From NCBI GenBank assembly GCA_040349255.1, contig JBEQUE010000144.1:15524-79523 (forward strand): a DNA stretch of 64,000 nucleotides, in the 5' to 3' direction. The position numbers and the translations under genes are program-made. Below, piece after piece: positions 1 to 64,000 of this stretch (positions within the stretch are counted from its first letter, which is position 1; each line of letters starts with the position of its first letter). The notes beneath the pieces were generated by a model, which saw only the letters and a list, made by a program, of their open reading frames with translations, was not told the DNA's origin and searched no databases. Source of the DNA: Acidobacteriota bacterium (lineage in GTDB: Bacteria; Acidobacteriota; Thermoanaerobaculia; Multivoradales; UBA5704).

Positions 1-1
1 C

Positions 2-193
2 CAGCGCTACGCCGAGCTGGCCGCCATGCTGAGCTCGGAGCTGGAGGACGTGCGCGCGTTCCCCGGCAAGAACCCGCTCCTGCTCACCGAGCTCTGGACG
101 GCCCACAACGACGCCCGGGGATACGCCCTGCTCGGCGATCCGGCGGTGCGCCTGCCCGAAGCTTCCACGACCGGAAAGCCGGAGCGCCCCTAG
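2..193 (+). CDS. 3' end of an upstream gene entering the window (C-terminal 63 aa, ...ELWTAHNDARGYALLGDPAV...). Product unknown. The 'LLGDP' tail is reminiscent of C-termini of caspase-fold (C25/clostripain-like) peptidases.
   Basis: Open frame from the window edge to TAG at 191-193, 3 nt before the ATG of the next gene. Codon usage matches neighbours. Confidence 0.4.
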   Translation, partial: QRYAELAAMLSSELEDVRAFPGKNPLLLTELWTAHNDARGYALLGDPAVRLPEASTTGKPERP

Positions 194-196
194 ACC

Positions 197-2280
<2,084 letters not shown>

Positions 2281-2299
<19 letters not shown>

Positions 2300-4674
2300 G
2301 CGAGCCCTCCAGCCAGTCGTCCGGCGAGCAGTCGGGCGGCAATCCCTACGTCGGCCCGCGCGCCTTCCGGACCGGGGAGCTCCTCTTCGGCCGCGACCGC
2401 GAGGTGCGCGAGCTGCTCTCCATGTTGATCGCCGACCGCATCGTGCTCCTCTACTCCCCCTCGGGAGCGGGGAAGACCTCGCTGATCCAGGCCCGGCTCG
2501 TCAAGGCGCTCGAAGAGGAAGACCTCCGCGTCCTGCCGCTCCTGCGCGTCTCCTCCGCGCCGCGCCCCGAGGACGCGGAGCTTTGCCAGGGAGCCAACCG
2601 CTACCTGCTCGGCACCCTCCTCTCCCTCGATCCCGACCGGCGGATCCCCGTCGCCGAGCTGGTGCGCCTCGGTCTCGACGGCCTTCTCGAGCGGTTCGCC
2701 GAGGAGAGCCAGGACGACCGGCCGCAGGTGCTGGTCTTCGACCAGTTCGAGGAGATCCTGACCCTCGATCCGGCGGACCAGGAGAGCAAGCGGAAGTTCT
2801 TCGAGGAGGCCGGCGCCGCGTTGCGCAACCCGCAGCGCTGGGCGCTGTTCTCCATGCGGGAGGACTACATCGGCGCGCTGGAGCCCTACGTGGGCCACCT
2901 GCCCTCCCGGCTGCGCACCATGTTCCGCCTCGACCTGCTGAGCCCGGCGGCGGCGAGCCTCGCGATCCGCGAGCCGGCCCGCTCCCGAAAGGTGGACTTC
3001 AAGAAAGCCGCGGCCGACCTCCTGATCGACGACCTCCGGACCATGCTGGTCCAGGGACCGGACGGGACGGCCGAAAAGAAGAGCGGTCCCTTCATCGAAC
3101 CGGTCCAGCTCCAGGTGGTGTGCCACCGTCTCTGGAGCCGGCTGCCGGAGGGCGCGACGGCGATCGAGGCCGACCAGATCGATCCCAAGGGCGGCGACGT
3201 GGACGCGGCGCTGGCCGAGTACTACGCGGAGTGGGCCGGGAGGATCGCGCAAGGGGACGAGACCCGGGAGCGGCTCGTCCGGGACTGGTTCGAGAACGCG
3301 CTGATCACGGAGCACGGGACGCGCGGGCAGGTCCTTCTGACCCCCGGAGAAAGCCAGGGCCTGGACAACGAGACCATCCAGTCGCTGGTCAAGGAGGCCC
3401 ATCTGGTGCGGGCCGAGGCGCGGCGGGGCGCCACCTGGTTCGAGCTCGCCCACGACCGCCTGATCGGGCCGGTGAAGGCCGGCAATGCCGAGTGGCGGGA
3501 GACGCACCTCGACGAATTCCAGCGGCGCGCCCTGGCCTGGGGCGAGCGCGGCCTGTATCCCGAGGCGCTCCTGCTGCGCGGCAAGTCCCTGGAGGAGGCG
3601 GAGGCTGGGACCGGAACCCGCACGCTCACGGACCTCGAGAAGGATTTCCTGGAGGCCAGCCGCAAGGCCCGCGAGGAAGCCGAGAAGGAGCAGGAGCTCC
3701 GGCGCGCGGGAGAGGAGCTGGTCTGGCAGCGGCGCCAGGCCCGGCGCCTTGCAGCGTTCATGGTCGTCGCGCTGGCGCTCGCGGCCTTCGCGACCTACAG
3801 CTACATCCAAGCCCGGGCCGAGACGAAGAGAGCGAACCAGGAGACGGAGCGTGCCAACCAGGAAGCGAAGCGGGCGGGCAAGGCCGAACAGCTCGCCCGG
3901 CAGAAGATCGAGCAGCTCCAGGCGACGAACGACAAGCTGACCCTGGCCAGCGCGAAGCTGCTCGAACAGAGCGAGCAGCTCGGCACGAGCGCCCCCGTGG
4001 AGCAGGTCGCCGCGGCGAAGGAGTTGCTCGCGCAGACCGGGGGTGAGGACGTGGGCATACCTGCCTTGTCCACGCCGGTCCGCGTGCAGTTCTTCGCGCG
4101 GAGCTCGGGGAGAAACGACCGCGCCATGGCGGCGCTCCGGAAGCAGGGATTCGAGGTCGAGCCCGAGAAGGGCAGATCGACGGTGGTCAACGCGGTCTGG
4201 TACGGCCCGGGCGTGGAGGCCGAGAGCGTCCAGCAGGTGATCCTGACCCTCATCGGCTCCGGCGTGGAGATCCAGCGGGTCGCGCCCACCAGCAAGCCCG
4301 GCCTGATCCAGGTCGGGACCGACGAGAGGTGGCTCTATCGCGACGCCCTGACGGTAGATCAGGTCGCGGCGCTGCAGCCCTGCTCGTCGGAGGAGGATCT
4401 GGCCTGTTCCGGCGCCCTCTCGGTGCCACCCGGTGGCAATTCCCGTCCCAGGTGCCGGAACATCGTGGCCTACGCGCAGCCGGCGAGCGCGAATCCAGGC
4501 AGGGTCTACTGGCTCCGCATCACCGCCGGCGGCCGGCCCTTCGAATGCAAGGACCTGATGTCCGGGCAGGGCTGCACCTTCTCCTTCCGCGGCAGGAAAT
4601 GGACCGCGACGCTCGGCGCCGTGGACTCCGCCGGCGCCGCGGCGGACGTGCGATTCGCTCCGGTGTGCGAGTAG
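2281..4674 (+). CDS. STAND-type P-loop NTPase (nSTAND-like) with coiled-coil segments, one predicted TM helix and a Cys-containing C-terminal domain
   Basis: ATG at 2281 overlaps the upstream gene by 19 nt. N-terminal GNPYVGPRAF..LLFGRD motif, Walker A SPSGAGKTSL, Walker B QVLVFDQFEE. Hydrophobic helix LAAFMVVALALAAFATYSYI flanked by Lys/Glu/Gln-rich coiled coil. Six Cys in the last ~110 aa. Confidence 0.8.
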
Positions 4675-4691
4675 GGCGGCGGTCTCGCCTC

Positions 4692-6524
4692 ATGATCAGC
4701 GAGAAGCGTCTCAACGCACTGCGACATCTGCCCGGCTATCTGCACGAGATCGAAGACGGGGATCGACTGCGCGCCCTCCTGAGCTCCTTTTCCTTCCTGG
4801 AAAGGAAGGTCAGAAACCTGAATGCCTCCGAGCTGGTTTCTGACTATGAGTATCTTCCCGAGGACTCCCCACTGCGGCTCGTCCAGGCGGCGGTACGACT
4901 GTCAGCCTATATCTTGGACCGTGATCCTGGCCAGCTTGCAGGCCATCTTCTTGGACGACTCCTAGATCACGACGCGACCGAAATCACGGACCTGTTGGAC
5001 ACAATACGGGAGCAGCACCCCTTAGGATTGTTTCCGACTGTAGCCTCAATGACGCGGCCCGGGGGGGCACTGCTTCAAACCTTTTCGGCACTGCCCTCTA
5101 TTGGCACCATCTACGCCATCGTTCCAACCCTTGATGGGGAGCGTGTCGTGTCCGCATCCTCGGACCGGACGATCCGGATCTGGAGCCTCGCGTCGGGCCA
5201 AGCGCTCCGGATTCTGAGGGGACATGAAAGAGAGGTCACTGCGCTCAAGCTCATATCCGACGGTCGCCTTGCCGTTTCAGGCTCACGAGATCGGACGGTA
5301 CGAATCTGGGACCTGGAAACGGGTATCCAGAAGATAAAAATGCCGACAGCTCGGGGAGTGGAGGCTATAGCAGTGACGCCGAATGGCCAACAGGCCATAG
5401 CCGGCCTGGATGATGGCTCGATCGAGGTTCTGTCCATCTCGACGGAAGATGTACAGCATCTGTTCGGACATGAGAAACAAATCCTTTGCCTTGCGATCAC
5501 GCCGGACGAACAACGCCTGATTTCTGGATCGGAAGACGGAACTCTGCGCGTCTGGAATCTGTCGAGCGGTGCCCTGGAGCGAGTCGAAAGCTTTGGAATG
5601 AAGGTCTGGTCCGTAATCGCAACGCCTGAGAGCAGCAGACTCATCTTCTCTCTCCAGGATGGTACCATCGCCATCCACAACCTGATCGACGGACGCTCGA
5701 TCGACAGATTCAAGGGGCACCGCTTTCCAGCAACTTTCCTGACCCTTGCACGAGACGGCAGGACTCTGATCTCTGCGTCCAGCGGAAAGATCGTGATTTG
5801 CGATCTTGAAAACGTACACACGCAAACGACCATGGCTACGCCAGGTAATCTCTCGGCCATGGCTCTCACCTTGGATGAAAATCGCGCGTTGATCAGTAGC
5901 TATAGCGGTCGGATAACCTTGTGGGATCTCTCTGCGCTTCGACCGACGGAAGAACAGGCCGAGGAGCACAGCATTGGCTCGCTTGCCTTGATTCCAGGCA
6001 GTGCTCTTCTTCTCTCCGCGTCGGGCCGCACAGTCAAGATCTGGGATGCCGAGAAAGGACAAGAGATCCGGACGCTAACCGGGCATACGGATAGAGTCGC
6101 GAGCCTCGCGGTGTTACCAAACGGCGCTTACGCGGTCTCAGGCTCGCTTGACAAGACCATCAAGGTTTGGGATCTGAGAACCGGGGAGAACCTCCGAACG
6201 CTCCAAGGGCATGAAAGCGCGATCATCGCCCTCGCCGTCACAGAGGACGGGAAACGCGTCATCTCCGGCGGCCTTCATGCCGAAGTGAAGGTTTGGTCGC
6301 TGGAGGATGGGCGTGAGCTCTACTCCCGACGCAGACCTCGCGGCTACTTGACGACGCTTGCAGCGACCTCGGACGGGCGCCTCGCCGTTGTCGGCTTGAG
6401 GATGAGGGGAATGCATGGCCGACGATTCTCGACCTTACGACAGGTCGTGTCGTCGGAGAGTTGCGCGGGCATGAGGATCCAGTGGAGACAGCGCTTTTCC
6501 TCCCGGGTGACAACCGCATTCTGA
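4692..6524 (+). CDS. WD40 beta-propeller repeat protein with N-terminal helical arm (sensor module of NACHT-WD40 type); frame is lost near 6395
   Basis: ATG at 4692, 17 nt after the upstream stop. 'FSFLERKV' arm motif followed by ~10 WD repeats (DRTIRIWSL, DRTVRIWDL, DGTLRVWNL, DKTIKVWDL, VKVWSLEDG...). The last ~40 codons of the ORF are out-of-frame garbage. GC is lower than in the two upstream genes. Confidence 0.7.
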   Translation: MISEKRLNALRHLPGYLHEIEDGDRLRALLSSFSFLERKVRNLNASELVSDYEYLPEDSPLRLVQAAVRLSAYILDRDPGQLAGHLLGRLLDHDATEITDLLDTIREQHPLGLFPTVASMTRPGGALLQTFSALPSIGTIYAIVPTLDGERVVSASSDRTIRIWSLASGQALRILRGHEREVTALKLISDGRLAVSGSRDRTVRIWDLETGIQKIKMPTARGVEAIAVTPNGQQAIAGLDDGSIEVLSISTEDVQHLFGHEKQILCLAITPDEQRLISGSEDGTLRVWNLSSGALERVESFGMKVWSVIATPESSRLIFSLQDGTIAIHNLIDGRSIDRFKGHRFPATFLTLARDGRTLISASSGKIVICDLENVHTQTTMATPGNLSAMALTLDENRALISSYSGRITLWDLSALRPTEEQAEEHSIGSLALIPGSALLLSASGRTVKIWDAEKGQEIRTLTGHTDRVASLAVLPNGAYAVSGSLDKTIKVWDLRTGENLRTLQGHESAIIALAVTEDGKRVISGGLHAEVKVWSLEDGRELYSRRRPRGYLTTLAATSDGRLAVVGLRMRGMHGRRFSTLRQVVSSESCAGMRIQWRQRFSSRVTTAF

Positions 6525-6904
6525 CGGGCTCCTTTGATGCCACCATCCGCCTGTGGGATTTTGCGACCCGCCGGGAGTTGCTTCGACTGGAGGGGCACGC
6601 TGACAGAATCCTGAGCCTGGCGGTGACTCCGGACGGTCGCCACATCGCATCGAGCTCGGACGACAATACAGTGCGTGTTTGGCGTCTCGATACAGGGGAG
6701 TGCCTGGCTGTTTTCTTCGCAGAGGGAATAAGCGCTGCTTGCGCCATCTCGTTGGACGCCCAGTGCGTCTATGCTGGCGAACTGTCGGGGAAACTGCACT
6801 TCCTGAAACGGAAACCCTCCGTCATTCCTCTGAAAGCAAGTCCCCCCACAACACATCCGCAACCCGGCGGTTCGCTTCCATCAGATCGACGCCCTTCTCC
6901 TTGA
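6461..6904 (+). CDS. Continuation of the WD40 repeat protein in another frame (2-3 more WD repeats). Together with 4692-6524 it is either a frameshifted pseudogene or a sequencing indel.
   Basis: In this frame the WD pattern continues upstream to ~6392 (LEDEGNAWPTILDLTTGRVVGELRGHEDPV...IRLWDF...VRVWRLDTGE). It overlaps the convergent gene 6822-9968 by ~80 nt. Confidence 0.5.
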   Translation: MRGHEDPVETALFLPGDNRILTGSFDATIRLWDFATRRELLRLEGHADRILSLAVTPDGRHIASSSDDNTVRVWRLDTGECLAVFFAEGISAACAISLDAQCVYAGELSGKLHFLKRKPSVIPLKASPPTTHPQPGGSLPSDRRPSP

Positions 6905-9900
6905 CCTGATCCTTGCCCTTGATGAAGTCGTGGAAGGAGTCGTGATAGAGGCGATAGCGCAACTCCGGACCGTCGTCTCCGTCCTCCACGGAAATGGGTT
7001 GGAGGAACTGGCTCCATTCGTCGAGAGCCATCTGGACCCGGGCGCGGTCCTGAATTCCGGAGAAGTCGGAGATCAGGCCGGTGGAGATCGGCTCCCTCGC
7101 CACGGTGAGGCCAACGAGGACGGGCAGCTTGTATTCGAACCAGCCCTGGGTATCCAGCTCCTTCATGCGCTCCCACTGATCCTCGTAATAACTCTGGAGC
7201 CCTGTCGGCAGCGTTGTGAGGTCGCGCGTCTTGTAGGCTCCCTTCTCGATCTCCGGGAGGACATAGTGGAGATACATGAAGTTTCCTTCGCTGCGCTTCA
7301 CGAGCTCGTCGACAAAGGTCGCCTCGTCCAGACCCTGAGCGGTGATGTAGGCTCCGATGCCCGGCCGCAGGGCGTAATTCTGAGTGAAAAGCCGGACATC
7401 CGCGAAATTGTTCTCCCTTTCCCTCTGTAGATCGATGGTGTGGCCTTCGCAGGTGAACTGGAGCTTGAACTGGCCGCGCCGCGAGGTGACCACGGCAAAC
7501 ACGCCCGGCGGCAGGTCGGAAGGCAAGTACAGAGTGTTCGCGCCCTTCGACACCGCGCCCGAATCGGCTTCGTCCAGCGCATCGACCAGGAAAAGGAGCT
7601 TCGTCCCCGAGGCGAGAAGCTTGGTCGAAATCCCGCCCAGAAGCTCCTTGAGAAACCGGGGATCACGGGAGGCCTCCGGCGGCAGGGCGGAGTAGCCGAG
7701 ATCGAAGTCCCGGATGAGCTGCGCGCAGAGGTTGGGAAGGAACTGGGAGGGCTTCGTGATTCCTTCGGCGCGCACGTTGAAGTGGAGCGGGTACCGCCGG
7801 AGCTGCGCAAGCCTGGCGACGATCGCGGTCTTGCCGATCCCCGGATCGCCGAGGACCTGAATGTAACCACTGTTGCTCTTCTGAACGAAGTCGTCGAGAG
7901 CGTCGAAAAGCCATTGCCTTCCGACGTAGCCTTCGGTCTTGCGGCGGATGAGAGGCGTGAAATCGAGGATGTGCTTCTGGATCTCGGGCGGAGCCCGCTT
8001 TTCTGCGGGTTCGCGGACGCCCGGGGCGTCTCCCAGCGCGATCCGTCCGTTAGCGTGCGCATAGATCACATAGGTGAGCCAGGCGGGATCGTCCGCGTCC
8101 GCTTCGCGGAGAGCGAGACGCGCGATGCGCGCGGCACGGCCGAACGTCTCTCCCTGCGCGAGCGCGCCGTAAAAGCTTCTGGCGAATTCGAAGGCCCGGG
8201 AATCCCGGACCGGCCAGGCCGGCCCCAGGAAGGCGCCGCAGCCACAGACCCGCACCCAGCGATCGGCCCACCCGCCCAGGCCGGTCAGGGACCATGCCTG
8301 CTGTCCGATCCAGCAGGCATTGAGGAAGACCAGGGGGCGATTCCTGCCGATCTCCGTCGCGAGCGCTCCTGTCAGGTCTCCTGCCCGAAAGAAGCTCTCA
8401 TCCTCCAGAGGCAGGGCGGATTCATTCGGCTGATCCGGATTGAAGCCGCCGTGGCCAACGAAGTGAAGGAGATCGAGGCCTCCCTTTCCCAGAATGGTTT
8501 CGATCTCCTCCGCCGAGGCGACCGGGACGGTGGCATCCTCGATCCCGGAATGATCGCGCGCGAGATCCGTCACGAGCCCCTGCTCCTCTTCGGCCCGGGT
8601 CAGCTCGGAGCTCGTCGTGAAGCACGCGAGCCGCCGCACCTGAATCTCGGCCGCAGGGCTCCTGTTTCCCGCCAGCCACCGGGTGAGCTCAAACTGGATG
8701 CAGAGAAAATCGTCGTCGATGACGTCGTCAGGATCCTCCGCGTCATACGGCTTGACCAGCTCCCAGGGAATCCAGGGCTCGTCGGAGATGATCGTCAGCG
8801 TGGTTACAGAACGCCGGATCTTCCGGTAGAGCAGCTGCATTTCGCCGCTGAAGAGCTCGCGGTAGAGGTCCTGGCCGAGAGCCTCCAGCTTGCGCCGGAT
8901 CTCGCCACGCAGCAGCAGAGAGTCGTCCGTGTCGATCCGTTCGCCCAATTTCCGGACCTTGTCCAGAATGGACGAGCGGTATTCCTCGACACGGCCCTGG
9001 AACGACGGCCCATCGACCCCCCGATACGAGAAGCCGTCGATGCCGACTGGCGAATGGAGGATGTAATGGAGCTGTGTTCTTCCGTCGCGGAATCCAATCG
9101 TGACGCGGAGCTCGAGATCGACCGGCGCTGCGCTGGAGCTTGGCAAGGAGCGCGTTCCTCCCCGGGTGTCCAGGCCGGCGCCCTGAACAGATGCCGGCAG
9201 GGCCTTCTCCCCTTCGGAGACATCTGACTGCCGAATCTTCAGAATGACGTGTCGGAAGCCGTATTTATTTAAATCAATACCGCTCTTTGCAAATGCCCCC
9301 TGAAGAGCGTGCGCGCTGTCGCGCGGGAGATCTATAATTACCTTTGTGCTACCTTCTAATACTTTTCTGATATTGACATCTGAAAGCTCTATGTCGAGAA
9401 ACTTGGCAAGTGCATATTGAAGCCTGCTTCTCTCTACTTCGGAAAACTGTGCAAACTGCAGATCCAGGGTTACCTCTACTTTAGTAGTGGGTTGTCCATA
9501 GAGAGTGAAGGAGGGGAAATAACGACGCGCTACCTCGTGGCGTTTATATATCCTACCTTCAATTTCACGCCTAGTCCATACCGAAAGGAGATAAGGAGGA
9601 TGACTCACGCTAGTTGCTCCACGCAATTCCTCGTAAGCTTTATGAGTCACCCTCCCGTTTGTGATTAGAAAGAATCCTTCTACTTTGAACCTAGCGAGTA
9701 TGTTAACTATATTCCCAAGTTCACCTGGCTTGACGGTAGCATCTGCACTCTGCTTGTACTTGAACTGAGCAGCCCAACGCAACCGGCTGGGTGTAGCATC
9801 TGGAAGCATTATTGTCTGAAGGAGAATTGCGTCGACACCTCCGTCTGGACCAACACCCTGATCCTGCACTCCAAATCCCTCGACTGCGAGCAGGTCCATG

Positions 9901-9968
9901 CAGAGCTCTTGGAAGCGGTATCCATCGATAGTCTGCCAATCGACAGAAATCGGCCTAGTTAGTGTCAT
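6822..9968 (-). CDS. Multidomain defence protein: N-terminal Mrr-like PD-(D/E)xK restriction-endonuclease domain, CHAT protease domain, NACHT-type STAND NTPase, helical C-terminus
   Basis: 1048-aa ORF. REase motif GPDGGVDAIL...AAQFKYK at N-terminus. CHAT: EPWIPWELV, LLHFVGHGG ... LVFLNACWIG. NTPase: Walker A GDPGIGKTAI, Walker B LLFLVDALDEAD. The first ~250 codons (9215-9968) are markedly AT-richer. Confidence 0.85.
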   Translation of the reverse strand: MTLTRPISVDWQTIDGYRFQELCMDLLAVEGFGVQDQGVGPDGGVDAILLQTIMLPDATPSRLRWAAQFKYKQSADATVKPGELGNIVNILARFKVEGFFLITNGRVTHKAYEELRGATSVSHPPYLLSVWTRREIEGRIYKRHEVARRYFPSFTLYGQPTTKVEVTLDLQFAQFSEVERSRLQYALAKFLDIELSDVNIRKVLEGSTKVIIDLPRDSAHALQGAFAKSGIDLNKYGFRHVILKIRQSDVSEGEKALPASVQGAGLDTRGGTRSLPSSSAAPVDLELRVTIGFRDGRTQLHYILHSPVGIDGFSYRGVDGPSFQGRVEEYRSSILDKVRKLGERIDTDDSLLLRGEIRRKLEALGQDLYRELFSGEMQLLYRKIRRSVTTLTIISDEPWIPWELVKPYDAEDPDDVIDDDFLCIQFELTRWLAGNRSPAAEIQVRRLACFTTSSELTRAEEEQGLVTDLARDHSGIEDATVPVASAEEIETILGKGGLDLLHFVGHGGFNPDQPNESALPLEDESFFRAGDLTGALATEIGRNRPLVFLNACWIGQQAWSLTGLGGWADRWVRVCGCGAFLGPAWPVRDSRAFEFARSFYGALAQGETFGRAARIARLALREADADDPAWLTYVIYAHANGRIALGDAPGVREPAEKRAPPEIQKHILDFTPLIRRKTEGYVGRQWLFDALDDFVQKSNSGYIQVLGDPGIGKTAIVARLAQLRRYPLHFNVRAEGITKPSQFLPNLCAQLIRDFDLGYSALPPEASRDPRFLKELLGGISTKLLASGTKLLFLVDALDEADSGAVSKGANTLYLPSDLPPGVFAVVTSRRGQFKLQFTCEGHTIDLQRERENNFADVRLFTQNYALRPGIGAYITAQGLDEATFVDELVKRSEGNFMYLHYVLPEIEKGAYKTRDLTTLPTGLQSYYEDQWERMKELDTQGWFEYKLPVLVGLTVAREPISTGLISDFSGIQDRARVQMALDEWSQFLQPISVEDGDDGPELRYRLYHDSFHDFIKGKDQVKEKGVDLMEANRRVADVLWGDLLSEE
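9131..9162. repeat. ~28-bp direct repeat (GGAGCTTGGCAAGGAG...CTCC), copy 1, inside the REase-CHAT-NACHT gene just downstream (in gene sense) of the low-GC module
   Basis: Near-identical to 10039-10070 by direct reading. Confidence 0.6.
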
Positions 9969-10038
9969 TTCTTATCTCTCTCGACAAAAATTGCGCCCGC
10001 AGTCGGGTCTGCGATAACCTGGAACCGCTTCGGCGACG

Positions 10039-10070
10039 CGCCGGAGCTTGGCAAGGACTCGCTCCTCCTC
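10039..10070. repeat. ~28-bp direct repeat copy 2 (GGAGCTTGGCAAGGAC...CTCCTC), just upstream of the gene start at 9968
   Basis: Matches 9131-9162. Together the two copies bracket the low-GC segment ~9215-10000. Confidence 0.6.
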
Positions 10071-10072
10071 AA

Positions 10073-10118
10073 GGCTTTCCGTCCGTCCTCGTCGATTATC
10101 TTATCGAGACTCCCGCCT
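10073..10118. repeat. ~46-bp boundary motif (GGCTTTCCGTCCGTCCTCGTCGATTATCTTATCGAGACTCCCGCCT), copy 1
   Basis: ~80% identical to 10504-10550. In frame it encodes GFPSVLVDYLIETPA versus GFPSVRVDYLIDTPA in the second copy. Confidence 0.5.
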
Positions 10119-10489
10119 TCAAGATACGTCCGTTCAGGCCCGAGCCGTCATGACCGGACGGTAGGCGTTATCCTTCCGCCATGCGCCAGCCCATTCCGAC
10201 GCTCTTCCTCCTCGCCCTGCCGCTCCTCGCCGCCTGCGCCACCTCTTCGACACCCCCGGCTCCATCGGCGATCACCGCACCCGCCGCACAGGCTCAGGCG
10301 GAATCTCCGGCTCGCGAAGAAGACGAGTACTCCCGCTACGAGCTGCTCGAACCCGGGCTCGGCGCGGTTCCACATTCTCTTCGAGGTCACCGCGACCGAG
10401 CCGGCGCGACGGTCTACTTCAACCCGATCCGCAAGGGCAGCGCCGCGAGCGACGAGTCGGTGCGCGACCGGGCGACCGGACAGCCGCTG
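10118..10489. repeat. ~372-bp direct repeat copy 1 (5' UTR plus first ~100 codons of the lipoprotein gene). It is the degenerate copy, with compensated indels.
   Basis: Aligns base-for-base with 11917-12287 (offset 1799 bp) with scattered substitutions and two indels ~50 nt apart. Confidence 0.75.
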
Positions 10490-10588
10490 AGCGCGTACCT
10501 CCCGGGTTTTCCATCTGTCCGCGTCGATTATCTCATTGATACGCCCGCCTGTCAGTCGAACACGGAGAACGAGACGCGGCCCGATTGA
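10181..10588 (+). pseudogene. Truncated, frameshifted duplicate of the lipoprotein gene 5' end (paralog of 11980-13251)
   Basis: Identical signal/lipobox (MRQPIPTL.LLALPLLAACATSS). A 14-residue stretch differs through a +1/-1 indel pair. The copy diverges after ...GQPL into the boundary motif and terminates. Confidence 0.6.
10504..10550. repeat. ~46-bp boundary motif copy 2 (GGGTTTTCCATCTGTCCGCGTCGATTATCTCATTGATACGCCCGCCT)
   Basis: See 10073-10118. It lies at the junction between the truncated lipoprotein copy and the 3' end of the DUF4157 gene. Confidence 0.5.
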
Positions 10589-11883
10589 CGGATCTGCGCC
10601 GCACGCCGCAACACCTTGGGATCGTGGCGCAGCCGTTCATAGACCCAGGGCTCCTGGTCCCGGAGCCTCCCCTCGCGCGCCCGGCGCTCGAGCTGGATCA
10701 GGAACTCGCCCATGGACTGATAGTAATTTTCATCGTACATCTCGCCCTTCTCGTCCCAGGTGAGCTCCTCTCCGAGAAGCGATCTCTTGAGGAGCGCGGC
10801 GGCGCGGCGGTTGTACGGGTAGGTATCGAACCCCTGCAGCTCGGCGCGCTCCTCCTTCGTGATCGTTCCCAGGATCCGTTTCGCGGAAAGAGCGGCGGCG
10901 CGCGGATTGTCCGGATAACCGTTGTAGCCCTGCAGCTCGGCCTCTTCCTGCCGGGACAGCGGCCCGGCGGCCTGCTTCGCGCGCAGCGCGGCGGCGCGCG
11001 GGTTCTCGCGCGTCCCATCCGGAGACCAGAGGCCGGCGTCGAAGCTGCGGTCCCGCGCCACGAGCCGCGAGAAATGGCCGCGAAGCTCCTCCTGCTCCGC
11101 CGGCGTGATCGTCCCCGCGTCCTGTTTCGCGTAGAGCATGGCGGCGCGCGGGTTGTCGGGGAAGCTCGCGATGCCGCGGAGCTCCGACAGCTCCGGCTTC
11201 GTGATCGTGCCGAGGATCCTCTTCTTCTGAAGCGCGGCGGCGCGCGGGTTGTTCGGATACGCGTTGCGCGCCTGCCGCTCCGCGACCTCTGGCGATGGTG
11301 GCGACGGCCTCTCCTCCACGGCGGGCGCCGGAGCGCCCGGCACCGGATCGCGGGCGATGACCGCAGGATGGAGCGACCCGGCGCCGGACCGCAGGCCCTG
11401 CGCCTCGGCCGGAGACGCGGCGCGAGCCATCCGATGCGCCTGCCGCTCCTGGGCGGAGTCCGGGGAGCCGAGCTGGAGCGGCCCCTCCGGCATGGGCGAC
11501 CCGGACCGCTGCATGACGTGGGACAGCTCGTGGTACAGGCGGTGGCGGCCGGTCTCGGTGTCCGGGGCGTAGCCGCCGCTTCCGAAAACGATGTGAGGAC
11601 CGAGAGTGTAGGCGTTGGCGTGCAGCGCGCGGGCCGACTCCGCCGCGCTCTCGCCGGTGTGGATCCGCACGTTGCTGAAGTCGAATCCGAGCCGCTGCTC
11701 GGCCGTGTCGCGGATCGAAGCGTCCAGCGGTTGACCCGGATGACGCAAAGCCCCCTCCGCGGTGGACGAAAGATCCTCGCCGGAAGCCGTGTCATTCCCC
11801 CGCTGGGAAACGCGCCGGCCGGACGAGGACGGAGAACGCATTCCGGTCGAAAACCCGCGCCGTTCGTGGTCGAACCTGTTCAT
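10552..11883 (-). CDS. DUF4157-type zincin-like metallopeptidase-domain protein with C-terminal tandem ~33-aa repeats
   Basis: N-terminal GQPLDASIRDTAEQRLGFDFSNVRIHTGESAAESARALHANAYTLGPHIVFG...HELSHVMQ (HExxH). Six to seven repeats of the consensus PDNPRAAAL.AKRILGTITKEE.AEL.G. Probable ATG at 11883 with a GGGAGG SD; the track ORF extends to a GTG at 11907. Confidence 0.8.
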   Translation of the reverse strand: MNRFDHERRGFSTGMRSPSSSGRRVSQRGNDTASGEDLSSTAEGALRHPGQPLDASIRDTAEQRLGFDFSNVRIHTGESAAESARALHANAYTLGPHIVFGSGGYAPDTETGRHRLYHELSHVMQRSGSPMPEGPLQLGSPDSAQERQAHRMARAASPAEAQGLRSGAGSLHPAVIARDPVPGAPAPAVEERPSPPSPEVAERQARNAYPNNPRAAALQKKRILGTITKPELSELRGIASFPDNPRAAMLYAKQDAGTITPAEQEELRGHFSRLVARDRSFDAGLWSPDGTRENPRAAALRAKQAAGPLSRQEEAELQGYNGYPDNPRAAALSAKRILGTITKEERAELQGFDTYPYNRRAAALLKRSLLGEELTWDEKGEMYDENYYQSMGEFLIQLERRAREGRLRDQEPWVYERLRHDPKVLRRAAQIRQSGRVSFSVFD

Positions 11884-11916
11884 GCTTGCTCTCCAGCCTC
11901 CCAACACCCCACATCT

Positions 11917-12287
11917 TCAAGATACGTGAGTTCCGGTCCCGAGCCGTCATGATCGGACGGCAGGCGCTATCCTTCCGCCATGCGCCAGCCCATTCCGACG
12001 CTCTCCCTCCTCGCCCTGCCGCTCCTCGCCGCCTGCGCCACCTCTTCGACACCTCCGGCTCCCTCGACGATCACGGCTCCCGCCGCACAGGCCCGGGCGG
12101 AGTCTCCGGATCGGGAGGAAGACGAGTACTCCCGCTACGAGCTGCTCGAACCCGGGTCGGCGCAGTTCCACATCCTCTTCGAGGTCACCGCGACCGAGCC
12201 CGGCGCGACGGTCTACTTCAACCCGATCCGCAAGGGAAGCGCCGCGAGCGACGAGTCGGTGCGCGACCGGGCGACCGGACAGCCTCT
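11917..12287. repeat. ~372-bp direct repeat copy 2 (intact copy, start of the full-length lipoprotein gene)
   Basis: See 10118-10489. Confidence 0.75.
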
Positions 12288-13251
12288 GCCCTTCGAGGAG
12301 GTCACCGGAGAGGAAGCGAGAGCCAGCGGCCTGCCCGACGCCGACCTGTCGATGAGCTACATCCGCATCCACCTGCCGCACCCGGTGCCGGAGGAAGGCG
12401 GGATCCGCCTGCTGATCGAGAAGACCTACAAGGACCCGCAAAGTTATGAGACCAAAGGCGGTGACCAGGACGGGCGCCTCGTCTTCCAGCGCACCCTGGG
12501 CATCCGCCGGAACTCGATCGTCCTGCCGCGGGGTTACGAGCTGACCGCCTGCAACGCGCCGGCCCAGATCCTGTCCGAGCCGGACGGCCGGGTCTCCGTG
12601 AGCTTCATGCACCCTGGACCCGACGCCTTTCCGCTGGTGATCGAAGCCCGCCGGACCGCTCCGACCGGGGCTTCCTCACCGGAAGCAAGCGAAAGACTGT
12701 CCGAACGGGCGCACCAGGACCGCGAGATCGTCTATTTCCTGCAGCAGCCCGAGACCCACGCTTTCGACCTCTACCACGACTACACCGAATCGAGGCCCGG
12801 CGTGGACCGCTATCTGAACGTCGTGCGCGCGGGCAGCACCGCCTCCAATCCCTCGGCGCGGAACCTCGACACCGGAGAGGTCCTCAAGGTCGAGACCCTG
12901 CGCGGCGACGCGCTCCCGAAGAGCGCTGTCGAAGAAGACGAGATTCCGCCGGACGCCGACGTCGTCGTGGCCCACTTCGCCCCGGTCCCGCCGGGAGGCT
13001 CGGTCCGCCTCCGCATCTCGGAGACCTACACCGATCCGAAGAGCTATCGGCTGGAAGGAGACGAGCTCGTCTTCGACCGCACTCTGGGCCGTCCGAGGAA
13101 CGCCGTCGTCCTCCCCGCCGGCTGGCTCCTGACCGCCAGCTCAATCCCCGCCCAGGTCTCCGAGACCGCCGACGGCCGGATCCGGCTGGATTTCACCAAT
13201 CCGCGGCCGGACGAGATTGCGGTGTTGATCAAGGCGCAGCGGCGCGAGTAG
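11980..13251 (+). CDS. Lipoprotein of unknown function with an internally duplicated ~75-aa domain
   Basis: Signal peptide plus lipobox LLAAC. Two similar segments: YKDPQSYETKGG...RLVFQRTLGIRRNSIVLPRGYELTA... and YTDPKSYRLEGDELVFDRTLGRPRNAVVLPAGWLLTA... Confidence 0.8.
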   Translation: MRQPIPTLSLLALPLLAACATSSTPPAPSTITAPAAQARAESPDREEDEYSRYELLEPGSAQFHILFEVTATEPGATVYFNPIRKGSAASDESVRDRATGQPLPFEEVTGEEARASGLPDADLSMSYIRIHLPHPVPEEGGIRLLIEKTYKDPQSYETKGGDQDGRLVFQRTLGIRRNSIVLPRGYELTACNAPAQILSEPDGRVSVSFMHPGPDAFPLVIEARRTAPTGASSPEASERLSERAHQDREIVYFLQQPETHAFDLYHDYTESRPGVDRYLNVVRAGSTASNPSARNLDTGEVLKVETLRGDALPKSAVEEDEIPPDADVVVAHFAPVPPGGSVRLRISETYTDPKSYRLEGDELVFDRTLGRPRNAVVLPAGWLLTASSIPAQVSETADGRIRLDFTNPRPDEIAVLIKAQRRE

Positions 13252-13347
13252 AGCGGCGTATACTCAGCGTTGCCGCAAGTTCTGCCGAACAATTCGGCAG
13301 GGTGCTCGCGACATCCATGGTCTCGTCCTTCCTGACAGGAGGTTCGC

Positions 13348-14190
13348 GTGAGAAAAAGAGGCGTTCCGGCAATGCTCGTGCTCTCTGCCCTGCTCGGTCT
13401 CTCCCCTCTGGCCGCCGATCCCACGATCCGGCGCGGCATCGACGTCTTCACCACCCGCGCCGACGGAAGGACCTACTACGACTTCGCCAAGCAACCCATT
13501 CCCGCGGGTTTCTTCTGCAACGCCTCCAAGGCCTTCACCGGCCGGGTGCCGCTCAAGGGGCTGCCTCTCGCAACCCAGACGCCGGGAGAGCTCCGGAATG
13601 CCGACACGATCGTCGAGCGTCTCGACGATGCCGTCTTCAACGGTAAGGACGTTGCCGAGACGCGCATCCGATTCCGGGCCTTGTCGCTGGTGAGCATCGC
13701 CCCCATCAAGACGGCCTGCGGCGACTTCCATGTCTACGTCACCCTCAACGGCCCGCAGCGGGCGACGACGATGAGCATCAGCCGCACCCAGCAAGGAGGC
13801 GGGACCTTTTCCGCGCCTCTCGCGGTCGACGCGCGCATGACCTTCATCCCCGTGAAGAAGTCCGTGAAATCCGCGACCGGCAACAGCGCGCAGAAGTGGG
13901 AGCTCACCGGAAGCTTCACCTTCCCTGCCAGCCCCGTCGCGTGGAGCCTGGGAAATGAGGCGATGAAGAGAATCAGCTCCCCGGTCGTCGACACCAATGG
14001 AGACCTGACTCCGGACACGCGGCTTCCCGGCACCTCGAACTTCCTGGCGGGCACGCCGCCCGGCAATGTCATGACTGGCGCGTACGGCAATATCGGGGCC
14101 TGCCCGTGTGAGCCGGTATGCCATGCCACCTCCGGCGAGATGCACTGCTCCTACCCGACAGAAGACTGCTACCCCGTCGTCTGTCCATAA
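13348..14190 (+). CDS. Secreted hypothetical protein with Cys-rich C-terminus
   Basis: N-terminal signal peptide MRKRGVPAMLVLSALLGLSPLAADP. Eight Cys near the C-terminus (ACPCEPVCHATSGEMHCSYPTEDCYPVVCP). Confidence 0.7.
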   Translation: MRKRGVPAMLVLSALLGLSPLAADPTIRRGIDVFTTRADGRTYYDFAKQPIPAGFFCNASKAFTGRVPLKGLPLATQTPGELRNADTIVERLDDAVFNGKDVAETRIRFRALSLVSIAPIKTACGDFHVYVTLNGPQRATTMSISRTQQGGGTFSAPLAVDARMTFIPVKKSVKSATGNSAQKWELTGSFTFPASPVAWSLGNEAMKRISSPVVDTNGDLTPDTRLPGTSNFLAGTPPGNVMTGAYGNIGACPCEPVCHATSGEMHCSYPTEDCYPVVCP

Positions 14191-14287
14191 CTCCGCATTC
14201 CTGCGAAGAGCCTCGAGGCGGCCGGACAGGGCCGCCCGAGGCCTGGCCGGCTTCCCGTCCTGATGAACGCCGCCTTGCTTCGTCGCT

Positions 14288-14851
14288 TTAGAGGAAGATC
14301 TCGCCGAGAGGGATCTCCAGGCCGGGCAGGAGCGGGCTGGTCAGAATGTCGCCATCCGCCGCGGTCAGCTCCGCGCCCCCCTGGAGGCATTCCCCCATCC
14401 TGCGGAAGATCCGGGCCGCGTTCCGCGTCGGATCGACCATCCAGTACTCCTGGACGCCCAGGATCTCATAGCGCTCCAATTTGAGACCCTCGTCCCGTTT
14501 CCGAGTCGACGGCGAGAGCACCTCGATGACGAGGTCCGGCGCTCCCTGGACGTTCATCTCGGTAAGAATCCTCGCTCTCGCCTGGGAGACGAACAGGAGA
14601 TCCGGCTGGACGACGTCATGCTTGCCGAGCAGAACGTCGGCGGGAGCCACAAAGAGACGGCCCAGTCGATGACGGCGGACGAACGGCGCGATCCAGGAAG
14701 TCAGCTCGACGACGATGCTCTGATGCCACAGGTTCGGAGCCGCCGTCACGAAGTGCTCCCCGTCGAGGATCTCGTGACGGTACCCATCCTCCGGGAACAG
14801 GAGGTAGTCCTCGTAGGTGAGCTTGCGACGGACTGGATCTCGAAGGGCCAT
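14288..14851 (-). CDS. Uma2-family (DUF820) PD-(D/E)xK endonuclease-like protein
   Basis: MALRDPVRRKLTYEDYLLFPEDGYRHEILDGE...PDLVIEVLSPST.R.DEGLKLERY. The start is taken at an internal ATG; the track ORF extends upstream. Confidence 0.7.
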   Translation of the reverse strand: MALRDPVRRKLTYEDYLLFPEDGYRHEILDGEHFVTAAPNLWHQSIVVELTSWIAPFVRRHRLGRLFVAPADVLLGKHDVVQPDLLFVSQARARILTEMNVQGAPDLVIEVLSPSTRKRDEGLKLERYEILGVQEYWMVDPTRNAARIFRRMGECLQGGAELTAADGDILTSPLLPGLEIPLGEIFL

Positions 14852-15021
14852 GGCGACTCCCGTTTGCAGAGCCAGGAAGAGTTTAGCACGGGACACAATC
14901 CTCGGGTCGGAAGAAGTTCCGCCGGAGGATATCTCAGGACTCGCCGTCGTGGAACTCGCGACGAGGCTCGACTGCAATCGAGTCCGCGCTCCTCGAATCC
15001 TCGGACACCTTCTCCCGGAAT

Positions 15022-17424
15022 TCACGCTTTCCGGCGGCAGATAATCTTGTCTCCACTCGTTCCCACGTGATCAAAATACTTGGTTATGATCTCATGGCAA
15101 TGTCGACAACTGGGCCTTATGTCCTCGTGAAGTTCTAGGATGAGGGTATCCACTCTAGGAAGCCAGGAGGCGGAGGTCTCGAGGACCTCGACCTCAGAGC
15201 CTTCGATGTCGAGCTTCAGTATGTCGATGAAAGAGATGCCATACTCCTCCATAAGCCCATCGACAGTGACGGCTGGAACGGTTTGCATAACACTCCTACC
15301 ATCTAGATCACCTTCTACGGTCTGGAATCCCCATGCTCCACTTCCACCATCGATAACCTGGACGCAGGCTTTCTTGCACCAGAGCGCCCCTCTCACTGGG
15401 AATATATTTGGGAAAGGCATCGAATTTCGAACCAGGAGTTGAAAGTTGTGTTCCTCGGGTTCGATCGCGATGATTCGGGCATCGGGATATCGCAGGGCAA
15501 AGTCAACCGATGAAGCACCTATGTTGGCTCCCCCGTCAACAATCACTTTTGGAGGATGTCCGACCTCAAGGATATGAGGCTTCTCGCGGAAGATCTCGCG
15601 ATACACATCGAGATCCGTGGTCTCTGGTCGTATGTGCAGAATGTGACTACCTTCCAGGGCAACCCTTATTGTTGCCTCGTCGAGTTCGGTCCCATTGACA
15701 CTCTCTCCAGTCTCGCCAAACGAAAAATAAGAAGTAGCGGCCAGCCCAAGAAGGCGCTGCCCGACAGGCAGCAAAGAATGGATGTCTTCCCACTTATTTT
15801 CCCATAACGAACCTTGAAAGCCGAGTTCTTTCCAGAGGCGCTCGGCAAAATTGGGCATTATTGGCGCAGAGAGGATGGCCAAGAGCTTCGCCGCGAGCAG
15901 TTCTAGCGCGACGGCTGTCCGCCGCCTTTCATTTTGCGCGATAACTCGAAGCCAGCTTTCCTCGGATTTCGCGAAGCGCCTCGCATCGCGAACGAGCCAA
16001 CCGAGGACGCTTGCAGCGCACTGAGGCGAGAACGTCCTCGCCTCGTAGGCTTTGCTCGCCTGGGCAGTTAGCATGGTTAGTCGTTCTGCGAATCGCAAGT
16101 GCTCTTCCGCCCAACTACCAGCCCCAGGCACCCGTTCCTCGAACTCTCTAGCAGCCCGAACCGCCAATTCCCTGAGCCAAGCCTGCCATTCACGGATCAG
16201 TTCCCGGTCCACGTCCGCGGCGAGCTCAGCCAAACTGAAGTTGGTCCTCTCCACCTCGGGATATGTTGTCGCCATGTGAAAGCGTAGGGAGTCTGCGGGC
16301 ACCCTGCTCAGCAGATGCTGTCCCCAGATTGCATGCTGCCGGCTGGTTGAGAACTTGGAATGATCAAGAAGACGGAACTCGTTCATGAGCAGCGCCGAAG
16401 GAAGACGGATTTGCGAGTCAAAAGCCATCAGCAACGCGGGCACCAGAACTGCGTAGTAAAAAGCATTGTCGAATCCGAAACATTGAATAGCAAGGGAATC
16501 CCCATTCTTCCAGAATTGCTCCCAGCGGCCATCGAGATGCTGGGCATAGGTGAGATAGCGCGCGGCTTCGTCGCACCACGTATAGACTGTCTGGCCCTCG
16601 AATCCTGGAATTGCAATCGGCACCCCCCAGTTATCGTAATGAGAAACAGCAAAATTCCAGAAACCAACCTGTAGAGCCTGCTCGCAGAAAGATCTCAGAT
16701 TAGAGCTCATCGCCACCTTGCTCCAATATTCCTGCAGCCTGCCGCTATACTGGTCAAGCGGGAAGTAGAGGCGCTTCATAGCCCTGAAGGACGGAGGAGC
16801 GCCGCACTGGGCGCAGACCGGATCCAGAAGATCTACACAGCGGTTGGGCATACCGCAACTCTCACATCCGCTTCCCGTGGTACGGCTTCCACAATAGGGG
16901 CAGTGTCCAGAGATATAGTTCTCATAAAGCTGGCGACGACACGGTTCACAATAGGTAGTCGGGTCCACGCGGGAAATGAGCAATCCACGGGCATACAGGT
17001 TACCTAGAAAATCTTGTACGGTCGGTACGTAGAAGAGCGATGAATTCGGCCGAATAAACTGGTCGACGTCAATCCGCGCCCCCCTGAGCGTACTCGCTAT
17101 ACTTTCCGCCATTTGGTCTGCAACCTGCTGAGGGGAGACGCCAGCCTCCATTGCATGGATCTTGACGTCACTCTGATTGTCATCTGTACCAGTGAAAAAG
17201 TGAACCTCTGCGCCACGAAGCCGGAGGTAGCGCGACTGAATGTCTCCTGCAAGGTAGGGCCCGGAGAGATGGCCCACATGCAGATCGCCATTCGGGGTTG
17301 GGGGCGCTGCCATGACAAGTACGCGAAGAGAAGCATAGCGCAACGTATCCCGGCAGTCGCTCGCCAGGCCCTCGACCGCTCCATAACTAGAAATTATCTG
17401 CTTCTTCTCCCTGGGTTCTTCCAT
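15022..17424 (-). CDS. Methionyl-tRNA-synthetase-like class I aaRS catalytic domain (HIGH/KMSKS-like, Zn knuckles) fused to a C-terminal FkbM-family methyltransferase domain
   Basis: PPTPNGDLHVGHLSGPYLAGDIQSRYLRLRGAEVHFFTGTDDNQ (MetRS-like HIGH region). CEPC...CPYC...CESCG...CAQCG knuckles. LLDHSKFSTSRQ (KMSKS-like). C-terminus VVDGGANIGASSVDFALRYPDARIIAIEPEEHNFQLL (FkbM MT motif). ATG at 17424 with GGAGAG SD. Low-GC gene. Confidence 0.8.
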   Translation of the reverse strand: MEEPREKKQIISSYGAVEGLASDCRDTLRYASLRVLVMAAPPTPNGDLHVGHLSGPYLAGDIQSRYLRLRGAEVHFFTGTDDNQSDVKIHAMEAGVSPQQVADQMAESIASTLRGARIDVDQFIRPNSSLFYVPTVQDFLGNLYARGLLISRVDPTTYCEPCRRQLYENYISGHCPYCGSRTTGSGCESCGMPNRCVDLLDPVCAQCGAPPSFRAMKRLYFPLDQYSGRLQEYWSKVAMSSNLRSFCEQALQVGFWNFAVSHYDNWGVPIAIPGFEGQTVYTWCDEAARYLTYAQHLDGRWEQFWKNGDSLAIQCFGFDNAFYYAVLVPALLMAFDSQIRLPSALLMNEFRLLDHSKFSTSRQHAIWGQHLLSRVPADSLRFHMATTYPEVERTNFSLAELAADVDRELIREWQAWLRELAVRAAREFEERVPGAGSWAEEHLRFAERLTMLTAQASKAYEARTFSPQCAASVLGWLVRDARRFAKSEESWLRVIAQNERRRTAVALELLAAKLLAILSAPIMPNFAERLWKELGFQGSLWENKWEDIHSLLPVGQRLLGLAATSYFSFGETGESVNGTELDEATIRVALEGSHILHIRPETTDLDVYREIFREKPHILEVGHPPKVIVDGGANIGASSVDFALRYPDARIIAIEPEEHNFQLLVRNSMPFPNIFPVRGALWCKKACVQVIDGGSGAWGFQTVEGDLDGRSVMQTVPAVTVDGLMEEYGISFIDILKLDIEGSEVEVLETSASWLPRVDTLILELHEDIRPSCRHCHEIITKYFDHVGTSGDKIICRRKA

Positions 17425-17454
17425 ACACACTCTCCATGGCTGACTTAAATTAGC
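17425..17454. promoter_or_regulatory. 30-bp divergent intergenic spacer between the aaRS-like/FkbM gene and the CHAT-SIR2-NACHT gene. Promoters must overlap the coding regions.
   Basis: ATG 17424 (minus) and ATG 17455 (plus). Confidence 0.3.
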
Positions 17455-20400
17455 ATGCCTGACTATAACATACCGAAGACCTCGCCGAGAAGAGTCCTCG
17501 TTCTGTCGACAAACCCTGAGGATACCGAAAGGCTAGCACTTGAACGGGAAACCCGTCAAATTGAGCGTGCATTAGCGCATCGCGAAGGAAGTTTCACGGT
17601 GCGACACGCTATGGCTGCTCACCTTGAAGATCTCGAGGACAGCCTATTCGATTTTAAGCCGCAGTACGTTCATTTCTGCGGCCATGGCTTAAAAGGAGGC
17701 CGAGGTCTTGCCTTCCAGGATGACTCGGGAAGGACGAGTCCCGTTACCACGCGGCAGCTTAAGGAGTTGTTCTCTATCTTCAAAACGAACATCAGCTGCG
17801 TATTTCTCAATTGCTGCTTTTCGCGCCCCCAGGCAGAAGTGATTTCCGCTCATGTCCCCTACGTGATTGGAACAAGTGAGGCGTTTGACGATGAGTTGGC
17901 CGTTGTCTTCGCTTCAAAGTTCTACAAGGCGATTGGTCGTGGAAAAACGGTCCCATTTGCGTTCAAGTTCGCCCGCGCTGTTACCGCCGACAATTTGGAT
18001 TCCCTGATTCCGGTCCTAGTCCGAGGGCGGCGCAAAAATAAAACAAACCCTGGAGATAGCGTCGGCTCTTCTGGCACCAGCCAGTGGAAGGCAGGAAATT
18101 TAGGGCAACCCAAGGAGTTCCGCTCGTTCGATTTAGAAGCAAAGGAAGAACAGGCTTCGTTACACCTCAATACCTCGCAAAAAGAACAGGATCAGGATGC
18201 TCGGCGCGCTTCCCTGAGCCGCCTCTGGAATCGATTAGAACAAAAGCGCGAAGCCGTCATTTTTCTGGGTTCTGCTGCCTGCGCGGAGGGCTTCAAGGAG
18301 GGCAAGCCCTACCCCAGCTTGGATGCCATCGCCAAGCGAATTCTCGATGATGAAGGTCGAAGCACTGGCAATATGACCGACGTTCGCAAGGAGCTGAGAA
18401 ATACATTGCGGATGTGGACTGAAGGGGAGGGAGATCTTTCCGATTTTCTCCGAAAATATATTTCAGGGCAGCCCGGCGCTGCCCATCACTATCTTGCAGC
18501 CTTGGCTCTAGGCCTTTTCCCGGAGTTCAATCTCCTTCTGTTTGTAACGGCCGGATTCGATGACTTGATGGAGGAAGCATTCGTCAGTCTGCTAAGAGGT
18601 GAAACCCGACCCAAGATAAGGCATTACAGCATTGGGCATCAAGAAGAAACAGTTCCTAGAATTTTCGAGGAAGTCTCCGGTCAAGTGCGCAAGGGAGTGC
18701 CTGTTATACTCAAACTATTTGGCGATCTGGACGCAGAGAGTCCCCTGCTCTACCCAAAGACCAAAATTCGTCAGAAGCTTGGGAGCAGTATTCAAGGCTG
18801 GTTCAGCCGTCCCGTGCTCTTCATCGATTGCGGGCCCGAGGATAAAGCCTTTGAAGATTTGTTCTTTAAGACAGAAAAGCGTGGCCCCTTGTTTGTTATT
18901 GGTAAGAACCTTGCACAATATCGAAACGATCCTACTATTCATCATGTCGCCATATCGCTCATGGAATTCGGCCTAGAGTTCCTCGATATGGTGAGATCTA
19001 AAAATCAGGACCTTCTTAAGCGGGTAGAAGATCTCCTGCATAATGTAGATCCTCTCGCGCTCTATCCTGATTGTGAATCTATCATGGCACGCGCCGCTAT
19101 CGCCTCTCGCGCTTCGTTACTACGGGTGGAAGAGCGACTGCCGCGTAGCCGTTCCAATGAGGAAGGCCACGCCTTTGTGCCCATCGCTCGAATTGACACG
19201 CAACCTGATTTCGCGGCCTTCTTGCGGGACGGTAGGCCTCTCCTTGCATTAATCGGTGATTCCGGTTCCGGTAAGTCTACTCTCTTCTACCAAGTCCACC
19301 AAGCCGCGGGTGCTTTCATTTCGATCTTTTATGACATCCATCAACTTCAGGCCACGCGCACGCTTGCTGGTAGGCTTGCCCACGACTTCCTCTGTGACGA
19401 ACGCAATTTCGTCGACCTTGTTAGAGTACTCGACAAGGCATTGAAATTTGAGCAGCGAAAGCTTGTCATTTTTATTGATGGACTCAACGAAAGCCTTGAT
19501 CTGAAGCCTTCCACCTTGCGCTTTGAAATCGAGGATCTTGGCGCGAAACTGCCAGGAACAATCAAGATTGCCTATTCGTGCCGCAGAGTCTATTGGGACA
19601 ATTTCATCCGCAATACATCGCCGCTTTCCAAAGAACTATACTTTAATTCAAAAGAAATAGTTCTAGAGCACTTTTCTCCAAGAGAGGCGGAAAGCGCCTT
19701 CAAGTCATACCAGGAACTTTACGGATTCCTCGGTAACTATGCTTCATTGAGCTCCGAATTCAAGTTGAGAATTAAGGACCCGCTGATGTTGCGTATGCTC
19801 GCAGAGGGTTACGCGGGGAAGAAGCTTCCTGATTTCGCGCCTGCAGTGCTGATCTTCGATACTTACCATAAACGTTTCCGGCAGCGCTTCAAAGGCACTG
19901 TTGTACCGGCTTTCCTCGATGCGCTAGTGGCCGCGAAGGTAAATGAGACCGAGGCGGAACTCGCCTCCGATCAGTTCATCACTGAAGATGTGCGAACGCA
20001 CCCGAAACTCAGTCTTCTGATTCAACAGCAGATGTTGAATGCGCATCGGGGTGGGGACCCACTCCTGCTCCTCGAAGATGAAGGGATACTGACAGCTATC
20101 GATGACGATAGCACATCCTATCGATTCGCCTACGACCGGTTTTTTGAATATCTACTCGGAAAATCACTTTCAAAACTTCTGACTACCGGTTCTAGAGAGA
20201 GGTTCCGAGAGCGTCTTGAGAAGCAGATACGTAGATTAAGCCCCTTTCATTTTTCCTTCCTGCAAGCGCTGAAGTCGGAGGTCATTCGTCTCAACATTCT
20301 CGAGCCAAGCGGGCCCTGCTCCTTTTACGACCCTGAACTTGTGAGAGGACTTCTTGAGAACGAGGATGCGGGGATCGTTGCGTTCACGAAGGACCTGTTA

Positions 20401-21909
20401 AGAGAGTTGATGTTCGAGGGGGGGCGGGACCTCACGTCAGTGATAGCGCAGGTCTTTCAGGATGAGACGGCTAATCAGCTCTTGATGCTGGACATAGCCC
20501 CTGATTCGCCGCGCACGCTCCCCTTGGTTGTGAGAGGGTTGATGCAGGGTGCGAGAGAGATCGCTCGTCGCTGCTGCCATATCCTTGTCAACTTCTTATC
20601 CGAGCCGGAATCCCGGCGCCTCATCGAGGATGAACTCTTTCTCGAGCTTCGCAGGCCGCTTCAGGTCGCGACAATAGGTGGAATGATTTACTATTCAGCA
20701 GCCTTGGCCGGAGAAGCCGATCGTAGGGGTGCTGACCCTCTACCGATAATCCTAGATTTCTGGCGCCGAGCATGGGGAGTCGCAGAAAGGGACGAAAGGG
20801 ATGTCGAGGCGCTGGTCGGCGGCCTAGTGAGAATAGTACACACTGAGGCTGGCCGATTCTTCGGTGATGACAGCAGGAACGCTATGGACTACATATGGAC
20901 AGGCATGCCTCGTGAGATCAAGGATGTTTCCCTTCAGATGGTTCCATTTATTGTCGATTCTGACCGAAGGCTCCCCCCTGACATTCAGGAGATTCTCCTC
21001 TTCTTCGGATCGACCATACGCGATTGGTCAACTCGTCGCGATCCTGCTGCCTATGTAGAGAAGGACTATAAAATAGAGTTCACGATGGCACAGTGGATCC
21101 TGGTGCAGAGGGCGAGGCACCAATACAGCGACGTGAAGGAGACTCTTGAAAGCTTCGTCGCCACAGGTTATTCACGAAGCATTGAGGTGGCGCTTAGCAA
21201 TATGGAGTCCTGTTGCCTCCATATGCTCCTGAATGACAAAGCGCTTCTTAATGACGCTTATCAGACCATGCTTAAGTGGATGCCGATTTACCAGAGTGAT
21301 GAGCAAGGATTTTACGGGCACTTGGCCAAGGAGGACCCCTTCTCGCGCAACGAGTGCCCGATAGATATGGTTGGTCGAATTTCTCTCCTGGATGAGTTTT
21401 CTCCCAAGGAGGGGCGAATCCCGTTTCTTGAGCCTTGGTTCACTAGCCTGGACAGGAGAGACCGCCTGTACGCCCTAATCTGCGCCAGGAAATTGTGGCG
21501 TCATCAACCCGTAAAGATGCTCCAAACCCTCGAAGTCGTTTGTAGCTCGGATGACGAAACCGTCGCCTCTTGGCTGGACGTCATACTCAAGGAAATCTAC
21601 ATGGTTCTCCCGCGTCTCGTGGAGGAGTTCTTTCGGCGTACCGGCATGGAGCCGGCCCGAGCCCAAAGAATCAAGACTCGGTCGGACGTGGTGGACCCTA
21701 GCGCTGTTGTCCACCCTGGAGAGCCCCTCTACAAAGCGCTCTTCCTCGGCCCCCGAGAGCGCCGCAAGAAATTAGCTGAATGGTACCTTCATCTTCTTCA
21801 GTCCGACAGCTTAGAGGATTACTGCGACGCCCTTGCACGATGGTTCATTTCGAAGATCCACAACATGGATACGGGGAACCATGGGTTGAGCGCCGACCTT
21901 GATCCTTGA
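17455..21909 (+). CDS. Giant CHAT-like caspase domain, SIR2-like domain, NACHT-type STAND NTPase and long helical-repeat C-terminus protein (1484 aa)
   Basis: N-terminus RVLVLSTNPEDTERL...YVHFCGHG...CVFLNCCFS (His/Cys dyad). SIR2_2-like motifs AVIFLGSAACAEG, LLFVTAGFDDLMEEAF, ILKLFGDLD. Walker A LLALIGDSGSGKSTLF, Walker B KLVIFIDGLNESLD. Low-GC gene. Confidence 0.85.
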   Translation: MPDYNIPKTSPRRVLVLSTNPEDTERLALERETRQIERALAHREGSFTVRHAMAAHLEDLEDSLFDFKPQYVHFCGHGLKGGRGLAFQDDSGRTSPVTTRQLKELFSIFKTNISCVFLNCCFSRPQAEVISAHVPYVIGTSEAFDDELAVVFASKFYKAIGRGKTVPFAFKFARAVTADNLDSLIPVLVRGRRKNKTNPGDSVGSSGTSQWKAGNLGQPKEFRSFDLEAKEEQASLHLNTSQKEQDQDARRASLSRLWNRLEQKREAVIFLGSAACAEGFKEGKPYPSLDAIAKRILDDEGRSTGNMTDVRKELRNTLRMWTEGEGDLSDFLRKYISGQPGAAHHYLAALALGLFPEFNLLLFVTAGFDDLMEEAFVSLLRGETRPKIRHYSIGHQEETVPRIFEEVSGQVRKGVPVILKLFGDLDAESPLLYPKTKIRQKLGSSIQGWFSRPVLFIDCGPEDKAFEDLFFKTEKRGPLFVIGKNLAQYRNDPTIHHVAISLMEFGLEFLDMVRSKNQDLLKRVEDLLHNVDPLALYPDCESIMARAAIASRASLLRVEERLPRSRSNEEGHAFVPIARIDTQPDFAAFLRDGRPLLALIGDSGSGKSTLFYQVHQAAGAFISIFYDIHQLQATRTLAGRLAHDFLCDERNFVDLVRVLDKALKFEQRKLVIFIDGLNESLDLKPSTLRFEIEDLGAKLPGTIKIAYSCRRVYWDNFIRNTSPLSKELYFNSKEIVLEHFSPREAESAFKSYQELYGFLGNYASLSSEFKLRIKDPLMLRMLAEGYAGKKLPDFAPAVLIFDTYHKRFRQRFKGTVVPAFLDALVAAKVNETEAELASDQFITEDVRTHPKLSLLIQQQMLNAHRGGDPLLLLEDEGILTAIDDDSTSYRFAYDRFFEYLLGKSLSKLLTTGSRERFRERLEKQIRRLSPFHFSFLQALKSEVIRLNILEPSGPCSFYDPELVRGLLENEDAGIVAFTKDLLRELMFEGGRDLTSVIAQVFQDETANQLLMLDIAPDSPRTLPLVVRGLMQGAREIARRCCHILVNFLSEPESRRLIEDELFLELRRPLQVATIGGMIYYSAALAGEADRRGADPLPIILDFWRRAWGVAERDERDVEALVGGLVRIVHTEAGRFFGDDSRNAMDYIWTGMPREIKDVSLQMVPFIVDSDRRLPPDIQEILLFFGSTIRDWSTRRDPAAYVEKDYKIEFTMAQWILVQRARHQYSDVKETLESFVATGYSRSIEVALSNMESCCLHMLLNDKALLNDAYQTMLKWMPIYQSDEQGFYGHLAKEDPFSRNECPIDMVGRISLLDEFSPKEGRIPFLEPWFTSLDRRDRLYALICARKLWRHQPVKMLQTLEVVCSSDDETVASWLDVILKEIYMVLPRLVEEFFRRTGMEPARAQRIKTRSDVVDPSAVVHPGEPLYKALFLGPRERRKKLAEWYLHLLQSDSLEDYCDALARWFISKIHNMDTGNHGLSADLDP

Positions 21910-22144
21910 GTATCCGCCATCTTTCAATAGCCGAGGCATTGCTACTCCCGCCGAGGTGATAAACCAAGCTGACCGCTTCACTGCATGTTGCCCTGACTCC
22001 AGCTGCCCGAATGGCCAGATTCCACAGATCATCATAGCTAGCATTAGCCATAAGGTCGTAGAATCCATACAGTTCAATCGGTCGGTCGTGCGTGACAACC
22101 ACGAAGGAAATCAGGAACTTCGATCTCATCGGGTTGGCCTCTCG

Positions 22145-22867
22145 TCAACTGTGTAATGCGCGAGGGGCTTTGACTAGATGTTTGTGGTCGTTTTCGCCAG
22201 GGCCAAAGTATTCCCGGTTGTTGCAGCGGCGGCATATCTCTGAAGCCTCCTGCCTTTTGCCTTCTTGGAGCAGGTTACGGAGGTGGACGAATCGCGGGGA
22301 AAACCAAATCTCCTCAAGAGTCTGAACCGATATATTTCCCATGACATGGCTTCGCTCGGCGTCGTCACAGCAGAGCAGGACATCCCCGCCAACTGTAATT
22401 ATCAACATGTCAGTCGGAGCATAACATGGCAAGAACAGTGGCTCCTCCGTTGTACCCAGGAGCCCACCTCGATTCACAAGAACAAGATCCGAGGGGAACT
22501 GGATCGTCTGATAGGGCCTTTCCGGCATCGGCTCATAATCATGGCGTGTCACAATGAAGTGATCTATGCCGGCCTCCCTTAGGGAGGTGTAACGCTCATC
22601 AAGGAGAAGGTCTCCGTTGGTGAATAAAACCTGAAATGCATTTGGAAGACGGGCGGCCGCCTTCCTTACCAAAGTTTCCAGATCGCGACGCAAGAGCGGC
22701 TCATTGAACAAGTGATACGATAGGTTCCCTTGGAAATTGACCCGCTCCAACTCGGAAACAATACGATCGAACAACGATTCGCTCATAAAGAGATCGGTCT
22801 TGGGCGCGGGTAATACCGACACGGGGCAATAGCTGCACCGGCGATTGCACCGAGCATTGACCTCCAT
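22145..22867 (-). CDS. Small radical SAM enzyme with SPASM/twitch-like C-terminal Cys cluster (BtrN-like size)
   Basis: CNRRCSYCP (CxxxCxxC) near the N-terminus. C-terminal LLCCDD...CRRCNN. The start is taken at an internal Met (MEVNARCNRRC), which leaves a 5-nt gap after the DegT stop; the track ORF extends to 22966. Confidence 0.7.
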   Translation of the reverse strand: MEVNARCNRRCSYCPVSVLPAPKTDLFMSESLFDRIVSELERVNFQGNLSYHLFNEPLLRRDLETLVRKAAARLPNAFQVLFTNGDLLLDERYTSLREAGIDHFIVTRHDYEPMPERPYQTIQFPSDLVLVNRGGLLGTTEEPLFLPCYAPTDMLIITVGGDVLLCCDDAERSHVMGNISVQTLEEIWFSPRFVHLRNLLQEGKRQEASEICRRCNNREYFGPGENDHKHLVKAPRALHS

Positions 22868-22872
22868 TTCGA

Positions 22873-24225
22873 CTACGCTGAACCAACTTCCCTGGGGCTC
22901 GACAGGTTGTCCTCTAAACACGAGTTTGCCTCCGACGGCACGCTGGCGTTTTCCAATTGGTGCCAATAGTGCATGACCTTTTCTACAGCCCTGACGATAT
23001 CTTCAATCTCCGCGAGGCCCCCAAGAAGTGCATTGTGGGGGATGGCGATATAGCGACGGCGGGCCGCAACTGCCGTTGGTAGGTGGAAACGGGAAGGTTC
23101 GAAAGGGCTCGGCCCAGTCGCCTGATGGCGCCGCGGAGATCTCATGGGATTGAACAGTTGATTCTGGTTCAATGGATCATAGAGAGGCTGAATCGTCAAG
23201 CCTAACTCCGCCGTCAATGCGGCGGCAACGGTCTCTATGGGCACGCAGCCGAACCGCTCAAGTTGAAACTCCAGGCAGTAGCGGTAGAAGGTAGGCCGTC
23301 CCGCCGCCTCGGGTTTGTGGAGGGGGCGGACTCCCGATATCTCGCGGAGCCGCGAAGTCAGATGTGACGCGTTCTCTGTCCGAATGGCGTTCTCCTCGTC
23401 TAGAAATCGTAGACGATCGTGGAGAATGGCCGCATGGAACTCTGAAAGGCAATGGTTGTGTCCCTGGACATCTCCTGCGGGTTCAAGCTCCAGGCCTCTC
23501 GGTATTCGGCGCGCTACGTAGCGTCGGCCATCGGCCCGGAACTGCTGCAAGAGGCTGTACAGATTGGCATCCTTGGTAATCACGGCTCCGCCTTCGCCGC
23601 TGGCCAGGACTTTGCTCTGTTGCATGCTGAACACACCTGCAGCGCCGAAGGTTCCTACCTTTCTACCCTGCCAAGAAGCACCATGAGCATGCGAACAATC
23701 CTCGATCAATGGGATTCCGGTCGTGCTCGACAACTCTTGGAATGACGCGAGGTCGGCAACTGTGCAGTAGAGATGGACCAGCATAATAGCCGCCGTCGCT
23801 CTGGTAATTGCGTTCCGTGCCGCGTTAACGGACATACAGAGCGTATCAGGATCAACGTCGACCAGTATGGGGATACCTCCCAAGCGCGCTACAGAGGAGC
23901 CGCAGGCAACCCAAGTGAGGCCAGGAACGAGAACCTCCCGTCCCGGACCGATACCGAGGGCTTCGAGCGCGATTGTAAGGGCTGACGAACCGTTGGCTGT
24001 CGGAACACAGTAGGGCACTTCGTGGAAGGCGGCGAACGACTCTGCGAATTGTCGTTCGAAGGGAAGATCCTCCAAGCATGGCCCGCTGATCGTCCAGCGC
24101 TGCGAGCGAAGAACTTTCAAGAGAGCTTCTTCCGTGGATTGCTCCGCGCGCGGCCAGTTAGGCCAGGAAAGGCTTCTGACAGGAATTCCGCCGAGGATCG
24201 CCAAGAGAGACGAGGAAGCAGTCAT
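22873..24225 (-). CDS. DegT/DnrJ/EryC1/StrS-family PLP-dependent aminotransferase
   Basis: FSMQQSKVLASGEGGAVIT (PLP-Lys motif). The family also contains scyllo-inosose aminotransferases. ATGA overlap with the upstream gene. Confidence 0.85.
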   Translation of the reverse strand: MTASSSLLAILGGIPVRSLSWPNWPRAEQSTEEALLKVLRSQRWTISGPCLEDLPFERQFAESFAAFHEVPYCVPTANGSSALTIALEALGIGPGREVLVPGLTWVACGSSVARLGGIPILVDVDPDTLCMSVNAARNAITRATAAIMLVHLYCTVADLASFQELSSTTGIPLIEDCSHAHGASWQGRKVGTFGAAGVFSMQQSKVLASGEGGAVITKDANLYSLLQQFRADGRRYVARRIPRGLELEPAGDVQGHNHCLSEFHAAILHDRLRFLDEENAIRTENASHLTSRLREISGVRPLHKPEAAGRPTFYRYCLEFQLERFGCVPIETVAAALTAELGLTIQPLYDPLNQNQLFNPMRSPRRHQATGPSPFEPSRFHLPTAVAARRRYIAIPHNALLGGLAEIEDIVRAVEKVMHYWHQLENASVPSEANSCLEDNLSSPREVGSA

Positions 24226-25379
24226 CGTTGCAGTGTCAAGAATTCAATAAGTTTTCGGAACTGCTCTGGCACGGAGTGCTCACAGGAGGCTCCTTCGCCG
24301 ACAATAGGATCCTTGAAAAAATATGAAGCGGCATCCAATGAGCCGTGACAACCCGCTTCCGCAGCGTAGGCGACCACTCGTACAAGATCAATTATTGCAG
24401 GCGCTGCCAGAATTGAGTCCTGTCCTAGCCAATTGATCTTCAATTGCATTGGGACACCCAGGAAGCCGCGAAAATCAATGTTGTCCCACGCTTCCTTGGA
24501 GTCACCGCGCGGGGGATAATAATGGATATGGACTTGATGACCCGTCCCGTGCGCGCCTCCGGGCACATAGCCGAGGATGGAGCTCAGGCATTTGCTCTTC
24601 GAGATGATCTTCGTCTCACCGGCTCCAGGCTTGGACAAGGAGAGACCATCGTCATTACCGAGCAGGTTTGTACTGAACCACCCATCGATCCGAAGGTTCT
24701 TGTCCCTGAATGCCGGCGCGAGAGTAGTCTTGATGAAGGTCTGACCGGTTTTGCCATCGCGGCCAGCATAGATTAAACCCTTCTCTTCGGCGAGTTCCCG
24801 CAGGGGAGTAATTTCGGCCGGGTTCGGAGTGAAGTTAATAAAATGGGCTCGCGCCTCAATAGCGAGACGGAAGTAGATTTGGCTAACCGAATACGAGGCA
24901 CCCAACTCCAATTCATCGAGATTCCTCCAATCGATCCGCTCGTCAGCGTCCTGCTTGGGCACGGGCTCCGTCGGGCAAAGATTGACCAGTATCACGTGTC
25001 GCCAATCTTCTCTCCGCCGCTTCCTGTTCAGGTGGGCCGCTTCCCGTCGGATCCAATCGCCTATTGATTCTCTTTGGAGCTCAATTCCCTTTCTTGGCTT
25101 GATCCTTTGCAGGCGTTGCTTCGCCTTCGAGAGTACCTCCGGGGGGCATATGCGGTGTCGCTTACAGGAAGCGTACAAAGTGTCCTGATTCATGTCCCAG
25201 CCATGGATGGACATGGAGGAGAATGGCAAAAGCCGGCAACCGGATGCACGCACCAGAGGCGACTCCGTCGCCACGCCGAAACCGGCAATTTCTTCAGGTG
25301 GCATCGAAAGCCCAGCTGCCAACGTGCTACCGACCGCCCCTGCCAGTCCAGCAACCATGATAAGAGCTGGTTCTGCCAT
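24222..25379 (-). CDS. myo-Inositol-1-phosphate synthase (Ino1/MIPS) family protein
   Basis: IMVAGLAGAVGSTL (Rossmann), FINFTPNP, GRDGKTGQT, STNLLGNDDG (matches the MIPS SYNHLGNNDG motif). First gene of the MIPS-DegT-rSAM operon. Confidence 0.75.
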   Translation of the reverse strand: MAEPALIMVAGLAGAVGSTLAAGLSMPPEEIAGFGVATESPLVRASGCRLLPFSSMSIHGWDMNQDTLYASCKRHRICPPEVLSKAKQRLQRIKPRKGIELQRESIGDWIRREAAHLNRKRRREDWRHVILVNLCPTEPVPKQDADERIDWRNLDELELGASYSVSQIYFRLAIEARAHFINFTPNPAEITPLRELAEEKGLIYAGRDGKTGQTFIKTTLAPAFRDKNLRIDGWFSTNLLGNDDGLSLSKPGAGETKIISKSKCLSSILGYVPGGAHGTGHQVHIHYYPPRGDSKEAWDNIDFRGFLGVPMQLKINWLGQDSILAAPAIIDLVRVVAYAAEAGCHGSLDAASYFFKDPIVGEGASCEHSVPEQFRKLIEFLTLQR

Positions 25380-25650
25380 TCAGTTCTCCATACAGATTTC
25401 GGAAGAAGCAGATAATTTCTAGTTATCCGCTATCTCGAAGGTCCACTAGTAGAATATTCCTGCTGGGCGTTCAGTGATTATAGTGCCATTGTAAGTGTAT
25501 TCTGGCGATAGTCAACACATAATCCTTGTTCCGAACAAATATAAATCTTCGCGCTATAGCAACCGGCTGATCCCGTCGCATCGCATTATTTGTACCTTCC
25601 CTAGTAACCGCGTGTTCCTCAAGCGTGCCTGCGAACTTAGTTGTGACTGT
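25380..25650 (-). promoter_or_regulatory. AT-rich upstream/promoter region of the MIPS-DegT-rSAM operon and boundary of the low-GC island
   Basis: AT-rich non-coding stretch immediately 5' of the ATG at 25379. GC rises sharply after ~25650. Confidence 0.3.
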
Positions 25651-26018
25651 TGCTGATATGCGCACCTTGGACTATCTGCCGTGACGATCCGCTGGATGTG
25701 TCCGCGTTCCAGTTGAACGGTTCCGGGACTCCTGTTTCGTCGTATACGCACCGCCAACACCGGAACGTCTTCGATCATCTCGGCCTGGAAGACCGACCGC
25801 CGGCAACAGAACCGGGGAGGTCACCTGCACAAAGAGGTCCCCGGCGCACGCCCAGCGCCGGACCGCCCCCTCCCCGGCAGGCGGGCCTCTTCGGAACGGC
25901 GGCGGCCTTGGACCCGGCAGCCGCCGCTCCTCCTGGTTGTCAATGAACCTCGCTTCGCTCGGGGGCCGGCGAGGACGCCGGCGGTCCCAGCGAGCCCCCG
26001 CCCTCCCTCTTTCCTTCG

Positions 26019-26468
26019 CTAACCGGCCGCCGCAGCGACCTGCCGCCTCCGCCTGGCCTGGATGCCGAAGTCCTCCAGCTTGTCTGCGGCCGGTCCGTAG
26101 TGATGTTTCAGCGAGAACCGCAGGACCGTCGCCAGCCTCTGGCAGTCGGCCAACAGCGTCGCCAACTGCTTCGTCGCTTCCTGCTTGAGCGACGACAGGG
26201 CGGCCTGGGCCTGGATCAGCTCCTCCATATGGTTCAGCAGTTCCTCGAACTGGACCCGCTGGGCCTCCAGGTACGACAGCTCCGGGCGGTTCTCCTGCAT
26301 TCCGGTCAACAGGCGATGCCACTCCCTCAACTGCGCCGACCGGGTCCGGTCCGACGAGGGCTCCGTCCGGGCGGGAACGGCCGGGAGCTCCTCGGCCGGG
26401 CGCTCTCCGACGCCGTCCAACAGCTCCTGCACGTCTCGCAGGAGGTCCGTATACGTGCTTTCGGGCAT
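26019..26468 (-). CDS. Hypothetical protein, tandem paralog A
   Basis: 149 aa. Shares QRLATVLRFSLKHHYGP..KLEDFGIQ with the next gene. Confidence 0.6.
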   Translation of the reverse strand: MPESTYTDLLRDVQELLDGVGERPAEELPAVPARTEPSSDRTRSAQLREWHRLLTGMQENRPELSYLEAQRVQFEELLNHMEELIQAQAALSSLKQEATKQLATLLADCQRLATVLRFSLKHHYGPAADKLEDFGIQARRRRQVAAAAG

Positions 26469-26534
26469 GATCTCTCTCCTTGAAAAAAGGTGAGGGGGCT
26501 CGAACGGCCCGCCCCCTCGCCAAGTCAGAGGACG

Positions 26535-26927
26535 CTAATCAACCGACGGAACGGCAGTTTCGACCAGGGCGACCGACTCCGCCGGCGGCGGCGGCAGCTC
26601 GGGCTTCCTCGCACGGCTGCGGAAGGGCTGGATGCCGAACTCCACCAGCTTCTCCGACCTCGGGCCGTAGAGCTGCTTCAGCGAGACGCGCAGTACCGTC
26701 GCCAGGCGCTGGCACTCCATCGTCACGTCTTCCACCTGCTGCGTCGCCTTCTGCCTGCTCGCCGTCAGCGCGGCCTGGTTCTGGAACAGGTCCTCCGCCT
26801 GGGCCACCAGCGCCACGAGCTGCGTGCGCTGCGTTTCCAGGTGCGGAAAGTCCGCCAGGTTCACCTGCAGCGCCGCCAACAGCCGCTGCCACGCCCCCAA
26901 CTTCCCCGATCTCGTCGTCTCTCCCAT
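26535..26927 (-). CDS. Hypothetical protein, tandem paralog B
   Basis: 130 aa. QRLATVLRVSLKQLYGPRSEKLVEFGIQP. Confidence 0.6.
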   Translation of the reverse strand: MGETTRSGKLGAWQRLLAALQVNLADFPHLETQRTQLVALVAQAEDLFQNQAALTASRQKATQQVEDVTMECQRLATVLRVSLKQLYGPRSEKLVEFGIQPFRSRARKPELPPPPAESVALVETAVPSVD

Positions 26928-27365
26928 GGTCCTTCTCCTTTCCGAGCCTCGTGGCTCCTGAAAATCCGGCTCCTCCCCAGAGCCGGAATCCTTCTCCTTT
27001 CGCCTTCGAGGAGAGTCTACGAGGGATATTTACGAACTGTCTATGAATTTTTTGATGCCAACTGTGACCAAAAAGTCGGTGTCACCGACTTTTTGGTGCG
27101 AAGCACCGGATGGGGACGAAAAACTCCAACAAAGCCCCAAGACTCTTGGGGGATCAGGGGGCGAGGCGCTCGACCGCGGCGTCGGCGTGCACCTCGGCTG
27201 TCCTTGAGGGTAGGCACGGGGCGGTCCGTATCGATAGAATCCGGAGCGGTCCACAGGCTCGCGAAGAGGTTCCAAATCTGGCTCAGGGACGACGTCGGGC
27301 TTTGACGGGCGAGCACCGGGTTTACGGCCTACATAGTGCGGCAGGACGACTCAAGGAGGCATGGC

Positions 27366-28187
27366 ATGGCGCGGGGTCTAACGCGGGCGCAGCTCAAGGT
27401 GCGGATGCTTCGGGCGCTCTCCGGCCAGTCCCAGAAGGAATTCGAGCAGGCCACGAAGGTGGCCAACGTCACCGGGATGGAGAACGGCCAGCGCCACCCC
27501 ACCGCGGCCCAGATCGCCCTGATGTGTGAGAGCCTGGGCATCAGCACGGACGACTGCGAGACGCTGCTCCAGGACTACGAGGCGCGCGTCGCCCGGCATC
27601 AGGCGGCGAAGGCCGGCTCGGGCTCGGCCGGGCCGGAGCCGCCGCTGGTAATGCCGGCGAACGCTCAGGGTACCCAGGGCATTGCGTCCATCCTGGAGGA
27701 GGCCGAGGCGCGGCTCGGACGGGCCGGCGAGGAGCGCGCCGCCACCCGCGCCGCCGAGCGCGAGCAGGCGAAAGGACCGTGGGAGCGCCTGCGCAGGCTC
27801 GAGAGCTTCGACGAGATGGTGCTGGTGGCGCGGTCGTCCAAGGAGCTTCAGACCTGGGCCGTGGTCGAGCTGATCTGCGACGAGAGCGCGCGGATGGCGT
27901 CAGCCGGCGACCGCGAGTCCGCCGGGCGCGCCCGTAATCTCGCGGAGCTCGCGGTGGAGGTCGCCGGACGCATCCGGGCCACGGACGCCTGGCGCACCCG
28001 CGTCCGCGGCTTTGCCATGGCGCATCTCGCGAATGCCCTCCATGCCTCTGGCGAGGGCGACCTGGCCCGCGAGACCATGGAAGAGGCCGAGCGCCTCTGG
28101 GAAGCCGGCCAGGACCCCGAGCAGATCCTCGATCCCGGCCGCTTCCACGACCTCGTCGGCTCGATCAGCTTCTCGGACGCGACCTGA
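27366..28187 (+). CDS. XRE-family helix-turn-helix transcriptional regulator with ~200-aa C-terminal domain
   Basis: LSGQSQKEFEQATKVANVTGMENGQRHPTAAQIALMCESLGIS (HTH_3-like). Confidence 0.7.
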   Translation: MARGLTRAQLKVRMLRALSGQSQKEFEQATKVANVTGMENGQRHPTAAQIALMCESLGISTDDCETLLQDYEARVARHQAAKAGSGSAGPEPPLVMPANAQGTQGIASILEEAEARLGRAGEERAATRAAEREQAKGPWERLRRLESFDEMVLVARSSKELQTWAVVELICDESARMASAGDRESAGRARNLAELAVEVAGRIRATDAWRTRVRGFAMAHLANALHASGEGDLARETMEEAERLWEAGQDPEQILDPGRFHDLVGSISFSDAT

Positions 28188-28450
28188 CCTCATCCTTCGC
28201 GGCTTGACCTCATCCTTCGCGACTCTGGCTTATCCGCCGCGAAAAAGCCTTATCCGTCGCGAAGTCGGCTCATCCGTCTCAAAACAGCCTTATCCACGGC
28301 AGGACAAGGGTTTTCCGCCGTGGATGAGACCGTTTCGCGGCGGATACGGTTTTTCCGCGGTCGATAAGCCTGTCGCGGCCCGGATAGGCCGTTTCGCCGC
28401 GGATAAGGCGAAGCCGCGGCGGATAAGGCGGAATCGCCTTGGATAAGGCG
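28185..28450. repeat. Phased array of 13 x 20-bp units: 6 direct copies (consensus CTTATCCGYCGCGAA) followed by 7 inverted copies (TTCGCGGCGGATAAG), forming a ~265-bp imperfect palindrome centred ~28308
   Basis: ATCC cores at 28192, 28212, 28232, 28252, 28272, 28292. GGAT cores at 28322, 28342, (28362 variant CGAT), 28382, 28401, 28421, 28441. Spacing is exactly 20 bp. Confidence 0.85.
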
Positions 28451-28503
28451 TGCCCCCGCAGGTGCCAGATCACCACGTCCGAGTCCAGGAGGAAATCAGC
28501 CAT
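28279..28503 (-). pseudogene. Remnant of a PIN-domain (VapC-like) toxin gene: only the N-terminal MADFLLDSDVVIWHLRG motif remains, then it reads into the repeat array
   Basis: ATG 2 nt after the RHH gene stop, as in vapBC pairs. The PIN body is replaced by repeats. Confidence 0.45.
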
Positions 28504-28750
28504 GATCCGGATCGCCGGGAAGGCGCCGGCTGTCCCAGGCCCGCCGCGCTTCCCGGATCGCACGCGAGGGCTCCTCCCGGCCTTCGTTGCTCCACGCACC
28601 CGCAGCGTCCCTGGCCGCCTTGAGCTGCCTCAGCTGCGCCAGCCGTTCCCGAACCGCCTCTTCGATGAACTCACTCCTCTGCCGGACCGGCACGAGCTCG
28701 CGCATCTCCTTGAGCAGAGAATCCTTGAAAACGACGTTCATGCGTGCCAT
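28496..28750 (-). CDS. Ribbon-helix-helix (CopG/VapB-like) DNA-binding protein. It could alternatively be a ParR/ParG-like centromere binder.
   Basis: MARMNVVFKDSLLKEMRELVPVRQRSEFIEEAVRERLAQL (RHH pattern). Confidence 0.65.
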   Translation of the reverse strand: MARMNVVFKDSLLKEMRELVPVRQRSEFIEEAVRERLAQLRQLKAARDAAGAWSNEGREEPSRAIREARRAWDSRRLPGDPDHG

Positions 28751-28805
28751 AGGTATGCCTCTCTCCAGCACACAGGAATGTACCTTCCAGGCCACGGGTG
28801 TCAAT

Positions 28806-29865
<1,060 letters not shown>

Positions 29866-29876
<11 letters not shown>

Positions 29877-30672
29877 GGAGGACTCTTGCGGCGTCGAGCT
29901 TCTGGATGCGATGGAGCGCGAAGACCATCGAGGAGCCGACCACGAGCGCCGCGACGGCCGCCGAAGCCATCGATGGTACGAGATAGCTGCTCCAGGTCAT
30001 CCAGTGGCCCGATCCGGCGCCGAGCAGGCGGTCGGCGAGCTCTCCGGCGGCAAGGTCGCCGAGAAGCTGGCCCGCGAGGCTCGCGATCACCGCGGCGGCG
30101 AGCAGCTCGGCCGCGAGAAAGCCGCCGACGCGCCGGCCGGTGTAGCCGAGCGCGAGCAGGAGGCCGACCTCGGTCCGGCGCTCGCCGAGGAGCGCGGTCG
30201 TGGCGGCGCCGACCGAGATCAGGGCCAGGACGAAGGAGACGGCGCTGACCGCGAGGAGCACCAGCGTCAGCCGGCGGGTGAGCCGGGCGTCCGAGGCGCT
30301 CACCTTGAGGATCGGCCGCGCCTCGACGCCTTCGACGCGGCTCTCGATCTCCCGCGCCACCTCGTCGAGGCGGGCGGGGTCGGCGCGCAGGTCGATGCGG
30401 CCCGAGTCGGAGGCGACGACGGCCTGCGCCCCGGCGATCTCCTGGATGCGCGCCGCCATGCCGCGGGTGATCGTCTCCGGACCGCCGACCTGCGGCCGGA
30501 CGGTGAGGTTCGGGCCGAAGGCGGAGAGGCTCGACCCGAGACGTTCCTGGGTGCGGGCCGAGAAACCCGCCAGCGTGGCCACGGTCGCGGCGGCCACGAG
30601 GACGGCGGTCGCGATGAGCGCGAGCTGGCGCGAGCGGCGCCGCAGGCTGGCGAGGACGACCCGGAGGATCAT
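29866..30672 (-). CDS. ABC transporter permease, FtsX-like (short form)
   Basis: MILRVVLASLRRRSRQLAL...; four TM segments at the C-terminus. TAATG overlap with the upstream permease. Confidence 0.75.
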
Positions 30673-31919
30673 TACGCGGTGGCCCTCTTGAGGATGGCGG
30701 CCGGGTAGCGCTCCAGGGCGCGCAGCACGGGCAGCAGGCTCGCGGTCACGGCGAGGAGCAGGCCGGCCAGCGCGGCGAACGGCAGGAGGAGCGGCACCCA
30801 GGCCACCTCGACTCCGAGCACCGCACTGCCGAGCCACCGGCCGGCCACGAGACCGGCGGCGCCGCCGGCGGCGCCGCCGAGGAGGCCGAGCAGCGCGGCC
30901 TCGCTCAGGAAGAAGAGGACCACCCGCGGGCGCGCGGCGCCGATGGCGATCATCAGGCCGGCCTCCAGGCGGCGCTCCAGGACGGTGGCGGTCATGGCCG
31001 CGGTCACGCCGACCGCCGCCCCCGCCAGCGCCACCGCGGCGAGCGCCGCGAGCACGCCGCGCAGCCGGCCAAGGACGTCGGAGGTGGCCCCGGTCACGCC
31101 GTAGACCACGCTCGCCCGCGCCTGCGGCAGGATCTCGTTGATCTGCCAGGCGACGGAGGACGGGTAGGCCGTGCAGTACCAGGCCTCGTACTCCTGCGGG
31201 CTCATGCGGCGTGGGTCTCTGCCGTTCTTTGCCTCGGGGTTGGTCAGCGCGAAGATCTCGGCCCGGGTATAGCCGTCAGGCCGGCCCGTGAGGCTCTGGA
31301 CCGTCGCAAGCGGCGCGTAGGCCTCTTCCTCCTCGTCGCCGCCGCTGGTCAGGATCCCGGTCACGGTCAGCCGCGCGGTCCGGTCGCCGAGCACGGCCGT
31401 CATCTCACTCCCGGACCGGACGCCGAGGCGCTCGGCCAGGCGGCGGCCGATCGCGACCTCGGGGTTGCCATCGACCGGCCAGCGGCCTTCGACCTGGAGG
31501 GTCGGCCGGGTGCGCGGCAGGCCGGTGCGCCAGCCGGGCTCCAGCTCGTGGTCGAACCAGGTGCCGACGAGCGGCGCCACGATCCCGGCCGGCTGGTTGA
31601 TCCGGGGAGCCGCCCTGTCGGTCGGCTCCATCCTGACCCGCAACGGCCAGAGCGGGCTGAGCGCGACGATGTTGTTGCGCCAGAAGATCTTCCGGACCTT
31701 GGCGAGGCTCTCGACGGGCAGCGTGTCGCGGCCCGGTTCGGGCGCGAGCTGGAGGTTGGCGCCGTAGGAGCCCATCTCGGCCGCGAGGCGGTCGCCGGAG
31801 GCCAGGACGACCTCGGCGAGCGCGGTCGCACCCAGGGTGCCCAGGGCCACGGCCGTCACGGCCAGCAGCTTCCGGCGCGTGCCCCGGCGCAGCGACTCGG
31901 CGAGGAGGCGGACGTACAT
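30672..31919 (-). CDS. ABC transporter permease, FtsX/MacB-like with periplasmic domain
   Basis: MYVRLLAESLRRGTRRKLLAVTAVALG... N-terminal TM, ~250-aa periplasmic domain, C-terminal FtsX TM bundle. The start is taken at an internal ATG (31919); the track ORF 5' extension is a GC-rich artefact. Confidence 0.75.
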   Translation of the reverse strand: MYVRLLAESLRRGTRRKLLAVTAVALGTLGATALAEVVLASGDRLAAEMGSYGANLQLAPEPGRDTLPVESLAKVRKIFWRNNIVALSPLWPLRVRMEPTDRAAPRINQPAGIVAPLVGTWFDHELEPGWRTGLPRTRPTLQVEGRWPVDGNPEVAIGRRLAERLGVRSGSEMTAVLGDRTARLTVTGILTSGGDEEEEAYAPLATVQSLTGRPDGYTRAEIFALTNPEAKNGRDPRRMSPQEYEAWYCTAYPSSVAWQINEILPQARASVVYGVTGATSDVLGRLRGVLAALAAVALAGAAVGVTAAMTATVLERRLEAGLMIAIGAARPRVVLFFLSEAALLGLLGGAAGGAAGLVAGRWLGSAVLGVEVAWVPLLLPFAALAGLLLAVTASLLPVLRALERYPAAILKRATA

Positions 31920-31921
31920 CT

Positions 31922-33250
31922 CTAGTTCCCGGTCCCCATCGAATGGCCGGCATGCGCTCCGGTCGCCTGGAAAAGGCTCGATCCCGAGGCGAGATCGGAG
32001 GCCGCGAGCACGAGCTGGCCGGCCTCGACCCGCGACTTGAGCGGCACCGGGTTGCAGCCGCCCGACTGGCCGATCGACGGCGGATAGATGGCCGACCCGC
32101 AGTGGAGGCAGGTCACGTTGGGGCCGTCCTGGTAGTAGCCGCGCGGGCCGCAGATCAGGCAGGAATCGAACGCCGTCGCGATATCTCCCTTGTCGTCGAC
32201 CGGCACCGCGATGAACCGCACCGGGTGGCCATGGACCGTGACCTGGAAACGCTGGAGCCGCATGTCCTGGAAGGCGGCGAGCGGGATGCGCACGGTGCCG
32301 TCCGCGCCGACCTGGACCGGCGTGGCCGGCGAGAGCGCGGCCGGCGGCTGGGCGTAGACGAACTCGAGGCCGAGCACGACCAGGATGACCAAGCCGAGCA
32401 CCGCGCCGACCGCCCTCGCCCGCTGCTGGCGCTGGCTCTGCGCGCGGGCGAGGCGCGCCGCCGCGCCGGCATCCTCCGGCGCGGCCGGGGCGGCGGCGTC
32501 CTTCGCCCGGCCCGGGATCAGGAGCATCAGGAGCGGCAGCGCGAGGACCGCGGCGATGAAGAAGAACTCGTTCTTGACCAGCGGCCCGATCGTGGCCATG
32601 GTGGTCGGGTTGGCCGGCAGCCAACCGCCCTCGGAGAGCTCGTGGTACCCGTTGATCAGGAGCTGGAGCACGAAGACGCCGAGCGCGATGCCGGTGATCT
32701 TGAAGAACCGCCCGAGGTCCACCCGCAGGCTGCCGCGCACGAAGAGGACGCCGAAGAGGATGGCCGCCGCGAGGCCGATCAGCACGCCGAGGATGGCGAG
32801 CAGGCCGTTCGTGGTGAGCGACAGCGCGGAGAGGAAGAGCACGGTCTCGATGCCTTCGCGGAAGACCATCAGGAAGGTGAAGAGGAACAGGCCGAGGCCG
32901 ACCGAGCGCGCGTCGTCGCGGGCGAGGATCTTCGACAGCGAGCCCTTCATCTCGCCCGAGATCGTGTGCGAGTGCCGCCACATCCAGACCATCATGCTGC
33001 CGACGATCAGCGCGGAGCCGAGGTAGAGCAGGCCCTCGAAGACCTCCTCGTTGACCGCCCAGCGGTAGAGCAGCCAGGCGCCGGCCAGGCTGGCCGCGGC
33101 GGCCGTGCCGATCCCGGCCCAGACCGCGCCAAGATGGCGCTCGAATCCTTCGCGGCGCAGGAAGGCGACGATGATGCCGACGACCAGCGCGGCCTCGACC
33201 CCTTCTCGCAGCGTGACCACCAGGGCCTCAAACATGGACCACCCCTCCAC
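31922..33250 (-). CDS. FTR1/EfeU-family high-affinity iron permease fused to a C-terminal Cys-rich (DUF2318-like) domain
   Basis: REGVEAAL and REGIETVL (REGxE motifs) in TM helices. C-terminal FDSCLICGPRGYY...CLHCGSAIY...GGCNPVPL. Confidence 0.8.
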   Translation of the reverse strand: MEGWSMFEALVVTLREGVEAALVVGIIVAFLRREGFERHLGAVWAGIGTAAAASLAGAWLLYRWAVNEEVFEGLLYLGSALIVGSMMVWMWRHSHTISGEMKGSLSKILARDDARSVGLGLFLFTFLMVFREGIETVLFLSALSLTTNGLLAILGVLIGLAAAILFGVLFVRGSLRVDLGRFFKITGIALGVFVLQLLINGYHELSEGGWLPANPTTMATIGPLVKNEFFFIAAVLALPLLMLLIPGRAKDAAAPAAPEDAGAAARLARAQSQRQQRARAVGAVLGLVILVVLGLEFVYAQPPAALSPATPVQVGADGTVRIPLAAFQDMRLQRFQVTVHGHPVRFIAVPVDDKGDIATAFDSCLICGPRGYYQDGPNVTCLHCGSAIYPPSIGQSGGCNPVPLKSRVEAGQLVLAASDLASGSSLFQATGAHAGHSMGTGN

Positions 33251-33710
33251 CGACCGCCGCCGCCGGCGCGGTCTGGGCTCCAGCGCAGTCGTTGCAGAGA
33301 CCGCTGATCTGGAGCGTGTGGCGCGTCGGCACGAAGCCGTGCGCGCGGCAGATTTCGGACTGGAGCGCGGCGATACCCGGGCTCACGAACTCGACGACGC
33401 GCCCGCAGCCGGTGCAGACCAGGTGGTCGTGGTGCTGGCCGCCGTGCACGTGCTCGTAGAGGAACCGGTCCCGGCCGAGCCGCTGCTTGCGCACCATGCC
33501 GCACTCGACGAGGAGGTCCAGGTTGCGGTAGACCGTGGCCCGGGAGATCTTCAGGCCGCGCGCCTTCATCGTCGCGAGCAGCTCCTCGGCGTCGATGTGC
33601 TTGTGCTGTGCGAAGATCTCCTCGAACAGCGCGAGCCGCTCCTGAGTGACGCGCTGGCCCCGGCTGCGCAGGAATTGGAGGAAGCGCTCCCGTTCGCGAG
33701 CGTTGGACAT
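33228..33710 (-). CDS. fur: Fur-family transcriptional regulator
   Basis: MSNARERERFLQFLRSRGQRVTQERLALFEEIF...HHDHLVCTGCG...CNDC. The start is taken at an internal ATG (33710). Confidence 0.85.
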   Translation of the reverse strand: MSNARERERFLQFLRSRGQRVTQERLALFEEIFAQHKHIDAEELLATMKARGLKISRATVYRNLDLLVECGMVRKQRLGRDRFLYEHVHGGQHHDHLVCTGCGRVVEFVSPGIAALQSEICRAHGFVPTRHTLQISGLCNDCAGAQTAPAAAVGGGVVHV

Positions 33711-33883
33711 GACCGTTCTTTCCTGATCCTCTTGTCTCTTGAGATGAAGTCTCAATAATCGAGCACCATTCTGGACGTATCTGGTCCGGTTTGTCAACCG
33801 CCTGTCGAGCGCCTGTCAAGCCGCGCCGCGGGTCCCGGGTGCTATCCTGAGACAGGTATGGAAGATGCAGACTTTTTTCCACG

Positions 33884-34213
33884 ATGATCATGCCCGAGAC
33901 GCCGCCCGAGTCGCTCGATGACACCTACCACCGGCGCCGCCGCCTGCGGCGCCCTTTACCGCTCTGGCTGCGCATCGTGGTCTTCCTGGCGGGCTGGATC
34001 GTGGTCCTGGTGGGCATCGCCGGGCTGGTGCTGCCGGGCCCGGGGATCCCGACGATCATCGCGGGCGCCGCGATCCTCTCGATCGTGAGCGAGGCGACCT
34101 ACGAGCTGACCCGGAAGTCGCTGCAGCGCTGGCCGTTCATCTGGGACCGGGTGGAGGCGTTCCGCGAGCGCATCCACGACCGGCTGCACCGCTGGGCGCA
34201 CGGGAAGAAATAG
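33884..34213 (+). CDS. Small membrane protein with PGPGW-type motif
   Basis: Two TM helices containing LPGPGIPTIIAG. Confidence 0.65.
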   Translation: MIMPETPPESLDDTYHRRRRLRRPLPLWLRIVVFLAGWIVVLVGIAGLVLPGPGIPTIIAGAAILSIVSEATYELTRKSLQRWPFIWDRVEAFRERIHDRLHRWAHGKK

Positions 34214-34222
34214 GGGACGTCC

Positions 34223-34244
34223 GGGGCGCGATGAATCGCGCCCC
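34223..34244. terminator. GC hairpin (GGGGCGCG-ATGAAT-CGCGCCCC) in the 45-bp gap between convergent genes; probable bidirectional terminator
   Basis: Perfect 8-bp stem with modest T-rich flanks on both strands. Confidence 0.4.
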
Positions 34245-34258
34245 CATCCCCTATTGTT

Positions 34259-35599
<1,341 letters not shown>

Positions 35600-35671
35600 T
35601 TCAGGTCTCCTAAGAGGTCGCTCCAGGCCGCTCGGGGCCTGGAGCGCCGCGGCGATTCTATCCCAAAAGCG

Positions 35672-36862
35672 TCAAAGCTCCCGCAGCGCCGATGCCACCG
35701 GCATGCGCGCCGCCCGGATGGCCGGGAAGAGACCGCCGAAGAGACCGATCACCAGGGCCATGACGATGCCCATCACCAGAAGCGCCGGCGTCACCGCGAA
35801 CGAGAACGCCACCTGGCTGAAGGTCGACCAGTTCATGGTCGCCGCCTGGTAGCCGTTGAACGCGGCGTAGGCGGCCAGGCCGCCCAGGACGCCGCCGAGC
35901 AGCGCCAGGGTGAGCGACTCCAGCAGCACCGAGATGACCACCGGGCCCGAGCCGTAGCCCAGCGCCCGCAGCGTCGCCACCTCGCGGGTGCGCGAGGAGA
36001 CCGCCGAGTACATGGTGTTGAGCGCGCCGAAGATCGCGCCGATCGCCATCACCACGGAGATGGACACGCCGAGGCCGGTGATGATGCCGTGCAGGGTCCG
36101 CGACTGCGCCTCGTAATACTCGGTCTCGCGGATCACCTTCACGTCGAGCCTCGGATCGGTCGTCAGCGTGTCCTTGAAGCGGTCGAACGTCTCCGGCGAC
36201 TCGAGCTTCGCATAGACCGCCTGGAAGGTGCTGCCGCGGCGGTAGGCCGGCTGGAGCACGCCGGCGTCGCACCAGATCTCGGACTCGGCGAGGGCGCCGC
36301 CGGCCGAGAAGATTCCGACCACGGTCCACTCGTTGCCGCTCCAGCGCTTCTTGTCGCCGACCTGGAGGCCGGCGAACTCGGCGGCCGCGGCCTTGCCGGC
36401 GATGACCTCGTTGCGGCCCGGCTGGAAGTTGCGGCCCTCGACGATCTTGACCTCGTCGCGGACCTGGAAGGCGGCCGGCTGGACGCCGCGCAGAGGCACG
36501 TTGGCGTCCGTCCCCGTCGAGCGCTTGGGCACGTCGACGACCACGTAGAGCTCGGAGGACGCCATCGGCCCCTGGGCCGAGCGCATCACGCCGGGCGCCT
36601 CGGCGATGATCCGCGTCACGTCGCGGGTGAGGCCGCTCGTCATCTCGCTGTCGCTGCCGCTGCGCAGGACGATCGCCGTGTCGGGCGAGCCCGCGGAGAC
36701 CAGCGTGCGCTTGAAGCCTTCGCCGATCGACAGCACGGCCACGAGGACGCCCACCACGCCCATGACGCCCACGACCGTGGCCGCGGATGCGCCGAGGCGC
36801 TGGTTGATCGTGCGCACGTTGAGCCAGGTCACCACACCTACCTGAGAGAGCCAGCGGAACAT
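35672..36862 (-). CDS. ABC transporter permease (FtsX/MacB family)
   Basis: N-terminal TM + periplasmic domain + C-terminal FtsX helices. Confidence 0.85.
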   Translation of the reverse strand: MFRWLSQVGVVTWLNVRTINQRLGASAATVVGVMGVVGVLVAVLSIGEGFKRTLVSAGSPDTAIVLRSGSDSEMTSGLTRDVTRIIAEAPGVMRSAQGPMASSELYVVVDVPKRSTGTDANVPLRGVQPAAFQVRDEVKIVEGRNFQPGRNEVIAGKAAAAEFAGLQVGDKKRWSGNEWTVVGIFSAGGALAESEIWCDAGVLQPAYRRGSTFQAVYAKLESPETFDRFKDTLTTDPRLDVKVIRETEYYEAQSRTLHGIITGLGVSISVVMAIGAIFGALNTMYSAVSSRTREVATLRALGYGSGPVVISVLLESLTLALLGGVLGGLAAYAAFNGYQAATMNWSTFSQVAFSFAVTPALLVMGIVMALVIGLFGGLFPAIRAARMPVASALREL

Positions 36863-36874
36863 TCGAATCCCTCC

Positions 36875-38029
36875 TCAGCGCCGCAGCGCTTCGGCGATGC
36901 GCAGCCGCATCGCCTGCAGCGCCGGCAGGAAGCCCGTCACGAGACCGAGCAGGACCGCGAAGACGACGCCCAGGGCCGCATCCCGCCCGGGCAGATAGAA
37001 CACCGGAAGCTGACCATTCGTCGGGTCGCCGGCCGAGATGGCGAGCCATGCGATCCCGAGGCCGGCCAGGCCGCCGAGCACGGCGAGCAGGCACGACTCG
37101 GCGAGCACCAGCCCGAGCGCCTGGCCGTGGCTGAAGCCCAGGGTCTTGAGCACCGCGATCTCGTTCGTGCGCTCGCGCACCGCCTGCGCCATGGTGTTGC
37201 CGACCACCAGGAGCAGCGTGAAGAACACCGCCAGCAGGATGCCGGTCAGGATGCGGCCGACGTCGCCCACCTGGTTGGCGAACGACTGGGCCAGCGCCTT
37301 CTCGGACTGGGTCTTGGTCTCGGCCGGCGAGTTGGCGAACAGCGAATCGATCTTCTTCGAGATCTCGGCCGTGTGCTTCGGGTCGTCGATCCGGAGCACG
37401 TACCAGCCGACGACCCCGAGGTTGCCGTTGCGCACCGCCTGGTTCAGGTAGTCGTAGTGGAAGAAGAAGGACGAGGTGTCCACCCCCTTCTCCTTGCCGT
37501 CGTAGATGCCGTCGATCGTGAACTCGAAGGTCGAGGAGCCGTCCGTCTTGCGGAAGAAGGTGCCCTGGATGGGCACACGGTCGCCGACCTTCCAGTGGAA
37601 GCGGTCGGCGGTCGCGCGGCCGACGATGGCGCCCGTGCGGTCCTCCTTCCAGGCCGCCACCTGCGCCTTCGGGATCACGAGCTCGGGGTACATGTCCAGA
37701 TAGGTATCGGTGTCGACCGCCATCTGCGGGAAGAAGTTCTTGGGGTCCTGATAGACGCCGCCGAACCAGTTGAGGTGCGTCACGGCCTCCACGCCGGGCA
37801 CGGAGGCGATGCGGTCCTTGTAGGAGATGGGCAGCGGCATGATGATCGCGGTCTTGTGGATGGTCGACAGCCGATCGGTGCCGACCACGTCCACGCCCAT
37901 GCTGAAGGCCATGCGGATGGCCGCCAGGTAGCCGAACAGCAGGAAGGCGACCAGGATCGACAGCAGCGTGAAGAAGGTGCGCACCTTGCGCCGCTTCAGG
38001 TTGCTCCAGATCAGCGGGAAGAACTTCAT
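36875..38029 (-). CDS. ABC transporter permease (FtsX/MacB family)
   Basis: MKFFPLIWSNLKRRKVRTFFTLLSILVAFLLFGYL... The start is taken at an internal ATG (38029), overlapping the ATPase stop (ATGA). The track ORF 5' extension was rejected. Confidence 0.85.
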   Translation of the reverse strand: MKFFPLIWSNLKRRKVRTFFTLLSILVAFLLFGYLAAIRMAFSMGVDVVGTDRLSTIHKTAIIMPLPISYKDRIASVPGVEAVTHLNWFGGVYQDPKNFFPQMAVDTDTYLDMYPELVIPKAQVAAWKEDRTGAIVGRATADRFHWKVGDRVPIQGTFFRKTDGSSTFEFTIDGIYDGKEKGVDTSSFFFHYDYLNQAVRNGNLGVVGWYVLRIDDPKHTAEISKKIDSLFANSPAETKTQSEKALAQSFANQVGDVGRILTGILLAVFFTLLLVVGNTMAQAVRERTNEIAVLKTLGFSHGQALGLVLAESCLLAVLGGLAGLGIAWLAISAGDPTNGQLPVFYLPGRDAALGVVFAVLLGLVTGFLPALQAMRLRIAEALRR

Positions 38030-38715
38030 GCCGCCGCCTCCGTGGTGAGGGCGCCCTTGTCCAGGTGGAGGGTGCGCTTGGCGCGCGCCGCGGCGTGCGG
38101 GTCGTGGGTGACCATGATGATGGTCTTGCCGTGCTCGCGGTTGAGCGCCTGGAGCAGGTCCAGGATCTCGTCGCCGGACCTGCGGTCGAGGTCGCCCGTC
38201 GGCTCGTCGCAGAGCAGCAGGGTCGGATCGGTGACGATGGCGCGCGCGATGCCCACGCGCTGCTCCTGGCCGCCGGAGAGCTGCCGCGGGTAGTGCCCGG
38301 CGCGGTCCGCGAGCCCCACGACCGACAGCGCGGTGGACACGTGCTGCCGGCGCTGCGTCTTGGACAGATGGGTCAGGAGCAGCGGCAGCTCCACGTTTTT
38401 CTCCGCGGTGAGCACCGGCAGGAGGTTGTAGAACTGGAACACGAAGCCGATGTGGCGGGCGCGCCACTGGGCGAGCTTGCGGTCGGGCAGGCCGCTGATG
38501 GGCTCGCCGGCCACGACAACCGAGCCCGAGCTCGGACGGTCGAGCCCGCCGATCAGGTTGAGCAGCGTGCTCTTGCCCGAGCCCGACGGCCCCATGAGCG
38601 CCAGGAAGTCGCCCTGCGGCACCTCCAGGCTCAGGTTCCTCAGGATGTCGAGCCGCTCGCCTCCGCGGTGAAACACCTTCTGTACGTCCCGGACCTCGAC
38701 CAGCGCCTGCGCCAT
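38026..38715 (-). CDS. ABC transporter ATP-binding protein (MacB/LolD-like)
   Basis: MAQALVEVRDVQKVFH...GPSGSGKST...LSGGQEQR...LLLCDEPTGDLD. 229 aa from ATG 38715; the upstream extension was rejected. Confidence 0.9.
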   Translation of the reverse strand: MAQALVEVRDVQKVFHRGGERLDILRNLSLEVPQGDFLALMGPSGSGKSTLLNLIGGLDRPSSGSVVVAGEPISGLPDRKLAQWRARHIGFVFQFYNLLPVLTAEKNVELPLLLTHLSKTQRRQHVSTALSVVGLADRAGHYPRQLSGGQEQRVGIARAIVTDPTLLLCDEPTGDLDRRSGDEILDLLQALNREHGKTIIMVTHDPHAAARAKRTLHLDKGALTTEAAA

Positions 38716-38729
38716 GACTCGTATCTCCT

Positions 38730-39974
38730 TCAGGTTTCGTTTCGAACCTTGACTTTGTAGCCGTCCGCGAGCTGCTCTGGTCCTTCGATCACGACCGCCT
38801 CGCCGCCGGAGAGGCCGGAGACGACGGCCACGTCGTCGCCCGAGGCGGGAGCCGTCTTGATTGCGCGACGTTCGACCTTGTCGCCCTGGACGACGAGGAC
38901 GTACGGCTGGTCCTCGCCGCGCACGGCGGCCTTGGGGACCAGCACCTTCGGCTTGGCCTCGGCGGCATTCGCGGCGGCCGCTGTCGTCTCCTTCTCGTCG
39001 CTCAGGAACGACACCTTGACGCCCATGTCCGGCAGGATGCGCGGATCGAGCTGGTCGAACCCGAGGCGCACCTTGACCGTGGCCTTCTGGCGGTCGGCGG
39101 CGGGCACGGTGGTGATGACCCGGGCCGGGATCTGCCAGTCCGGATAGGCGTCGAGGACCGCCACGGCGCGCTGGTCGTCGCGCACCCGGTTGATGTAGGC
39201 CTCGTTGACGTCCACCTCGATCTCGAGCGACGCCATGTCGACCAGCGTGCAGATGCCGGTGCGCGTGAAGCCTCCGCCCGCGGACACCGGCGAGATCATC
39301 TCGCCGGGCTGAGCGTCCTTGGAGATCGCCACGCCGGAGAACGGCGCGCGGATGACCAGGTCGTCCAGGTTCTGGCGGTAGACCTCGACCTGGCGGCGCG
39401 AGACCTCGGCGTCCTGGCGCTGGACTTCCAGCCGCGCGGCGAACGAATCGACCTGCGCGTCGGCGGTGTCGAGCTGGGACTGCGTGGAGACGCCTTCCTT
39501 GAGGAGGTCGCGCATGCGCTTCTGGTTGAGCCGGGCTTCCTTCAGACGGACCTCGGTCTCCTGGAGCGCGTGGCGGGCGGAGACGCTCTGGGCCTCGGCG
39601 AGCGCGAGCTGGCGGCGGGCCGTGGAGTCGTCGAGCCGGGCCAGCACCTGGCCGGCCTGGACCTTCATGCCCTCCTCGACGTGGATCTCGACGACCTTGC
39701 CGGTGACCTTGGAGGAGACGGTGGCCTGGCGGCGCGCGGTGACATAGCCGGAGGCGTCGAGCACGGCGCCGGCCGCGGAGCCGCCGGCCACGGCGCGGGC
39801 GGTGGCGGTGCGGACCTCGACGGCGCGCGGGATCTTGAGCCACGCCCAGGCTCCGCCGCCGATGGCGAGCAGGACGATGGCGAGCGCGAGCCACAGCTTC
39901 CAGCCGGGGCCGCTGCGCTCCTCCGCCCCGCTGCGGTCGATGCGCAGCCCGTCGAGAGAGGGTTTTTCGGTCAT
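38730..39974 (-). CDS. Efflux periplasmic adaptor subunit (HlyD/MacA family)
   Basis: N-terminal TM, coiled-coil hairpin, beta-barrel/lipoyl-like motifs. Confidence 0.85.
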   Translation of the reverse strand: MTEKPSLDGLRIDRSGAEERSGPGWKLWLALAIVLLAIGGGAWAWLKIPRAVEVRTATARAVAGGSAAGAVLDASGYVTARRQATVSSKVTGKVVEIHVEEGMKVQAGQVLARLDDSTARRQLALAEAQSVSARHALQETEVRLKEARLNQKRMRDLLKEGVSTQSQLDTADAQVDSFAARLEVQRQDAEVSRRQVEVYRQNLDDLVIRAPFSGVAISKDAQPGEMISPVSAGGGFTRTGICTLVDMASLEIEVDVNEAYINRVRDDQRAVAVLDAYPDWQIPARVITTVPAADRQKATVKVRLGFDQLDPRILPDMGVKVSFLSDEKETTAAAANAAEAKPKVLVPKAAVRGEDQPYVLVVQGDKVERRAIKTAPASGDDVAVVSGLSGGEAVVIEGPEQLADGYKVKVRNET

Positions 39975-40099
39975 GACTCCATCCTTGAAAGGACCCGGGG
40001 CTTTCCAGGTACAGGCTCGGGTCCAGGCAGTGTTACGTCCCGGTGCGGCAAAAGTTTGCCGGGACGGTTTCGCTCGTATCGGGGGATTCTATCGCGGAT

Positions 40100-40483
40100 T
40101 CAGGGCTCGAACACGGCGCAAGCGGTATCGTTCTCCCAGACCTCGACGCGGACGACGCGGACGCGGTCGCGATCCTCGCCGCGCTCCGCCAGCCGGCGGG
40201 CGACTTCCTGGAACACATATTCGCTGAAGAGCTCGGCGGTCGTGTTCTTCTCGTCAAAAGGAGGAATGTCGTTGATCACCCGGTGGTCGAACGGACCGAG
40301 GATTTCCTGCATCATCTCCTTGAGGTCGGCGAAGTCGAGGACCATGCCCAGCCCGTCCAGCTTCCCGGCCCTCAGGTGAACCCTAACCCGATAGTTGTGG
40401 CCGTGCAGGTTCTCGCAGCCGCGGGTGTGGCCGCGGATGGCGTGGGCCGCGGAAAAGGTGAAGTCCTTGAAGATGGTGTGCAT
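40100..40483 (-). CDS. queD: 6-carboxy-tetrahydropterin synthase / 6-pyruvoyl-tetrahydropterin synthase family (QueD-like)
   Basis: FSAAHAIRGHTRGCENLHGHNYRV. 127 aa. Confidence 0.8.
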   Translation of the reverse strand: MHTIFKDFTFSAAHAIRGHTRGCENLHGHNYRVRVHLRAGKLDGLGMVLDFADLKEMMQEILGPFDHRVINDIPPFDEKNTTAELFSEYVFQEVARRLAERGEDRDRVRVVRVEVWENDTACAVFEP

Positions 40484-40485
40484 GG

Positions 40486-41445
40486 CTACGGCATCCGGCC
40501 TTCCAGGATAGCGCAGAGCTTCGCGGCGTCCAGGTTGCCGCCGGAGACCACGCAGACCACCTTCCCGCCCTGCGGAAGGGTGGTGAGCGCGGCGGCCACC
40601 GAGGCGGCGCCGGCGCCCTCGGCGATGACCCGGTGGCGCTCGGCGAGCAGGCGGATGGCGTCCGCCACCGCCTCCAGGGAGACGATGCAGGCCCCGGCGA
40701 GCAGACGGTCCACGAGCGGCCACATCTCGGGCAGGAGGCTCCTGCCGCCGATGCCGTCCACGAAGCTCGGCTGGTAGTCCACGGTCTGCGGCGAGCCTTC
40801 GCCCAGCGATTCGGACAGCGGCGTGGCCGTCGAGACCTCGCAGCCGAGCACCTGGACCTCCGGCCGGAGAGCGGCGAGCGCCGCGGCGATGCCGCAGGAG
40901 AGCCCGCCGCCGCCGAACGGGACGAGGACGGTGTCCACGTCGGGCAGGTCCTCGAGGATCTCCAGCGCGATGGTGCCGTTGCCGGCCATCACCGCCCGGT
41001 CCGCCACCGGGTGGATGAAGAGGCCGTCGAGCCCGGGATAGGAGTGCTCGACGAGCACGTCCCACCAGCGGTCGAACGGCACCTTGATCACCTGGCCGCC
41101 CAGGCGCTCGATCGCCGCCAGCTTGGTGGCCGGCGCGTGGTCCGGCACGACGACGGACGCCGGCACGCCCATCTCCCGGGCGCTCCAGGCCACGCCCTGC
41201 GCCATGTTGCCGGCGCTCGCCGTGTAGACGCCGTCCCGGAGCGTCTCCGGGTCGGCCAGGCGCATGGCGTTGGTGGCGCCGCGCAGCTTGAACGAGCCGA
41301 TCGGCTGGAGGTTCTCCAGCTTGAGCCAGATCTCGATCGGAGAGTCCGCATTCAGGCGGACGAGCGGCGTGCGCACCGTGACCCCGGCCAGGCGCTCGCG
41401 CGCGGCGCGGATCTCGTCGAGGGTGGGAGCTTCCAGGGCGGTCAT
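40486..41445 (-). CDS. PLP-dependent threonine/serine dehydratase-family enzyme
   Basis: IGSFKLRGA PLP-lysine motif. GGGGLSCG glycine-rich loop. Confidence 0.85.
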   Translation of the reverse strand: MTALEAPTLDEIRAARERLAGVTVRTPLVRLNADSPIEIWLKLENLQPIGSFKLRGATNAMRLADPETLRDGVYTASAGNMAQGVAWSAREMGVPASVVVPDHAPATKLAAIERLGGQVIKVPFDRWWDVLVEHSYPGLDGLFIHPVADRAVMAGNGTIALEILEDLPDVDTVLVPFGGGGLSCGIAAALAALRPEVQVLGCEVSTATPLSESLGEGSPQTVDYQPSFVDGIGGRSLLPEMWPLVDRLLAGACIVSLEAVADAIRLLAERHRVIAEGAGAASVAAALTTLPQGGKVVCVVSGGNLDAAKLCAILEGRMP

Positions 41446-41489
41446 CCGCCGGAGCTTACCTGAAACCCGTTTCGTTATACTCCCCGGCC

Positions 41490-43919
41490 ATGCCGCAGCC
41501 CCGACCGTCCAGCAGCGGACCGCTGATCGCCGCCGTCGCCTACGCCAACCTGGTGTCGCTCGCGGCCCAGGTGATCTGGGTGCGCAAGGTCACCCTCCTC
41601 TTCGGCGCCACGGCCGGGGTGTTCGCCAGCGTGCTGGCGGTGGTGCTCGCCGGCCTCGCCTGCGGCGCGGCCTGGGGCGGCCGGCGAGCGGCCTCCACCC
41701 TCCAAGACACTCGGCCGGAGCGGCTGCTCGCCATCCTCCTGGTAGCGCTCGGCGCGCTCTGCGCCGCGAGCCTGCCGCTGCTCGACGCGGCGCGCTCGCT
41801 CTTCCTGGCGCTGGGCCCCGAGGGCCTGGAGCCCGCGGCCCGCGCCGCGGTGCGGATCCCGTTCGTGGCGCTCGTGCTCCTGCCGCCGACCTTCGCGATC
41901 GGCGCCATCCTGCCGCTCGCCACCCAGCTCTACAGCCGGGTCTCGGCGGGCGCGGTGGCGGCGCTCTACGCGGCGGACACGCTCGGCGCCGCGGTCGGCG
42001 CCCTGGTCGGCGGCTTCCTCCTGGTGCCGCAGCTCGGCCTGAGCGTCTCCACCTGGCTCCTGGGAGCCGGAGCGCTGGCGCTCGCGGCGCTCCTCTGGCA
42101 GAGCGCTCCTCTCCCGTTGCCCGCCAAGACCGCGGCCCCCGAGACGCCGTTGGCCGGCCGCAAGAAGAAAGCCGCGAAGGTGGTCGCCGCCCCGACTGCG
42201 CCGGCCGAGCTCGGGACCGGGGCCCGGCGGGCCGTGCTGGTCTCCTTCTTCCTGACCGGCGGCGCCGCGCTCCTCCTGGAGACCGGCTGGAACCGGTTCT
42301 TCTATCTCCTGAACGGCACCAGCATCTTCTCTCTCAGCACGGTCCTCGCCGGCTTCCTGACCGGCATCGGCCTCGGCAGCGCGCTCGTGCGGCGGCGTCT
42401 GGAGCGCGGCGGCGACGTCCCGGCCCTGGTCGCCTTCCTCCAGGCCCTGGTCGCGCTCGGCGGCATCCTGGTCTTCCGCGCCCGCGAGCTGTTCGAGCGC
42501 ACCTACCTGGCGATCTACGAGGCGTCCGCGAGCCACGCCGCGTTCCAGCTCAAGATCTACGTCGCGGTCTTCGCCCTGGTCGCGCTGGCCACGCTGGCGA
42601 TGGGCGCGAACTTCCCGGCCGTCGTGCGCCTGCTCGCGCCGCGGCGGGACGAGGAGGCGCGCGCGCTCGGCCGGGTCTACTTCATCAACACCGCCGGCGC
42701 GGTCGCCGGGGCCCTGGCCGGCGAGTTCCTGATCCTGCCGCGCCTCGGGTTCGACGGCCTGCTCGCCACCGTGACGCTGATCTACCTGGGCAGCGCCGCG
42801 CTGTTCTTCAGCCTCGCGGCGCCGGCGGCCCGGCGCTCCGCGGCGCTGCCGGTCGGCGCCGCGGCCCTGGCGGCGCTCCTGATCACGCCGCCCTTGCGCG
42901 CCTACGAGCCGCCCTGGAACGCCGTCTACTACAGCGGCGTGCGCCAGGGCACGTACTCGAAATACCAGATCCTCAACAACGCCCACACCGTGGTCTTCCG
43001 GCGCCAGGGCTTCTACGGCCAGGTGACGGTCAGCCAGACCCTGACCGAGCTCTACCTCAAGCACAACGGCAAGACCGACGCCTCGACGAACGTGGTCGAC
43101 AGCTTCGCCCAGTACCTGCTCGGGCACGTGCCGCTGCTCCTCCATCCGAAGCCGGACAGGGTGGTCAACATCGGCCTCGGCGGCGGGATCACGCTGGGCG
43201 CGATCACCGCGCACCCGGAGCCGAAGGAGATCGTGCAGGTCGAGCTCGACCCGCTGGTCGTCGAGGCCACCCGCACCTGGTTCGGAGAGGCCAACCATCA
43301 CGCGCTCGACGACCCGCGCGTCCATCTGGCCGTGGACGACGGCCGGAGCTTCATCGAACGGAGTATCGGCCGGGGGGACCGGTTCGACGTGATCATCAGC
43401 GAGCCGCCGAACCTCTGGGTCTCGGGCGTCTCGGGGCTGTTCACGACCGAGTTCTACCGCGCCGCCCGGGCGCGCCTGAATCCCGGCGGCCTCCTCTGCC
43501 AGTGGCTGCCGCTCTACGAGCTCGGCGAGGAGGACTTCGCGACCGCGCTCGCCACCATGGGCACGCAGTTCAAGCACCTCGCCGGCTGGACGAACGGCTC
43601 GGTGGCGGTGATCGTGGCCTCGAACGAGCCGCTGCCGCTCCAGGGTCCGCACCCGTCCGCCGCCGAGCTCCCGCCGCCGCCGTCGGTCATCGCGACCGAT
43701 CTCCAGAACGCCGGCGTGCTGCCATGGCAGGTGGAGTCGTTCCTCTCGCAGCCCGACCTCGACGCCGCGGCCATCGCGAAGCTCCAGGCCGAGGCCCCCG
43801 ACCTGAACCGCGACGACCGCCCGGTCCTGGAGTTCCGCACGGCGCGCAATCTCTTCCGCCTCACCAAGCCGGGCGCGGACGCGGGCTGGAGGGCCCGGCT
43901 GCCGCGCGCGCGGGAGTGA
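41490..43919 (+). CDS. Fused polytopic membrane (MFS-like) / spermidine-synthase-like aminopropyltransferase protein
   Basis: ~12 TM helices followed by VVNIGLGGG...DVIISEPP...GGLLCQW (SpeE fold). Confidence 0.8.
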   Translation: MPQPRPSSSGPLIAAVAYANLVSLAAQVIWVRKVTLLFGATAGVFASVLAVVLAGLACGAAWGGRRAASTLQDTRPERLLAILLVALGALCAASLPLLDAARSLFLALGPEGLEPAARAAVRIPFVALVLLPPTFAIGAILPLATQLYSRVSAGAVAALYAADTLGAAVGALVGGFLLVPQLGLSVSTWLLGAGALALAALLWQSAPLPLPAKTAAPETPLAGRKKKAAKVVAAPTAPAELGTGARRAVLVSFFLTGGAALLLETGWNRFFYLLNGTSIFSLSTVLAGFLTGIGLGSALVRRRLERGGDVPALVAFLQALVALGGILVFRARELFERTYLAIYEASASHAAFQLKIYVAVFALVALATLAMGANFPAVVRLLAPRRDEEARALGRVYFINTAGAVAGALAGEFLILPRLGFDGLLATVTLIYLGSAALFFSLAAPAARRSAALPVGAAALAALLITPPLRAYEPPWNAVYYSGVRQGTYSKYQILNNAHTVVFRRQGFYGQVTVSQTLTELYLKHNGKTDASTNVVDSFAQYLLGHVPLLLHPKPDRVVNIGLGGGITLGAITAHPEPKEIVQVELDPLVVEATRTWFGEANHHALDDPRVHLAVDDGRSFIERSIGRGDRFDVIISEPPNLWVSGVSGLFTTEFYRAARARLNPGGLLCQWLPLYELGEEDFATALATMGTQFKHLAGWTNGSVAVIVASNEPLPLQGPHPSAAELPPPPSVIATDLQNAGVLPWQVESFLSQPDLDAAAIAKLQAEAPDLNRDDRPVLEFRTARNLFRLTKPGADAGWRARLPRARE

Positions 43920-43947
43920 GAGGAACACCCGGCAAGCGGGCAGCGCC

Positions 43948-44253
43948 ATGAAGAAGCTACGTATCTACATCGACACGTCCGTGATCGGAGGCTGCTTTGA
44001 CGCCGAGTTTTCACAATGGCCGAACAGCCTGATGCAGGATTTCGCGGCGGGCACATTCATTCCCATTGTCTCGGACGTGCTGGCCGCCGAGATCCAGGAC
44101 GCACCGGAGGCTGTTCGCCAGGAGTACGACCATCTCATCAGCAGCGAACACGAGCTCATGCTTGTCACGGAAGCTGGAGCTGGGCTACAAGCCGCTGCAG
44201 ATCTACTCACCGCGGGAAGTTACGAAGGCGGAAGGAGATTAGCTCGTGAGTGA
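43948..44253 (+). CDS. Hypothetical protein (weak PIN-like N-terminus IYIDTSVI)
   Basis: 101-aa ORF, 28 nt after the upstream stop. Confidence 0.4.
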   Translation: MKKLRIYIDTSVIGGCFDAEFSQWPNSLMQDFAAGTFIPIVSDVLAAEIQDAPEAVRQEYDHLISSEHELMLVTEAGAGLQAAADLLTAGSYEGGRRLARE

Positions 44254-44443
44254 TGCTGCTATTCGAGCCGTTGAAATGGTGCGCACCATCCGTGAGGCGC
44301 ACTACGAACAGCTCAAGGAGCTGTCTCCGCAGGAGAAAATCGCGTTCTTCCGGGAAAAGGCAAGACGGCTGCACGCCGAGTTGGGAAAGCCCGAAGAGCT
44401 TCTGGCCCGCGCCAGCCAGGGAGCTGAGGCTCACTTCGGATAG
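44246..44443 (+). CDS. Hypothetical small protein
   Basis: 65-aa ORF overlapping the previous gene by 8 nt. Confidence 0.35.
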   Translation: MSDAAIRAVEMVRTIREAHYEQLKELSPQEKIAFFREKARRLHAELGKPEELLARASQGAEAHFG

Positions 44444-46032
44444 GTCGCGACGAAGTACGCGTAGGTCTTCGGGCGGATGGCCTTGAGCAGGTCCGGGTCC
44501 ACGTAGTAGAGCGCGAAGCTCTCGGCGAACAGCTCGTCCCAGCTCTTCTCGCCGTACCTGGTGACGCCGCCGGAGACGATCTCCTTGCTGTCGTCCTTGA
44601 CGGACAGCCCGTCTTGGATCGCGGCCTCGCGGAACGAGCCCTTGGGGGCTCCGCCCGTCCGGGTGCTCGTGTACTGGTTGGCCTTGCCCGCCACCTTGAT
44701 CCAGGCCTCGCCGGTGCGCGACCGAGCCCGCAGCACCTTCGCCTCGTCCAGGTCCTTCACGAACTTCGCCCAGGCGGCGTTCAGCGGCGCGTCGTCGGCG
44801 ATGTGTCCCAGCTCGTGCGCCACCACGACCTCCAGCCAGGTGGACTGCCCGAAACGGGTGGTCGACGAGGCGAAGGCGGTATCGAAGAGCCGGATGGTCT
44901 TGTCCCTCGGATTGGTCTCCCCCGACCGTTCCGGGCTGCAGGTCTTCGCCTCCAACTCGGCCTCCGTGCACACTTTCTTCGCCTCGCGGAGGAACTTCAC
45001 GCCGCTCGCGTGCTTGAGGGCGGAGTCCGGCAGCGCCGCCAGGGCGGACTCGACCGCGCTCCACTCGGTCGCCTTCCAGCCGGGCCCGCGCTTGAATTTG
45101 ACCTTGCGGATCTCCGCCTTGCCCTCGTCGAGGATGCGCGGCGAGGGCTCGGGAGCTCCGATGCCCAGCACCAGTTTCCGGCACGCGTCCAGGCCCGCGC
45201 CGAGCCCCCGGCAGTCGCGCATCCCGCGGGCCTCCCGGACCGGCAACGGCCCCTGCGCCTGGGAGAAGGGGCCGGGGAAGGCTTCCCAGAGCGGCTTCGG
45301 CGGGCGCGGCGCGACGCCGCTCTCCTCGACGAGCCAGAGCTCGAGGGGCAGGCCGTTCTTCCCCTTCAGCGGCCGGTCGACGCGCGTGAACCGGTAGGCC
45401 CGCTCCACGGTCGTGATCGCCAGCTCGATGGCGGCGTTCCGCGGCAGGAAGGCCTCTCCGGTGTCGCTGATCTCCGTGAGGTAGATCGCGACGTTCCGGA
45501 GCCCGTCCTGCAGCCCCGCGTCGATCGACGCCCCGAAGCGGACGGTCGTGCCTGCGGGAAGCTCGAGCTTCTCCTTGTCCAGGAAGAGCTTCTCGATGTT
45601 CTTCTGCACGCCCGCGGTGAATTGAGCCGTCTCGAGCCGCAGGGTCTTCGCCTCGGGGACGGATTCGAGCTCGCTGTCGAGTTGGAGGGCGGCGCGGCCC
45701 GACCGCGCCTGCTGGACCACGTGGGCCAGCTCGTGGGCGACGAGGTTCCTGCCGGCCGCCGAGGCCGCGTCGTACCGGCCGGGGCCGAACACGATGTCCT
45801 GGCCCAGGGTATAGGCGCGGGCCTGGACGGCGGCGGCCGAGGCGGCGGCCCGGCCATCGGTGTGCACCCGGACCTTGCCGAAGTCGTGACCGAAACGGGG
45901 CTCGAAATCGGCGCGCAGGCCGGCGTCGAGAGGCTGTCCGGGCGAGCGCAGGGCCTCCTCGGCCCAGGCCGGGACCGGCTCGGACGGCTCCGGCACGGAC
46001 CGGAGCCCGGCTGCGGGCTGCCCGCGGGTCAC
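44431..46032 (-). CDS. DUF4157 zincin-like metallopeptidase-domain protein with a second HExxH motif
   Basis: GQPLDAGLRADFEPRFGHDFGKVRVHTDGRAAASAAAVQARAYTLGQDIVFG...HELAHVVQQ. Later VVAHELGHIADD. Confidence 0.8.
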   Translation of the reverse strand: MTRGQPAAGLRSVPEPSEPVPAWAEEALRSPGQPLDAGLRADFEPRFGHDFGKVRVHTDGRAAASAAAVQARAYTLGQDIVFGPGRYDAASAAGRNLVAHELAHVVQQARSGRAALQLDSELESVPEAKTLRLETAQFTAGVQKNIEKLFLDKEKLELPAGTTVRFGASIDAGLQDGLRNVAIYLTEISDTGEAFLPRNAAIELAITTVERAYRFTRVDRPLKGKNGLPLELWLVEESGVAPRPPKPLWEAFPGPFSQAQGPLPVREARGMRDCRGLGAGLDACRKLVLGIGAPEPSPRILDEGKAEIRKVKFKRGPGWKATEWSAVESALAALPDSALKHASGVKFLREAKKVCTEAELEAKTCSPERSGETNPRDKTIRLFDTAFASSTTRFGQSTWLEVVVAHELGHIADDAPLNAAWAKFVKDLDEAKVLRARSRTGEAWIKVAGKANQYTSTRTGGAPKGSFREAAIQDGLSVKDDSKEIVSGGVTRYGEKSWDELFAESFALYYVDPDLLKAIRPKTYAYFVATYPK

Positions 46033-46157
46033 CCGGCCGGCGGCCTGGCGGGCTTCGCGCTCTCCGGCAGCGCGCGCGGCGGACCGTTGGACCCGAAGCG
46101 CGCTCAGGGAGCTCCCCTCATCGTCATGCCTTCATGAGGCTCCAGACGGCGTGGACC

Positions 46158-46523
46158 TCAGAGGGTCTGCGCCGCTCCGAGCTCCCGAAGGATGGTCCGG
46201 GAGACCGGGATGCCGAAGGCGTCGAGCCTGTCGCGCACGCGCTTGTCCAGCTCCGCGAGCATCGACTCCTCGCTCGCCGCCGCGACCAGCATCTCCGACA
46301 GGAAGCGGATCTGCCAGCGGTAGCGGTCGGCCCGATCGCCGGCCTGCTGCTTCAGGAGACGATGCTCCAGCCGAAAGGCGCCCACGGGCCGCCAGGTCAG
46401 CTCGAAGTGAGGCAGGACGTCCTTGAGGAGATGCGCTTCGAACGCCTCTTCCTTCACCCCGGGAAGGAGCGCGATCGAGTACTCGCAGACATGTTCCGCC
46501 AGATCGCCGTCTTTCGTCGCCAT
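46158..46523 (-). CDS. Hypothetical protein
   Basis: ORF with an internal ATG (MATKDGDLAEHV...). Confidence 0.45.
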   Translation of the reverse strand: MATKDGDLAEHVCEYSIALLPGVKEEAFEAHLLKDVLPHFELTWRPVGAFRLEHRLLKQQAGDRADRYRWQIRFLSEMLVAAASEESMLAELDKRVRDRLDAFGIPVSRTILRELGAAQTL

Positions 46524-46597
46524 GGCAAACCTCCTGTCCACGAGGCGACGGCGGGCTCGCCTTTGTTACGGTTCCGCTGAAATCTGGAGCGGGTTGC

Positions 46598-46852
46598 GTG
46601 GTCACGGGCTTATGGTATCCTTCGGGCATGACGGTCAAAGCTCGCGTTCACAAAGGTCGGCTCCTGTTGGATGAGCCGACGCAACTTCCTGAAGGGGCGA
46701 TCGTTGATCTCCTGCCCCTGGATCCGGGAGACTGGCTCGACCCTGCTGATCGCGCCGCTCTGCACCAGGCCCTTGTCGCTTCTCAGGAAGACGTTGCGGC
46801 TGGCCGGCTGATCGATGCCGAAGAGGTTCTGAAAGAACTGCGCGCATCGTGA
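46598..46852 (+). CDS. Hypothetical small protein (possible antitoxin-like)
   Basis: 84-aa ORF. No confident motif. Confidence 0.35.
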   Translation: MVTGLWYPSGMTVKARVHKGRLLLDEPTQLPEGAIVDLLPLDPGDWLDPADRAALHQALVASQEDVAAGRLIDAEEVLKELRAS

Positions 46853-47216
46853 CGCGCCGCAAGGTCCGTTTCACGGCAACGGCCCGGCCTGTGGCATGCC
46901 CGGCGCGGCTCCGGACCCGATTTCCGGACGATCGGCTGATCGTTGCGGACCTGCGGCCGGAGTTGGCGGATCACCGGCCAGGGTTTGCGGGTTCCCGCCA
47001 GGGCCGGCCGACGATCGGCCAGAGTGAGCGGATCCTCGGCTGGAACCAGCCGGTCGTCGGCCAGGATTGGCGAGTGATCAGCTGACCTCAGCGGGTCCTC
47101 GGCCGAGACTGGCGGTTGCTGGCTGGCACTGGCCGAAGGTCGGCCGGAGCCGGCCGGCGGTCGGCGCCCTCCGGCGGATCCTCGGCGAGGCGGTGCCGAA
47201 GGAGCGCCAGCGCGCC

Positions 47217-47840
47217 TCAGGGCGTCCCGTCCGGCAGCAGCTCCTTCACCGGCTTGCCGTCGGCGTCCAGGACCGTGATCCGGGTCCTGCCGTCGGCCGC
47301 GACCTGCATGAGCAGGCGCTTGCGGCCGGCGGCGTCGTGGAGCGCCAGGGTGGCGGCGCCGTCCTTGCCGTGCCCGAGCCAGATGCGCCGGTTGACCTCG
47401 GTGCCCGACGGGCTGTCGGAGACCGCCAGGCCCACGATCTTGTCCTCCTGGTCGTCCACGCCGAGAAGCTGGACGATCTGGTTGGCGCCGTACCGGTCGA
47501 ACGAGAGGCTTCCTCCGGAGTCCCGGATCTCCCCCTTCTCGTTCTTCCGCCCGCCGAAGATCAGGCCGCCGATCTCGGAGCCCTCGTCGTTCAGGAAGAG
47601 CAGACCGGCCTGAGGCCGTTCGAGCCGCTTCTCCTGGCCCTGCACGAGGACGCCCGGCAACCGAGCATGGTTCGAGATGACGAGACGGGGCGTCCCGTCG
47701 GGCTCGACGATGTTGATGCGCTGAACGTTGATCTCGTCGAATGTCTTCGCCCGCGGCGCCGCGGCGTAGAGCACCGTGGCGACGAAGACGGCGGTCAAGG
47801 CTCCTGAGTAGAACACGAGGAAGCGTTGGGCTTTCGGCAT
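47217..47840 (-). CDS. Membrane-anchored hypothetical protein
   Basis: N-terminal TM FLVFYSGALTAVFVATVLYAA. 207 aa. Confidence 0.6.
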   Translation of the reverse strand: MPKAQRFLVFYSGALTAVFVATVLYAAAPRAKTFDEINVQRINIVEPDGTPRLVISNHARLPGVLVQGQEKRLERPQAGLLFLNDEGSEIGGLIFGGRKNEKGEIRDSGGSLSFDRYGANQIVQLLGVDDQEDKIVGLAVSDSPSGTEVNRRIWLGHGKDGAATLALHDAAGRKRLLMQVAADGRTRITVLDADGKPVKELLPDGTP

Positions 47841-47870
47841 GGTCGTGGTACGCCCGGTGCGGGAGAAAGT

Positions 47871-49097
47871 TCAAGGACAGGCCAGGTCCCCCAGCAACTC
47901 GCCCAGGACCGCCTCCTCTTCCACGGCGACGCCGGCCTCGGCCATCGCCGGGGCCAGCTCGGGGTCCCAGGCCGCCTCGACCGGCCGGGTCCGCAGCTCG
48001 TAGCCCTCCTTCGGCGCCGCCCGATATTCGGCGGCGGTGAAGCGCCAGGGCTGAAAGGGGATCGCTTCCAGGATGCGATTCGCGATCCTCAGGCCGTCCC
48101 AGTCGAAGTCGCCGTGGTAGAGGATCCCGGATCGGCGGGCGAGCTTGCCGAGCAGAGTCAACACGGCATGGTTCGGATATCCGCCGGTGCAGACCAGCGG
48201 CGGACAGGCCGCCCCGAGACGATCCGCGGCGGCAGCCACGACGACCGGGTTCTCGCAGACGTAGACCCGGGGCGCCGACGGCAGGATGAAATCCCAGCCG
48301 ACGAGCTGCCGCAGGGTCAGCCTCACCGGCTCTCCCGCTTCCGCGAAACGGCGGACGCCCTCCCCGATCAGGCCGCCTTCGAGCGGCGCGAGGCCCAGGG
48401 TCAGCACATCGCAGCTCAGGTCGTTCTCGACGACTCCGGCCCGGTTCCAGAGATCCCGGCGCTCGGCGGAGCTTCGCGGCGGCGGCCGGTCGGCCACCGC
48501 GGCCAGTCCGCGCAGCACGAGCGTGGCGACCGGCCGGCCCGGGTCCAGGCCGTGACTCGTGCCGAGCACCTCGTTGGCCAGCACCGGCAGGCGGATGCCG
48601 TCCGGACGCCGGGACAGGAACAGGAGGACGGCGAGCGCCTGCTCCAGGAGCAGATCCTCCCGGCCCGGCCCGAGCCGTCTCAGCAGCCCGGTGGTGCGGA
48701 GATCCGCGAGCCAGGCGCGGAGGGCGGGCCAGACCGCCAGGACGGGATGGGCTTCGGCCTTCTCCCAGAGCGCCGCCCATCGGACCCGCTCCTGCTCGCG
48801 CTCGCCCGGCAGGTCCCGCAGCGGGCCGTCGAGGATCTCCATCGCGGTCCGCAGGTCGATGCCGAAGCGGGATTCCCGGAGCGCGCGGTCCAGACGGTCG
48901 AGGGGGACGCGCAGCTCTCCCTCCGGCAGCGTAGGAAGGCCGAGAAGATCGGCCAGGGCGCGGCGCTCGTCCTCCTCCAGGCCCTCCAGCCGCACGGTCC
49001 CTCGCGCTCCGCCGAGGCGTTCCAGCCGGTCCCGGACCTCCGGCCAGAGCCGGCGGAGGCCGGGGCGGGAGAGGAAGAGGAGAGCCTCGTCGTTCAT
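47871..49097 (-). CDS. jetD: Wadjet JetD-like (TIGR02679/DUF2220) Toprim-domain nuclease
   Basis: C-terminal VYVCENPVVV...HGDFDWDGLRIAN (Toprim E and DxD). ATGA overlap with the jetC stop. The start is taken at an internal ATG (49097). Confidence 0.8.
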   Translation of the reverse strand: MNDEALLFLSRPGLRRLWPEVRDRLERLGGARGTVRLEGLEEDERRALADLLGLPTLPEGELRVPLDRLDRALRESRFGIDLRTAMEILDGPLRDLPGEREQERVRWAALWEKAEAHPVLAVWPALRAWLADLRTTGLLRRLGPGREDLLLEQALAVLLFLSRRPDGIRLPVLANEVLGTSHGLDPGRPVATLVLRGLAAVADRPPPRSSAERRDLWNRAGVVENDLSCDVLTLGLAPLEGGLIGEGVRRFAEAGEPVRLTLRQLVGWDFILPSAPRVYVCENPVVVAAAADRLGAACPPLVCTGGYPNHAVLTLLGKLARRSGILYHGDFDWDGLRIANRILEAIPFQPWRFTAAEYRAAPKEGYELRTRPVEAAWDPELAPAMAEAGVAVEEEAVLGELLGDLACP

Positions 49098-52000
49098 TCT
49101 GTGGAATCCCTGCCGTGCCAGACCATGCGCACGGCGGCGACGCCTTCGAGCGCGGGGTCGCGGTAGAGCTGGTAGGTCGCGACCGCGGGCAGCTCCTCGT
49201 AGCAGCCCCACTCGTCGTGGCTGGTCATCAGGAAGTCGAGATCGAGCGCGACGAGCAGGCCCATGCAGCGGCCCCGCATACCCTGGTCGATGCCGGCGAA
49301 CGCCTCGTCGAGAAGGATGAGGCGCGGCGCGGTCGGTCGCGCCGAGCGGTAGTGGGCGGCCGCGGCGGCGAAGAGCGGCAGGTGGAGCGCGACCGCCTTC
49401 TCGCCGCCCGAGCTGGCGCCGTGGCCGCGGCGGGTCAGCTCGATCCAGTCTGTGCTCTCTCCAGTCCGGCGGAGGATGCGGAAGCGGTACCAGGAGCGGT
49501 AGTCGAGCGCCGCCATCAGGTGTTCGCGCCACGGCACGGCCTCCCACTGGTCGCGGGCCGCGGAGATACGCGCCTGGAAGAAGGCTTCGAGGCGCAGGCG
49601 CTCGGCGTCCTGGAGCAGGGCGAAGTCGCGGTTGAGCAGGCCGACGGCGTCCCTCACCTCCGGCGCCGACTCGGCGACCGGATCCCAGGCGAGCTTGAGC
49701 GCCATGCCGGAGGCGGTGCGGCAGCGCTCCAGCAGATCGTTCATCTCACCGACGAGCGAGCGCGCCTGCCGCAGCCGGTTGCGCAAGTGGTCGCCGACCT
49801 CGCCGAGCAGAAAGCGGCGGAGCAGCTCGCGCTCGTGGTCGGCCAGCAGGGCGCGGCGCACCTCGATGCTCTCGCGCAGGGCGTCGAGCAGGCCTTTCAC
49901 GTCGTGGTCCCGGCCGTTGAAGGCGACGCGCACGAGGATCAGCTCCTCGTCCTGGTCGAGCCGCGGCTGGTAGTCGGCGCCGAGGTCCGCGGCGAGGATC
50001 TGGAAGCGCTCCCAGAGCCGCTTGGCCCGGCGGTCCGCCGCCTCCTGCGCGAGGTCCACCTCGCGGGTCTCGCGATCGATCTCCCGCGCCAGGTCCAGGG
50101 CGCGCGTGAGCGACCACGCCGGCTCCTCTGGCAGGACGGAGAGCACCAGCGGCAGCCAGCCGGCGTCGACGATCGTGCGCAGGCGGGCGACGGCGCGCGC
50201 CCGCTCCTCGTCCCGCCCGGCCAGCTCGGCGCGGCGCAATTCGAGGCGCTCCTGGAAGCGGGCGCGCTGCTCGGCCGCGGCCCGGGCCTCCTGCTCCAGG
50301 ACGCGGCGCCGCGTCCTGAGGTCGTCCAGGCGGCGGGCCTCCTCCTGATGGAGACGCAGGATCTCGCGCACGTCGGCGCCGACGGTCGCCTCCAGCTCTT
50401 CGTGCTCGGCCCGCGCCGCTTCGGCGTCGGCGGCGATCTCCTGCGCCCGCAGCCGCAGCTCCTCCAGTCTTCCAACCGCCTCGTCGGCACGGCGGCCGGC
50501 CAGCTCGCAATGCTCCCGTGCCTGGACGGCTGCCGAAGCGGCCTGGACCAGCCTCTCGAAGGCGGTCTCGAACTGGCGGAGCCGCTCGCGGTGACCGTCC
50601 AGGTCGTTCAGATGGTTGGCGAGGCCCAGCTCGCGGGCCCGCGCCTGGAGCCGCCGCTCCAGATCCTCGCGGACGGCGCGGAGCGCGGCCAGCGCCGACT
50701 CGGCCACGGCCAGCTCGGACCTCCGTCGGGCCTCGTCTCCGGCCGCCGCTTCAGCCTGGTGCCAGGCGGCGAGGAGCGGCGCCGTGGACGGCAGCGAGCC
50801 GGTCTCCTGGCGGAGACGTTCGAGCCTCGCCTCCAGTTCTCCGACCTGAGCCGCGAGCGAGGCGAGACGTTCGGCGAGCGCGGCCAGGCGGGCGTCCAGC
50901 TCGGCGAGACGGCGCTGCCGGGCCGCCTCCCGCGCACCGGCTCCCACGTGCTCGGCCACGGGCTTGGACCCGGCTCCCTGGAGGATGCCGAGACGGAAGT
51001 GGCCATCGGCAGAGATGCTCTGGAGACCTTCGCCGAGATCGACGGAACGCAGCACGGCATCCAGAGCCTCGGATGCGACCCCATGGCCGGGGGCCGGAAC
51101 CAGCACGTCGCGCAGGGTCGGACCGGCCTGGAGGGGGGCCGGCACGAGCCAGGTGTCGAGCGTGCCCGGCGAGAGCATGGCGCCGTCTGGCGCGATCCAG
51201 GCGTCGAGCAGCCCGGCCGCCTCCAGGGCCGCTTCCAGTCCGGCCTGTTCGACCTCCGCGAGACCCGGCGCGAAATCACAGAGCAGATAGAGCGGGGCTC
51301 CAGGCCGTCCGGCGCGCTCGGCAACGCGGGTTCGGGGCGGCTCGGGGCCCAGCTCGCGCGCCTCGGCCACCTGCAGGCGCTCCTCTTCGGTGGCCTGCCG
51401 CTCGGCATCGACGGTGGCGGCCTCCGACTCCAGCTCGGCCTGGCGGCGGACCAGCGCGTCGCGGAACGGTGCCGCGGCAACCTCGACTCCGGAGGCCAGA
51501 CGGTCGGGACCTCCCGCGGCGATCTCCTCGATCCTTTCCTGGAGATTCGCAAACGCCTCATCGTCCAGCCGCAGCTCGGCAAGGCCCTGGCTCCAGGAGA
51601 GGAGCGCCTCGTGCAGGTCTGCGCGCTGGCGGTCCAGACTGACGCGGGCCGCCCGGCTCCGTTCGGCGGCGGCGCGCACCTGGGCGTCCAGGTCGCGCAG
51701 GCCCTCCCGGGCCAGCTCCTCGCGCAGCCGGACCCGGTCGAGTTCGGCCGCGTCCTGGCGCAGCTCCGCGATTCCCTCCTCCCGGCGGCGCACGGCGGAC
51801 CGGACGGTGGCCAGGGCGGCCGGCGGGCGGTCGAGCGCCTGCAGACCGGCGGCGTGGATGACTTCGAGGTCCGCCTCCCGGCCCGCGGCCTGGGCGGCGG
51901 CGGACCGGTCGTCGCGCTCGTCGTCGGCCTGGCGCGCGCCGGCCTCGGCCCGCTCCAGCTCCCGGCGGAGGCCTTCGGCGCGGCGGCTCTCCATCTCCGA

Positions 52001-53122
52001 ATCGTCGCGGCTCCGGGCCGCCTGGCGCGCGAGGACGGCGGCGGTCTCGCGCTTGGCCCGCAGGGCCTCGGCCGAGCGCATGGCATCGCTCTGCTCCAAG
52101 GCACGGAGCCGGCCGCGCGCCGCCTCGGTCTCGACCTCCGTCTCCTGCTCGCGCCGGGCCAGCTCGGCGCAGAGGGCGTCCTGGCTCCGGTAGCCCTCCT
52201 CGGCCTCGCGCATCTCGGCCGCGGTCCTGTGGTAGCGGCTGTCCGCCTGCCGCACCTCGGCCGCGCGGCTCCGGGCCATGCCCCGGCCATAGTCGCGGTA
52301 CAGGTCCAGGAACGAGGCCACGCCTGCCGCGGCGGACTCGACCCGCGCCAGCTCCTTCTGGTCGTTGTCCAGGCGCTCGAAAGACTCGGAGAGCTGGCCG
52401 ATCAGGAACGGGTCGAGCGGCGGCAGGCTCTCCTTCAGGGTCTCGGAGAGCGTCGGCGGATCGAGCCGCTCGGACAGGTGCGGCCGGCGGAGCTGAAGCA
52501 GGAGATGCCGGAGCGTGGCGAAGCGGTCCTCCCCCAAGCCGAAGAGGTGGTGGTCGAGCTTCTCCCGGTACTCGCGGCCGGTGTCGAACACCCATCCCTG
52601 CTCCCCGATCTGCTGGCGGAGTTGGTCGCGGAGGAGCGGCGTGCGGTGCGAGAGCAGCGCGAGGCCCTCGCCGATCCGGAGCCGGGTCAGGAAGTACCAG
52701 GAGTCCACACGCCGGGTGCGCTGGCTGGCGCGCAGGCCGCAGCCGAGAGTCCAGTGCTCGTCGTCACCCTCCTCGGTCCGCCTCCCCAGCTCCAGCCAGA
52801 CATAGCCGACCCGGCTGTCGTAGCGGCCGTCCTGAAGCAGGTTCCACTCCATGGTCCGTGACGTGCCGCCGAACGGGTCGAGGCGCTGCGGCGAGAGGTC
52901 GGCGTCGAGCAGGAACGGCAGGAGCAGCTCCAGCGCCTTCGACTTGCCAGCGCCGTTCTCGCCGCGCAGGATCAGGCGGCCGTCCTCGAACCGCAGCTCC
53001 TGCTCATCGTACTGCCAGAGATTGAAGATGCCGGCGCGCTGGAGCTGGAAACGCTCGCGGCCCGGGCGCGGCAGGTCCCCGGCGGACCCGATCTCCGGGA
53101 ACAGCTCGACGACCTCACTCAA
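49094..53122 (-). CDS. jetC: Wadjet JetC-like SMC-family ATPase (TIGR02680)
   Basis: N-terminal RGENGAGKSKALELL Walker A. ~900 aa of coiled coil. C-terminal ABC signature/Walker B region. 1342 aa. Confidence 0.85.
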   Translation of the reverse strand: MSEVVELFPEIGSAGDLPRPGRERFQLQRAGIFNLWQYDEQELRFEDGRLILRGENGAGKSKALELLLPFLLDADLSPQRLDPFGGTSRTMEWNLLQDGRYDSRVGYVWLELGRRTEEGDDEHWTLGCGLRASQRTRRVDSWYFLTRLRIGEGLALLSHRTPLLRDQLRQQIGEQGWVFDTGREYREKLDHHLFGLGEDRFATLRHLLLQLRRPHLSERLDPPTLSETLKESLPPLDPFLIGQLSESFERLDNDQKELARVESAAAGVASFLDLYRDYGRGMARSRAAEVRQADSRYHRTAAEMREAEEGYRSQDALCAELARREQETEVETEAARGRLRALEQSDAMRSAEALRAKRETAAVLARQAARSRDDSEMESRRAEGLRRELERAEAGARQADDERDDRSAAAQAAGREADLEVIHAAGLQALDRPPAALATVRSAVRRREEGIAELRQDAAELDRVRLREELAREGLRDLDAQVRAAAERSRAARVSLDRQRADLHEALLSWSQGLAELRLDDEAFANLQERIEEIAAGGPDRLASGVEVAAAPFRDALVRRQAELESEAATVDAERQATEEERLQVAEARELGPEPPRTRVAERAGRPGAPLYLLCDFAPGLAEVEQAGLEAALEAAGLLDAWIAPDGAMLSPGTLDTWLVPAPLQAGPTLRDVLVPAPGHGVASEALDAVLRSVDLGEGLQSISADGHFRLGILQGAGSKPVAEHVGAGAREAARQRRLAELDARLAALAERLASLAAQVGELEARLERLRQETGSLPSTAPLLAAWHQAEAAAGDEARRRSELAVAESALAALRAVREDLERRLQARARELGLANHLNDLDGHRERLRQFETAFERLVQAASAAVQAREHCELAGRRADEAVGRLEELRLRAQEIAADAEAARAEHEELEATVGADVREILRLHQEEARRLDDLRTRRRVLEQEARAAAEQRARFQERLELRRAELAGRDEERARAVARLRTIVDAGWLPLVLSVLPEEPAWSLTRALDLAREIDRETREVDLAQEAADRRAKRLWERFQILAADLGADYQPRLDQDEELILVRVAFNGRDHDVKGLLDALRESIEVRRALLADHERELLRRFLLGEVGDHLRNRLRQARSLVGEMNDLLERCRTASGMALKLAWDPVAESAPEVRDAVGLLNRDFALLQDAERLRLEAFFQARISAARDQWEAVPWREHLMAALDYRSWYRFRILRRTGESTDWIELTRRGHGASSGGEKAVALHLPLFAAAAAHYRSARPTAPRLILLDEAFAGIDQGMRGRCMGLLVALDLDFLMTSHDEWGCYEELPAVATYQLYRDPALEGVAAVRMVWHGRDSTE

Positions 53123-54239
53123 GCGGAGGCTCCTCCACCTTGTAGCGGGCGATCGCCGGCCGGAGGTGCATCGCGCCGTCCCGCCGGGCGATCAGCCCCA
53201 TCAGCTCCAGGCGTTCCAGGGCCTCGGAGAGCAGCCGGCCGCGGTCCTCCCGGTACTCCTGGCTCCAGAGGTGGCCGTAGCGCTCCACGAGCGTGTCGAG
53301 GACGGCTGCCAGATCGGTCTCTCCGCATACCAGCCTCTCGGCGAGGAGAAGCGCAGCATGGGAAACAGTGCCGGTCCCGGGAAAGGTCAGGTCGGTGAGA
53401 CGGCCGAGTGGATCGACTGCGGCGAGCCCCTCGCGCCGGATCTCGACGGCGAGGCCGGTCTTCGCCGTCACCTGGCCGATGAGGTAGTGGCGCTGCGAGG
53501 CCAGATAGGCCCGCTCGGTCTCCTCCAGCTCGTCCAGGTACAGGGCCGGCTCCTCGACCAGCCGCCGCATCAGGCGGTGCCGGGCCCGACGGTTGGCGCC
53601 GTCCTCGGTGTCCGGATACACCTCGGCTCCCAGCTCAGCAGACGAGACCGGTATCGCTGGTATTGCCGGGACGGGCACGGAAAGAAGCTGCGTCAGGCGC
53701 CGGCTGTGGATGTCGTAGAGGGCGTCGCCTCGGCCTTCGAGGAAAGCCGTGTCCTCGCCGTCGGCCAGGGTCAGGACGCCGAGCGACCCGAGCCAGCGGA
53801 CGACGTCCACGAACGCCTGTCGCTCGGCGTAAACCTGGAGGTCGAGCCGCCGCACCCCGTCCTCGGACGCGGCGAGGAGGGCCACCTGCTCGGCCAGCTC
53901 GGAGAGGACGGTCTGGACCTCCAGCCGTTCCAGAGCGGCCAGCACCAGGCAGAGGATCGCGTACCGGCGCGGATCGAACGGAGAGTGGGCTTGGGTGCGC
54001 ACCGGCCGCAGCCGGGCGCCGGGCGCGGGCCGCTTGTGGAGCCGGGCCAGCTCGGAGTCCACGACCAGTCGGTAGCCGAGCTGCTCGGAGAACCAGCGCT
54101 GGAGCTCCCGGGCATGCCTCCGGACCAGGGAGAACGTCTCGGGGTCCGGCCGCGAATCGGCGACGAAGGGATGGGCGAGCAGGAGGCGAACTGCCCGCCG
54201 CTGCTCCTCGGCCAGGATCGAGACGTCCTCGTCGCTCAT
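53115..54239 (-). CDS. jetB: Wadjet JetB-like (TIGR02678) protein
   Basis: Position and size in a conserved four-gene cassette. Overlaps both neighbours. Confidence 0.7.
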   Translation of the reverse strand: MSDEDVSILAEEQRRAVRLLLAHPFVADSRPDPETFSLVRRHARELQRWFSEQLGYRLVVDSELARLHKRPAPGARLRPVRTQAHSPFDPRRYAILCLVLAALERLEVQTVLSELAEQVALLAASEDGVRRLDLQVYAERQAFVDVVRWLGSLGVLTLADGEDTAFLEGRGDALYDIHSRRLTQLLSVPVPAIPAIPVSSAELGAEVYPDTEDGANRRARHRLMRRLVEEPALYLDELEETERAYLASQRHYLIGQVTAKTGLAVEIRREGLAAVDPLGRLTDLTFPGTGTVSHAALLLAERLVCGETDLAAVLDTLVERYGHLWSQEYREDRGRLLSEALERLELMGLIARRDGAMHLRPAIARYKVEEPPLE

Positions 54240-55732
54240 GCCGACCGCCGGACCGGGAGCCCGTCCTCGACCGTCAACACCCAGGCCGGCAGCGTGAGGC
54301 GGCCGGCCGGAGACTCCACGGTCGCCGATCCCGGCCCGGCTTCGAGACGGAGCCCCAGGCGGCCGTCGCGGCTGCGGGCCTCACGCCGGCCGTCGGGTCC
54401 CGGAGCGGCGGCGAGGAGGCGGTCGAGGAGCGCAAGGAGGAGGGAGAATTCGTCGCCCGAGAGCGGCGGCAGGCCGGCGAGCGCGACAGGTCCGCGGCCG
54501 GCGAAGCGGGCGAGCGCCGCGGCCTGCGCCTCCTGCTCGCGGCGGTAGCGCGCGGCGAGGAAGCCCTTCACCTCCGAGTGATCGGCCACCGGGCCCGTGC
54601 GGCCCAGGGCGGTGCCGCGGCCAGTCCGGCGCAGGGCAGGTGCGACGGGCACGGGCGGCGCCTCCCACCAGCTCGCACCCGGTTGGACGAGGTCCGGGTC
54701 CTCATGGAGCCCTCCGAGATGCCGGGCGCCGAAGAGGCCGAACGCCTGCTGGAACAGGCGGTGCGCCTCCTCCCCGGCGAGCCGGTCGAACCAGCCGGCA
54801 AGGCGCAGCAGGTCGGCGGTGCGGCTGAAGCGGCGGAAGCGCTTCTCGTGCAGCCGTTCGAGCACCAGGAGGATGCGGTTGATCGCGCCGCGCGCCGCAG
54901 CCCGCAGGTGCTCGACCGTGGCCGGCTCCCGGCCGTCGCCGACGAACCAGGCCGCGATGCCGCGCCACTTGCGGCGCAGTCCCTCGGACGGATCTTCGAT
55001 ACCGAGCGGCGAGGGCGCCGCGTCGGCCTGCGCCGCGAGGAGGACCAGGCGCTCCGCGTCGAGATCGATCCGCTGGACCTCGGCCGTGATCCGCGGCGCG
55101 GTCTCCGACAGCTCGCCGAGAAACTGCTCCAGGTACTCCAGCACCGCCTGCTTGTAGGCCAGGAAGGCCTCGGCGTGGACCTCGCCCTGGTCGATGGCCT
55201 CGTGGAGCCGGGCCAGGAATGTGCTCGCGTTCTCGGTCAGCGCCCGGAACTGCTCGGTGACGTTGAACAGGTGCTCGAAGATCCGCTCCGGCCGGGGAGC
55301 CGGCTGCTCCAGTTCCCGGCGGATCTCGCCCAGGTTGCGCAGGATCGTGCCGAGCATTACGCGCTGGAGCGAGCCGCTCCGTTCAAGCGCCGCCACCACC
55401 TCGCCGACCGCGCGCTCGGCGGCCTCGCCGGCCGGCGTGAGCTGATAGATCAGGTGCCGGCGGCGGAAGTCCGCCAGCGTGGCCACGCGGCCGGTGTCGT
55501 GGCTGCGCCGCAGGTTCCCCCACTGGACGAGCTGGTCGAGCGCCCGCTCGACGTCCTGCGCCCCGAAACGCAGCTCGGCCGCGACCTCGTCCGGCCGGAA
55601 CTGGATGCGGTAGAGCGCCTTGGCCTCCAGGAACAGCCGGAGGATCGACCGGTAGAGCGGCGCGAGCGACTCGACGGTGTACGCGAAGATCGCCAGGCGG
55701 CCGAATTCAGAAGATGTGGCTTCCGGGTTCAT
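54236..55732 (-). CDS. jetA: Wadjet JetA-like (TIGR02677) kleisin-like protein
   Basis: First gene of the cassette. 498 aa. Confidence 0.7.
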   Translation of the reverse strand: MNPEATSSEFGRLAIFAYTVESLAPLYRSILRLFLEAKALYRIQFRPDEVAAELRFGAQDVERALDQLVQWGNLRRSHDTGRVATLADFRRRHLIYQLTPAGEAAERAVGEVVAALERSGSLQRVMLGTILRNLGEIRRELEQPAPRPERIFEHLFNVTEQFRALTENASTFLARLHEAIDQGEVHAEAFLAYKQAVLEYLEQFLGELSETAPRITAEVQRIDLDAERLVLLAAQADAAPSPLGIEDPSEGLRRKWRGIAAWFVGDGREPATVEHLRAAARGAINRILLVLERLHEKRFRRFSRTADLLRLAGWFDRLAGEEAHRLFQQAFGLFGARHLGGLHEDPDLVQPGASWWEAPPVPVAPALRRTGRGTALGRTGPVADHSEVKGFLAARYRREQEAQAAALARFAGRGPVALAGLPPLSGDEFSLLLALLDRLLAAAPGPDGRREARSRDGRLGLRLEAGPGSATVESPAGRLTLPAWVLTVEDGLPVRRSA

Positions 55733-55783
55733 CCGTAGCGCTCCGGCGGCAGGATATCACCGGACCGCGCTACGCGAAGCCCC

Positions 55784-56926
55784 CTATCGGAGCGACACCG
55801 TCACCGTGTAGTTGACCCGGATCGGCTTGCCACCGGACGTGGCCGGCTTGAACTTCCAGGTGCGGACGGTCTCCAGCGCCTTCTCGTCGAGGCCCATCGG
55901 CAGGCCCTCGACGACCTTCGCATCGACCACGTTGCCCTGCTCGTCGATCACCGCCTCGATCGTGATCGTGCCCGAGATCCCGGCCTTGCGGGCCATCCCG
56001 GTCAGCTCGGTCTGGTCGCCCGAGACCTTCTCCGGGAACGTCATGCCGCCGAGGAAGCCGGGCTTTTTCGTCCGCTGCCCGGCCTGGCCCTCCAGGCGGT
56101 CCGCCTCGTCACGGACCGCCTGCGCGTCCGGGTCGTCGTCGGACATGCCCGACGCCTTGCGCCGCAGGAGGGTGCTCTTGATCGAGAGCGCGCCCGGATC
56201 GTCCGGCCGCAGCGCCAGCGCCTTGTCGATGGACTGGAGCCCCAGCTCCACGAGGTCGTAGCGCTCCGTCGAGTCGAGCGTGTCCCAGGCCTGGTTCTGG
56301 GCGTTGACCGCGAAGAAGTAGGCGAGCTCGACGGTATCCGGGCCGTCGTAGGCCCGGATCTCGTCCCAGGCCTCGTCCATGTGGTGGTCCGCCATCAGGA
56401 CGTAGGTCCGGGCGAGGCGCAGCTCCTGGTCCTGCGGCCGCTCGGCGGACCAGCGGTCCAGGAGCGCCAGGGCGTCCCCGTAGCGCTTCGCCTCCACCGT
56501 CTCGGCGAAGTCCGGGTGCTGCTGGAGAAACTCGCCGAACCGGGAGCCGAAGCTGAGCTCCATGCCGAGCTGGAAGTTGATCGTCAGGGTGTAGTAGACC
56601 GGAACCGCCTTGCCGCGGAACGTCGCAGGCTTGAACTTCCAGGTCTTGAGGGCGTCCACCGCCATGCGGTCGAGCCCCATGGGCAGGCCCTTGAGGACTC
56701 TCGTGTCCGTGACGTTGCCCTGCTCGTCGATCACCGCCTCGACGATCACGACGCCCGTGACCCGGGCCCGCCGGGCGAGCTCCGAGTACTGCGGCCCGTC
56801 GCCGGAGACCTTCTCCGGCCGGGTCACCTCGCCGCCGACCCGGTAGGGCGTGCCGGCCGGCATCTCCTGCGCCAAGACGACGGTGAGGGGGAGGAGGAGA
56901 ACAAGGGTCGCCAGGATTCCGCGCAT
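55784..56926 (-). CDS. Secreted protein with two TonB C-terminal domains flanking a helical (TPR-like) region
   Basis: Signal peptide MRGILATLVLLLPLTVVLAQ. PEKVSGD..Y.ELARRARVTGVVIVEAVIDEQGNV...WKFKPA occurs twice. Confidence 0.8.
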   Translation of the reverse strand: MRGILATLVLLLPLTVVLAQEMPAGTPYRVGGEVTRPEKVSGDGPQYSELARRARVTGVVIVEAVIDEQGNVTDTRVLKGLPMGLDRMAVDALKTWKFKPATFRGKAVPVYYTLTINFQLGMELSFGSRFGEFLQQHPDFAETVEAKRYGDALALLDRWSAERPQDQELRLARTYVLMADHHMDEAWDEIRAYDGPDTVELAYFFAVNAQNQAWDTLDSTERYDLVELGLQSIDKALALRPDDPGALSIKSTLLRRKASGMSDDDPDAQAVRDEADRLEGQAGQRTKKPGFLGGMTFPEKVSGDQTELTGMARKAGISGTITIEAVIDEQGNVVDAKVVEGLPMGLDEKALETVRTWKFKPATSGGKPIRVNYTVTVSLR

Positions 56927-56975
56927 GATCGGGTTCCTCTTGGACGCTGTCGTGCCCTTCATCGTATCCTCAAGC

Positions 56976-59780
56976 ATGCTCTCTCCATTACGACGCATCC
57001 TCGCGCCCTGTTTCGTCCTGTGCGCCCTGGCCGTTCCGGCCGCCGCCGAGACCTCCGACGGCCCGGCCCGCCTCGTCGCCGACCTGGCGCCGGAGAGCGC
57101 GAGCGTCCCGCTGAACGGCTGGAGCCTGGCGCCGGTCGGCAACCGCGCCGTCTTCCTGCGCATGGACAACGAGTACGCGCCCGCCCTGTGGGTCACGGAC
57201 GGCACCCCGGAAGGCACGAGCGAGCTGGCCGTCCTCTGCCCGCCCTGCGGAGGTGCCATCCTGCTCGGCTCGACGGGCGGCGTGGCCTTCTATCGGATCA
57301 GCGAGAGCGGTCCGAGCCCCCGGATGCAGATCTGGCGCACCGACGGCACGAAGGCCGGGACCTTCCCGGTGATCTCCGGCGTCACCAACCTGATCTCCCC
57401 CTCCCTCGACGGCGGACGGCTCTTCTTCACTGCCTGCACGCCCGGGCAGGGCTGCGAGCTGTGGTCGAGCGACGGCACGGTGGCCGGGACACGGCTCACC
57501 GGAGAGATCGCTCCCGGACCGGCGAACGCGAACGTCCGCCAGGTCTCGGCGGCCGGCGACAGGGCGTTCGTGATCGTCGGCACCTCCGCCCTCTGGGTCG
57601 CGGACGCTTCCGGTGTCCGGCCTCTCCGCGAGTTGGAAAAGATCCGCTACCTCCTCGCCGGCAGTGACGGACGCGCCTACTTCGTCGCCGAGGAGGGTGG
57701 TGCCCAGGAGGGTGGCCTCGAGGTCTGGACGAGCGACGGCACCGCCGCCGGGACGCGGCCGGTGACGAGCTTTAAGCTGCAGAGCCCGTTCAGCCGCAAC
57801 CCGTTCGCGGCGCTCGCCGAGGACCGCTTCTACTTCTCGGCCCGGAGCGGCAAGGGCAACGAGCTCTGGAGCGTCGGGCCGACCCCGCAGAGCCTGCGCC
57901 GCCTGACCGATTTCAACGATCCCTTCGCCTACTTCTCCTCCGTCCGGAAGACCGGCAGCCGGACCCTCTTCGTGGCCCAGATCCAGGATCGGCAGCAGTT
58001 CACCCCGCCGAGGCTCTGGGCCTCGCGCGGCGACTTCCGCACGACGGCGCGGCTCTCCTCCGCGGATGTCGAAGGCTCCCTGGCTCCCCTGGGCCAGGGC
58101 CGTTTCGCGTTCCACAGCAACAACCCGAAGGACTCCCTCTGGGTCACGGACGGCACCGTCCCCGGCACCCGCCTGCTCCAGCCCTCGGGGCGCTGGCACG
58201 ACCTCTCCCAGTCCATGCCTCTCGGCGACCGCGTCCTGTTCGAGCTGACCAACGAGTACGAGACCGGAGACCTGTGGCTGACCGACGGCACCGCCGCCGG
58301 CACCTTCTTCGTCGCCCAGGGCGGGCCGAAATGGTCGCACTACTGGGGATGGGGCGGCTCGCTCATCGCCGCCCGGGCGAGCGGCCGGCTCCTGTTCGAC
58401 GCCCTGCCCGATCCCGAGAACGACCCCGTCAGCACCCTGCTGAGCAGCGACGGCTCGCCGGGCGGGATGCGCGAGCTCGCCCGCTTCCAGGTCGGGAGGA
58501 GCTCGTACCCCCAGCAGCTCCTGCCCCTGCGCGACCGGCTGCTCGTCCAGATCTGCGCCGGGACGACGCTGGAGATGCACGCGGTGCGCGGCACGGAGAC
58601 GGAGCTCCTGGCCTCGCAGCCCTACGAGTCCTCGTGCGGCGGCCCCACCCTGTCCTACCGGTACGCCGCGCTCGACGACCGGGCGGCGTTCCTGACCTTC
58701 TCGCCGACGGAGGGGAGCGAGCTCCTGGCGACCGACGGCACGCGCGCCGGCACGCGCGTCCTCATCCCGGCCTCCCGGCCCGACGAGCCGATGGACGTGG
58801 TCCGCTTCGGCGACCGGTTCGCCATCTGGGTCTTCGTGCCGACCGGCACCGCGGAGTACGGATCGCAGCTCTGGGTCAGCGACGGTACTCCGGAGGGGAC
58901 CGCCAGGCTGCTCGATCTGCCGGCCGGCATGGAGATGTACCGGCTCACCGGGATCGGGAACAAGCTGTACTTCTACGACGTGACGCAGGAAGGAGCCAAC
59001 CTCTGGATGCAGGCCTGGGTGACCGACGGCACCGCCGCCGGCACCCGGCAGCTCACCAGCGTCAAGGCCAGCACGCCCGACCTGGTCTTCACCGAGGCGG
59101 CCGGCCGGGTCTGGTTCCGCCTCACCCCGCAGGGAGGAAAGACCGAGATCTGGAGCACGGACGGCACGCCGGCCGGCACCCGTCCGGCGGTATCGGCGGG
59201 TGGCGCCTCCGGCATGCTGGACCCGCAGCTTCTGTCGGGAGCCGGAGGACGCCTCTACTTCGCGGCGCGCCGCGCGGACGATCCCAAGGGACCGCTCCGG
59301 CCCTGGGTCTCGGACGGCACCGACGCCGGGACCGCGATGCTCGCCGACGTCGCGCTGGAAGAAGGCGAGAACACCTACTATTTCCTGCCCGGGGAACAGC
59401 CGGGCTTCACGGAGGCGGGAGGCCGCGTGTACTTCGGCGCCTCCGACCCTGCGCACGGAGACGAGCTGTGGTCCACTGACGGCACGCCCGAGGGCACGGC
59501 GCTGGTGAAGGACATCGCGCCCGGCCTGCTCGGCTCCTTCCCGCGCAGCCTGACGGTCTGGAACGGCCGGCTCTGGTTCCGCGCCCGCGATCTCGGCGGC
59601 ATGGCGCACGGCATGGAGCTGTGGTCCACCGACGGCACGGCGGACGGCACGCAGCTCGTCCAGGACCTGTCGCCCGGCCCCTCCTGGTCCTTGCCACAGG
59701 AGCTGACCGTCGCCGGCGGGAGCCTCTACTTCTCGGCCCACGACGGCGAGCACGGCCGCGAGCTCTGGGAAGTGCCGTAG
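56976..59780 (+). CDS. Secreted ELWxxDGT-type repeat protein (~16 repeats)
   Basis: Signal peptide. Repeated (E/D)LW.(T/S)DGT.AGT motifs along the whole length. The start is taken at an internal ATG (56976). Confidence 0.8.
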   Translation: MLSPLRRILAPCFVLCALAVPAAAETSDGPARLVADLAPESASVPLNGWSLAPVGNRAVFLRMDNEYAPALWVTDGTPEGTSELAVLCPPCGGAILLGSTGGVAFYRISESGPSPRMQIWRTDGTKAGTFPVISGVTNLISPSLDGGRLFFTACTPGQGCELWSSDGTVAGTRLTGEIAPGPANANVRQVSAAGDRAFVIVGTSALWVADASGVRPLRELEKIRYLLAGSDGRAYFVAEEGGAQEGGLEVWTSDGTAAGTRPVTSFKLQSPFSRNPFAALAEDRFYFSARSGKGNELWSVGPTPQSLRRLTDFNDPFAYFSSVRKTGSRTLFVAQIQDRQQFTPPRLWASRGDFRTTARLSSADVEGSLAPLGQGRFAFHSNNPKDSLWVTDGTVPGTRLLQPSGRWHDLSQSMPLGDRVLFELTNEYETGDLWLTDGTAAGTFFVAQGGPKWSHYWGWGGSLIAARASGRLLFDALPDPENDPVSTLLSSDGSPGGMRELARFQVGRSSYPQQLLPLRDRLLVQICAGTTLEMHAVRGTETELLASQPYESSCGGPTLSYRYAALDDRAAFLTFSPTEGSELLATDGTRAGTRVLIPASRPDEPMDVVRFGDRFAIWVFVPTGTAEYGSQLWVSDGTPEGTARLLDLPAGMEMYRLTGIGNKLYFYDVTQEGANLWMQAWVTDGTAAGTRQLTSVKASTPDLVFTEAAGRVWFRLTPQGGKTEIWSTDGTPAGTRPAVSAGGASGMLDPQLLSGAGGRLYFAARRADDPKGPLRPWVSDGTDAGTAMLADVALEEGENTYYFLPGEQPGFTEAGGRVYFGASDPAHGDELWSTDGTPEGTALVKDIAPGLLGSFPRSLTVWNGRLWFRARDLGGMAHGMELWSTDGTADGTQLVQDLSPGPSWSLPQELTVAGGSLYFSAHDGEHGRELWEVP

Positions 59781-59783
59781 CGG

Positions 59784-60767
59784 TCAGGTCGCCTGCAGGT
59801 GCCGCACCGTCGGCGGCAGCCCCTCGTCCAGGGTGCGCGGCGTCCAGTCCAGCTCGGTCCGGGCGCGGCGATCGTCGAACGCCCAGTGGCGCGCCAGGTT
59901 GTCGAGTTGGTCCGGGGAGACCGGCGGCCGGCGGCCCTTCATCCTGTAGAACGGCCCGGCGAGCGCCATGGCCACGCGGGCGGCGGGGATCGGCAGGCTG
60001 AGCTTCGGCGGCTTCACCCCGCCCAGCGCGCAGACCCGGTCCACCAGACTCCGCAGGGCCGTGACGTCCCCGGTCAGGAGATACCCACGACCCGGATCGA
60101 TCGTCCCGGCCTTGTGGACGATCCTGACCATGGCGTCCACCACGTCGTCGAGGAAGATCCAGGAGGTCTTCCGGTCGGCGCCGACCAGGACCGGGAAGCG
60201 GCCCTTCAGGAGCTGCCGGAGCAGCGCGTTCGCGCCCTCCTTCTTGCCCGGCGGGCCGTAGACCAGGCTCGGGAAGACGGTGTTGACCCGGAGCCCCTTC
60301 TTCGCCCACTCCTGGATCGCCAGCTCTCCCGAGTGCTTGGTGGCGCTGTAGAGCGTCGGGAACGGCTCCCGGGCGCGCGCGGTCTCGTCGGCCGGGGTGC
60401 CGTCATCCGGGCTGCCGCCGAAGTAGGCCATCGAGGAGACCGAGAGGAACCGGCCCACCCCGAGCTTGTAGGCCAGGGATGCCACGTTGTCGCTCCCGTC
60501 CACGTTCGTCTGGCGCATGCGCGCGGCCGGGCCGGTCAGATCCAGATCGGCCGCGGCGTGGATCACCCAGTCCGCGCCCGACATGCCCTCCCTCATCGAG
60601 TAGCGGTCCTGGAGGTCGCCCACGAACGTGGCGACGCCGAGGTCCTGGAGAGGCTGGGCGTTGCTGGTGGCCCGGACGAGCGCCCGGACCTCGTGGCCGG
60701 CCTCGACCAGCCGCCGCGCCAGCGCCCTGCCGATGTAGCCGGTGCCGCCCGTCAGATAGATCCGCAT
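59784..60767 (-). CDS. NAD-dependent epimerase/dehydratase (SDR family)
   Basis: GGTGYIG and YSATK motifs. Confidence 0.85.
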   Translation of the reverse strand: MRIYLTGGTGYIGRALARRLVEAGHEVRALVRATSNAQPLQDLGVATFVGDLQDRYSMREGMSGADWVIHAAADLDLTGPAARMRQTNVDGSDNVASLAYKLGVGRFLSVSSMAYFGGSPDDGTPADETARAREPFPTLYSATKHSGELAIQEWAKKGLRVNTVFPSLVYGPPGKKEGANALLRQLLKGRFPVLVGADRKTSWIFLDDVVDAMVRIVHKAGTIDPGRGYLLTGDVTALRSLVDRVCALGGVKPPKLSLPIPAARVAMALAGPFYRMKGRRPPVSPDQLDNLARHWAFDDRRARTELDWTPRTLDEGLPPTVRHLQAT

Positions 60768-60911
60768 GGAGGAAGTCTATCCGACACGAGGGGGCGGGAA
60801 TGGCGCGGAGGTCGGACGGGTTTTCAACAGGTGAGAGGGGCGGGTATTGCCGGGAGTTGGACCCGCCCCGGAGGCCATACTCCGAAACTCTCCTTCAGCT
60901 CCCTCTCCTCC

Positions 60912-60950
60912 CCCCGCGCCGACCTCCCTCCACGGCGCGGGGATTTTTAT
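60912..60950 (+). terminator. Hairpin CCCCGCGCCG-(11 nt)-CGGCGCGGGG followed by ATTTTTATT. Plus-strand intrinsic-terminator-like element with no annotated plus-strand gene upstream.
   Basis: 10-bp GC stem plus T-run, read directly from the sequence. Confidence 0.3.
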
Positions 60951-61016
60951 TGATCCCGTTCCCCCCTCTCCCCGGCCCTCTCCCCCGTTCCGGGGGAGAG
61001 GGAGAAAGCAAGGCGC

Positions 61017-63779
<2,763 letters not shown>

Positions 63780-63870
63780 GGGTGTCTCCTCGATCCCGGG
63801 CGGGAGCCCGGGGCCTCCAACGATAACAGCTTGAGACCGCTGGCTGCCAGCGGTGCTCCGGCGGGTTAAG

Positions 63871-64000
63871 ATGGGGCGCATGCCGGCGATCGCCTCCGAC
63901 CTCACCACCCCGGTCCTGCTCCTCGCCATGCCTCAGGTGGTGGACCCGTTCTTCCACAAGAGCGTCGTGCTTCTCCTCCACCATGAAGAGGAAGGGAGCT
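63871..64000 (+). CDS. YqgE/AlgH-family protein, 5' partial
   Basis: [42 protein letters not shown] matches the AlgH N-terminal pattern. It runs off the window end. Confidence 0.6.

What the first reader, a model, noticed from the sequence alone, without database searches (positions are those of the whole stretch)
1..21909. Three different wirings of CHAT + STAND NTPase + effector within 22 kb
The three architectures are: split (CHAT-SIR2 | TM-nSTAND | WD40), fused REase-CHAT-NACHT, and fused CHAT-SIR2-NACHT-repeats. The upstream partial gene may add a further caspase-fold C-terminus. The constant element is the caspase-like CHAT domain. The variable elements are the effector (SIR2 or REase), the NTPase clade (DQFEE, DALDE, DGLNE Walker B variants) and the sensor (WD40 or helical repeats). 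This points to an evolutionary hotspot where CHAT-containing immune modules are recombined. Direct evidence of cassette boundaries is seen at 9131/10039.
Basis: inference. Interest (0 to 1): 0.7.

Follow-up and report, generated by a model that had tools for sequence, protein, structure and literature searches.

The report
Three unrelated CHAT-STAND systems; one invertible
Three caspase-like (CHAT) plus STAND-ATPase immune-type gene sets sit side by side in an Acidobacteriota genome, but they arrived separately instead of being shuffled together; one has just captured a nuclease domain, and another lies in a flippable DNA unit shared with a small-molecule biosynthesis operon.

Summary
The domain observation is largely right: three CHAT + STAND + effector gene sets lie in window 1-25,426. 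The wiring was partly misread, and "recombined here" is not supported.

- **System A (native GC):** C25-like peptidase | CHAT-SIR2 | nSTAND1-TM-C-terminal domain. It belongs to a large family; 73 of 80 fetched loci keep the pair.
- **System B (GC3 about 0.7):** REase-TRADD-N-like-CHAT-NACHT plus a frameshifted helical-WD40 gene. The WD40 gene goes with this system, not with A.
- **System C (GC3 0.57):** CHAT-SIR2-STAND with an all-alpha solenoid.

The three CHAT domains share only 20-29% identity, and each architecture is conserved elsewhere. I read this as three separate arrivals.

The 9131/10039 repeat is a real cassette boundary. An 867-nt low-GC REase cassette sits in frame between two copies of the ancestral ribosome-binding site, TTG start and first codons.

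System C gave an unexpected result. In 7 of 8 loci its gene is convergent with an inositol-phosphate synthase/aminotransferase/radical-SAM operon. Inverted GATAA-N7-TTATC sites bound the unit in all six loci that show both ends. The spacers co-vary. The unit is inverted between related genomes. Four assemblies break exactly at the sites. A XerC/D-like recombinase is often adjacent. This looks like an invertible or mobile module.

The parts
2..193 (+). 3' end of a Peptidase_C25-like (clan CD, caspase-fold) gene; part of system A
   Evidence: 72% identical to the C-terminus of the 516-aa gene directly upstream of the G1 homologue in L004. That gene hits Peptidase_C25 at 39.4 bits against a cut-off of 23. 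A similar peptide occurs in 30 of 80 G1-family loci.
197..2299 (+). G1: CHAT-SIR2 protein (700 aa), system A effector gene, native composition (GC3 0.92)
   Evidence: Pfam CHAT 107 bits and SIR2_2 64 bits. H215/C261 are invariant in the family. At least 1424 homologues have the same about 690-aa architecture, and there are 401 loci in GTDB representatives. Phe replaces the canonical SIR2 His of ThsA.
2281..4674 (+). G2: nSTAND1 NTPase, coiled coil, TM helix (aa 487-511) and a Cys-rich C-terminal domain; its start overlaps the G1 stop
   Evidence: nSTAND1 103.8 bits. The ATG at 2281 overlaps the G1 stop. TM helix and Walker B DQFEE. An nSTAND1 gene is adjacent downstream of the G1 homologue in 73 of 80 loci. 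This type of C-terminal domain is shared only with the acidobacterial loci L004 and L056.
4692..6904 (+). G3: helical (APAF-1-HD2-like) + WD40 gene, frameshifted near 6398-6401; sensor arm of system B
   Evidence: The 731-aa WD40 protein of L003 matches 4707-6401 in frame 3 (57%) and then 6398-6808 in frame 2 (71%). The repaired protein is collinear with aa 759-1469 of a fused CHAT-NB-ARC-WD40 protein. GC3 is 0.66.
6822..9968 (-). G4: Mrr_cat REase, TRADD-N-like domain, CHAT and NACHT-type STAND (1048 aa); system B
   Evidence: Pfam Mrr_cat 41 bits, CHAT 66 bits, AAA_16/NACHT. Homologues P0002-P0007 (47-73% identity) start at G4 aa 275-283 and lack the REase. H506/C552 are invariant. Walker A is GDPGIGKT and Walker B is DALDE.
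9164..10030 (-). Low-GC cassette (867 nt): leader, REase and TRADD-N-like domain, inserted in frame upstream of the ancestral CHAT-NACHT start
   Evidence: GC3 is 0.48 for G4 aa 1-269 against 0.80 for aa 284 to the end. GC is 0.47-0.51 across 9201-10000. The module is found at the N-termini of ECF sigma factors, RR-HKs, nSTAND1 and NACHT proteins. TRADD-like_N is found in 10 of 24 homologues of aa 139-252.
9123..9163 (-). Internal copy of the ancestral initiation region: GGGGAGGAA, 8 nt, TTG (= L275), then PSSSAAP
   Evidence: Sequence. It aligns with the N-termini of the homologues, for example P0004 MPSSNTLPVDL.
10031..10070 (-). Upstream copy of the initiation region: GAGGAGGAG, 7 nt, TTG, then PSSGASP. 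It opens a 29-codon uORF whose TGA (9967-9965) overlaps the REase ATG (9968-9966).
   Evidence: Sequence. Repeat D20. None expected by chance.
14288..15025 (-). Uma2-family endonuclease gene at the left edge of the low-GC island
   Evidence: Pfam Uma2 119 bits. PADLOC candidate PDC-S03. A homologue lies beside the recombinase in L084.
15022..17313 (-). MetRS paralogue fused to an FkbM methyltransferase; flanks the invertible unit on its G5 side
   Evidence: tRNA-synt_1g 267 bits + Methyltransf_21. MetRS scores fall below the equivalog cut-offs. An FkbM homologue flanks the MIPS side in L086.
17383..17407 (+). Left recombination-type site ATAACTAGAAATTATCTGCTTCTTC, 48 nt upstream of G5
   Evidence: It forms a perfect 25-nt inverted repeat with 25402-25426, with 0 expected by chance. 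The same oriented motif occurs in 7 related loci.
17455..21909 (+). G5: CHAT-SIR2-STAND with an ARM/HEAT-like solenoid (1484 aa); system C
   Evidence: Pfam. Full-length homologues at 47-57% identity. CHAT+SIR2 is collinear with the G1 family (hhalign 97%, E 2e-11). Solenoid model. GC3 is 0.57.
21917..22114 (-). Relic of a GT2 glycosyltransferase gene (internal deletion)
   Evidence: Residues 7-21 and 213-265 of the L086 GT2 match here.
22145..25379 (-). Convergent operon: MIPS-like (24222..25379), DegT aminotransferase (22873..24225), radical SAM/SPASM (22145..22966)
   Evidence: Pfam. 61-67% identical to the L086 operon. The same operon is convergent to the G5 homologue in 7 of 8 loci.
25402..25426 (-). 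Right recombination-type site (inverted copy), 23 nt upstream of the MIPS start
25488..25515 (-). Sigma-70-like promoter TTGACT-16-TACAAT outside the right site, facing the MIPS operon
   Evidence: This is a consensus match only. No such match lies between the MetRS-like gene and the left site.

Best explanation
Window 1-25,750 is a compositional mosaic carrying three evolutionarily separate CHAT/STAND conflict systems. They were acquired independently and have not exchanged parts with each other.

**System A (1-4674; resident, GC3 0.92)**
- It comprises a C25-like peptidase, a CHAT-SIR2 protein, and a translationally coupled, membrane-anchored nSTAND1 NTPase.
- The C-terminal sensor of the NTPase lies beyond a TM helix.
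- It belongs to a large, mostly Chloroflexota family in which that sensor is normally WD40.

**System B (4692-10070; GC3 about 0.7)**
- It is a split Apaf-1-like unit: CHAT-NACHT plus a separate helical-WD40 arm, here frameshifted.
- It recently gained an N-terminal Mrr-type REase + TRADD-N-like module.
- An 867-nt low-GC cassette was inserted in frame between two copies of the gene's own ribosome-binding site, TTG start and first seven codons.
- The upstream copy now opens a uORF that ends on the new ATG.

**System C (17383-25426; GC3 0.57)**
- It is a discrete unit bounded by inverted GATAA-N7-TTATC sites.
- It holds two convergent transcription units that lack room for their own promoters.
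- One is a CHAT-SIR2-STAND-solenoid gene. The other is a MIPS/aminotransferase/radical-SAM (+GT/kinase/carbamoyltransferase) operon for an inositol-derived amino-cyclitol-like product.
- A XerC/D-like tyrosine recombinase, adjacent in relatives, inverts or moves the unit.
- Inversion would put either the STAND gene or the operon behind a fixed outside promoter.
- In the window the promoter-like site faces the operon, no recombinase is present, and the GT gene is decayed.

**Shown versus inferred**
- Shown: the architectures, family conservation, composition, the junction anatomy, and inversion between related genomes.
- Inferred: all three STANDs act as NTP-driven switches whose sensor (extracytoplasmic domain, WD40 or solenoid) triggers oligomerisation and activates protease, SIR2-like or nuclease domains.
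- Inferred: the promoter-toggle logic.
For: **Composition**
- GC3 is 0.92 for G1 and G2, 0.66 for G3, 0.71 for G4, and 0.57-0.63 for G5, the operon and the MetRS-FkbM gene.
- The rest of the window is housekeeping DNA at 67-75% GC.

**No exchange between the three systems**
- By BLASTP, CHAT G1-G4 is 27% and G4-G5 is 24%. G1-G5, the two SIR2 domains and all three NTPases are undetectable.
- By hhalign, G1 and G5 share only an ancient collinear CHAT+SIR2 unit at 20% identity.

**System A**
- At least 1424 same-length homologues and 401 loci.
- In 80 fetched loci, nSTAND1 is adjacent in 73, WD40 follows in 57, and the C25-like peptide is present in 30.
- The TM helix is conserved.
- L004 has the same C25 | CHAT-SIR2 | nSTAND1-TM-CTD order without WD40.

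**System B**
- Homologues at 47-73% identity all start at aa 275-283.
- The initiation region is duplicated.
- GC3 jumps from 0.48 to 0.80 within one ORF.
- The G3 homologue lies beside the G4 homologue in L003, and G3 is frameshifted.
- G3 and G4 are collinear with a fused CHAT-NB-ARC-WD40 protein.

**System C**
- The operon is convergent in 7 of 8 loci.
- The site pair is present in all 6 loci that show both ends, and the spacer is identical within each locus but differs between loci.
- Only 3 motif hits occur in 1.39 Mb of control loci.
- Relative to homologous flanks, the unit is inverted between L084 and L087, with breakpoints exactly at the sites. Relative to the FkbM flank, it is also inverted between L086 and the window.
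- Four contigs end exactly at a site: L085 and L089 at both ends, L090 and L091 at one end.
- The recombinase is XerC/D-like with a tyrosine-invertase hit.
- Operon proteins co-diverge with G5.
- Outside promoter-like sites face G5 in L084 and L088, and the operon in the window.
Against: - No function was tested. PADLOC gives only weak, partial hits (Avs1b 26 bits, Avs2 25 bits, SAVED_CHAT 30 bits), so a defence role is by analogy.
- Both SIR2-like domains have Phe where ThsA has its catalytic His. NADase activity is therefore doubtful.
- The TRADD-N assignment is only transitive. There is no direct Pfam hit on G4.
- G3 is linked to G4 in only 2 of 4 loci examined; L001 and L002 lack it.
- The window has no recombinase within 64 kb, and its operon has lost genes. 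The switch may be dead here.
- Promoter matches are consensus hits. None was found in L086 or L087 by the strict scan.
- One family member, L091, lacks the operon within 2 kb.
- Within-population inversion could not be checked without reads.
- The source is a MAG, so the G3 frameshift could be an assembly error.
Confidence: 0.7

Rival explanations
1. The locus is a hotspot where one CHAT module is repeatedly recombined in situ with different effectors, NTPases and sensors, producing the three wirings locally.
For: - Three CHAT-bearing systems lie within 26 kb.
- A true cassette junction exists in G4.
- A second site, with empty and occupied copies in tandem, lies next door.
- The G1 and G5 families share a collinear CHAT+SIR2 unit.
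Against: - CHAT identities are 20-29%, or undetectable.
- Every architecture pre-exists in distant genomes.
- GC3 of 0.92, about 0.7 and 0.57 indicates different donors or ages.
- The only caught exchange brought in a REase, not a CHAT.
Confidence: 0.08
2. The GATAA-N7-TTATC motif is a transcription-factor operator or a 5'-UTR element that co-regulates G5 and the operon. Under this model, the inversions between genomes are rare accidents of homologous recombination between the two copies, and there is no programmed switch.
For: - The motif has the same orientation relative to both genes, and lies 13-140 nt upstream of both starts.
- The window has no recombinase.
- The palindromic arms would suit a dimeric regulator.
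Against: - The asymmetric 7-nt spacer varies between loci but is always identical in both copies of a locus. That is expected for a recombinase overlap region, not for an operator.
- Four independent assemblies break exactly at the outer edge of the motif.
- Two independent orientation differences exist.
- A tyrosine recombinase sits directly beside the motif in three loci.
Confidence: 0.15
3. The site-bounded unit is primarily a mobile module, like the pdif modules of Acinetobacter plasmids. Xer-type recombination moves it between genomic contexts. Orientation differences and contig breaks then reflect different insertions, not phase variation.
For: - The unit occurs as low-GC DNA in a 70% GC acidobacterial genome.
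- Flanks differ between the window, L084, L086 and L088.
- The inverted Xer-like sites and the XerC/D-like enzyme fit this model.
- Contigs consist of exactly the unit.
Against: - L084 and L087 have the same flanks on both sides with the unit flipped. That is inversion in place.
- In the window the low-GC DNA extends beyond both sites (15,000-17,382 and 25,427-25,750), so the transferred piece was larger than the unit.
- This model is not exclusive with inversion.
Confidence: 0.3
4. The REase-CHAT-NACHT fusion is not a real fusion protein. Either the low-GC piece is a MAG assembly chimera, or the CHAT-NACHT protein is still made alone from its internal SD-TTG and the upstream ORF is incidental.
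For: - The internal GGGGAGGAA-N8-TTG is intact.
- NCBI's own annotation starts the gene inside the REase domain (P0001, 928 aa).
- No close relative of the cassette was found in JGI metagenomes.
Against: - The ORF is continuous for 1048 codons with intact domains, including an Mrr_cat match above the cut-off.
- The flanking repeats are imperfect (24 of 27), so they would not cause a de Bruijn mis-join.
- Native-like DNA lies on both sides.
- The uORF stop overlaps the REase ATG (ATGA), a standard coupling arrangement.
- Both the long and the short product may be made.
Confidence: 0.15

Closest known systems
Caspase/CHAT-STAND 'conflict systems' with variable effectors, EADs and TRADD-N adaptors (Kaur, Burroughs, Iyer, Aravind; eLife 2020 PMC7159879; eLife 2021 PMC8195603)
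   Same: - The parts list matches: caspase-superfamily peptidase, nSTAND1 or NACHT NTPase, WD40 or helical-repeat sensors, TM-anchored versions, and REase or SIR2 effectors.
[quoted passage not shown]
- G4's module and its relatives fused to ECF sigma factors fit that description.
   Different: - I found no description there of the CHAT-SIR2 | nSTAND1-TM-WD40 pair, of the junction anatomy of an effector capture, or of any link to an invertible unit or a biosynthetic operon.
- I searched only parts of the texts.
Antiviral STAND NTPases: Avs1-4 (Gao et al. [quoted passage not shown]
   Same: - The tripartite logic is the same: an N-terminal effector (REase, SIR2, protease), a central STAND NTPase, and a C-terminal repeat sensor.
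- G4+G3 resembles the caspase-like Apaf-1 homologues with WD40 sensors.
   Different: - PADLOC Avs models match only weakly, and only over the NTPase.
- G4's sensor is on a separate gene.
- G2's sensor is beyond a TM helix.
- G1 and G5 carry two effector-type domains in tandem, and the SIR2 His is replaced by Phe.
Thoeris ThsA and other defence SIR2 NADases (PDB 6LHX, 8BTO; KomC 8ZSF)
   Same: The SIR2_2-type fold of G1 aligns to the ThsA SIR2 domain (E 5e-10), with the TTN(Y/P)D Asn motif kept.
   Different: - The catalytic His of ThsA (KMHGD) aligns to Phe (LFGRL in G1, KLFGDL in G5).
- There is no SLOG/STALD domain.
- The domain is fused to CHAT.
Invertible segments carrying alternative gene sets behind a fixed promoter: phage Mu G segment/Gin and P1 C segment/Cin (my own knowledge), and the E. 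coli Qin P segment/PinQ (PMC12529663)
   Same: - Two convergent gene sets lie between inverted sites.
- The recombinase gene is adjacent, outside the segment.
- The promoter is outside, so inversion chooses which set is read.
- PinQ shows that such a switch can affect phage infection.
   Different: - Here the enzyme is a tyrosine (XerC/D-like) recombinase, not a serine recombinase.
- The segment is 8-11 kb.
- The alternatives are not two versions of one protein. They are a STAND death/immunity gene and a metabolic operon.
Programmed inversions in defence loci (Type I R-M hsdS invertons PMC7672463; BREX/DISARM gene-altering inversions PMC9881135) and pdif modules flanked by inverted XerC/D sites (my own knowledge)
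   Same: - A tyrosine recombinase and inverted repeats sit next to defence genes.
- The site has two short palindromic arms around a 6-8-nt spacer.
- Modules are bounded by inverted sites and are found in both orientations.
   Different: - Known cases alter specificity subunits or flip promoters.
- None reported in the papers I searched involves a STAND/NLR-type gene or swaps whole transcription units.

Membership tests
CHAT (Pfam PF12770; caspase-like clan CD peptidases) | Profile match above the curated cut-off (24 bits) | tested here: met
   G1 107.2 bits, G4 65.6 bits, G5 26.9 bits.
CHAT (Pfam PF12770; caspase-like clan CD peptidases) | Catalytic His-Cys dyad | tested here: met
   G1 H215 (CHG) and C261 (SC) are invariant in 15 sequences. 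G4 H506 and C552 are invariant in 8. In G5, HF(C/S)GHG and FLNCC are conserved in all six CHAT-bearing members.
SIR2_2 (PF13289) | Profile match above the cut-off (24.5 bits) | tested here: met
   G1 scores 63.7 bits. G5 scores 23.7 bits, just below the cut-off. G5's homologues carry precomputed PF13289, and the region is collinear with the G1 SIR2 domain.
Defence SIR2 NADases (ThsA type) | Catalytic Asn and His (ThsA TTNYD ... KMHGD) | tested here: not met
   Asn is retained (TTNPD). The His position is Phe in the G1 family (YHLFGRL; window YYLFGRL) and in the G5 family (KLFGDL).
nSTAND1 (PF20703) | Profile match above the cut-off (27.1 bits) with Walker A/B | tested here: met
   G2 scores 103.8 bits over aa 16-389 of the real gene. 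Motifs SPSGAGKT and DQFEE.
NACHT (PF05729) / bacterial NACHT proteins | NACHT profile match above the cut-off (26.7 bits) | tested here: inconclusive
   G4 scores 23.1 bits on NACHT and 32.5 bits on AAA_16, both just under their cut-offs. Homologue P0006 carries PF05729. A TANC1-type lid is present.
Avs1-4 (PADLOC models) | Full-length match to an Avs HMM | tested here: not met
   G4 versus Avs1b: 26 bits, aa 682-938 only. G5 versus Avs2: 24.8 bits, aa 595-918 only. G2: no hit.
Mrr-type PD-(D/E)xK restriction endonuclease (PF04471) | Profile match above the cut-off (21 bits) with the D...QxK motif | tested here: met
   G4 aa 13-118 scores 41.4 bits. GPDGGVD ... AAQFKYK is present by inspection.
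TRADD-N (PF20694) | Profile match on the domain between the effector and the downstream module | tested here: inconclusive
   There is no direct hit on G4 aa 130-275. 10 of 24 homologues of that stretch hit TRADD-like_N, best E 9e-6.
Peptidase_C25 (clan CD) for the upstream partial gene | Profile match of the full-length protein | tested here: inconclusive
   Only 63 aa lie in the window and they give no hit on their own. The 72%-identical L004 protein scores 39.4 bits against a cut-off of 23.
Split Apaf-1-like STAND (NOD | HD2-WD40) | The two genes are collinear with a fused CHAT-NOD-WD40 protein and are linked in other genomes | tested here: inconclusive
   G3 aa 11-709 aligns with aa 759-1469 of the fused L003 protein (22% identity, E 2e-24). 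The G4 CHAT aligns with its aa 209-367. The APAF1_C hit is weak, E 0.045. Linkage is seen in the window and L003 but not in L001 or L002.
Programmed invertible segment | Inverted repeat pair bounding the segment | tested here: met
   Window 17383-17407 / 25402-25426, perfect over 25 nt. The pair is present in L084, L085, L086, L087, L088 and L089.
Programmed invertible segment | Site-specific recombinase gene adjacent | tested here: inconclusive
   A XerC/D-like tyrosine recombinase lies directly outside a site in L084, L086 and L087. There is none in the 64-kb window.
Programmed invertible segment | Both orientations observed relative to the same flanks | tested here: met
   L084 versus L087: both flanks are homologous (75-90% aa), the unit is flipped, and the breakpoints lie at the sites. 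The FkbM flank shows the same for L086 versus the window. This holds between genomes only.
Programmed invertible segment | Both orientations within one population (reversibility) | not testable with these tools
   This needs read mapping. The only indirect evidence is that contigs from four assemblies end exactly at the sites.

The most novel reading that the evidence does not exclude
System C is a recombinase-driven toggle. An 8-11-kb unit bounded by inverted GATAA-N7-TTATC sites is flipped by a XerC/D-like tyrosine recombinase. A single outside promoter then reads either a CHAT-SIR2-STAND (NLR-like) death/immunity gene or a convergent operon for an inositol-derived aminocyclitol-type product. 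This would be a population-level, bet-hedging switch between two alternative defence or lifestyle programmes. The unit is conserved and moves horizontally across phyla.
Probability: 0.35. Interest if true: 0.85.

Novelty: new variant of a known kind. Interest (0 to 1): 0.7.

Why it matters
1. **Co-location is not local shuffling.** Three look-alike immune genes sitting together can be mistaken for products of local recombination. Here composition and family comparisons separate 'same parts list' from 'same origin'.
2. **An effector capture caught in the act.** The G4 junction is a rare base-level snapshot of a STAND/NLR-type protein acquiring a new effector domain. A cassette was inserted between duplicated translation-initiation regions, the old start was kept inside the new ORF, and a uORF is coupled to the new start. 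This gives a concrete, testable route for the modular N-terminal variation seen across Avs-, NACHT- and TRADD-N-containing proteins.
3. **A new layer of control, if confirmed.** If the site-bounded unit inverts in living populations, an NLR-like gene would be under phase variation. A death/immunity protein would also be tied to a specific small-molecule pathway. Neither is part of the current picture of bacterial STAND immunity, and both can be tested directly with existing metagenome reads and simple cloning.

Tried and rejected
- **Exact-sequence look-ups of G1:** searches found nothing on record. I therefore could not see the DNA upstream of the window or obtain the record accession.
- **PADLOC on all candidate genes:** only weak, partial hits. 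I did not file any gene under Avs, Thoeris or SAVED-CHAT.
- **Direct Pfam on sub-regions at E<=1:** no TRADD-N hit on G4. Nothing convincing for the G2 C-terminal domain (LytR_C E 0.14) or the G1 linker.
- **JGI metagenome scan for close relatives of the REase cassette:** nothing found, so the donor is unknown.
- **tRNA and Rfam scans:** nothing found. There is no tRNA-type integration site and no known riboswitch at the shared motif.
- **Sites as transposon ends:** I rejected this. No transposase lies inside, the recombinase lies outside, and the window's low-GC DNA extends beyond both sites.
- **WD40 gene as a replacement for the WD40 lost from G2:** I rejected this. Its N-terminal 140 aa match only the L003 family (72%) and none of the 80 G1-family loci. 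It also starts the GC drop 17 nt after the G2 stop.
- **Literature searches:** I found no description of the CHAT-SIR2-STAND/MIPS unit or of an invertible STAND gene. Absence from this library is not proof of novelty.

Full report
**Source and layout**

- The window matches an NCBI 'MAG: Acidobacteriota bacterium' contig of 100,651 bp. P0001, P0055 and P0064 are 100% identical to window genes.
- Most of the window is 67-75% GC and encodes housekeeping functions to the right of about 25.75 kb: citrate synthase, aconitase, iron transport.
- The left 25.7 kb is a mosaic. GC3 is:
  - 0.92 for G1 and G2 (1-4674);
  - 0.66 for G3 and 0.71 for G4;
  - about 0.48 for the first 269 codons of G4;
  - native-like for 10.0-14.2 kb;
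  - 0.57-0.63 for 15.0-25.75 kb.
- No tRNA gene or Rfam family lies in the region.

**Checking the observation**

- G1 (197..2299) is CHAT + SIR2_2.
- G2 is nSTAND1. The real start is the ATG at 2281, which overlaps the G1 stop.
- G4 (6822..9968, minus strand) is Mrr_cat + CHAT + NACHT/AAA_16.
- G5 (17455..21909) is CHAT + SIR2_2 + P-loop.

Other points also hold:
- The Walker B variants DQFEE, DALDE and DGLNE are present.
- The catalytic His-Cys dyads of all three CHAT domains are conserved in their families.
- G5's last 605 residues fold as an all-alpha solenoid (pLDDT 79.6, pTM 0.75). It shows only generic ARM/HEAT similarity to karyopherins.
- The upstream partial ORF (2..193) is 72% identical to the C-terminus of a 516-aa Peptidase_C25-family protein that precedes the G1 homologue in L004.

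**System A**

- G1 belongs to a large and very uniform family. At least 1424 proteins of about 690 aa share 47-71% identity. There are 401 loci among GTDB species representatives, mostly Chloroflexota and often several per genome.
- I fetched 80 loci:
  - an nSTAND1 gene follows on the same strand in 73;
  - WD40 repeats follow the NTPase in 57;
  - a C25-like C-terminal peptide is present in 30.
- In Oscillochloris (L035) the partner is one 1180-aa nSTAND1-WD40 protein.
- A strong TM helix separates the NTPase from the C-terminal domain in the window, L004, L035 and L011. The sensor of this family is therefore predicted to lie outside the cytoplasm.
- The acidobacterial versions (window, L004, L056) carry a different, Cys-rich C-terminal domain in place of WD40. 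L004 has no WD40 gene afterwards; a GGDEF-EAL gene follows instead.
- System A in the window is therefore complete without G3.
- One caveat concerns the SIR2 domain. The family aligns to the ThsA SIR2 domain (E 5e-10) and keeps the Asn motif, but has Phe at the catalytic His position. G5 has the same substitution.

**System B and the WD40 gene**

- G3 starts 17 nt after the G2 stop, exactly where GC falls.
- Its N-terminal 140 residues match none of the 80 system-A loci. They are 72% identical to a 731-aa helical-WD40 protein in L003, 2.5 kb from P0004, which is a 71%-identical homologue of G4's CHAT-NACHT body.
- That L003 protein matches the window in frame 3 up to 6401 and then in frame 2 from 6398 to 6808. 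G3 is therefore frameshifted, either truly or through a MAG error. An intact G3 would run to about 6904 and overlap G4's 3' end.
- The repaired G3 is collinear with the part of a fused CHAT-NB-ARC-WD40 protein that follows its NOD. The G4 CHAT matches that protein's N-terminal part.
- G4 itself ends after the lid and winged-helix region and has no repeats.
- I read G4+G3 as a split Apaf-1-like unit. The linkage is seen in only two of four loci.

**The cassette boundary at 9131/10039**

- The six closest homologues of G4 (47-73% identity) are 764-786 aa long. All begin at G4 residues 275-283.
- At that point the minus strand reads GGGGAGGAA-N8-TTG-CCA-AGC-TCC-AGC-GCA-GCG-CCG. This is a ribosome-binding site, a TTG start (L275) and PSSSAAP, matching P0004's MPSSNTLP.
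- A second copy, GAGGAGGAG-N7-TTG-PSSGASP, lies at 10070-10031. The 27-nt core matches at 24 of 27 positions, with none expected by chance.
- Between the copies lie 867 nt of 47-51% GC DNA. They encode a leader and 269 residues: an Mrr-type REase and a second domain.
- The upstream copy opens a 29-codon uORF. Its TGA overlaps the REase ATG as ATGA.
- A HMMER search of 1.84 billion representative proteins placed the module at the N-termini of very different proteins: ECF sigma factors (49-55% identity), response-regulator kinases, nSTAND1 and NACHT-TPR.
- The second domain gives no direct Pfam hit. However, 10 of 24 of its homologues hit TRADD-like_N.
- This fits the published description of TRADD-N proteins with highly variable N-terminal effectors, including REase and ECF-like HTH (PMC8195603).
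- NCBI's annotation starts this gene at V121, inside the REase domain.

**Are the three systems recombinants of each other?**

The evidence says no.
- By BLASTP, CHAT identity is 27% for G1-G4 and 24% for G4-G5, and undetectable for G1-G5. The two SIR2 domains and the three NTPases do not find each other.
- Profile comparison shows the G1 family and the N-terminal 470 residues of the G5 family to be homologous as a collinear CHAT+SIR2 unit (probability 97%, E 2e-11), but at 20% identity. G4 shares only the CHAT fold with either.
- Each architecture is already conserved in distant genomes, and the three differ sharply in composition.
- The region is a place where such systems accumulate. It is not a place where one CHAT is rewired.

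**System C**

- The G5 family is tiny. There are eight homologues in 5.8 billion proteins. Five are full length at 47-57% identity, and two lack CHAT.
- In 7 of 8 loci the gene is convergent with the same operon: MIPS-like, DegT aminotransferase, radical SAM/SPASM, then usually GT2 or an acetyltransferase, and an APH-like kinase or a NodU-like carbamoyltransferase. L091 is the exception.
- The window's operon proteins are 61-67% identical to those of L086 and 50-56% to those of L088, tracking G5's own divergence. A GT2 relic survives at 21917-22114.
- A perfect 25-nt inverted repeat brackets the window's unit, at 17383-17407 and 25402-25426. The same oriented motif, (C)GATAA-N7-TTATC, brackets the unit in L084, L085, L086, L087, L088 and L089. 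It begins the contigs L090 and L091.
- The motif has only 3 hits, allowing up to 3 mismatches, in 1.39 Mb of control loci.
- The asymmetric spacer differs between loci: CTAGAAA, CTAGTAA, CTTGAAA, CTAGCAA, CTAAAGA. It is always identical in the two copies of a locus. This is the behaviour of a tyrosine-recombinase overlap region.
- A XerC/D-like recombinase, which also hits tyrosine-type invertase models, lies directly outside a site in L084, L086 and L087.
- L084 and L087 share both flanks (75-90% amino-acid identity), but the unit is flipped between them. Homology stops exactly at the sites. Relative to an FkbM methyltransferase flank, the window is flipped compared with L086.
- Contigs from four independent assemblies end exactly at the outer edge of a site, two of them at both ends. 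This is the expected signature when the two flanks are joined to either end in the sampled population.
- The sites lie 13-47 nt from the MIPS start and 48-140 nt from the G5 start, which leaves little room for internal promoters.
- Sigma-70-like matches lie just outside one site. They face G5 in L084 and L088 and face the operon in the window. None was found by the strict scan in L086 or L087.
- The arrangement parallels the Mu G segment and the PinQ P segment: convergent alternatives, an outside promoter and an adjacent recombinase.
- In the window no recombinase homologue is present and the operon is eroded. This copy may be frozen with the operon facing the promoter-like site.

**Mechanism, with shown and inferred steps marked**

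*Shown:*
- the architectures and conserved catalytic dyads;
- the TM topology signal;
- the gene linkages;
- the cassette junction;
- inversion between genomes at defined sites.

*Inferred from established work on Avs, bacterial NACHT and Apaf-1-type STANDs:*
- ligand binding by the sensor drives NTP-dependent oligomerisation;
- oligomerisation activates the attached or co-encoded effectors.

*Inferred, with my probability:*
- the inversion is reversible and programmed, about 0.55;
- it toggles expression between the STAND gene and the operon, about 0.35-0.4.

The SIR2-like domains may bind rather than hydrolyse NAD-related ligands, given the missing His.

**Comparison with the literature and novelty**

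- The parts and the general logic are those of the caspase/STAND conflict systems catalogued by Kaur et al. (PMC7159879, PMC8195603), and of antiviral STANDs (bioRxiv 10.1101/2022.07.19.500537; PMC12803255).
- None of the three genes is a member of a named PADLOC system.
- Programmed inversions are known in R-M, BREX and DISARM loci (PMC7672463, PMC9881135). In the papers I could search, none involves STAND genes or swaps whole transcription units.
- Overall these are new variants of known kinds. Two items are of real interest: the base-level effector capture in G4, and the site-bounded STAND-plus-operon unit.

Noticed in passing
window 10073-12288: An 'empty' and an 'occupied' insertion site lie in tandem. 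X1 (10073-10121) abuts Y1 (10117-10489). X2 (10505-10554, 83% identical to X1, including the stop codon) is separated from Y2 (11915-12288, 94% identical to Y1) by a DUF4157/eCIS_core gene (10552..11907, minus strand). Y is the 5' part of a lipoprotein gene. It is truncated at 10181..10588 and complete at 11980..13251. This looks like a single-crossover integration of an allele that carried the toxin-type gene.
   Followed up: partly
window 10792-11283: The DUF4157/eCIS_core protein contains four diverged internal repeats of about 32 aa (NPRAAAL...GTITxxE). They show up as 82-150-nt direct repeats with 96/150-nt spacing.
   Followed up: no
window 15022-17313 (-): A methionyl-tRNA-synthetase paralogue is fused to an FkbM methyltransferase. 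Its scores fall below the MetRS equivalog cut-offs. It sits in the low-GC island beside the inositol-type operon. By analogy with MshC, it may ligate an amino acid to the pathway intermediate.
   Followed up: partly
window 21917-22114 (-): This is an internally deleted relic of the GT2 glycosyltransferase that belongs to the operon in other loci. The kinase or carbamoyltransferase gene is absent as well, so the window's operon is eroded.
   Followed up: yes
window 6822-9968 (-) / P0001: The public NCBI annotation of this gene (928 aa) starts at V121, inside the Mrr_cat domain. The REase fusion is therefore invisible in the deposited protein.
   Followed up: yes
window 14288-15025 (-); L084 5911-6459: A Uma2-family endonuclease (PADLOC candidate PDC-S03, 113 bits) sits at the edge of the low-GC island. 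A homologue lies beside the recombinase in L084.
   Followed up: partly
L035 12004-15546; L011 11971-16341: In the canonical Chloroflexota partners of CHAT-SIR2, a strong TM helix lies between the nSTAND1 NTPase and the WD40 propeller. This predicts an extracytoplasmic WD40 sensor on a STAND protein. L011 also has an AAA ATPase and a C25-like gene downstream.
   Followed up: partly
L001, L002, L003 (loci of G4 homologues): The CHAT-NACHT homologues lie in neighbourhoods dense in other CHAT genes: TPR-CHAT, CHAT-FGE-sulfatase, OmpA-like, C25-like, KAP NTPase and CHAT-NB-ARC-WD40. L003 has three paralogous helical-WD40 genes.
   Followed up: partly
L088 21360-21693: Next to the CHAT-less G5 homologue P0061, just outside the unit, lies a separate gene annotated SIR2_2 + CHAT. 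Its N-terminus resembles that of P0062. This is a possible in-trans supply of the missing CHAT.
   Followed up: no
window 44431-46032 (-) and 49094-53122 (-): There is a second eCIS_core (DUF4157) protein, with an anthrax-lethal-factor-like C-terminal hit. There is also a 1342-aa SbcC/Rad50-like ATPase with co-directional neighbours at 53115..57259. This could be an SMC-type system, but I did not examine it.
   Followed up: no

Follow-up and report, generated by a model that had tools for sequence, protein, structure and literature searches.

A Predicted Membrane-Spanning nSTAND1 ATPase with Candidate Extracytoplasmic Domains and Coupled Protease Genes in an Acidobacteriota Genome

Introduction

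Does a bacterial STAND ATPase with a hydrophobic helix in the middle of its chain span the inner membrane and, if so, what could the domains on the far side be doing? This question is raised by a gene in a 64,000-nucleotide stretch of an Acidobacteriota genome (contig JBEQUE010000144.1, positions 15,524 to 79,523), referred to here as the window. To our knowledge, intracellular recognition of phage proteins is what has been described for all bacterial STAND immune sensors characterised so far (Avs, bNACHT), and we know of no STAND protein shown to signal across a membrane from the outside in. As outlined below, the gene product appears to be an NLR-like STAND protein that crosses the inner membrane once. 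It belongs to the nSTAND1 family, a type of receptor that has received little study, and is unexceptional within it.

Gene Layout and NTPase Module

The gene encodes a protein of 797 aa when read from ATG 2281 and of 792 aa when read from TTG 2296. The latter is probably the true start, because a GGAGGA motif (2283-2288) precedes it at a spacing of 7 nt and it overlaps the upstream stop codon as TTGA. It also fits the 792-aa NCBI call for P0001, a MAG-derived Acidobacteriota protein with which the window protein is 100% identical, as well as the homolog N-termini (MSEPSS). The choice shifts the protein by 5 residues and leaves all other results unaffected; residues are numbered here from ATG 2281. 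Since the start overlaps the stop of the upstream CHAT-SIR2 gene (TGA 2297-2299), translation of the nSTAND1 gene is expected to be coupled to that gene. From N to C terminus, the protein consists of the nSTAND1 NTPase, a charged helix, an uncharged segment, a helical stalk and two small domains designated A and B (Table 1).

Table 1. Coordinates of the nSTAND1 gene, its predicted parts and its operon partners in the window.
Feature	Position	Strand	Basis or remark
nSTAND1-TM-stalk-domain A-domain B gene	2281..4674	+	single ORF
nSTAND1 NTPase module, residues 22-395	2344..3465	+	Pfam PF20703
Charged juxtamembrane helix, residues 451-489	3631..3747	+	AF2 helix 451-503; ends in RRQxRR
Predicted transmembrane helix, residues 490-511	3748..3813	+	hydrophobicity, homolog conservation, flank charges
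Predicted extracytoplasmic helical stalk, residues 512-587	3814..4041	+	AF2 helices 514-567, 573-587
Domain A, residues 598-697	4072..4371	+	alpha/beta, without Pfam family
Domain B, residues 700-796	4378..4668	+	all-beta, six Cys
Peptidase_C25-like caspase-fold gene, 3' end (last 62 codons)	2..190	+	remainder outside window start
CHAT + SIR2_2 fusion gene, 700 aa	197..2299	+	Pfam CHAT, SIR2_2

The N-terminal P-loop NTPase module is about 470 residues long and matches PF20703 with 105.5 bits (cut-off 27.1, E 6.5e-30) over profile positions 1-341 of 379. Its nucleotide-binding motifs are intact: Walker A (GxxGxGK[ST]) reads SPSGAGKTS (59-67); Walker B (hhhhD with acidic residues behind it) reads LVFDQFEE (151-158), with G62, G64, K65, T66, D154, E157 and E158 invariant among 55 homologs. 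AF2 models residues 20-480 with pLDDT >90 and, together with Foldseek, reveals the STAND-type succession of an NTPase followed by helical and winged-helix modules; the top PDB matches of the module are ORC2/Cdc6, PabY2304, Avs4 and CED-4 (E 9e-8 to 7e-6). Searches of the STAND protein against PADLOC, NCBIfam and PHROGs gave nothing informative. In PADLOC, no model of a described defence system was convincingly matched; the sole hit, mad8, covered the P-loop with E 0.011. A first-pass annotation, made from the DNA letters, had described the product as a STAND NTPase followed by coiled coils around a hydrophobic segment. This description holds, given the PF20703 match and the finding that all peptides quoted in it lie in frame in one ORF.

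Hydrophobic Helix and Membrane Orientation

The NTPase is followed by a highly charged helix (LEKDFLEAS...RRQARR, residues 452-489), whose surroundings contain 12 K/R and 11 D/E in 45 residues (445-489) and which ends in a conserved RRQxRR motif with a nearly invariant R488. Directly behind it lies LAAFMVVALALAAFATYSYI (residues 490-509), part of an uncharged stretch of 22 residues (490-511) without a single charged residue, embedded between flanks that are 51% and 34% charged. This stretch is the sole TM candidate in the protein: its Kyte-Doolittle 19-mer peak is 1.92, with a runner-up elsewhere in the protein of 1.26, and its Wimley-White octanol sum is -5.97 kcal/mol, with a runner-up of -1.21. 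The helix is Ala-rich and moderately hydrophobic. In the AF2 model, the segment belongs to a long exposed helix (451-503) that is continued by helices 514-567 and 573-587, with a fall in confidence across residues 502-528.

Homologs retain this element. Behind the NTPase, 117 of the 120 best database homologs have a hydrophobic 19-mer (threshold >=1.6), and an equivalent one is present in 69/77 nSTAND1 ORFs from GTDB species genomes comprising relatives from other phyla. Among homologs, the helix is conserved as hydrophobicity and not as sequence. A mid-protein TM helix, as predicted here, is hence the rule in this nSTAND1 clade, and the first-pass view of the arrangement as atypical for cytoplasmic STAND immune ATPases was overstated, all the more as transmembrane STAND proteins already appear in the literature (see the last section).

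The C-terminal region, in turn, is exchanged among homologs that keep the TM helix, a point for which the first-pass annotation had asked for a check: WD40, TPR, FGE-sulfatase, LysM+CBM9, PD40, TSP3 or trypsin domains are found in its place. Tandem paralogs with differing C-termini occur at loci such as L005, L011, L033 and L036. In some relatives (L020, L021, L046, P0024), a cytoplasmic C25-like domain replaces both TM helix and ectodomain, which indicates that a sensor on the outside is dispensable for the core machinery. Such a C25-like domain is fused to nSTAND1 in these four and in L015, and elsewhere it is encoded by a separate neighbouring gene. The relatives belong to the Chloroflexota, Actinomycetota, Myxococcota and Acidobacteriota.

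Several lines of evidence bear on the orientation of the protein. Averaged over the homologs, the N-terminal flank of the helix carries 5.67 K/R and the C-terminal flank 2.99, with an excess on the N-terminal side in 102 of 117 proteins (p 6e-17). In the window protein alone, the bias is weak (5 vs 4), because the stalk itself is highly charged. Domains of extracytoplasmic type follow the helix in homologs (LysM+CBM9, TSP3, PD40, Trypsin_2, FGE-sulfatase). The positive-inside bias, these downstream domain types, the signal-peptide contexts of domain B and the pairing of its Cys residues, together with the TM-like segment that precedes domain A in other proteins and the scarcity of Cys before domain B, strongly argue for an N-in/C-out topology, in which the NTPase is predicted to be cytoplasmic and the stalk and domains A and B periplasmic. 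The first-pass proposal of an ATPase on one side of the membrane and a Cys-bearing region on the other is thus supported by the charge bias of the family, the domain types of homologs and the contexts of domain B. By extension, most members of the nSTAND1 clade would place a variable, sensor-like region outside the cytoplasmic membrane.

Stalk and C-Terminal Domains

The predicted stalk of approximately 75 residues contains the peptide ETKRANQ...NDKL (residues 514-553), which, like the juxtamembrane helix, is in frame in the single ORF. Across 56 proteins with domain A, the TM helix and this domain are spaced by a median of 81 aa (IQR 72-89); as judged from these sequences, stalk length is constrained.

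Domain A is modelled by AF2 with pLDDT of about 87-91 and the order beta-alpha-beta-beta-alpha-beta-beta, and it carries the motifs NA[IV]W[YF]G and IQVG. In an all-against-all HMMER comparison, it recurs in 71 proteins. A hydrophobic, TM-like 19-mer lies upstream in 36 of 49 non-orthologous occurrences, often accompanied by a coiled coil, and the domain is also found in small free-standing proteins consisting of TM helix and coiled coil. The locus of one such protein, P0130, was uninformative, as no conflict genes were seen around it. An assignment of domain A to LytR_C (PF13399) was rejected, since the match reached 15.6 bits at a cut-off of 22.2 and only 3/49 domain A sequences matched at E<0.1.

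Domain B comprises 6-7 strands in the AF2 model (pLDDT 65-85). It contains the six Cys noted near the C terminus in the first-pass annotation, at positions 701, 709, 725, 756, 765 and 796, while the first 700 residues hold two (102 and 281). Among relatives, these residues are lost only in pairs (C701 with C796, C709 with C725, C756 with C765), which implies three predicted disulfides. Domain B also forms the C terminus of signal-peptide proteins (P0123, P0128, P0131, P0138) and of a TM protein, and in P0137 it follows a TM helix and PG_binding_1. Neither a Pfam family nor a PDB sequence relative nor a significant Foldseek match was found for domains A and B; the search for PDB sequence relatives of the C-terminal region was negative both with the single sequence and with a domain A profile. 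A common cytoplasmic fold, which the first-pass annotation had named as a finding that would speak against its proposal, was accordingly not encountered, and the two domains instead recur behind signal peptides or TM anchors.

Operon Partners and Genomic Neighbourhood

The gene directly upstream encodes a putative effector partner of the nSTAND1 protein that combines a CHAT (PF12770, E 1.4e-30, residues 57-335) with a SIR2_2 domain (E 2.6e-17, residues 499-669). In the former, the dyad of His215 (CHG) and Cys261 (SCES) is invariant in three orthologs, as expected of a clan CD peptidase. In the SIR2 domain, Asn504 (TTN) is present; an alignment with PDB 9v0g and the mutant form 9v12 shows Phe563 at the position of the canonical catalytic His. 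The same position is Phe in 45 of 59 relatives, and the catalytic Asn is retained in only 30 of the 59. Because the catalytic His is absent, NADase activity is doubtful, and SIR2-driven NAD+ depletion, once considered the default effector mechanism, was downgraded to a possibility. The SIR2-like domain may rather be a regulatory or scaffolding module.

The overlap of the CHAT-SIR2 gene with the nSTAND1 start is shared by the window and by orthologs whose identity is 78%, 67% and 48%. Of 78 nSTAND1 genes in GTDB loci, 35 have a CHAT+SIR2 gene directly upstream and 9 have SIR2 alone; within the loci L004-L050, the respective figures are 35/48 and 4/48. The CHAT-SIR2/nSTAND1 pairing extends across several phyla.

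A second potential protease is encoded upstream of CHAT-SIR2. The frame-2 translation at the start of the window (QRYAELAAMLSSELEDVRAFPGKNP...ARGYALLGDPAVRLP) matches the C-termini of two C25-like proteins (L001:4371-5843 and L002:4476-5894), whose genes occupy the same place upstream of CHAT-SIR2. Of these orthologs, L002 matches Peptidase_C25 (PF01364) with E 4e-10 and L001 only with E 0.13, and both possess SHG and FACYGAG motifs; the window holds the 62 C-terminal residues of its own copy. The surroundings resemble a conflict island: an adjacent convergent gene encodes Mrr_cat+CHAT+AAA_16, Uma2 is present in the neighbourhood, and orthologs have an integrase as well as toxin-antitoxin genes in their vicinity. 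A downstream WD40 gene (4692-6524) was rejected as a component of the system, as it is missing beside orthologs and lies past a drop in GC content. In the literature searched, no description of a CHAT-SIR2/nSTAND1/C25 operon or of a transmembrane STAND mechanism was found.

Proposed Function and Alternative Explanations

By analogy to Avs, NLR and apoptosome STANDs, the ectodomains could act as a sensor for a cue from the envelope or the outside, such as a component of a phage or foreign cell or a change in the wall. A change in the ectodomains would travel through stalk and TM helix and release autoinhibition, whereupon the NTPase modules may assemble into an oligomer on the cytoplasmic side of the membrane. 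This assembly could then gather and activate the clan-CD proteases, i.e. the CHAT domain and the C25-like protein, and these might cut cellular or partner proteins, with growth arrest or cell death as the result. A sensor role is assigned to the C-terminal region because this part is swapped between homologs, a pattern known from other STANDs, and because the length of the stalk is constrained. As domains A and B carry no ligand or fold assignment, the term sensor represents an argument from position. Taken as a whole, this scheme, in which a STAND sensor faces the envelope and governs a response carried out by proteases, is marginally favoured here. More tentatively, the protein could be an outside-in innate immune receptor, that is, a bacterial transmembrane NLR-like protein with disulfide-bonded ectodomains about 80 residues above the inner membrane, in which a periplasmic signal of phage, predator or envelope damage triggers STAND oligomerisation and a two-protease cascade (CHAT and C25-like) before or without invasion of the cytoplasm; for this more specific version, the balance of probability is somewhat unfavourable.

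Helix and ectodomains may, alternatively, merely anchor or position the complex, for example as a wall tether at fixed height that places it where phage DNA enters, while cytoplasmic sensing of the trigger would fall to the NTPase/helical module or to a C25-like or CHAT-SIR2 partner. The relatives that carry a cytoplasmic C25-like domain instead of TM helix and ectodomain would fit this explanation, as would the occurrence of domain A in small free-standing proteins outside a conflict context and a stalk whose length is constrained like that of a spacer. It is considered unlikely, however, in view of the high exchangeability of the region behind the helix, which often consists of ligand-binding or repeat modules (WD40, TPR, FGE-sulfatase, LysM, CBM9) and so follows the pattern of STAND sensors. 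A sensor need not serve immunity: the protein could be a transmembrane receptor ATPase that reports the state of the envelope, contact with neighbours or the recognition of kin and, in a bacterium with a social or aggregating lifestyle, controls regulated proteolysis or programmed cell death. Such a signalling or developmental device would be in line with the reported link of nSTAND-type conflict systems to bacteria of multicellular habit (PMC7159879, PMC8195603), with relatives in Chloroflexota, Actinomycetota, Myxococcota and Acidobacteriota and with the lack of a PADLOC match. Yet, the conflict-island surroundings and the tandem paralogs, whose C-termini differ in the manner typical of immune receptors under diversification, render it decidedly unlikely.

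The two remaining explanations concern the helix itself. TM segments serve as effectors in other bacterial immune systems, and the helix is Ala/Gly-rich in many homologs; conceivably, NTP-driven oligomerisation could bundle helices and stalks into a membrane-disrupting pore. Each protomer, however, would contribute a single, moderately hydrophobic helix, large, varied and folded ectodomains with predicted disulfides would be superfluous for a pore, and dedicated protease genes are retained as partners and linked to it by translational coupling, so that this function seems very improbable. A buried or coiled-coil helix in an entirely cytoplasmic protein, which the first-pass annotation had also named as a finding that would contradict it, could account for an Ala-rich segment between long charged helices as well as for the dip in AF2 confidence. 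Against this speak the sharp charge boundary at both ends of the 22 residues, the retention of hydrophobicity while the sequence varies, the positive-inside bias over 117 homologs, the presence of LysM, CBM9, PD40 and TSP3 behind the helix of homologs, the signal-peptide proteins with domain B and its covarying Cys pairs. Along with the exposure of the long helix in the AF2 model, these observations make burial the least probable of all explanations and hardly credible.

If the C-terminal region is indeed a sensor, as the favoured scheme of an envelope-facing receptor assumes, NLR-type immunity would extend to surveillance of the envelope and exterior, in a functional merger of what plant surface receptors and intracellular NLRs do. 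The CHAT-SIR2/nSTAND1/C25-like module may represent a proteolytic cascade around a degenerate SIR2 domain. With one predicted TM helix, two small candidate ectodomains with a predicted disulfide pattern and translationally coupled protease partners, the locus offers a compact test case.

Comparison with Known Systems

The nSTAND1 family (PF20703) was named by Kaur, Iyer, Burroughs and Aravind (eLife 2021, PMC8195603). The window protein shares with it the NTPase followed by a variable C-terminal region and the association, within conflict systems, with peptidases of the caspase fold and with NAD-related domains, but carries two Pfam-less domains, one of them with predicted disulfides, in place of WD40, TPR or FGE-sulfatase. 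The portions of the nSTAND1 naming papers available for searching do not discuss a TM helix behind the NTPase or a CHAT-SIR2/C25-like operon. Transmembrane domains have been listed as a category of bNACHT C-termini (Kibby et al., bioRxiv 10.1101/2022.07.19.500537), and "transmembrane STAND ATPases" are mentioned in PMC12642450. Such bNACHT proteins are likewise bacterial STANDs with TM segments in the C-terminal region, whereas the NTPase described here belongs to the nSTAND1 and not the NACHT clade, and its one predicted TM helix is followed by folded ectodomains. In the literature searched, no mechanism is described for TM-bearing bNACHT or TM nSTAND1 members.

The STAND NTPase core is also that of Avs4 (PDB 8dgf, Foldseek E 2.4e-6), and the expected logic of a C-terminal sensor, NTP-dependent oligomerisation and an effector activated by induced proximity is common to both. 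Avs proteins, however, are soluble proteins of the cytoplasm that recognise phage terminase or portal there and have their effector fused to the N terminus; the window protein is predicted to span the membrane with its presumed sensor outside, has its candidate effectors in separate genes and gave no PADLOC match to Avs. In having its candidate effectors encoded separately, it resembles the apoptosome (Apaf-1/CED-4 with caspase-9/CED-3), in which a STAND ATPase, represented among the Foldseek matches by CED-4, acts on clan CD proteases that are separate polypeptides, and for which proximity activation on an oligomer provides a natural model. Unlike the apoptosome, the window protein is predicted to be membrane-anchored and is accompanied by two different clan-CD proteases (CHAT and C25-like), and it lacks an N-terminal CARD or EAD adaptor, as its NTPase begins at residue 22.

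With the CHAT proteases of SAVED-CHAT and Craspase systems (type III CRISPR, CBASS-like), the upstream gene product shares the conserved His/Cys dyad (PADLOC SAVED_CHAT match to the CHAT region, E 7e-8), and with another caspase-fold protein encoded in the operon, the arrangement is reminiscent of a proteolytic cascade. Here, by contrast, a SAVED or CRISPR component is missing, and CHAT occurs in one polypeptide with a SIR2-like domain and is coupled with a STAND protein. Similarly, the SIR2 NADase effectors (ThsA, DSR1/2, SIR2-HerA) have in common with it the SIR2_2 domain and the Asn of the TTN motif, with weak matches to ThsA and other solved SIR2 proteins including the NADase KomC, but differ in the catalytic His of their "HG" motif, which is Phe563 here. 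In its predicted layout, finally, the window protein is reminiscent of PknB-type Ser/Thr kinases with PASTA domains, which likewise have an N-in/C-out orientation, with a large catalytic module at the N terminus in the cytoplasm, a single TM helix and domains for ligand binding on the outside; in contrast to these kinases, its output would be a STAND oligomerisation switch.

The STAND Protein and Its NTPase

The STAND gene begins at the end of the upstream CHAT-SIR2 gene, whose stop overlaps the STAND start. Translation from ATG 2281 yields 797 aa, and residues are numbered from this codon; the NCBI entry for the same protein (P0001, 'MAG: AAA family ATPase [Acidobacteriota bacterium]', 100% identity) comprises 792 aa and corresponds to TTG 2296. 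This codon has a GGAGGA box at 2283-2288 (spacer 7 nt), overlaps the upstream stop codon as TTGA and gives the same N-termini as in homologs (MSEPSS). All peptides quoted in the first-pass annotation were found in the translation, as were the six cysteines it reported near the C-terminus (701, 709, 725, 756, 765 and 796, versus two in the preceding 700 residues).

Features of the STAND locus and domains past the helix in homologs (nt, window position; aa, protein residue)
Feature	Position	Strand	Remark
C25-like gene, 3' end	2-190 nt	+	Last 62 residues; window begins inside this third operon gene
CHAT-SIR2 gene	197-2299 nt	+	CHAT E 1.4e-30, SIR2_2 E 2.6e-17
SIR2_2 domain of CHAT-SIR2	1691-2203 nt	+	Catalytic-residue check
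STAND gene	2281-4674 nt	+	3' portion of long open frame 547-4674
STAND charged helix	452-489 aa		First-pass peptide
STAND hydrophobic segment	490-509 aa		First-pass peptide
STAND charged helix	514-553 aa		First-pass peptide
Domain A	598-697 aa		Alpha/beta, strand-helix-strand-strand-helix-strand-strand; model pLDDT about 87-91
Domain B	700-796 aa		All-beta, 6-7 strands; model pLDDT 65-85
WD40-repeat gene	4692-6524 nt	+	Directly downstream of STAND gene
Mrr_cat + CHAT + AAA_16 (STAND-like) gene	6822-9968 nt	-	1048 aa, convergent with WD40 gene; Mrr_cat, restriction endonuclease
eCIS_core protein	10552-11907 nt	-	PF13699, E 5e-28
Uma2 putative endonuclease	14288-15025 nt	-	In wider region
Methionyl-tRNA synthetase/FkbM methyltransferase fusion	15022-17430 nt	-	In low-GC stretch
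1484-aa protein	17455-21909 nt	+	Weak CHAT match; in low-GC stretch
Homolog P0075	LysM 568-611, CBM9 711-905 aa		Past helix
Homolog P0068			TSP3 repeats past helix
Homologs P0067, P0025			PD40 past helix
Homolog P0058			Trypsin_2 past helix
Homolog P0077			FGE-sulfatase past helix

Residues 22-395 match nSTAND1 (Pfam PF20703) with 105.5 bits at a cut-off of 27.1, and the Walker A (SPSGAGKTS) and Walker B (LVFDQFEE) motifs are intact and invariant across 55 homologs. The full-length AlphaFold2 model has a mean pLDDT of 83.7 (>90 for residues 20-480), and its top Foldseek matches in the PDB include ORC2/Cdc6, PabY2304 (an archaeal ATPase), Avs4 (8dgf) and CED-4. The N-terminal part is thus a core of STAND/AAA+ type that comprises helical and winged-helix modules. 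The protein is an nSTAND1 member in which every testable defining feature of the family was found; searches of PADLOC, NCBIfam and PHROGs gave no informative match, and it lies outside every PADLOC-modelled system.

The Hydrophobic Helix and Its Orientation

Residues 490-511 contain no charged residue and lie between highly charged stretches (51% of the preceding 45 residues and 34% of the following 59). The segment is the sole transmembrane (TM) candidate in the protein, with a Kyte-Doolittle 19-mer maximum of 1.92 (runner-up 1.26) and a Wimley-White octanol sum of -5.97 kcal/mol (runner-up -1.21). In the AlphaFold2 model it forms the end of a single long helix (451-503) outside the NTPase core; model confidence is low at 502-528, and another long helix spans 514-567. 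The mid-protein hydrophobic segment described in the first-pass annotation is real, and it is shared: a 19-mer with a hydrophobicity of 1.6 or more occurs at the equivalent position (about residues 460-530) in 117 of the 120 best homologs, and one within 150 residues past the NTPase in 69/77 nSTAND1 ORFs taken from GTDB species genomes (23-50% identical; phyla Chloroflexota, Acidobacteriota, Actinomycetota, Proteobacteria, Myxococcota, Verrucomicrobiota and Bacteroidota). The layout that the first-pass annotation called atypical for cytoplasmic STAND immune ATPases is the norm within the nSTAND1 family. Across homologs, only the hydrophobicity of the segment is conserved and not its sequence, which gives it the look of a lipid-facing anchor rather than a packed helix.

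The proposed placement of the ATPase inside and the C-terminal region outside holds on five independent lines, from which we strongly infer an N-in/C-out topology with disulfide-bonded ectodomains. Lys/Arg residues are enriched before the helix (mean 5.67 in the 15 residues before versus 2.99 in the 15 after, N>C in 102/117 homologs, Wilcoxon p 6e-17), where a conserved RRQxRR motif adjoins it; the STAND protein by itself displays a weak bias (5 versus 4) owing to charges within the stalk. The 470-residue N-terminal part, a nucleotide-dependent enzyme, has no signal peptide, and homologs carry domains past the helix that are normally extracytoplasmic (see table). The contexts of the two C-terminal domains and their paired cysteines provide the remaining lines.

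The Two C-Terminal Domains

A HMMER search of 1.84 billion representative proteins with residues 570-797 returned 59 matches that split cleanly into two groups; these define distinct domains, A and B, within the C-terminal 230 residues. A homolog search with the C-terminal 228 residues had given 0 matches, missing even the identical NCBI protein, versus 59 with index-free HMMER and the same query.

Domain A, with the near-invariant motifs NA[IV]W[YF]G and IQVG, is common to all close orthologs (P0002-P0023) and occurs in other nSTAND1-TM proteins (P0125 with two copies, P0134, P0143) as well as many small proteins of 150-290 aa. One or two TM-like segments precede it in 36 of 49 non-orthologous occurrences, several of those inspected also having a coiled coil; the remaining occurrences look like fragments. 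In two-TM members, the short inter-helix loop is rich in Lys/Arg (e.g. DPKDPKKRK in P0130), which places domain A outside. The constrained spacing from the last TM helix to domain A (median 81 residues, IQR 72-89, 56 proteins) suggests a stalk of defined length; conceivably, its 54-residue helix of ~8 nm could reach the wall layer. Assignment to LytR_C was rejected (E 0.03, below threshold; only 3/49 members match at E<0.1), and the domain A profile found no credible match among PDB sequences. Free-standing small membrane proteins also combine two TM helices, a coiled coil and domain A (P0129, P0130, P0132 and about 30 others; locus L083). Around P0130, the sole free-standing context examined, no conflict genes were seen, and domain A may therefore act in envelope housekeeping.

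Domain B is rare, with eight representative proteins besides the two closest orthologs (P0002, P0003). Four have a signal-peptide-like N-terminus (P0123, P0128, P0131, P0138), P0121 starts with TM helices, P0137 is ordered alpha/beta-hydrolase, TM helix, PG_binding_1 and domain B, P0122 is an alpha/beta-hydrolase without obvious TM helix, and the eighth is a fragment. All six cysteines align, and where absent they go in pairs: C701 and C796 in P0002 and P0003, C709 and C725 in P0123, and C756 and C765 in P0128. Such correlated loss is expected from three disulfide bonds (1-6, 2-3, 4-5), and these predicted bonds argue for an oxidising compartment.

Gene Neighbourhood and Putative Partner Enzymes

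Overlaps of 4-17 nt between CHAT-SIR2 and nSTAND1 genes recur at orthologs of 78%, 67% and 48% identity. Among 78 nSTAND1 genes at GTDB loci with enough upstream sequence, a CHAT+SIR2 gene lies directly upstream in 35 and a SIR2-only ORF in 9; for the closer relatives (L004-L050), the counts are 35/48 and 4/48, the exceptions being mostly second or third tandem paralogs within one locus. Tandem nSTAND1 paralogs with differing C-terminal regions are frequent within one locus, and some proteins hold two nSTAND1 modules in a single polypeptide (L005, L011, L033, L036; P0024, P0025).

The CHAT His215/Cys261 dyad is conserved. In an alignment with the SIR2-family structure 9v0g and the corresponding double mutant 9v12, the SIR2 domain keeps the TTN Asn (N504), and the canonical HG-motif His is replaced by Phe563. 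Of 59 SIR2 domains linked to nSTAND1, 45 have Phe at this position and only 5 have His, and only 30 retain the catalytic Asn; many relatives instead carry His (YHLFG) two positions before it, where the window protein has Tyr. The SIR2 domain is unexpectedly degenerate, and NAD+ depletion is hence not to be assumed.

The partial product at the window edge is homologous to 472-490 aa caspase-fold, C25-like proteins upstream of CHAT-SIR2 at the ortholog loci L001 and L002 (Peptidase_C25 E 4e-10 for L002). Both have SHG and FACYGAG motifs, and neither has a signal peptide. A C25-like domain occurs in the loci of 21 of the 78 nSTAND1 genes. It is fused N-terminally to the STAND protein in L015, with the TM helix kept, and C-terminally in L020, L021, L046 and P0024, replacing TM helix and ectodomain. 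Given these fusions and the missing signal peptides, the C25-like protein is a partner of the NTPase on the cytoplasmic side.

The downstream WD40 gene was rejected as a component, since it is not conserved beside orthologs and lies past a point at which GC declines from about 0.70 to 0.61. The final ~35 residues of its product (RRFSTLRQVVSSESCAGMRIQW...) are unlike WD40 sequence, and a frameshift or truncation may therefore affect its 3' end. The surroundings as a whole have the look of a conflict island, in which the adjacent 1048-aa gene resembles a further conflict system of another type; a Uma2 gene is also found near the orthologous system in L002. The stretch 14000-26000 has a GC content of 0.50-0.59 versus about 0.70 elsewhere, additionally encodes a DegT aminotransferase and a myo-inositol-1-phosphate synthase, and looks horizontally acquired.

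Possible Mechanism and Relation to Known Systems

The locus combines a defined domain order, a conserved helix, an exchangeable region past it, paired cysteines and coupled protease genes. If the protein works like the STANDs of Avs, NLR and apoptosome systems (PMC12642450, PMC8195603 and general background), the ectodomains may sense an extracytoplasmic cue that would be relayed via stalk and TM helix, upon which the NTPase could oligomerise beneath the membrane. Proximity on the oligomer might then activate the two proteases, CHAT and C25-like, and their proteolysis would end in growth arrest or death.

Helix and ectodomains could instead serve as an anchor only, which we consider unlikely. 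That the system serves non-immune signalling is a little less probable still, the locus itself lying in an apparent conflict island. Improbable is a pore formed by the TM helices, of which each STAND protein offers a single candidate. A buried helix in a cytoplasmic protein, finally, is very improbable. The sensing mechanism by analogy is preferred.

Bacterial STANDs that contain TM segments are an architecture already recognised in the literature: C-termini 'that have transmembrane (TM) domains' are described for bNACHT proteins (bioRxiv 10.1101/2022.07.19.500537), 'transmembrane STAND ATPases' are named among protease-fused sensors (PMC12642450), and a DGR/nSTAND1 figure legend bears a TM label (PMC10907252). 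Within a literature search of incomplete coverage, no paper was found that analyses the topology or ectodomains of transmembrane STANDs, or the CHAT-SIR2/nSTAND1/C25-like module. Taken together, the locus belongs to a known, mechanistically unexplored kind, to which it adds two undescribed ectodomains and a SIR2 partner that is unexpectedly degenerate.

Follow-up and report, generated by a model that had tools for sequence, protein, structure and literature searches.

The gene at positions 6822..9968 (-) of the window, by which we mean the whole stretch of 64,000 nucleotides analysed here, is, on the evidence of its sequence, a chimera: a foreign nuclease-adaptor head was recently grafted onto a CHAT-STAND gene. 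It forms an intact open reading frame of 1048 codons plus stop, preceded by an in-frame TAA two codons 5' of the ATG, and all catalytic motifs are intact. An earlier note on this DNA had described the region as a single-chain nuclease, CHAT protease and NTPase. This description was confirmed, and the domain order and identities given there (Mrr-like, CHAT, NTPase) agree with the profile matches and the folds. In the public annotation (MES1243467.1, from an Acidobacteriota MAG) the protein starts at residue 121, so that the nuclease domain is cut; this gene model is corrected here. When the complete 1048-aa protein was searched against PDB sequences, no useful match came up.

The N-terminal domain is a Mrr-type PD-(D/E)xK nuclease domain (residues 13-155; 9504..9932 (-)) with the key residues E21, D42, D46, Q68 and K70. 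The Mrr_cat profile (PF04471) matched residues 13-118 with 41.4 bits against a Pfam gathering threshold of 21 (E 1.8e-10), and the domain has the alpha-beta-beta-beta-alpha-beta core fold of restriction endonucleases. Six relatives all have D42, D46, Q68 and K70, with E or D at position 21. The absence of a nuclease fold from the N-terminus had been named as fatal to the single-chain reading; the fold is there, both as a Mrr_cat match and in structure. By profile, motif and fold the head is thus a putative nuclease, and DNA cleavage is predicted. Since the full-length AF2 run was poor over the N-terminal module, owing to misaligned sigma-fusion rows, a separate model of the module was relied on instead. 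In the fold of its catalytic domain and in the D...QxK motif, which is that of E. coli Mrr, the head agrees with the modification-dependent restriction endonucleases of the Mrr family and its relatives (Mrr, MspJI, AspBHI and AF1548). Unlike these, it comes without a Mrr_N, SRA or comparable domain for DNA recognition, and it is a module of multidomain signalling and conflict proteins rather than a stand-alone restriction enzyme. The same Mrr clade is also found fused to ECF sigma factors, to receiver domains with or without HATPase, to Shedu nucleases and to Asp-protease domains.

The second domain (residues 161-248; 9225..9488 (-)), which the earlier note had overlooked, is an RRM-like, TRADD-N-like adaptor with the order beta-alpha-beta-beta-alpha-beta, folding as a two-layer alpha+beta unit of ~90 aa. 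At its beta2-beta3 turn lies G206-S207, a pair kept by all of five family members and also present in a homolog from Acaryochloris. Bacterial TRADD-N domains have a conserved tiny-residue-Ser ('uS') motif at this very turn, and they are flanked by REase, PNPase or caspase heads with a C-terminal caspase or STAND (Kaur et al. 2021, PMC8195603). The size, the RRM-like fold and the tiny-residue-Ser motif of the adaptor are those of bacterial TRADD-N proteins. In these proteins a variable head (REase, PNPase and others) is followed by the domain and then by a caspase, STAND or ECF-like HTH, and the present gene and the donor family have these parts in the same arrangement. The adaptor occurs between Mrr and CHAT-STAND in the 1048-aa ORF, between Mrr and sigma, and between PNPase and a further domain; in Acaryochloris it is the PNPase head that the same adaptor follows. 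A named family could not be assigned to this domain, as Pfam gave only sub-threshold matches: KIAA0319_C (E 0.0014, under its cut-off) and TRADD-like_N, which reached E 0.019 in one of the five adaptor family members and did not match the query. The adaptor profile found no TRADD match among PDB sequences, only chance-level matches to ribosomal proteins. Phage records contained no match to the N-terminal module, and in plasmid records only its second domain was matched, in Acaryochloris.

In the CHAT caspase-like protease block (residues 283-650; 8019..9122 (-)) a beta-rich N-subdomain (residues 283-363) adjoins the protease, whose catalytic dyad is H506/C552. Pfam CHAT (PF12770) scored 65.6 bits against a cut-off of 24 (E 6.4e-18). 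Foldseek matched the block, at E 1e-8 to 1e-7, to separase, Csx29 and SAVED-CHAT, and also to DdvA. The dyad, H506 in GHG and C552 in NAC, is conserved across CHAT-bearing relatives, one of which (P0083) has lost the Cys. Csx29 (Craspase), SAVED-CHAT and the anti-sigma DdvA share the caspase/separase-like fold and the His-Cys dyad. While those proteases are switched by RNA-guided complexes, cyclic nucleotides or membrane signals, the switch in the 1048-aa protein is a covalently attached STAND NTPase. The CHAT block, taken here as residues 278-650, recurs in its family with TIR_2, nSTAND5, EAD2 or the present STAND. A constant caspase with a variable C-terminus, possibly STAND, has been described together with a proposed autoproteolytic deployment of the effector (PMC7159879). 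In the two-gene EACC1- and EACC2-caspase systems (Kaur et al.), marked by a 5' EACC1 gene or an N-terminal EACC2 domain, the variable C-terminus likewise includes STAND, and the family studied here follows the same pattern; the upstream gene of the EACC type was seen neither at this gene nor at four homolog loci (L001, L002, L005, L006), where the upstream side showed no small gene.

The C-terminal block (residues 651-1048; 6825..8018 (-)) is a NACHT-clade STAND NTPase in which a nucleotide-binding domain is followed by a lid, a winged helix and a short tail; repeats are absent. Walker A (GDPGIGKT, 707-714), Walker B (LVDALDE, 794-800) and the sensor-1 Arg (TSRR, 828-831) are conserved in the family, and the lid motif GNFMYL is present. 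The AF2 model has a tripartite nucleotide-binding domain, helical lid and winged helix, with pLDDT ~90 over residues 680-1045, and Foldseek matched it to CED-4, MalT, RPP1, Sr35, NLRP7 and ORC/Cdc6. The gathering thresholds were missed by NACHT (23.1 vs 26.7 bits), AAA_16 (32.5 vs 32.6) and NPHP3_N (18 vs 24.8). The label 'NACHT-type' used in the earlier note is nevertheless reasonable in view of the VDALDE Walker B, the GNFMYL lid and two relatives above the NACHT cut-off (P0083 with 27.6 and P0092 with 40.5 bits), although the protein's own NACHT score stays under it. A C-terminal repeat sensor (TPR, WD40 or LRR) was not found, and in the AF2 model the protein stops ~40 residues past the winged helix. 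In most relatives listed the STAND block also reaches to within a few residues of the protein end, the exception being P0091 with an uncharacterised C-terminal extension of ~830 aa. Elsewhere the STAND block bears TIR, alpha/beta-hydrolase or NNH2 heads.

As a C-terminal repeat array is missing, the sensor for the trigger would have to sit in the core or in a trans-acting partner. No sensor domain was found in the 1048-aa protein, nor was any conserved partner gene. The Mrr head could itself fill this gap, as an input or tether that binds or nicks foreign, modified or damaged DNA and signals via the adaptor, with CHAT as the sole effector. Relatives do have sensor-type repeats N-terminal (TPR in P0067, WD40 in P0085) or upstream, where one core homolog (L006) has a WD40 gene at a distance of 43 nt, and the same Mrr clade stands N-terminal to ECF sigma and to receivers with or without HATPase. 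These usual partners are signalling outputs and fit awkwardly with an effector role, which therefore cannot be assumed for the head. An effector position for Mrr is supported by the PNPase head that precedes the adaptor in Acaryochloris, by the fusions of the Mrr clade to Shedu and Asp-protease domains, and by the heads that the STAND block bears elsewhere. We regard the input role as unlikely.

Among the closest known systems are the Avs/bNACHT proteins with N-terminal nuclease heads of Mrr or Cap4 type, such as Avs4 (PDB 8dgf). The 1048-aa protein differs from Avs in lacking the C-terminal TPR-like sensor and in having CHAT and the adaptor between head and NTPase. Avs1b profiles matched only the NTPase, and weakly, with 26 bits in PADLOC and 18 bits against a cut-off of 1500 in NCBIfam; defence-system models gave nothing beyond weak, partial matches. 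Judged by such profiles, the protein is outside every defined Avs family. From Apaf-1-like caspase-STAND forms it differs by the lack of a beta-propeller sensor, and compared with caspase-STAND conflict proteins the nuclease-adaptor head is an extra of this gene alone.

Residues 283-1048 form the core. Its thousands of relatives are CHAT-STAND proteins of ~775 aa, a large family that links a caspase-like protease to a NACHT-clade switch stopping after the winged helix, and no member found has the nuclease head. The closest homologs have 764-786 aa, with their N-terminus at residue ~275-283 and with unrelated genes upstream. The protein has 15037 relatives at E<=1e-3, of which the best 150 all leave residues 1-265 uncovered. 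For the head, the nearest relatives are Mrr-adaptor-ECF sigma proteins, with 49-59% identity across 84-88% of its module; the gene context of one of them (L003) contains no obvious defence island or anti-sigma partner. The queries were the complete protein, its N-terminal module and a profile built on that module, and representatives were searched exhaustively. A second copy of the fusion was found neither in 5.8 billion protein clusters nor in 185,579 species genomes nor in JGI metagenome contigs. All components are known, and their combination is, across these databases, a one-off.

The border between the two parts is visible in the DNA. The first 248 codons have a GC3 of 0.45, against 0.80 for the remainder (chi-square 108, p 3e-25), and are un-ameliorated with respect to a host GC3 of 0.8-0.95; abrupt GC switches lie at ~9240 and ~10000. 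Residues 249-282 form a GC-rich (0.71) disordered linker (9123..9224 (-)), with AF2 pLDDT <50 at residues 246-277. It contains copy A of a direct repeat (9123..9161 (-)), in which GGAGGA and 9 nt precede a TTG at 9146, residue L275. Homologs begin at this point, and copy A represents the ancestral CHAT-STAND ribosome-binding site (RBS) and start. Copy B (10031..10069 (-)), upstream of the ORF, has GGAGGA and a TTG at 10054 and is identical to copy A at 33 of 39 positions; the local score of the 39-nt alignment was 46, compared to a maximum of 29 in 2000 shuffles. From the duplicated TTG a 29-codon leader ORF opens (9965..10054 (-)), whose TGA overlaps the ATG of the 1048-aa ORF. This ATGA overlap suggests that the two are translationally coupled. 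Leader copy B has a promoter-like TTGAAG-16-GATAAT (10095..10122 (-)), a consensus match only. A third, partial leader copy (10489..10555 (-)) with promoter-like CTGACA-17-GATAAT and GGGAGG lies directly after a DUF4157/eCIS_core gene. A dispersed element was considered for the leader repeat and dropped, as only these three local sites were found. Copy A itself lacks a promoter-like site, and transcripts with the internal start would therefore also carry the long ORF.

The GC switches, the origin from a MAG and the occurrence of the fusion nowhere else could also reflect metagenome misassembly, with an AT-rich piece of ~0.8 kb from another organism joined in silico. Such an error would have had to produce two chimeric joins at a distance of 0.8 kb, and the DNA to either side is host-like. 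The flanking repeat is imperfect, with a longest exact run of 15 nt, below the k-mers typical of de Bruijn assemblers. Reading frame, donor start codon and the overlap with the leader are all coherent, the head occurs with 90% identity in an independent sample (P0207), and the adjoining genes are intact save for a single frame change near 6400. We consider misassembly very improbable.

A real chimera may still be a young one that is selectively neutral or mildly defective, the working product being the ~774-aa CHAT-STAND protein from the TTG at residue 275 and the head being useless or in the course of loss. In this reading a 5' piece of a Mrr-adaptor-sigma gene would have come to lie, in frame, in the leader and the first codons of a CHAT-STAND gene. 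Since GC3 is not ameliorated and the internal RBS and start survive, intact exactly where homologs start, the fusion may be too young for selection to have tested it. It is also a singleton. An in-frame landing has a chance of 1/3, the GC-rich linker of 34 codons would easily be stop-free, and the surrounding DNA is visibly rearranged: the leader is present three times, and a gene fragment of 340 bp is duplicated. On the other hand, 248 of 248 grafted codons are intact, with the catalytic and structural invariants and the natural start codon of the donor kept. The overlap with the leader would pass ribosomes to the long ORF, whose transcript the internal start shares. Effector-adaptor heads on a caspase/STAND chassis are, moreover, a recognised functional architecture (PMC8195603). 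We judge such a neutral chimera possible but doubtful. Because the graft duplicated RBS and start codon and the long form is fed by the coupled leader ORF, two proteins may also come from the one gene, the 774-aa CHAT-STAND form and the 1048-aa form, co-assembling via STAND into mixed oligomers; this is quite unlikely. If true, it would mean that an immune STAND is trying out a captured effector-adaptor head while its original function is kept.

Our best explanation, held with about even confidence, is that the chimera acts as a conflict-system gene of the abortive-infection STAND type, in which oligomerisation activates both protease and nuclease. A module of Mrr and an RRM-like/TRADD-N-like domain, whose family is elsewhere joined to ECF sigma, entered a CHAT-STAND gene at its first codons by recombination. 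This doubled the RBS and TTG start; the upstream copy now opens the leader ORF, and the downstream copy stays at residue 275. We infer expression, trigger, oligomerisation, both enzyme activities and the defence role. The mechanism put forward in the earlier note, in which NTP or a ligand would trigger oligomerisation and thereby DNA cleavage, possibly with maturation by CHAT, is plausible; it leaves out of account that the fusion is a single, recent graft with its ancestral internal start preserved and with no repeats for ligand sensing, and that the Mrr head otherwise occurs with sigma factors and receivers. A trigger would release the STAND NTPase into an NTP-bound oligomer, in which proximity would activate the CHAT protease, as CED-4 and Apaf-1 do for caspases. 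The same proximity would join the Mrr heads for DNA cleavage, as with the nuclease heads of Avs3 and Avs4, and the infected cell would stop growing or die as a result. More speculatively, the disordered linker (~35 aa) is a candidate CHAT cleavage site for freeing the nuclease.

Two other CHAT/STAND architectures in the window had been reported earlier. One of them, the ORF 17455-21909, is indeed a single-chain CHAT-SIR2-STAND; the other turned out to be three separate genes, encoding CHAT-SIR2, nSTAND1 and WD40. A reading of 197-6904 as one giant multi-frameshift gene was rejected, as translation over the junctions gave three genes with their own starts (ATG 2281, 4692). In each of these two other systems CHAT occurs together with SIR2, as a second effector, and with a STAND NTPase, which provides a local precedent.

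If the chimera were inactive, it would be merely another CHAT-STAND gene in a defence-rich island. The analysis also reveals a small adaptor whose partners vary on both sides, with REase or PNPase as the head and a sigma factor or protease-STAND as the tail. The shuffling of effector heads on a STAND/caspase/adaptor chassis is usually inferred from finished architectures; here the event itself is still legible in the DNA, with donor and recipient families identifiable, the breakpoint known to within a few codons, a compositional break and a duplicated translation start. The chimera thus offers a tangible case for studying how new immune architectures come about and whether they are functional from day one.

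The ORF at 6822..9968 (-) encodes 1048 amino acids without interruption, and an in-frame TAA is located two codons 5' of its ATG. All motifs quoted in the earlier note, which had read a single chain of Mrr-like nuclease, CHAT protease and NACHT NTPase, were found in that order. Pfam confirmed this observation for Mrr_cat (residues 13-118, E 1.8e-10, 41.4 bits vs a cut-off of 21) and CHAT (residues 364-627, E 6.4e-18). The P-loop NTPase scored slightly below the AAA_16, NACHT and NPHP3_N cut-offs; the label 'NACHT-type' is fair, since two relatives pass the NACHT cut-off. PADLOC and NCBIfam gave weak partial matches only (STAND_TPR and Avs1b on the NTPase, BovA on CHAT). The catalytic residues of the nuclease (D42, D46, Q68, K70) and the protease (H506, C552) as well as the NTPase motifs (Walker A 707-714, Walker B VDALDE, TSRR, the GNFMYL lid motif) are intact and kept in relatives. 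The only identical database protein, MES1243467.1 ('MAG: CHAT domain-containing protein [Acidobacteriota bacterium]'), is a 928-aa gene model starting from a GTG at window 9608, i.e. at residue 121 within the Mrr fold. The nuclease domain is thereby cut and absent from the database protein, so the architecture would escape any search of annotated proteins.

A ColabFold model of residues 1-249 (mean pLDDT 81) displayed an alpha-beta-beta-beta-alpha-beta nuclease core and a separate beta-alpha-beta-beta-alpha-beta fold at residues 161-248, termed domain 2. In the full-length model, residues 283-1048 were confident (pLDDT about 90) and the linker 246-277 was disordered. The C-terminus of this model consists of a nucleotide-binding domain, lid, winged helix and a short tail of helices; it lacks a repeat array. 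In Foldseek searches the middle block resembled separase, Csx29, SAVED-CHAT and DdvA, and the last block ORC/Cdc6, MalT, CED-4 and plant and animal NLRs.

An exhaustive HMMER search revealed 15037 relatives at E<=1e-3, and none of the 150 best covered residues 1-265. The closest homologs (47-73% identity, 764-786 aa) begin at query residue ~275-283, and the genes 5' of them show no relationship: one codes for an aminotransferase, one for a divergent TIR-kinase and one for a co-oriented WD40 protein. The CHAT (~278-650) and STAND (~655-1047) blocks were also found apart, CHAT with TIR_2, nSTAND5, EAD2 or N-terminal TPR and STAND with TIR_2, NNH2, alpha/beta-hydrolase or N-terminal WD40. In P0083 (1044 aa), CHAT and NACHT are positioned as in the target, the N-terminal ~300 aa form an unrelated helical add-on and Ala stands in place of the catalytic Cys of CHAT; it would seem to be a CHAT-STAND variant whose protease is inactive.

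The head (residues 1-245) matched the N-terminal halves of ~450-aa proteins with 49-59% identity over 84-88% of the module, and these proteins run on into an ECF sigma-70 factor. A module profile search added only about 20 further proteins. In those, the fusion partners of this Mrr clade are receiver domains, a Shedu-type DUF4263 nuclease or retropepsin-like proteases. The small Mrr_cat - RRM-like adaptor - ECF sigma-70 family (P0055-P0058; L003 8001-9365, L004) keeps every nuclease motif residue, one member sits in a Thermoanaerobaculia MAG, and no published description was found in the literature searched. In L003, a bacterial HET-domain gene is located 2 kb downstream of the sigma-fusion gene.

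The target gene is a chimera, and confidence in this anatomy and origin is high. GC3 is 0.45 in codons 1-248 vs 0.80 in codons 283-1048 (chi-square 108, p 3e-25), and 0.92-0.95 in host core genes; the region is mosaic, with 58-62% GC, where the window's high-GC parts have about 70%. The AT-rich insert is flanked by an imperfect 39-nt direct repeat (9123..9161 and 10031..10069; 33/39 identical, 908 nt apart), whose local alignment score of 46 compares with maxima of 29 in 2000 shuffles and 31 in 2000 random host pieces. In both copies GGAGGA is followed, after 9 nt, by TTG. In the downstream copy this TTG encodes residue L275 and coincides with the start position of the homologs. The upstream TTG, preceded by a promoter-like TTGAAG-16-GATAAT, starts a leader ORF of 29 codons, and the TGA that ends it overlaps the long-ORF ATG. 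This arrangement would also fit a chimera that is young and neutral, its actual product starting at the retained internal TTG; this is a doubtful though not negligible alternative, and the intact nuclease residues speak against it. A further copy of the leader, the third and only partial, follows the neighbouring DUF4157/eCIS_core gene (10552-11907, -; HExxH motif, several 'NPRAAAL...ITxxExxEL' repeats). That gene is flanked by a 340-bp direct duplication (10150-10490 and 11949-12289, +; about 93% identity, two 1-nt indels) corresponding to the 5' end of a lipoprotein-like gene (11980-13251); its copy at 10150-10490 separates the partial leader from the upstream leader copy. The neighbourhood is clearly rearranged. 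Misassembly, which would have joined head and core artificially, is very improbable: the repeat is short and imperfect, two junctions are required, the reading frames are coherent, and the head occurs independently in another sample, as a 130-aa fragment with 90% identity.

Domain 2 is common to the ECF sigma fusions. A homolog follows the PNP_UDP_1 (PNPase) head of an Acaryochloris marina pREB2 protein (tblastn E 4e-4, BLASTP E 1e-7, hhalign probability 97.5%). This protein (WP_012167159.1, L007 4038-5768), annotated as hypothetical, continues past the adaptor for ~170 uncharacterised residues. The plasmid is conjugative, and 1.8 kb downstream it also carries a gene for a sigma-70 domain protein. 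Domain 2 resembles bacterial TRADD-N (PMC8195603) in topology, in the Gly-Ser at the beta2-beta3 turn, which is invariant in domain 2, and in its place, with an enzymatic head before it and a caspase, STAND or sigma tail after it. Because a TRADD-N profile matched one of five members only (E 0.019), we term it TRADD-N-like and do not assign it as a member.

The core would be a caspase-like protease switched by STAND, of the same kind as described for EACC-caspase and bacterial Apaf-1-like systems. We favour an effector position for the grafted head, since the same adaptor also takes a PNPase in that place, none of the catalytic residues varies, and Mrr/Cap4-type heads act as effectors in characterised Avs proteins. 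NTP-dependent oligomerization would then activate CHAT by proximity and draw the nuclease heads together. The earlier note had proposed oligomerization-triggered DNA cleavage with possible CHAT-mediated maturation; its interpretation is partly supported, in that the covalent anatomy stands, the mechanism is tentative and cutting of the disordered linker by CHAT is a speculative possibility. Alternatively, the Mrr head might provide DNA-sensing input to a core that has no sensor. In this CHAT-STAND family, repeats of the sensor type precede the NTPase and do not follow it: WD40 is fused N-terminally to the same type of STAND block in P0085, and a 790-aa WD40 protein (L006 3586-5958) is encoded 43 nt upstream of P0004, the closest un-fused homolog. 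A sensing head is improbable. For the grafted chimera with a STAND-switched mechanism taken as a whole, we see an even chance.

The pairing of a protease with another effector on a STAND basis is a local theme, as two further systems in the window join CHAT, SIR2 and a STAND NTPase. Three co-oriented genes (197-6904, +) encode CHAT-SIR2_2 (197-2299), nSTAND1 (2281-4674, its ATG overlapping the stop codon of the gene before it) and WD40 (ATG 4692 to 6904, with the frame changing once, near 6400, in a run of GGGG). This set, whose 3' end overlaps that of the target convergently by 83 nt, reads like a STAND system divided into putative effector, NTPase and sensor genes. The second, a 1484-aa CHAT - SIR2_2 - AAA_16/NPHP3_N STAND single chain (17455-21909, +) in a 50-56% GC island with weak PADLOC 'chat' and Avs2 matches, is a predicted second protease-plus-NADase-type dual-effector STAND. 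At 15022-17430 (-) and 22145-25379 (-), a fusion of methionyl-tRNA synthetase with an FkbM-type methyltransferase adjoins genes for a DegT-type aminotransferase, a myo-inositol-1-phosphate synthase and a protein of the radical-SAM/SPASM type; with GC3 about 0.57-0.63 vs 0.92-0.95 in host core genes, they are probably a separately acquired biosynthetic island. The target itself is a variant, not previously known, of known modular conflict-system architectures, and its value lies mainly in the readable graft scar and the adaptor domain rather than in a new mechanism.

Follow-up and report, generated by a model that had tools for sequence, protein, structure and literature searches.

STAND and NLR-like immune genes mix effector, switch and sensor domains freely, as has long been known from comparative genomics. 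To our knowledge, the physical events that make new combinations of these domains are almost never visible, because the scars that they leave erode. Here, we asked how a CHAT-NACHT gene in a 64-kb stretch of DNA (hereafter the window) came to carry a nuclease at its N-terminus, and whether the direct repeats around the nuclease-coding segment record the event. The scar that we describe is real and instructive, though it is a single case, found on one contig of one genome.

A nuclease joined to a CHAT-NACHT core

The gene (6822..9968, minus strand; 1048 codons) encodes an Mrr-type restriction endonuclease (REase) domain, a small alpha/beta domain, a linker, a CHAT protease and a NACHT/STAND NTPase, and its reading frame is unbroken across both junctions of the nuclease-coding segment. 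Pfam searches identified Mrr_cat (PF04471) at aa 13-118 (E = 1.8e-10; 41.4 bits versus a gathering cut-off of 21) and CHAT (PF12770) at aa 364-627 (E = 6.4e-18; 65.6 bits versus 24). In the AAA_16/NACHT region (aa 682-833) both models score just below threshold (NACHT, 23.1 bits versus 26.7; AAA_16, 32.5 versus 32.6); the Walker A and Walker B motifs are GDPGIGKT (aa 707-714) and LFLVDALDEA (aa 792-801), respectively. The His/Cys dyad of the CHAT domain, H506 in GHG and C552 in NAC, is conserved in the six closest homologues (P0002-P0007). Only approximately 215 aa follow the NTPase, and no repeat domains were detected in them. PADLOC yielded a partial, weak match to the NTPase region of Avs1b (E = 3.5e-7) and no full-length match to an Avs-type defence system. 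The public annotation of this protein omits the nuclease domain, which our analysis corrects; going by its domain families, a STAND switch that is already armed with a protease would, through the fusion, gain an effector that cuts DNA.

The N-terminal module (aa 1-248; 9225..9968, minus strand; GC 47.5%, GC3 45%) comprises the REase domain (aa ~10-150) and a beta-alpha-beta-beta-alpha-beta domain (aa ~160-248). Its open reading frame is intact, and the probability of encountering no stop by chance is 1e-6. Predicted catalytic residues D46 and Q68-F-K70 (a QxK motif) are invariant in an alignment with P0055-58. An AlphaFold model of the module (pLDDT 72) displays the REase alpha/beta fold, its top fold matches in the PDB being the nuclease domains of MspJI and AspBHI (E values from 2.5e-5 to 1.4e-4), and the REase domain of the model weakly matches a structure of Avs4 (8dgf_B, E = 0.018). 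The middle domain returned neither a Pfam family nor a PDB sequence match, and is described by its fold only.

Our searches identified no donor or closely related source for the module. Its nearest full-length relatives are proteins in which an REase is fused to an ECF sigma factor, with 49-59% identity over aa 9-247. This homology stops at the KIRQS sequence, at aa ~248, coinciding with the GC break described below; past this point the fused gene shows no similarity to these relatives, and upstream of its ATG there is no DNA similarity to their genes, which are also GC-poorer than their surroundings. P0060, a 130-aa soil protein fragment from a protein-level assembly that comes with no DNA or context, is 90% identical to the module and has a different N-terminus. 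A tblastn search of plasmid and phage collections with the module gave no match, and no template for the REase fragment is present in the window. Elsewhere, REase domains like that of the module are found N-terminal to NACHT, NACHT-TPR, nSTAND1 and WD40 proteins, and one protein, HNH-mid-TIR-nSTAND1 in architecture, has the middle domain behind an HNH domain.

The nuclease-coding segment differs in composition from its surroundings

A two-breakpoint likelihood fit (lnL gain 31) delimited a low-GC segment at 9234-9992, with 46.8% GC versus 63.2% on its left and 66.1% on its right; the breakpoint ranges are 9199-9265 and 9988-9997, respectively. Mean GC for the 64-kb window is 66.5%, and no 750-nt stretch within it is lower in GC than this segment. 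At third codon positions, GC amounts to 45.0% for codons 1-249 and 79.6% for codons 276-1048. The earlier note had placed an N-terminal segment of ~45% GC at ~9215-10000, and both the segment and its skew are borne out by these measurements, although the uniform ~70% GC that it gave for the remaining gene and the flanks is not: the rest of the gene has ~63% and the nearby flanks 62-70%. In these measures (46.8% versus 63-66% GC; GC3 of 45% versus 80%), the segment departs significantly from the host and from the remainder of its own gene, as is expected of horizontally acquired DNA.

The low-GC DNA does not abut the repeats. GC-rich spacers of about 38-72 nt (9162-9233 and 9993-10030) separate them on both sides, and no source for the spacers and leader was matched in the window or upstream of the REase-sigma homologues. 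The stretch 9165-9235 was considered as a diverged copy of the promoter-like element described below and rejected, as its score was no better than those of shuffles. Past the module, the fused gene encodes a linker (aa 249-274; 9147..9224, minus strand; GC 70.5%) that is predicted to be disordered, with pLDDT values of about 30 for aa 251-276. What is now translated as the 3' part of the linker used to be the 5' UTR and Shine-Dalgarno (SD) sequence of the CHAT-NACHT gene.

The direct repeat is a duplicated gene start

Alignment of 9123-9161 with 10031-10068 gives 33 identical columns out of 39, with one 1-nt gap. The repeats had been described as near-identical over 28 bp; the direct repeat is indeed significant, but its exact part is a 15-nt core, GGAGCTTGGCAAGGA, present exactly twice in the window (9135-9149 and 10043-10057), and over their full length the copies are ~85% alike, with six columns of mismatch or indel (~15% divergence). 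Between the two 160-nt flanks the top local alignment scored 46, against 16.7 +/- 2.4 for the shuffle null. None of 2000 shuffles reached this value, and of 1536 pairs of segments with equal spacing taken from other parts of the window, 2 did.

What is repeated is the beginning of the CHAT-NACHT gene itself, with its SD sequence, its TTG start and its initial 7-8 codons. The internal copy (I; 9123..9161, minus strand) carries the ancestral SD, GGAGGA, 9 nt ahead of the TTG at 9146-9144, which is codon 275 of the fused gene, and the next 7 codons. The upstream copy (U; 10031..10068, minus strand) holds a second SD, TTG (10054-10052) and 7 codons. Rarity of the codons in the GGA-GGA...TTG relic was considered as evidence of selection, and was uninformative, GGA making up 27% of the gene's Gly codons. 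These data support the direct repeat as a genuine scar of module addition. The ~15% divergence of the copies points either to an old event or to one copy having come from a diverged donor allele.

We also scanned 185,579 species genomes, a collection that does not include the source MAG, for a 20-mer of the motif, GCGCYGGAGCTTGGCAAGGA, to see whether it is a dispersed site. The scan gave 22 scattered matches in unrelated taxa, none of them beside CHAT, NACHT or REase homologues. Recurrence of the 20-mer in this collection is at chance level.

The closest homologues begin at the internal copy

None of the six closest homologues (P0002-P0007; 764-786 aa, 47-73% identity) has the module, and each of them begins exactly at the internal repeat copy, as seen when comparing MPSSNTLPVDLDLHV of P0004 with L275-PSSSAAPVDLELRV of the window. 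At the DNA level, the start of the homologous gene in locus L003 aligns with copy I (ATG CCG AGC TCC versus TTG CCA AGC TCC), and homology to both L003 and L001 ends at the TTG/ATG position. At least four unrelated gene neighbourhoods are represented among the homologues, which have upstream signals of their own; the neighbours of all six differ, with no conserved operon partner and no eCIS_core gene upstream. Within the databases searched (5.8 billion proteins), no second REase-CHAT-NACHT architecture was found, and the nearest CHAT-NACHT protein is 73% identical.

With all six closest homologues module-less and starting where the internal copy lies, the locus records the gain of a module and not a swap. 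The REase module as a later, compositionally foreign addition is supported by these comparisons. Of the insertion or replacement that the earlier note proposed, it is insertion that stands, as nothing was displaced; effector swapping, for which it saw a possible mechanism, finds no counterpart among the six homologues, none of which carries a replacement for the REase.

A second duplication in the same regulatory region

Upstream of the module lies a 29-codon open reading frame (uORF; 9965..10054, minus strand), which starts at the duplicated TTG and whose TGA stop overlaps the module's ATG (ATGA). Directly upstream of copy U, a promoter scan detected a promoter-like element, TTGAAG-16-GATAAT (10073..10122, minus strand). 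This element is a 46-nt repeat (D1) that matches a third copy of the regulatory region (T; 10489..10555, minus strand) in 41 of 50 columns. Copy T includes a promoter-like CTGACA-17-GATAAT and part of the UTR and SD, and has no start codon; it opens with the TGA stop of the immediately upstream eCIS_core-domain gene (10552..11907, minus strand; PF13699, E = 5e-28), the stop codon being inside the -35-like hexamer. When read as coding on the plus strand, the promoter-like repeat has 7 of its 8 differences in one codon phase (P ~0.008), and no gene model fits.

Copies U and T are separated by a decaying duplicate, X' (10117..10485, plus strand), a 369-nt copy of 11915-12284. The source, X (11915..12284, plus strand), is the 5' end of a lipoprotein-like gene (11980..13251) and comprises its promoter and first ~100 codons. 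X' and X are 93.5% identical over 371 columns; X' contains two frameshifting indels, and CTTCA microhomology is present at its junction with U. In the UTR part, copy T resembles copy I more closely than it does copy U (21/26 identical positions, versus 20/29 and 18/28 for the other comparisons). A simple series of two local duplications does not account for this order of similarity, which counts against the reading that we prefer below.

Origin of the fusion

We consider it likely that a free-standing CHAT-NACHT gene gained its N-terminal nuclease module through a duplicative insertion, most likely one that was not site-specific. The ancestor would have been a gene of 774 codons with its TTG start at 9146, and ~870 nt would have been inserted just past its eighth codon. 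The core of the insert, ~760 nt, would be foreign AT-rich DNA that brought its own ATG and, from an Mrr-type REase/adaptor gene, the initial ~248 codons, and the event would have duplicated ~40-50 nt of the target, including the SD, start codon and first codons. Copy U would have stayed behind the promoter-like element and come to open the short uORF that ends on the module's ATG, the ATGA overlap probably coupling translation into the module. Copy I and the GC-rich spacer would be read in frame as the disordered linker, giving an REase-adaptor-linker-CHAT-NACHT product, while the shorter ancestral protein may still be made from the SD and TTG kept inside the gene. Judging from the product, joining most likely occurred by illegitimate recombination or by template switching that copied the target stretch again. 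A second event of like kind appears to have affected the same regulatory region, in which a gene 1.8 kb distant served as the template for a 369-nt copy, flanked by a 68-nt duplication. We favour illegitimate or template-switch recombination because of this neighbouring duplication-plus-insertion, because no recombinase lies nearby and because the motif recurs only at chance level in the genomes scanned.

Homology-facilitated recombination with a donor allele is an alternative that we judge unlikely, though it accounts for several features. A related strain would already have had the promoter, uORF and REase upstream of a homologous gene. A fragment of that strain's DNA would have entered when the shared 5' region underwent a single homologous crossover, either by Campbell-type integration of a circle or with homology at one end and an illegitimate joint at the other. 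Of the two repeat copies, one would then represent the donor's version of this region and the other the recipient's. A single crossover inherently leaves direct repeats of the homology around the insert, and a donor would explain why the copies are ~15% diverged while the insert is unameliorated, why U stands apart from the other two copies, and why X', which adjoins U, shows 93.5% identity to X, a level that an allele from a relative would be expected to have. However, no such donor was found among 5.8 billion proteins, in which the fusion has no second instance and the nearest CHAT-NACHT reaches 73% identity; the homology would have been merely about 40-50 nt, and the original fusion event is just shifted into the donor.

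It is very improbable that the junctions are an artefact of assembly, with reads from a low-GC organism spliced into the gene in a chimeric MAG contig. The locus is indeed known from a single MAG contig and the jump in composition is abrupt, but the longest exact word shared by the two sites is just 15 nt and lies away from the compositional junctions, the frame continues through both junctions with the two protein parts each matching full-length families, and the repeats are diverged, not identical, amid other diverged duplications.

The strongest form of the earlier note's proposal is a site-specific effector cassette, in which the ~28-bp motif would be an att-like site where a recombinase inserts or exchanges the N-terminal effectors of STAND genes. 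A compositionally foreign module between direct repeats, with a third, partial copy of the region nearby, would suit such a cassette. Yet the motif is made up of an SD, a start codon and the codons that follow, and is orthologous to the places where homologues without the module begin; it is imperfect (six differing columns, an indel among them), lies 38-72 nt from the breakpoints, occurs twice only in 64 kb, and has 22 chance-level matches in 185,579 genomes, none near related genes. What the neighbouring event duplicated, moreover, was a different and longer stretch of the region. Among the open reading frames scanned across 547-63929 we found no integrase, transposase or recombinase families, and there are no terminal inverted repeats. 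Site-specific recombination at this motif is already largely refuted, and we regard it as exceedingly improbable. Insertion of a transposable element, which is recognized by terminal inverted repeats and by a short, exact duplication of 2-14 bp of the target, was likewise rejected: the segment ends have no inverted repeats, and the duplication is ~39 nt long, imperfect and set back from the foreign DNA.

An ancestral fusion whose module was lost in the relatives, low GC being a functional constraint of the nuclease family, is hardly credible: the REase-sigma relatives are likewise GC-poorer than their surroundings, but an intact SD and TTG lie within the ORF exactly at the start of six homologues, a duplicated copy of that start lies upstream, and the homologues occupy unrelated neighbourhoods with their own upstream signals.

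Comparison with known systems

With a duplicative insertion as the preferred reading, the locus offers a rare readable scar, in which a foreign fragment, a duplicated ribosome-binding site and start codon, a 5' UTR turned linker and a uORF that possibly couples translation are seen together. It leads to testable predictions, namely two protein isoforms, coupling through the uORF and an output of both nuclease and protease activity. It further suggests what to look for in other accretions: a relic of SD and start codon in a linker, aligned with the starts of module-less homologues. A bolder idea, that duplicative, templated insertions repeatedly land in the promoter-proximal start region of bacterial NLR-like genes and are a general route to N-terminal effectors, seems to us improbable. 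If it were true, the upstream copy would supply the promoter, SD and coupling uORF, and the downstream copy a flexible linker; the retained internal start would keep the old protein expressed, making for a low-cost trial of the new effector, and the two independent events within 1.5 kb of the gene would be its first footprints.

Bacterial NLR-like or antiviral STAND proteins (Avs, bNACHT) reportedly carry N-terminal Mrr/REase-type nuclease effectors. The fused gene resembles them in having a PD-(D/E)xK nuclease ahead of a STAND NTPase, and differs in that a CHAT protease lies between the two and that it has no long C-terminal repeat sensor. A role of the fused gene in defence is putative.

Toxin-tip swapping in Rhs and CdiA proteins exchanges C-terminal regions, with a conserved coding motif as the homology, and leaves displaced orphan tips. 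There as here, a compositionally foreign effector piece was joined to a conserved core gene by recombination; the present case, however, is an N-terminal addition, its duplicated sequence is regulatory DNA with a start codon, and it has no orphan. Replication template switching gives templated or duplicative insertions, and Campbell-type integration is a single crossover; both resemble the locus in placing an insert between direct duplications of tens of target nucleotides. The neighbouring event is also like template switching in that it copies a fragment 1.8 kb off and has CTTCA at the junction.

CHAT (caspase-like)-STAND conflict systems were described by Kaur, Burroughs, Iyer and Aravind in multicellular and soil bacteria (eLife 2020, PMC7159879; 2021, PMC8195603), and REase-fold effectors are among the effector classes listed. 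The present locus shares with them the CHAT-NACHT core and a neighbourhood rich in nSTAND1, WD40 and eCIS_core genes, together with a protein of CHAT and SIR2-like domains. These papers describe combinatorial architectures, and no physical scar of an accretion event.

The uncharacterised fusions of REase (Mrr_cat) to ECF sigma factors (P0055-P0059) are like the present gene over the entire 248-aa module (49-59% identity), and their genes are also GC-low relative to their loci. They differ in the C-terminal partner, which is an ECF sigma factor there and CHAT-NACHT here.

A nuclease module at the 5' end of a CHAT-NACHT gene

The fused ORF (6822..9968, minus strand, 1048 codons) carries a low-GC block and a direct repeat at its 5' end. 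Pfam places an Mrr_cat restriction-endonuclease domain at aa 13-118, a CHAT protease at aa 364-627 and an AAA_16/NACHT-type NTPase at aa 682-833, the scores for NACHT and AAA_16 being slightly below threshold. All catalytic and P-loop motifs are kept (D46, Q68-x-K70, H506, C552, Walker A at 707-714 and Walker B at 792-801). The public record of this gene (P0001; MES1243467.1, 928 aa, 'CHAT domain-containing protein', from an Acidobacteriota MAG) starts at codon 121 and covers the last 928 codons only, and thus leaves 9608-9968 (minus strand), and with it the Mrr_cat nuclease, unannotated; the low-GC 5' part was probably discarded by the gene caller.

A two-breakpoint likelihood fit of GC content over 8600-10600 placed the low-GC block at 9234-9992 (support intervals 9199-9265 on the left and 9988-9997 on the right), with 46.8% GC versus 63.2% to its left and 66.1% to its right. 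GC and GC3 were 47.5% and 45.0% for codons 1-249, 70.5% and 76.9% for the linker, and 63% and 79.6% for codons 276-1048. Among the 750-nt stretches of the 64-kb window (mean 66.4%, sd 7.3), the block is the lowest. The low-GC segment described in the earlier note is thus borne out, but the ~70% given there for the rest of the gene and its flanks was an overestimate. Positions 4700-10000 as a whole are somewhat lower in GC than the surrounding chromosome (69-71%). The module ORF is intact (P = 1e-6 for no stop in 249 codons of its composition).

The direct repeat is a probable duplicate of the gene start

The sequence GGAGCTTGGCAAGGA occurs exactly twice in the window (9135-9149 and 10043-10057), and the best alignment around it (9123-9161 versus 10031-10068) matches in 33 of 39 columns with one gap. 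As a guard against motif choice by eye, the two 160-nt flanks were aligned locally and the best score was set against two nulls. That score, 46, was reached by none of 2000 shuffles (16.7 +/- 2.4, maximum 30) and, among real segment pairs of equal spacing taken from the rest of the window, by 2 of 1536. The repeat is thus real, but it is not the near-identical 28-mer first proposed; nor does it bracket the low-GC DNA directly, since GC-rich spacers of ~38 nt (9993-10030) and ~72 nt (9162-9233) intervene.

On the coding strand, the internal copy (copy I) reads GGAGGA, 9 nt, TTG CCA AGC TCC AGC GCA GCG CCG, and the upstream copy (copy U) GGAGGAG, 7 nt, TTG CCA AGC TCC GGC GCG TCG CCG. Each copy comprises a Shine-Dalgarno (SD) sequence, a TTG start codon and the seven codons that follow; in the fused ORF, the internal TTG (9146-9144) is codon 275. 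A search of 5.8 billion proteins returned six closest homologues (P0002-P0007; 47-73% identity, 764-786 aa), all of which lack the N-terminal module and start exactly at the position of the internal repeat: MPSSNTLPVDLDLHV in P0004, ...ASAAPVDLELRV in P0007 and, read from DNA, MSQRPTLPVDLELRV in P0002 and P0003, aligned to L275-PSSSAAPVDLELRV in the window. At the DNA level, homologue locus L003 has ATG CCG AGC TCC opposite the window's TTG CCA AGC TCC, and nucleotide similarity of the window to L001, L002 and L003 ends at 9126-9148. Because these module-less homologues begin there in unrelated neighbourhoods, each with its own upstream signals, copy I marks where translation of an ancestral 774-codon CHAT-NACHT gene began, and copy U is its duplicate. 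The repeat is a duplicated start region and not a recombination site.

The insertion or replacement of an effector module suggested in the earlier note is therefore partly supported: the gain is real and recent-looking and left a recombination scar, but it is an addition and not a swap. It provides, on one MAG contig, a clear single example of domain gain, a process widely inferred and rarely seen.

A neighbouring duplication and the mechanism of insertion

Copy U is preceded by a 46-nt element (10073-10118) that recurs at 10505-10550 with 83% identity. On the minus strand, both copies of the element match a sigma-70 promoter, at 10122-10095 (TTGAAG-16-GATAAT) and at 10555-10527 (CTGACA-17-GATAAT, in which the TGA terminates the eCIS_core gene lying upstream), and the region holds four sigma-70-like matches versus 0.6 expected. 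The regulatory region is thus present as three nested minus-strand copies: T (10555-10489) has the promoter and UTR/SD, U (10122-10031) has these together with the start and seven codons, and I (9172-9123 onward) has the SD and start with part of the UTR and runs on into the gene. The 46-nt copies differ at 8 positions, 7 of them in one plus-strand codon phase (GFPSV[LR]VDYLI[ED]TPA; P ~0.008), and no gene model fitting this bias was found. The eCIS_core (PF13699) gene itself (10552-11907, minus strand) contains 96-nt periodic internal repeats encoding ~32-aa units ('...PDNPRAAAL...', for example at 10793-10998).

Between T and U, 369 nt (10117-10485) duplicate 11915-12284 at 93.5% identity; the source holds the promoter and the initial ~100 codons of a lipoprotein-like gene (11980..13251), which lies beyond the eCIS_core gene. 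The duplicate carries two frameshifting indels, and CTTCA microhomology is present at the U junction. The same 5' region was thus hit by a second duplication-plus-insertion, with its template 1.8 kb away.

The pattern, seen twice at one spot, is an insert with tens of nucleotides of the target copied again on its flanks; one of the two events is nearby-templated with junctional microhomology. Illegitimate or template-switch recombination produces such a pattern, and tandem duplication followed by deletion would yield the same. Homology-facilitated entry of DNA from a diverged donor allele is less probable, although it would account for the ~15% divergence between the repeat copies and for copy U as the outlier among T, U and I. 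A dedicated system for the site-specific recombination that the earlier note offered as one option is unlikely on several grounds. The supposed 'site' belongs to the start region of the gene itself, the copies match imperfectly and do not adjoin the foreign DNA, and the motif does not recur in the 64-kb window beyond the two copies. No recombinase or transposase was found among the window ORFs scanned and no terminal inverted repeats at the segment, and the stretch duplicated in the neighbouring event is another, longer part of the regulatory region. In a scan of 185,579 genomes, a 20-mer of the repeat gave 22 scattered, chance-level matches, none of them close to related genes.

Predicted expression of the fusion

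A 29-codon ORF opens at the copy-U TTG (10054), and its TGA overlaps the module ATG (ATGA, 9968-9965), a stop/start overlap typical of termination-reinitiation coupling. Copy U retains the promoter-like element, SD and TTG, and this upstream ORF would probably couple translation into the module. The module ORF continues in frame through the GC-rich spacer, the old SD (Gly-Gly) and the old start (Leu275) into CHAT-NACHT. Since the stretch from spacer to start is open in all three frames, a 1-in-3 frame match sufficed for fusion. The internal SD and TTG are intact, and therefore the ancestral short CHAT-NACHT protein may still be produced from the internal start.

Relatives of the nuclease module

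Residues 9-247 share 49-59% identity with four or five uncharacterised proteins of 442-459 aa (P0055-P0059), the nearest relatives over its full length, in which the same two-domain module is joined to an ECF sigma factor; the homology ends at ...GFRHVILKIRQS (aa 248, nt 9225), coincident with the GC break. In a structure model (pLDDT 72), aa ~10-150 adopt an REase fold that is closest in the PDB to the nuclease domains of MspJI and AspBHI and weakly matches Avs4; aa ~160-248 (9225-9490, minus strand) form a beta-alpha-beta-beta-alpha-beta domain, and aa 251-276 a disordered tail. The middle domain matched no Pfam family and no PDB sequence. In an exhaustive HMMER search, the REase domain proved promiscuous, heading response-regulator/histidine-kinase, NACHT-TPR, nSTAND1 and WD40 proteins as their N-terminal module. 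HMMER also found the middle domain without the REase: in P0205 (HNH-mid-TIR-nSTAND1-TPR) it follows an HNH nuclease, and in P0090, which has a reverse-transcriptase domain as well, it is N-terminal. It is a candidate effector-adaptor domain.

The REase-sigma genes (loci L004-L007) are GC-poor relative to their own loci (59.6 versus 72.2% in L005, where the Mrr_cat-adaptor-ECF sigma fusion gene lies at 6001-7365; 48.6 versus 62% in L006/L007). A Y1 (IS200/IS605-type) transposase gene adjoins the REase-sigma gene in L006/L007. The sole closer relative, a 130-aa fragment from a soil protein assembly (P0060; SRR5262245), is 90% identical over module aa 9-130. Its N-terminus (MPPAGAGL) is unrelated to that of the module. 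The fragment gives a hint of a further junction, eight codons from the start of this nuclease ORF. The module was not found in plasmid and phage collections.

Known systems and genomic neighbourhood

The fusion product is similar to bacterial NLR/Avs proteins that are armed with a nuclease, and to the CHAT-STAND conflict systems that Kaur et al. (PMC7159879, PMC8195603) have catalogued. With weak partial PADLOC matches alone, no C-terminal repeat sensor detected in the protein and NACHT/AAA_16 narrowly under threshold, it cannot be assigned demonstrably to a defined family of defence proteins. A second instance of the REase-adaptor-CHAT-NACHT architecture was absent from the databases searched.

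The window is chromosomal (citrate synthase and aconitase genes) and rich in conflict genes, including nSTAND1, WD40, two eCIS_core proteins and a protein with CHAT and SIR2-like domains. Minus-strand genes for DUF3323, DUF2399 and an SbcC/Rad50-like ATPase (47871-53122), which we take to be a putative Wadjet-like (JetD/JetC-like) locus, add to its defence-island character. The second eCIS_core protein (44431..46032) weakly matches the anthrax lethal factor domain (ATLF).

Positions 14288..15025 hold a gene for a Uma2 endonuclease. A second low-GC island (15000-26000, 50-58% GC) holds a MetRS-FkbM methyltransferase fusion (15022..17430), the CHAT and SIR2-like protein (1484 aa; 17455..21909), a radical SAM/SPASM gene, a DegT aminotransferase and an inositol-1-phosphate synthase. 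The nSTAND1 ORF (547..4674, plus strand) is overlapped in another frame by the WD40-protein ORF (4329..6524), and GC drops from ~70% to ~56% at ~4700; this stretch (547-6524) may thus include a further sensor part of composite or acquired origin.
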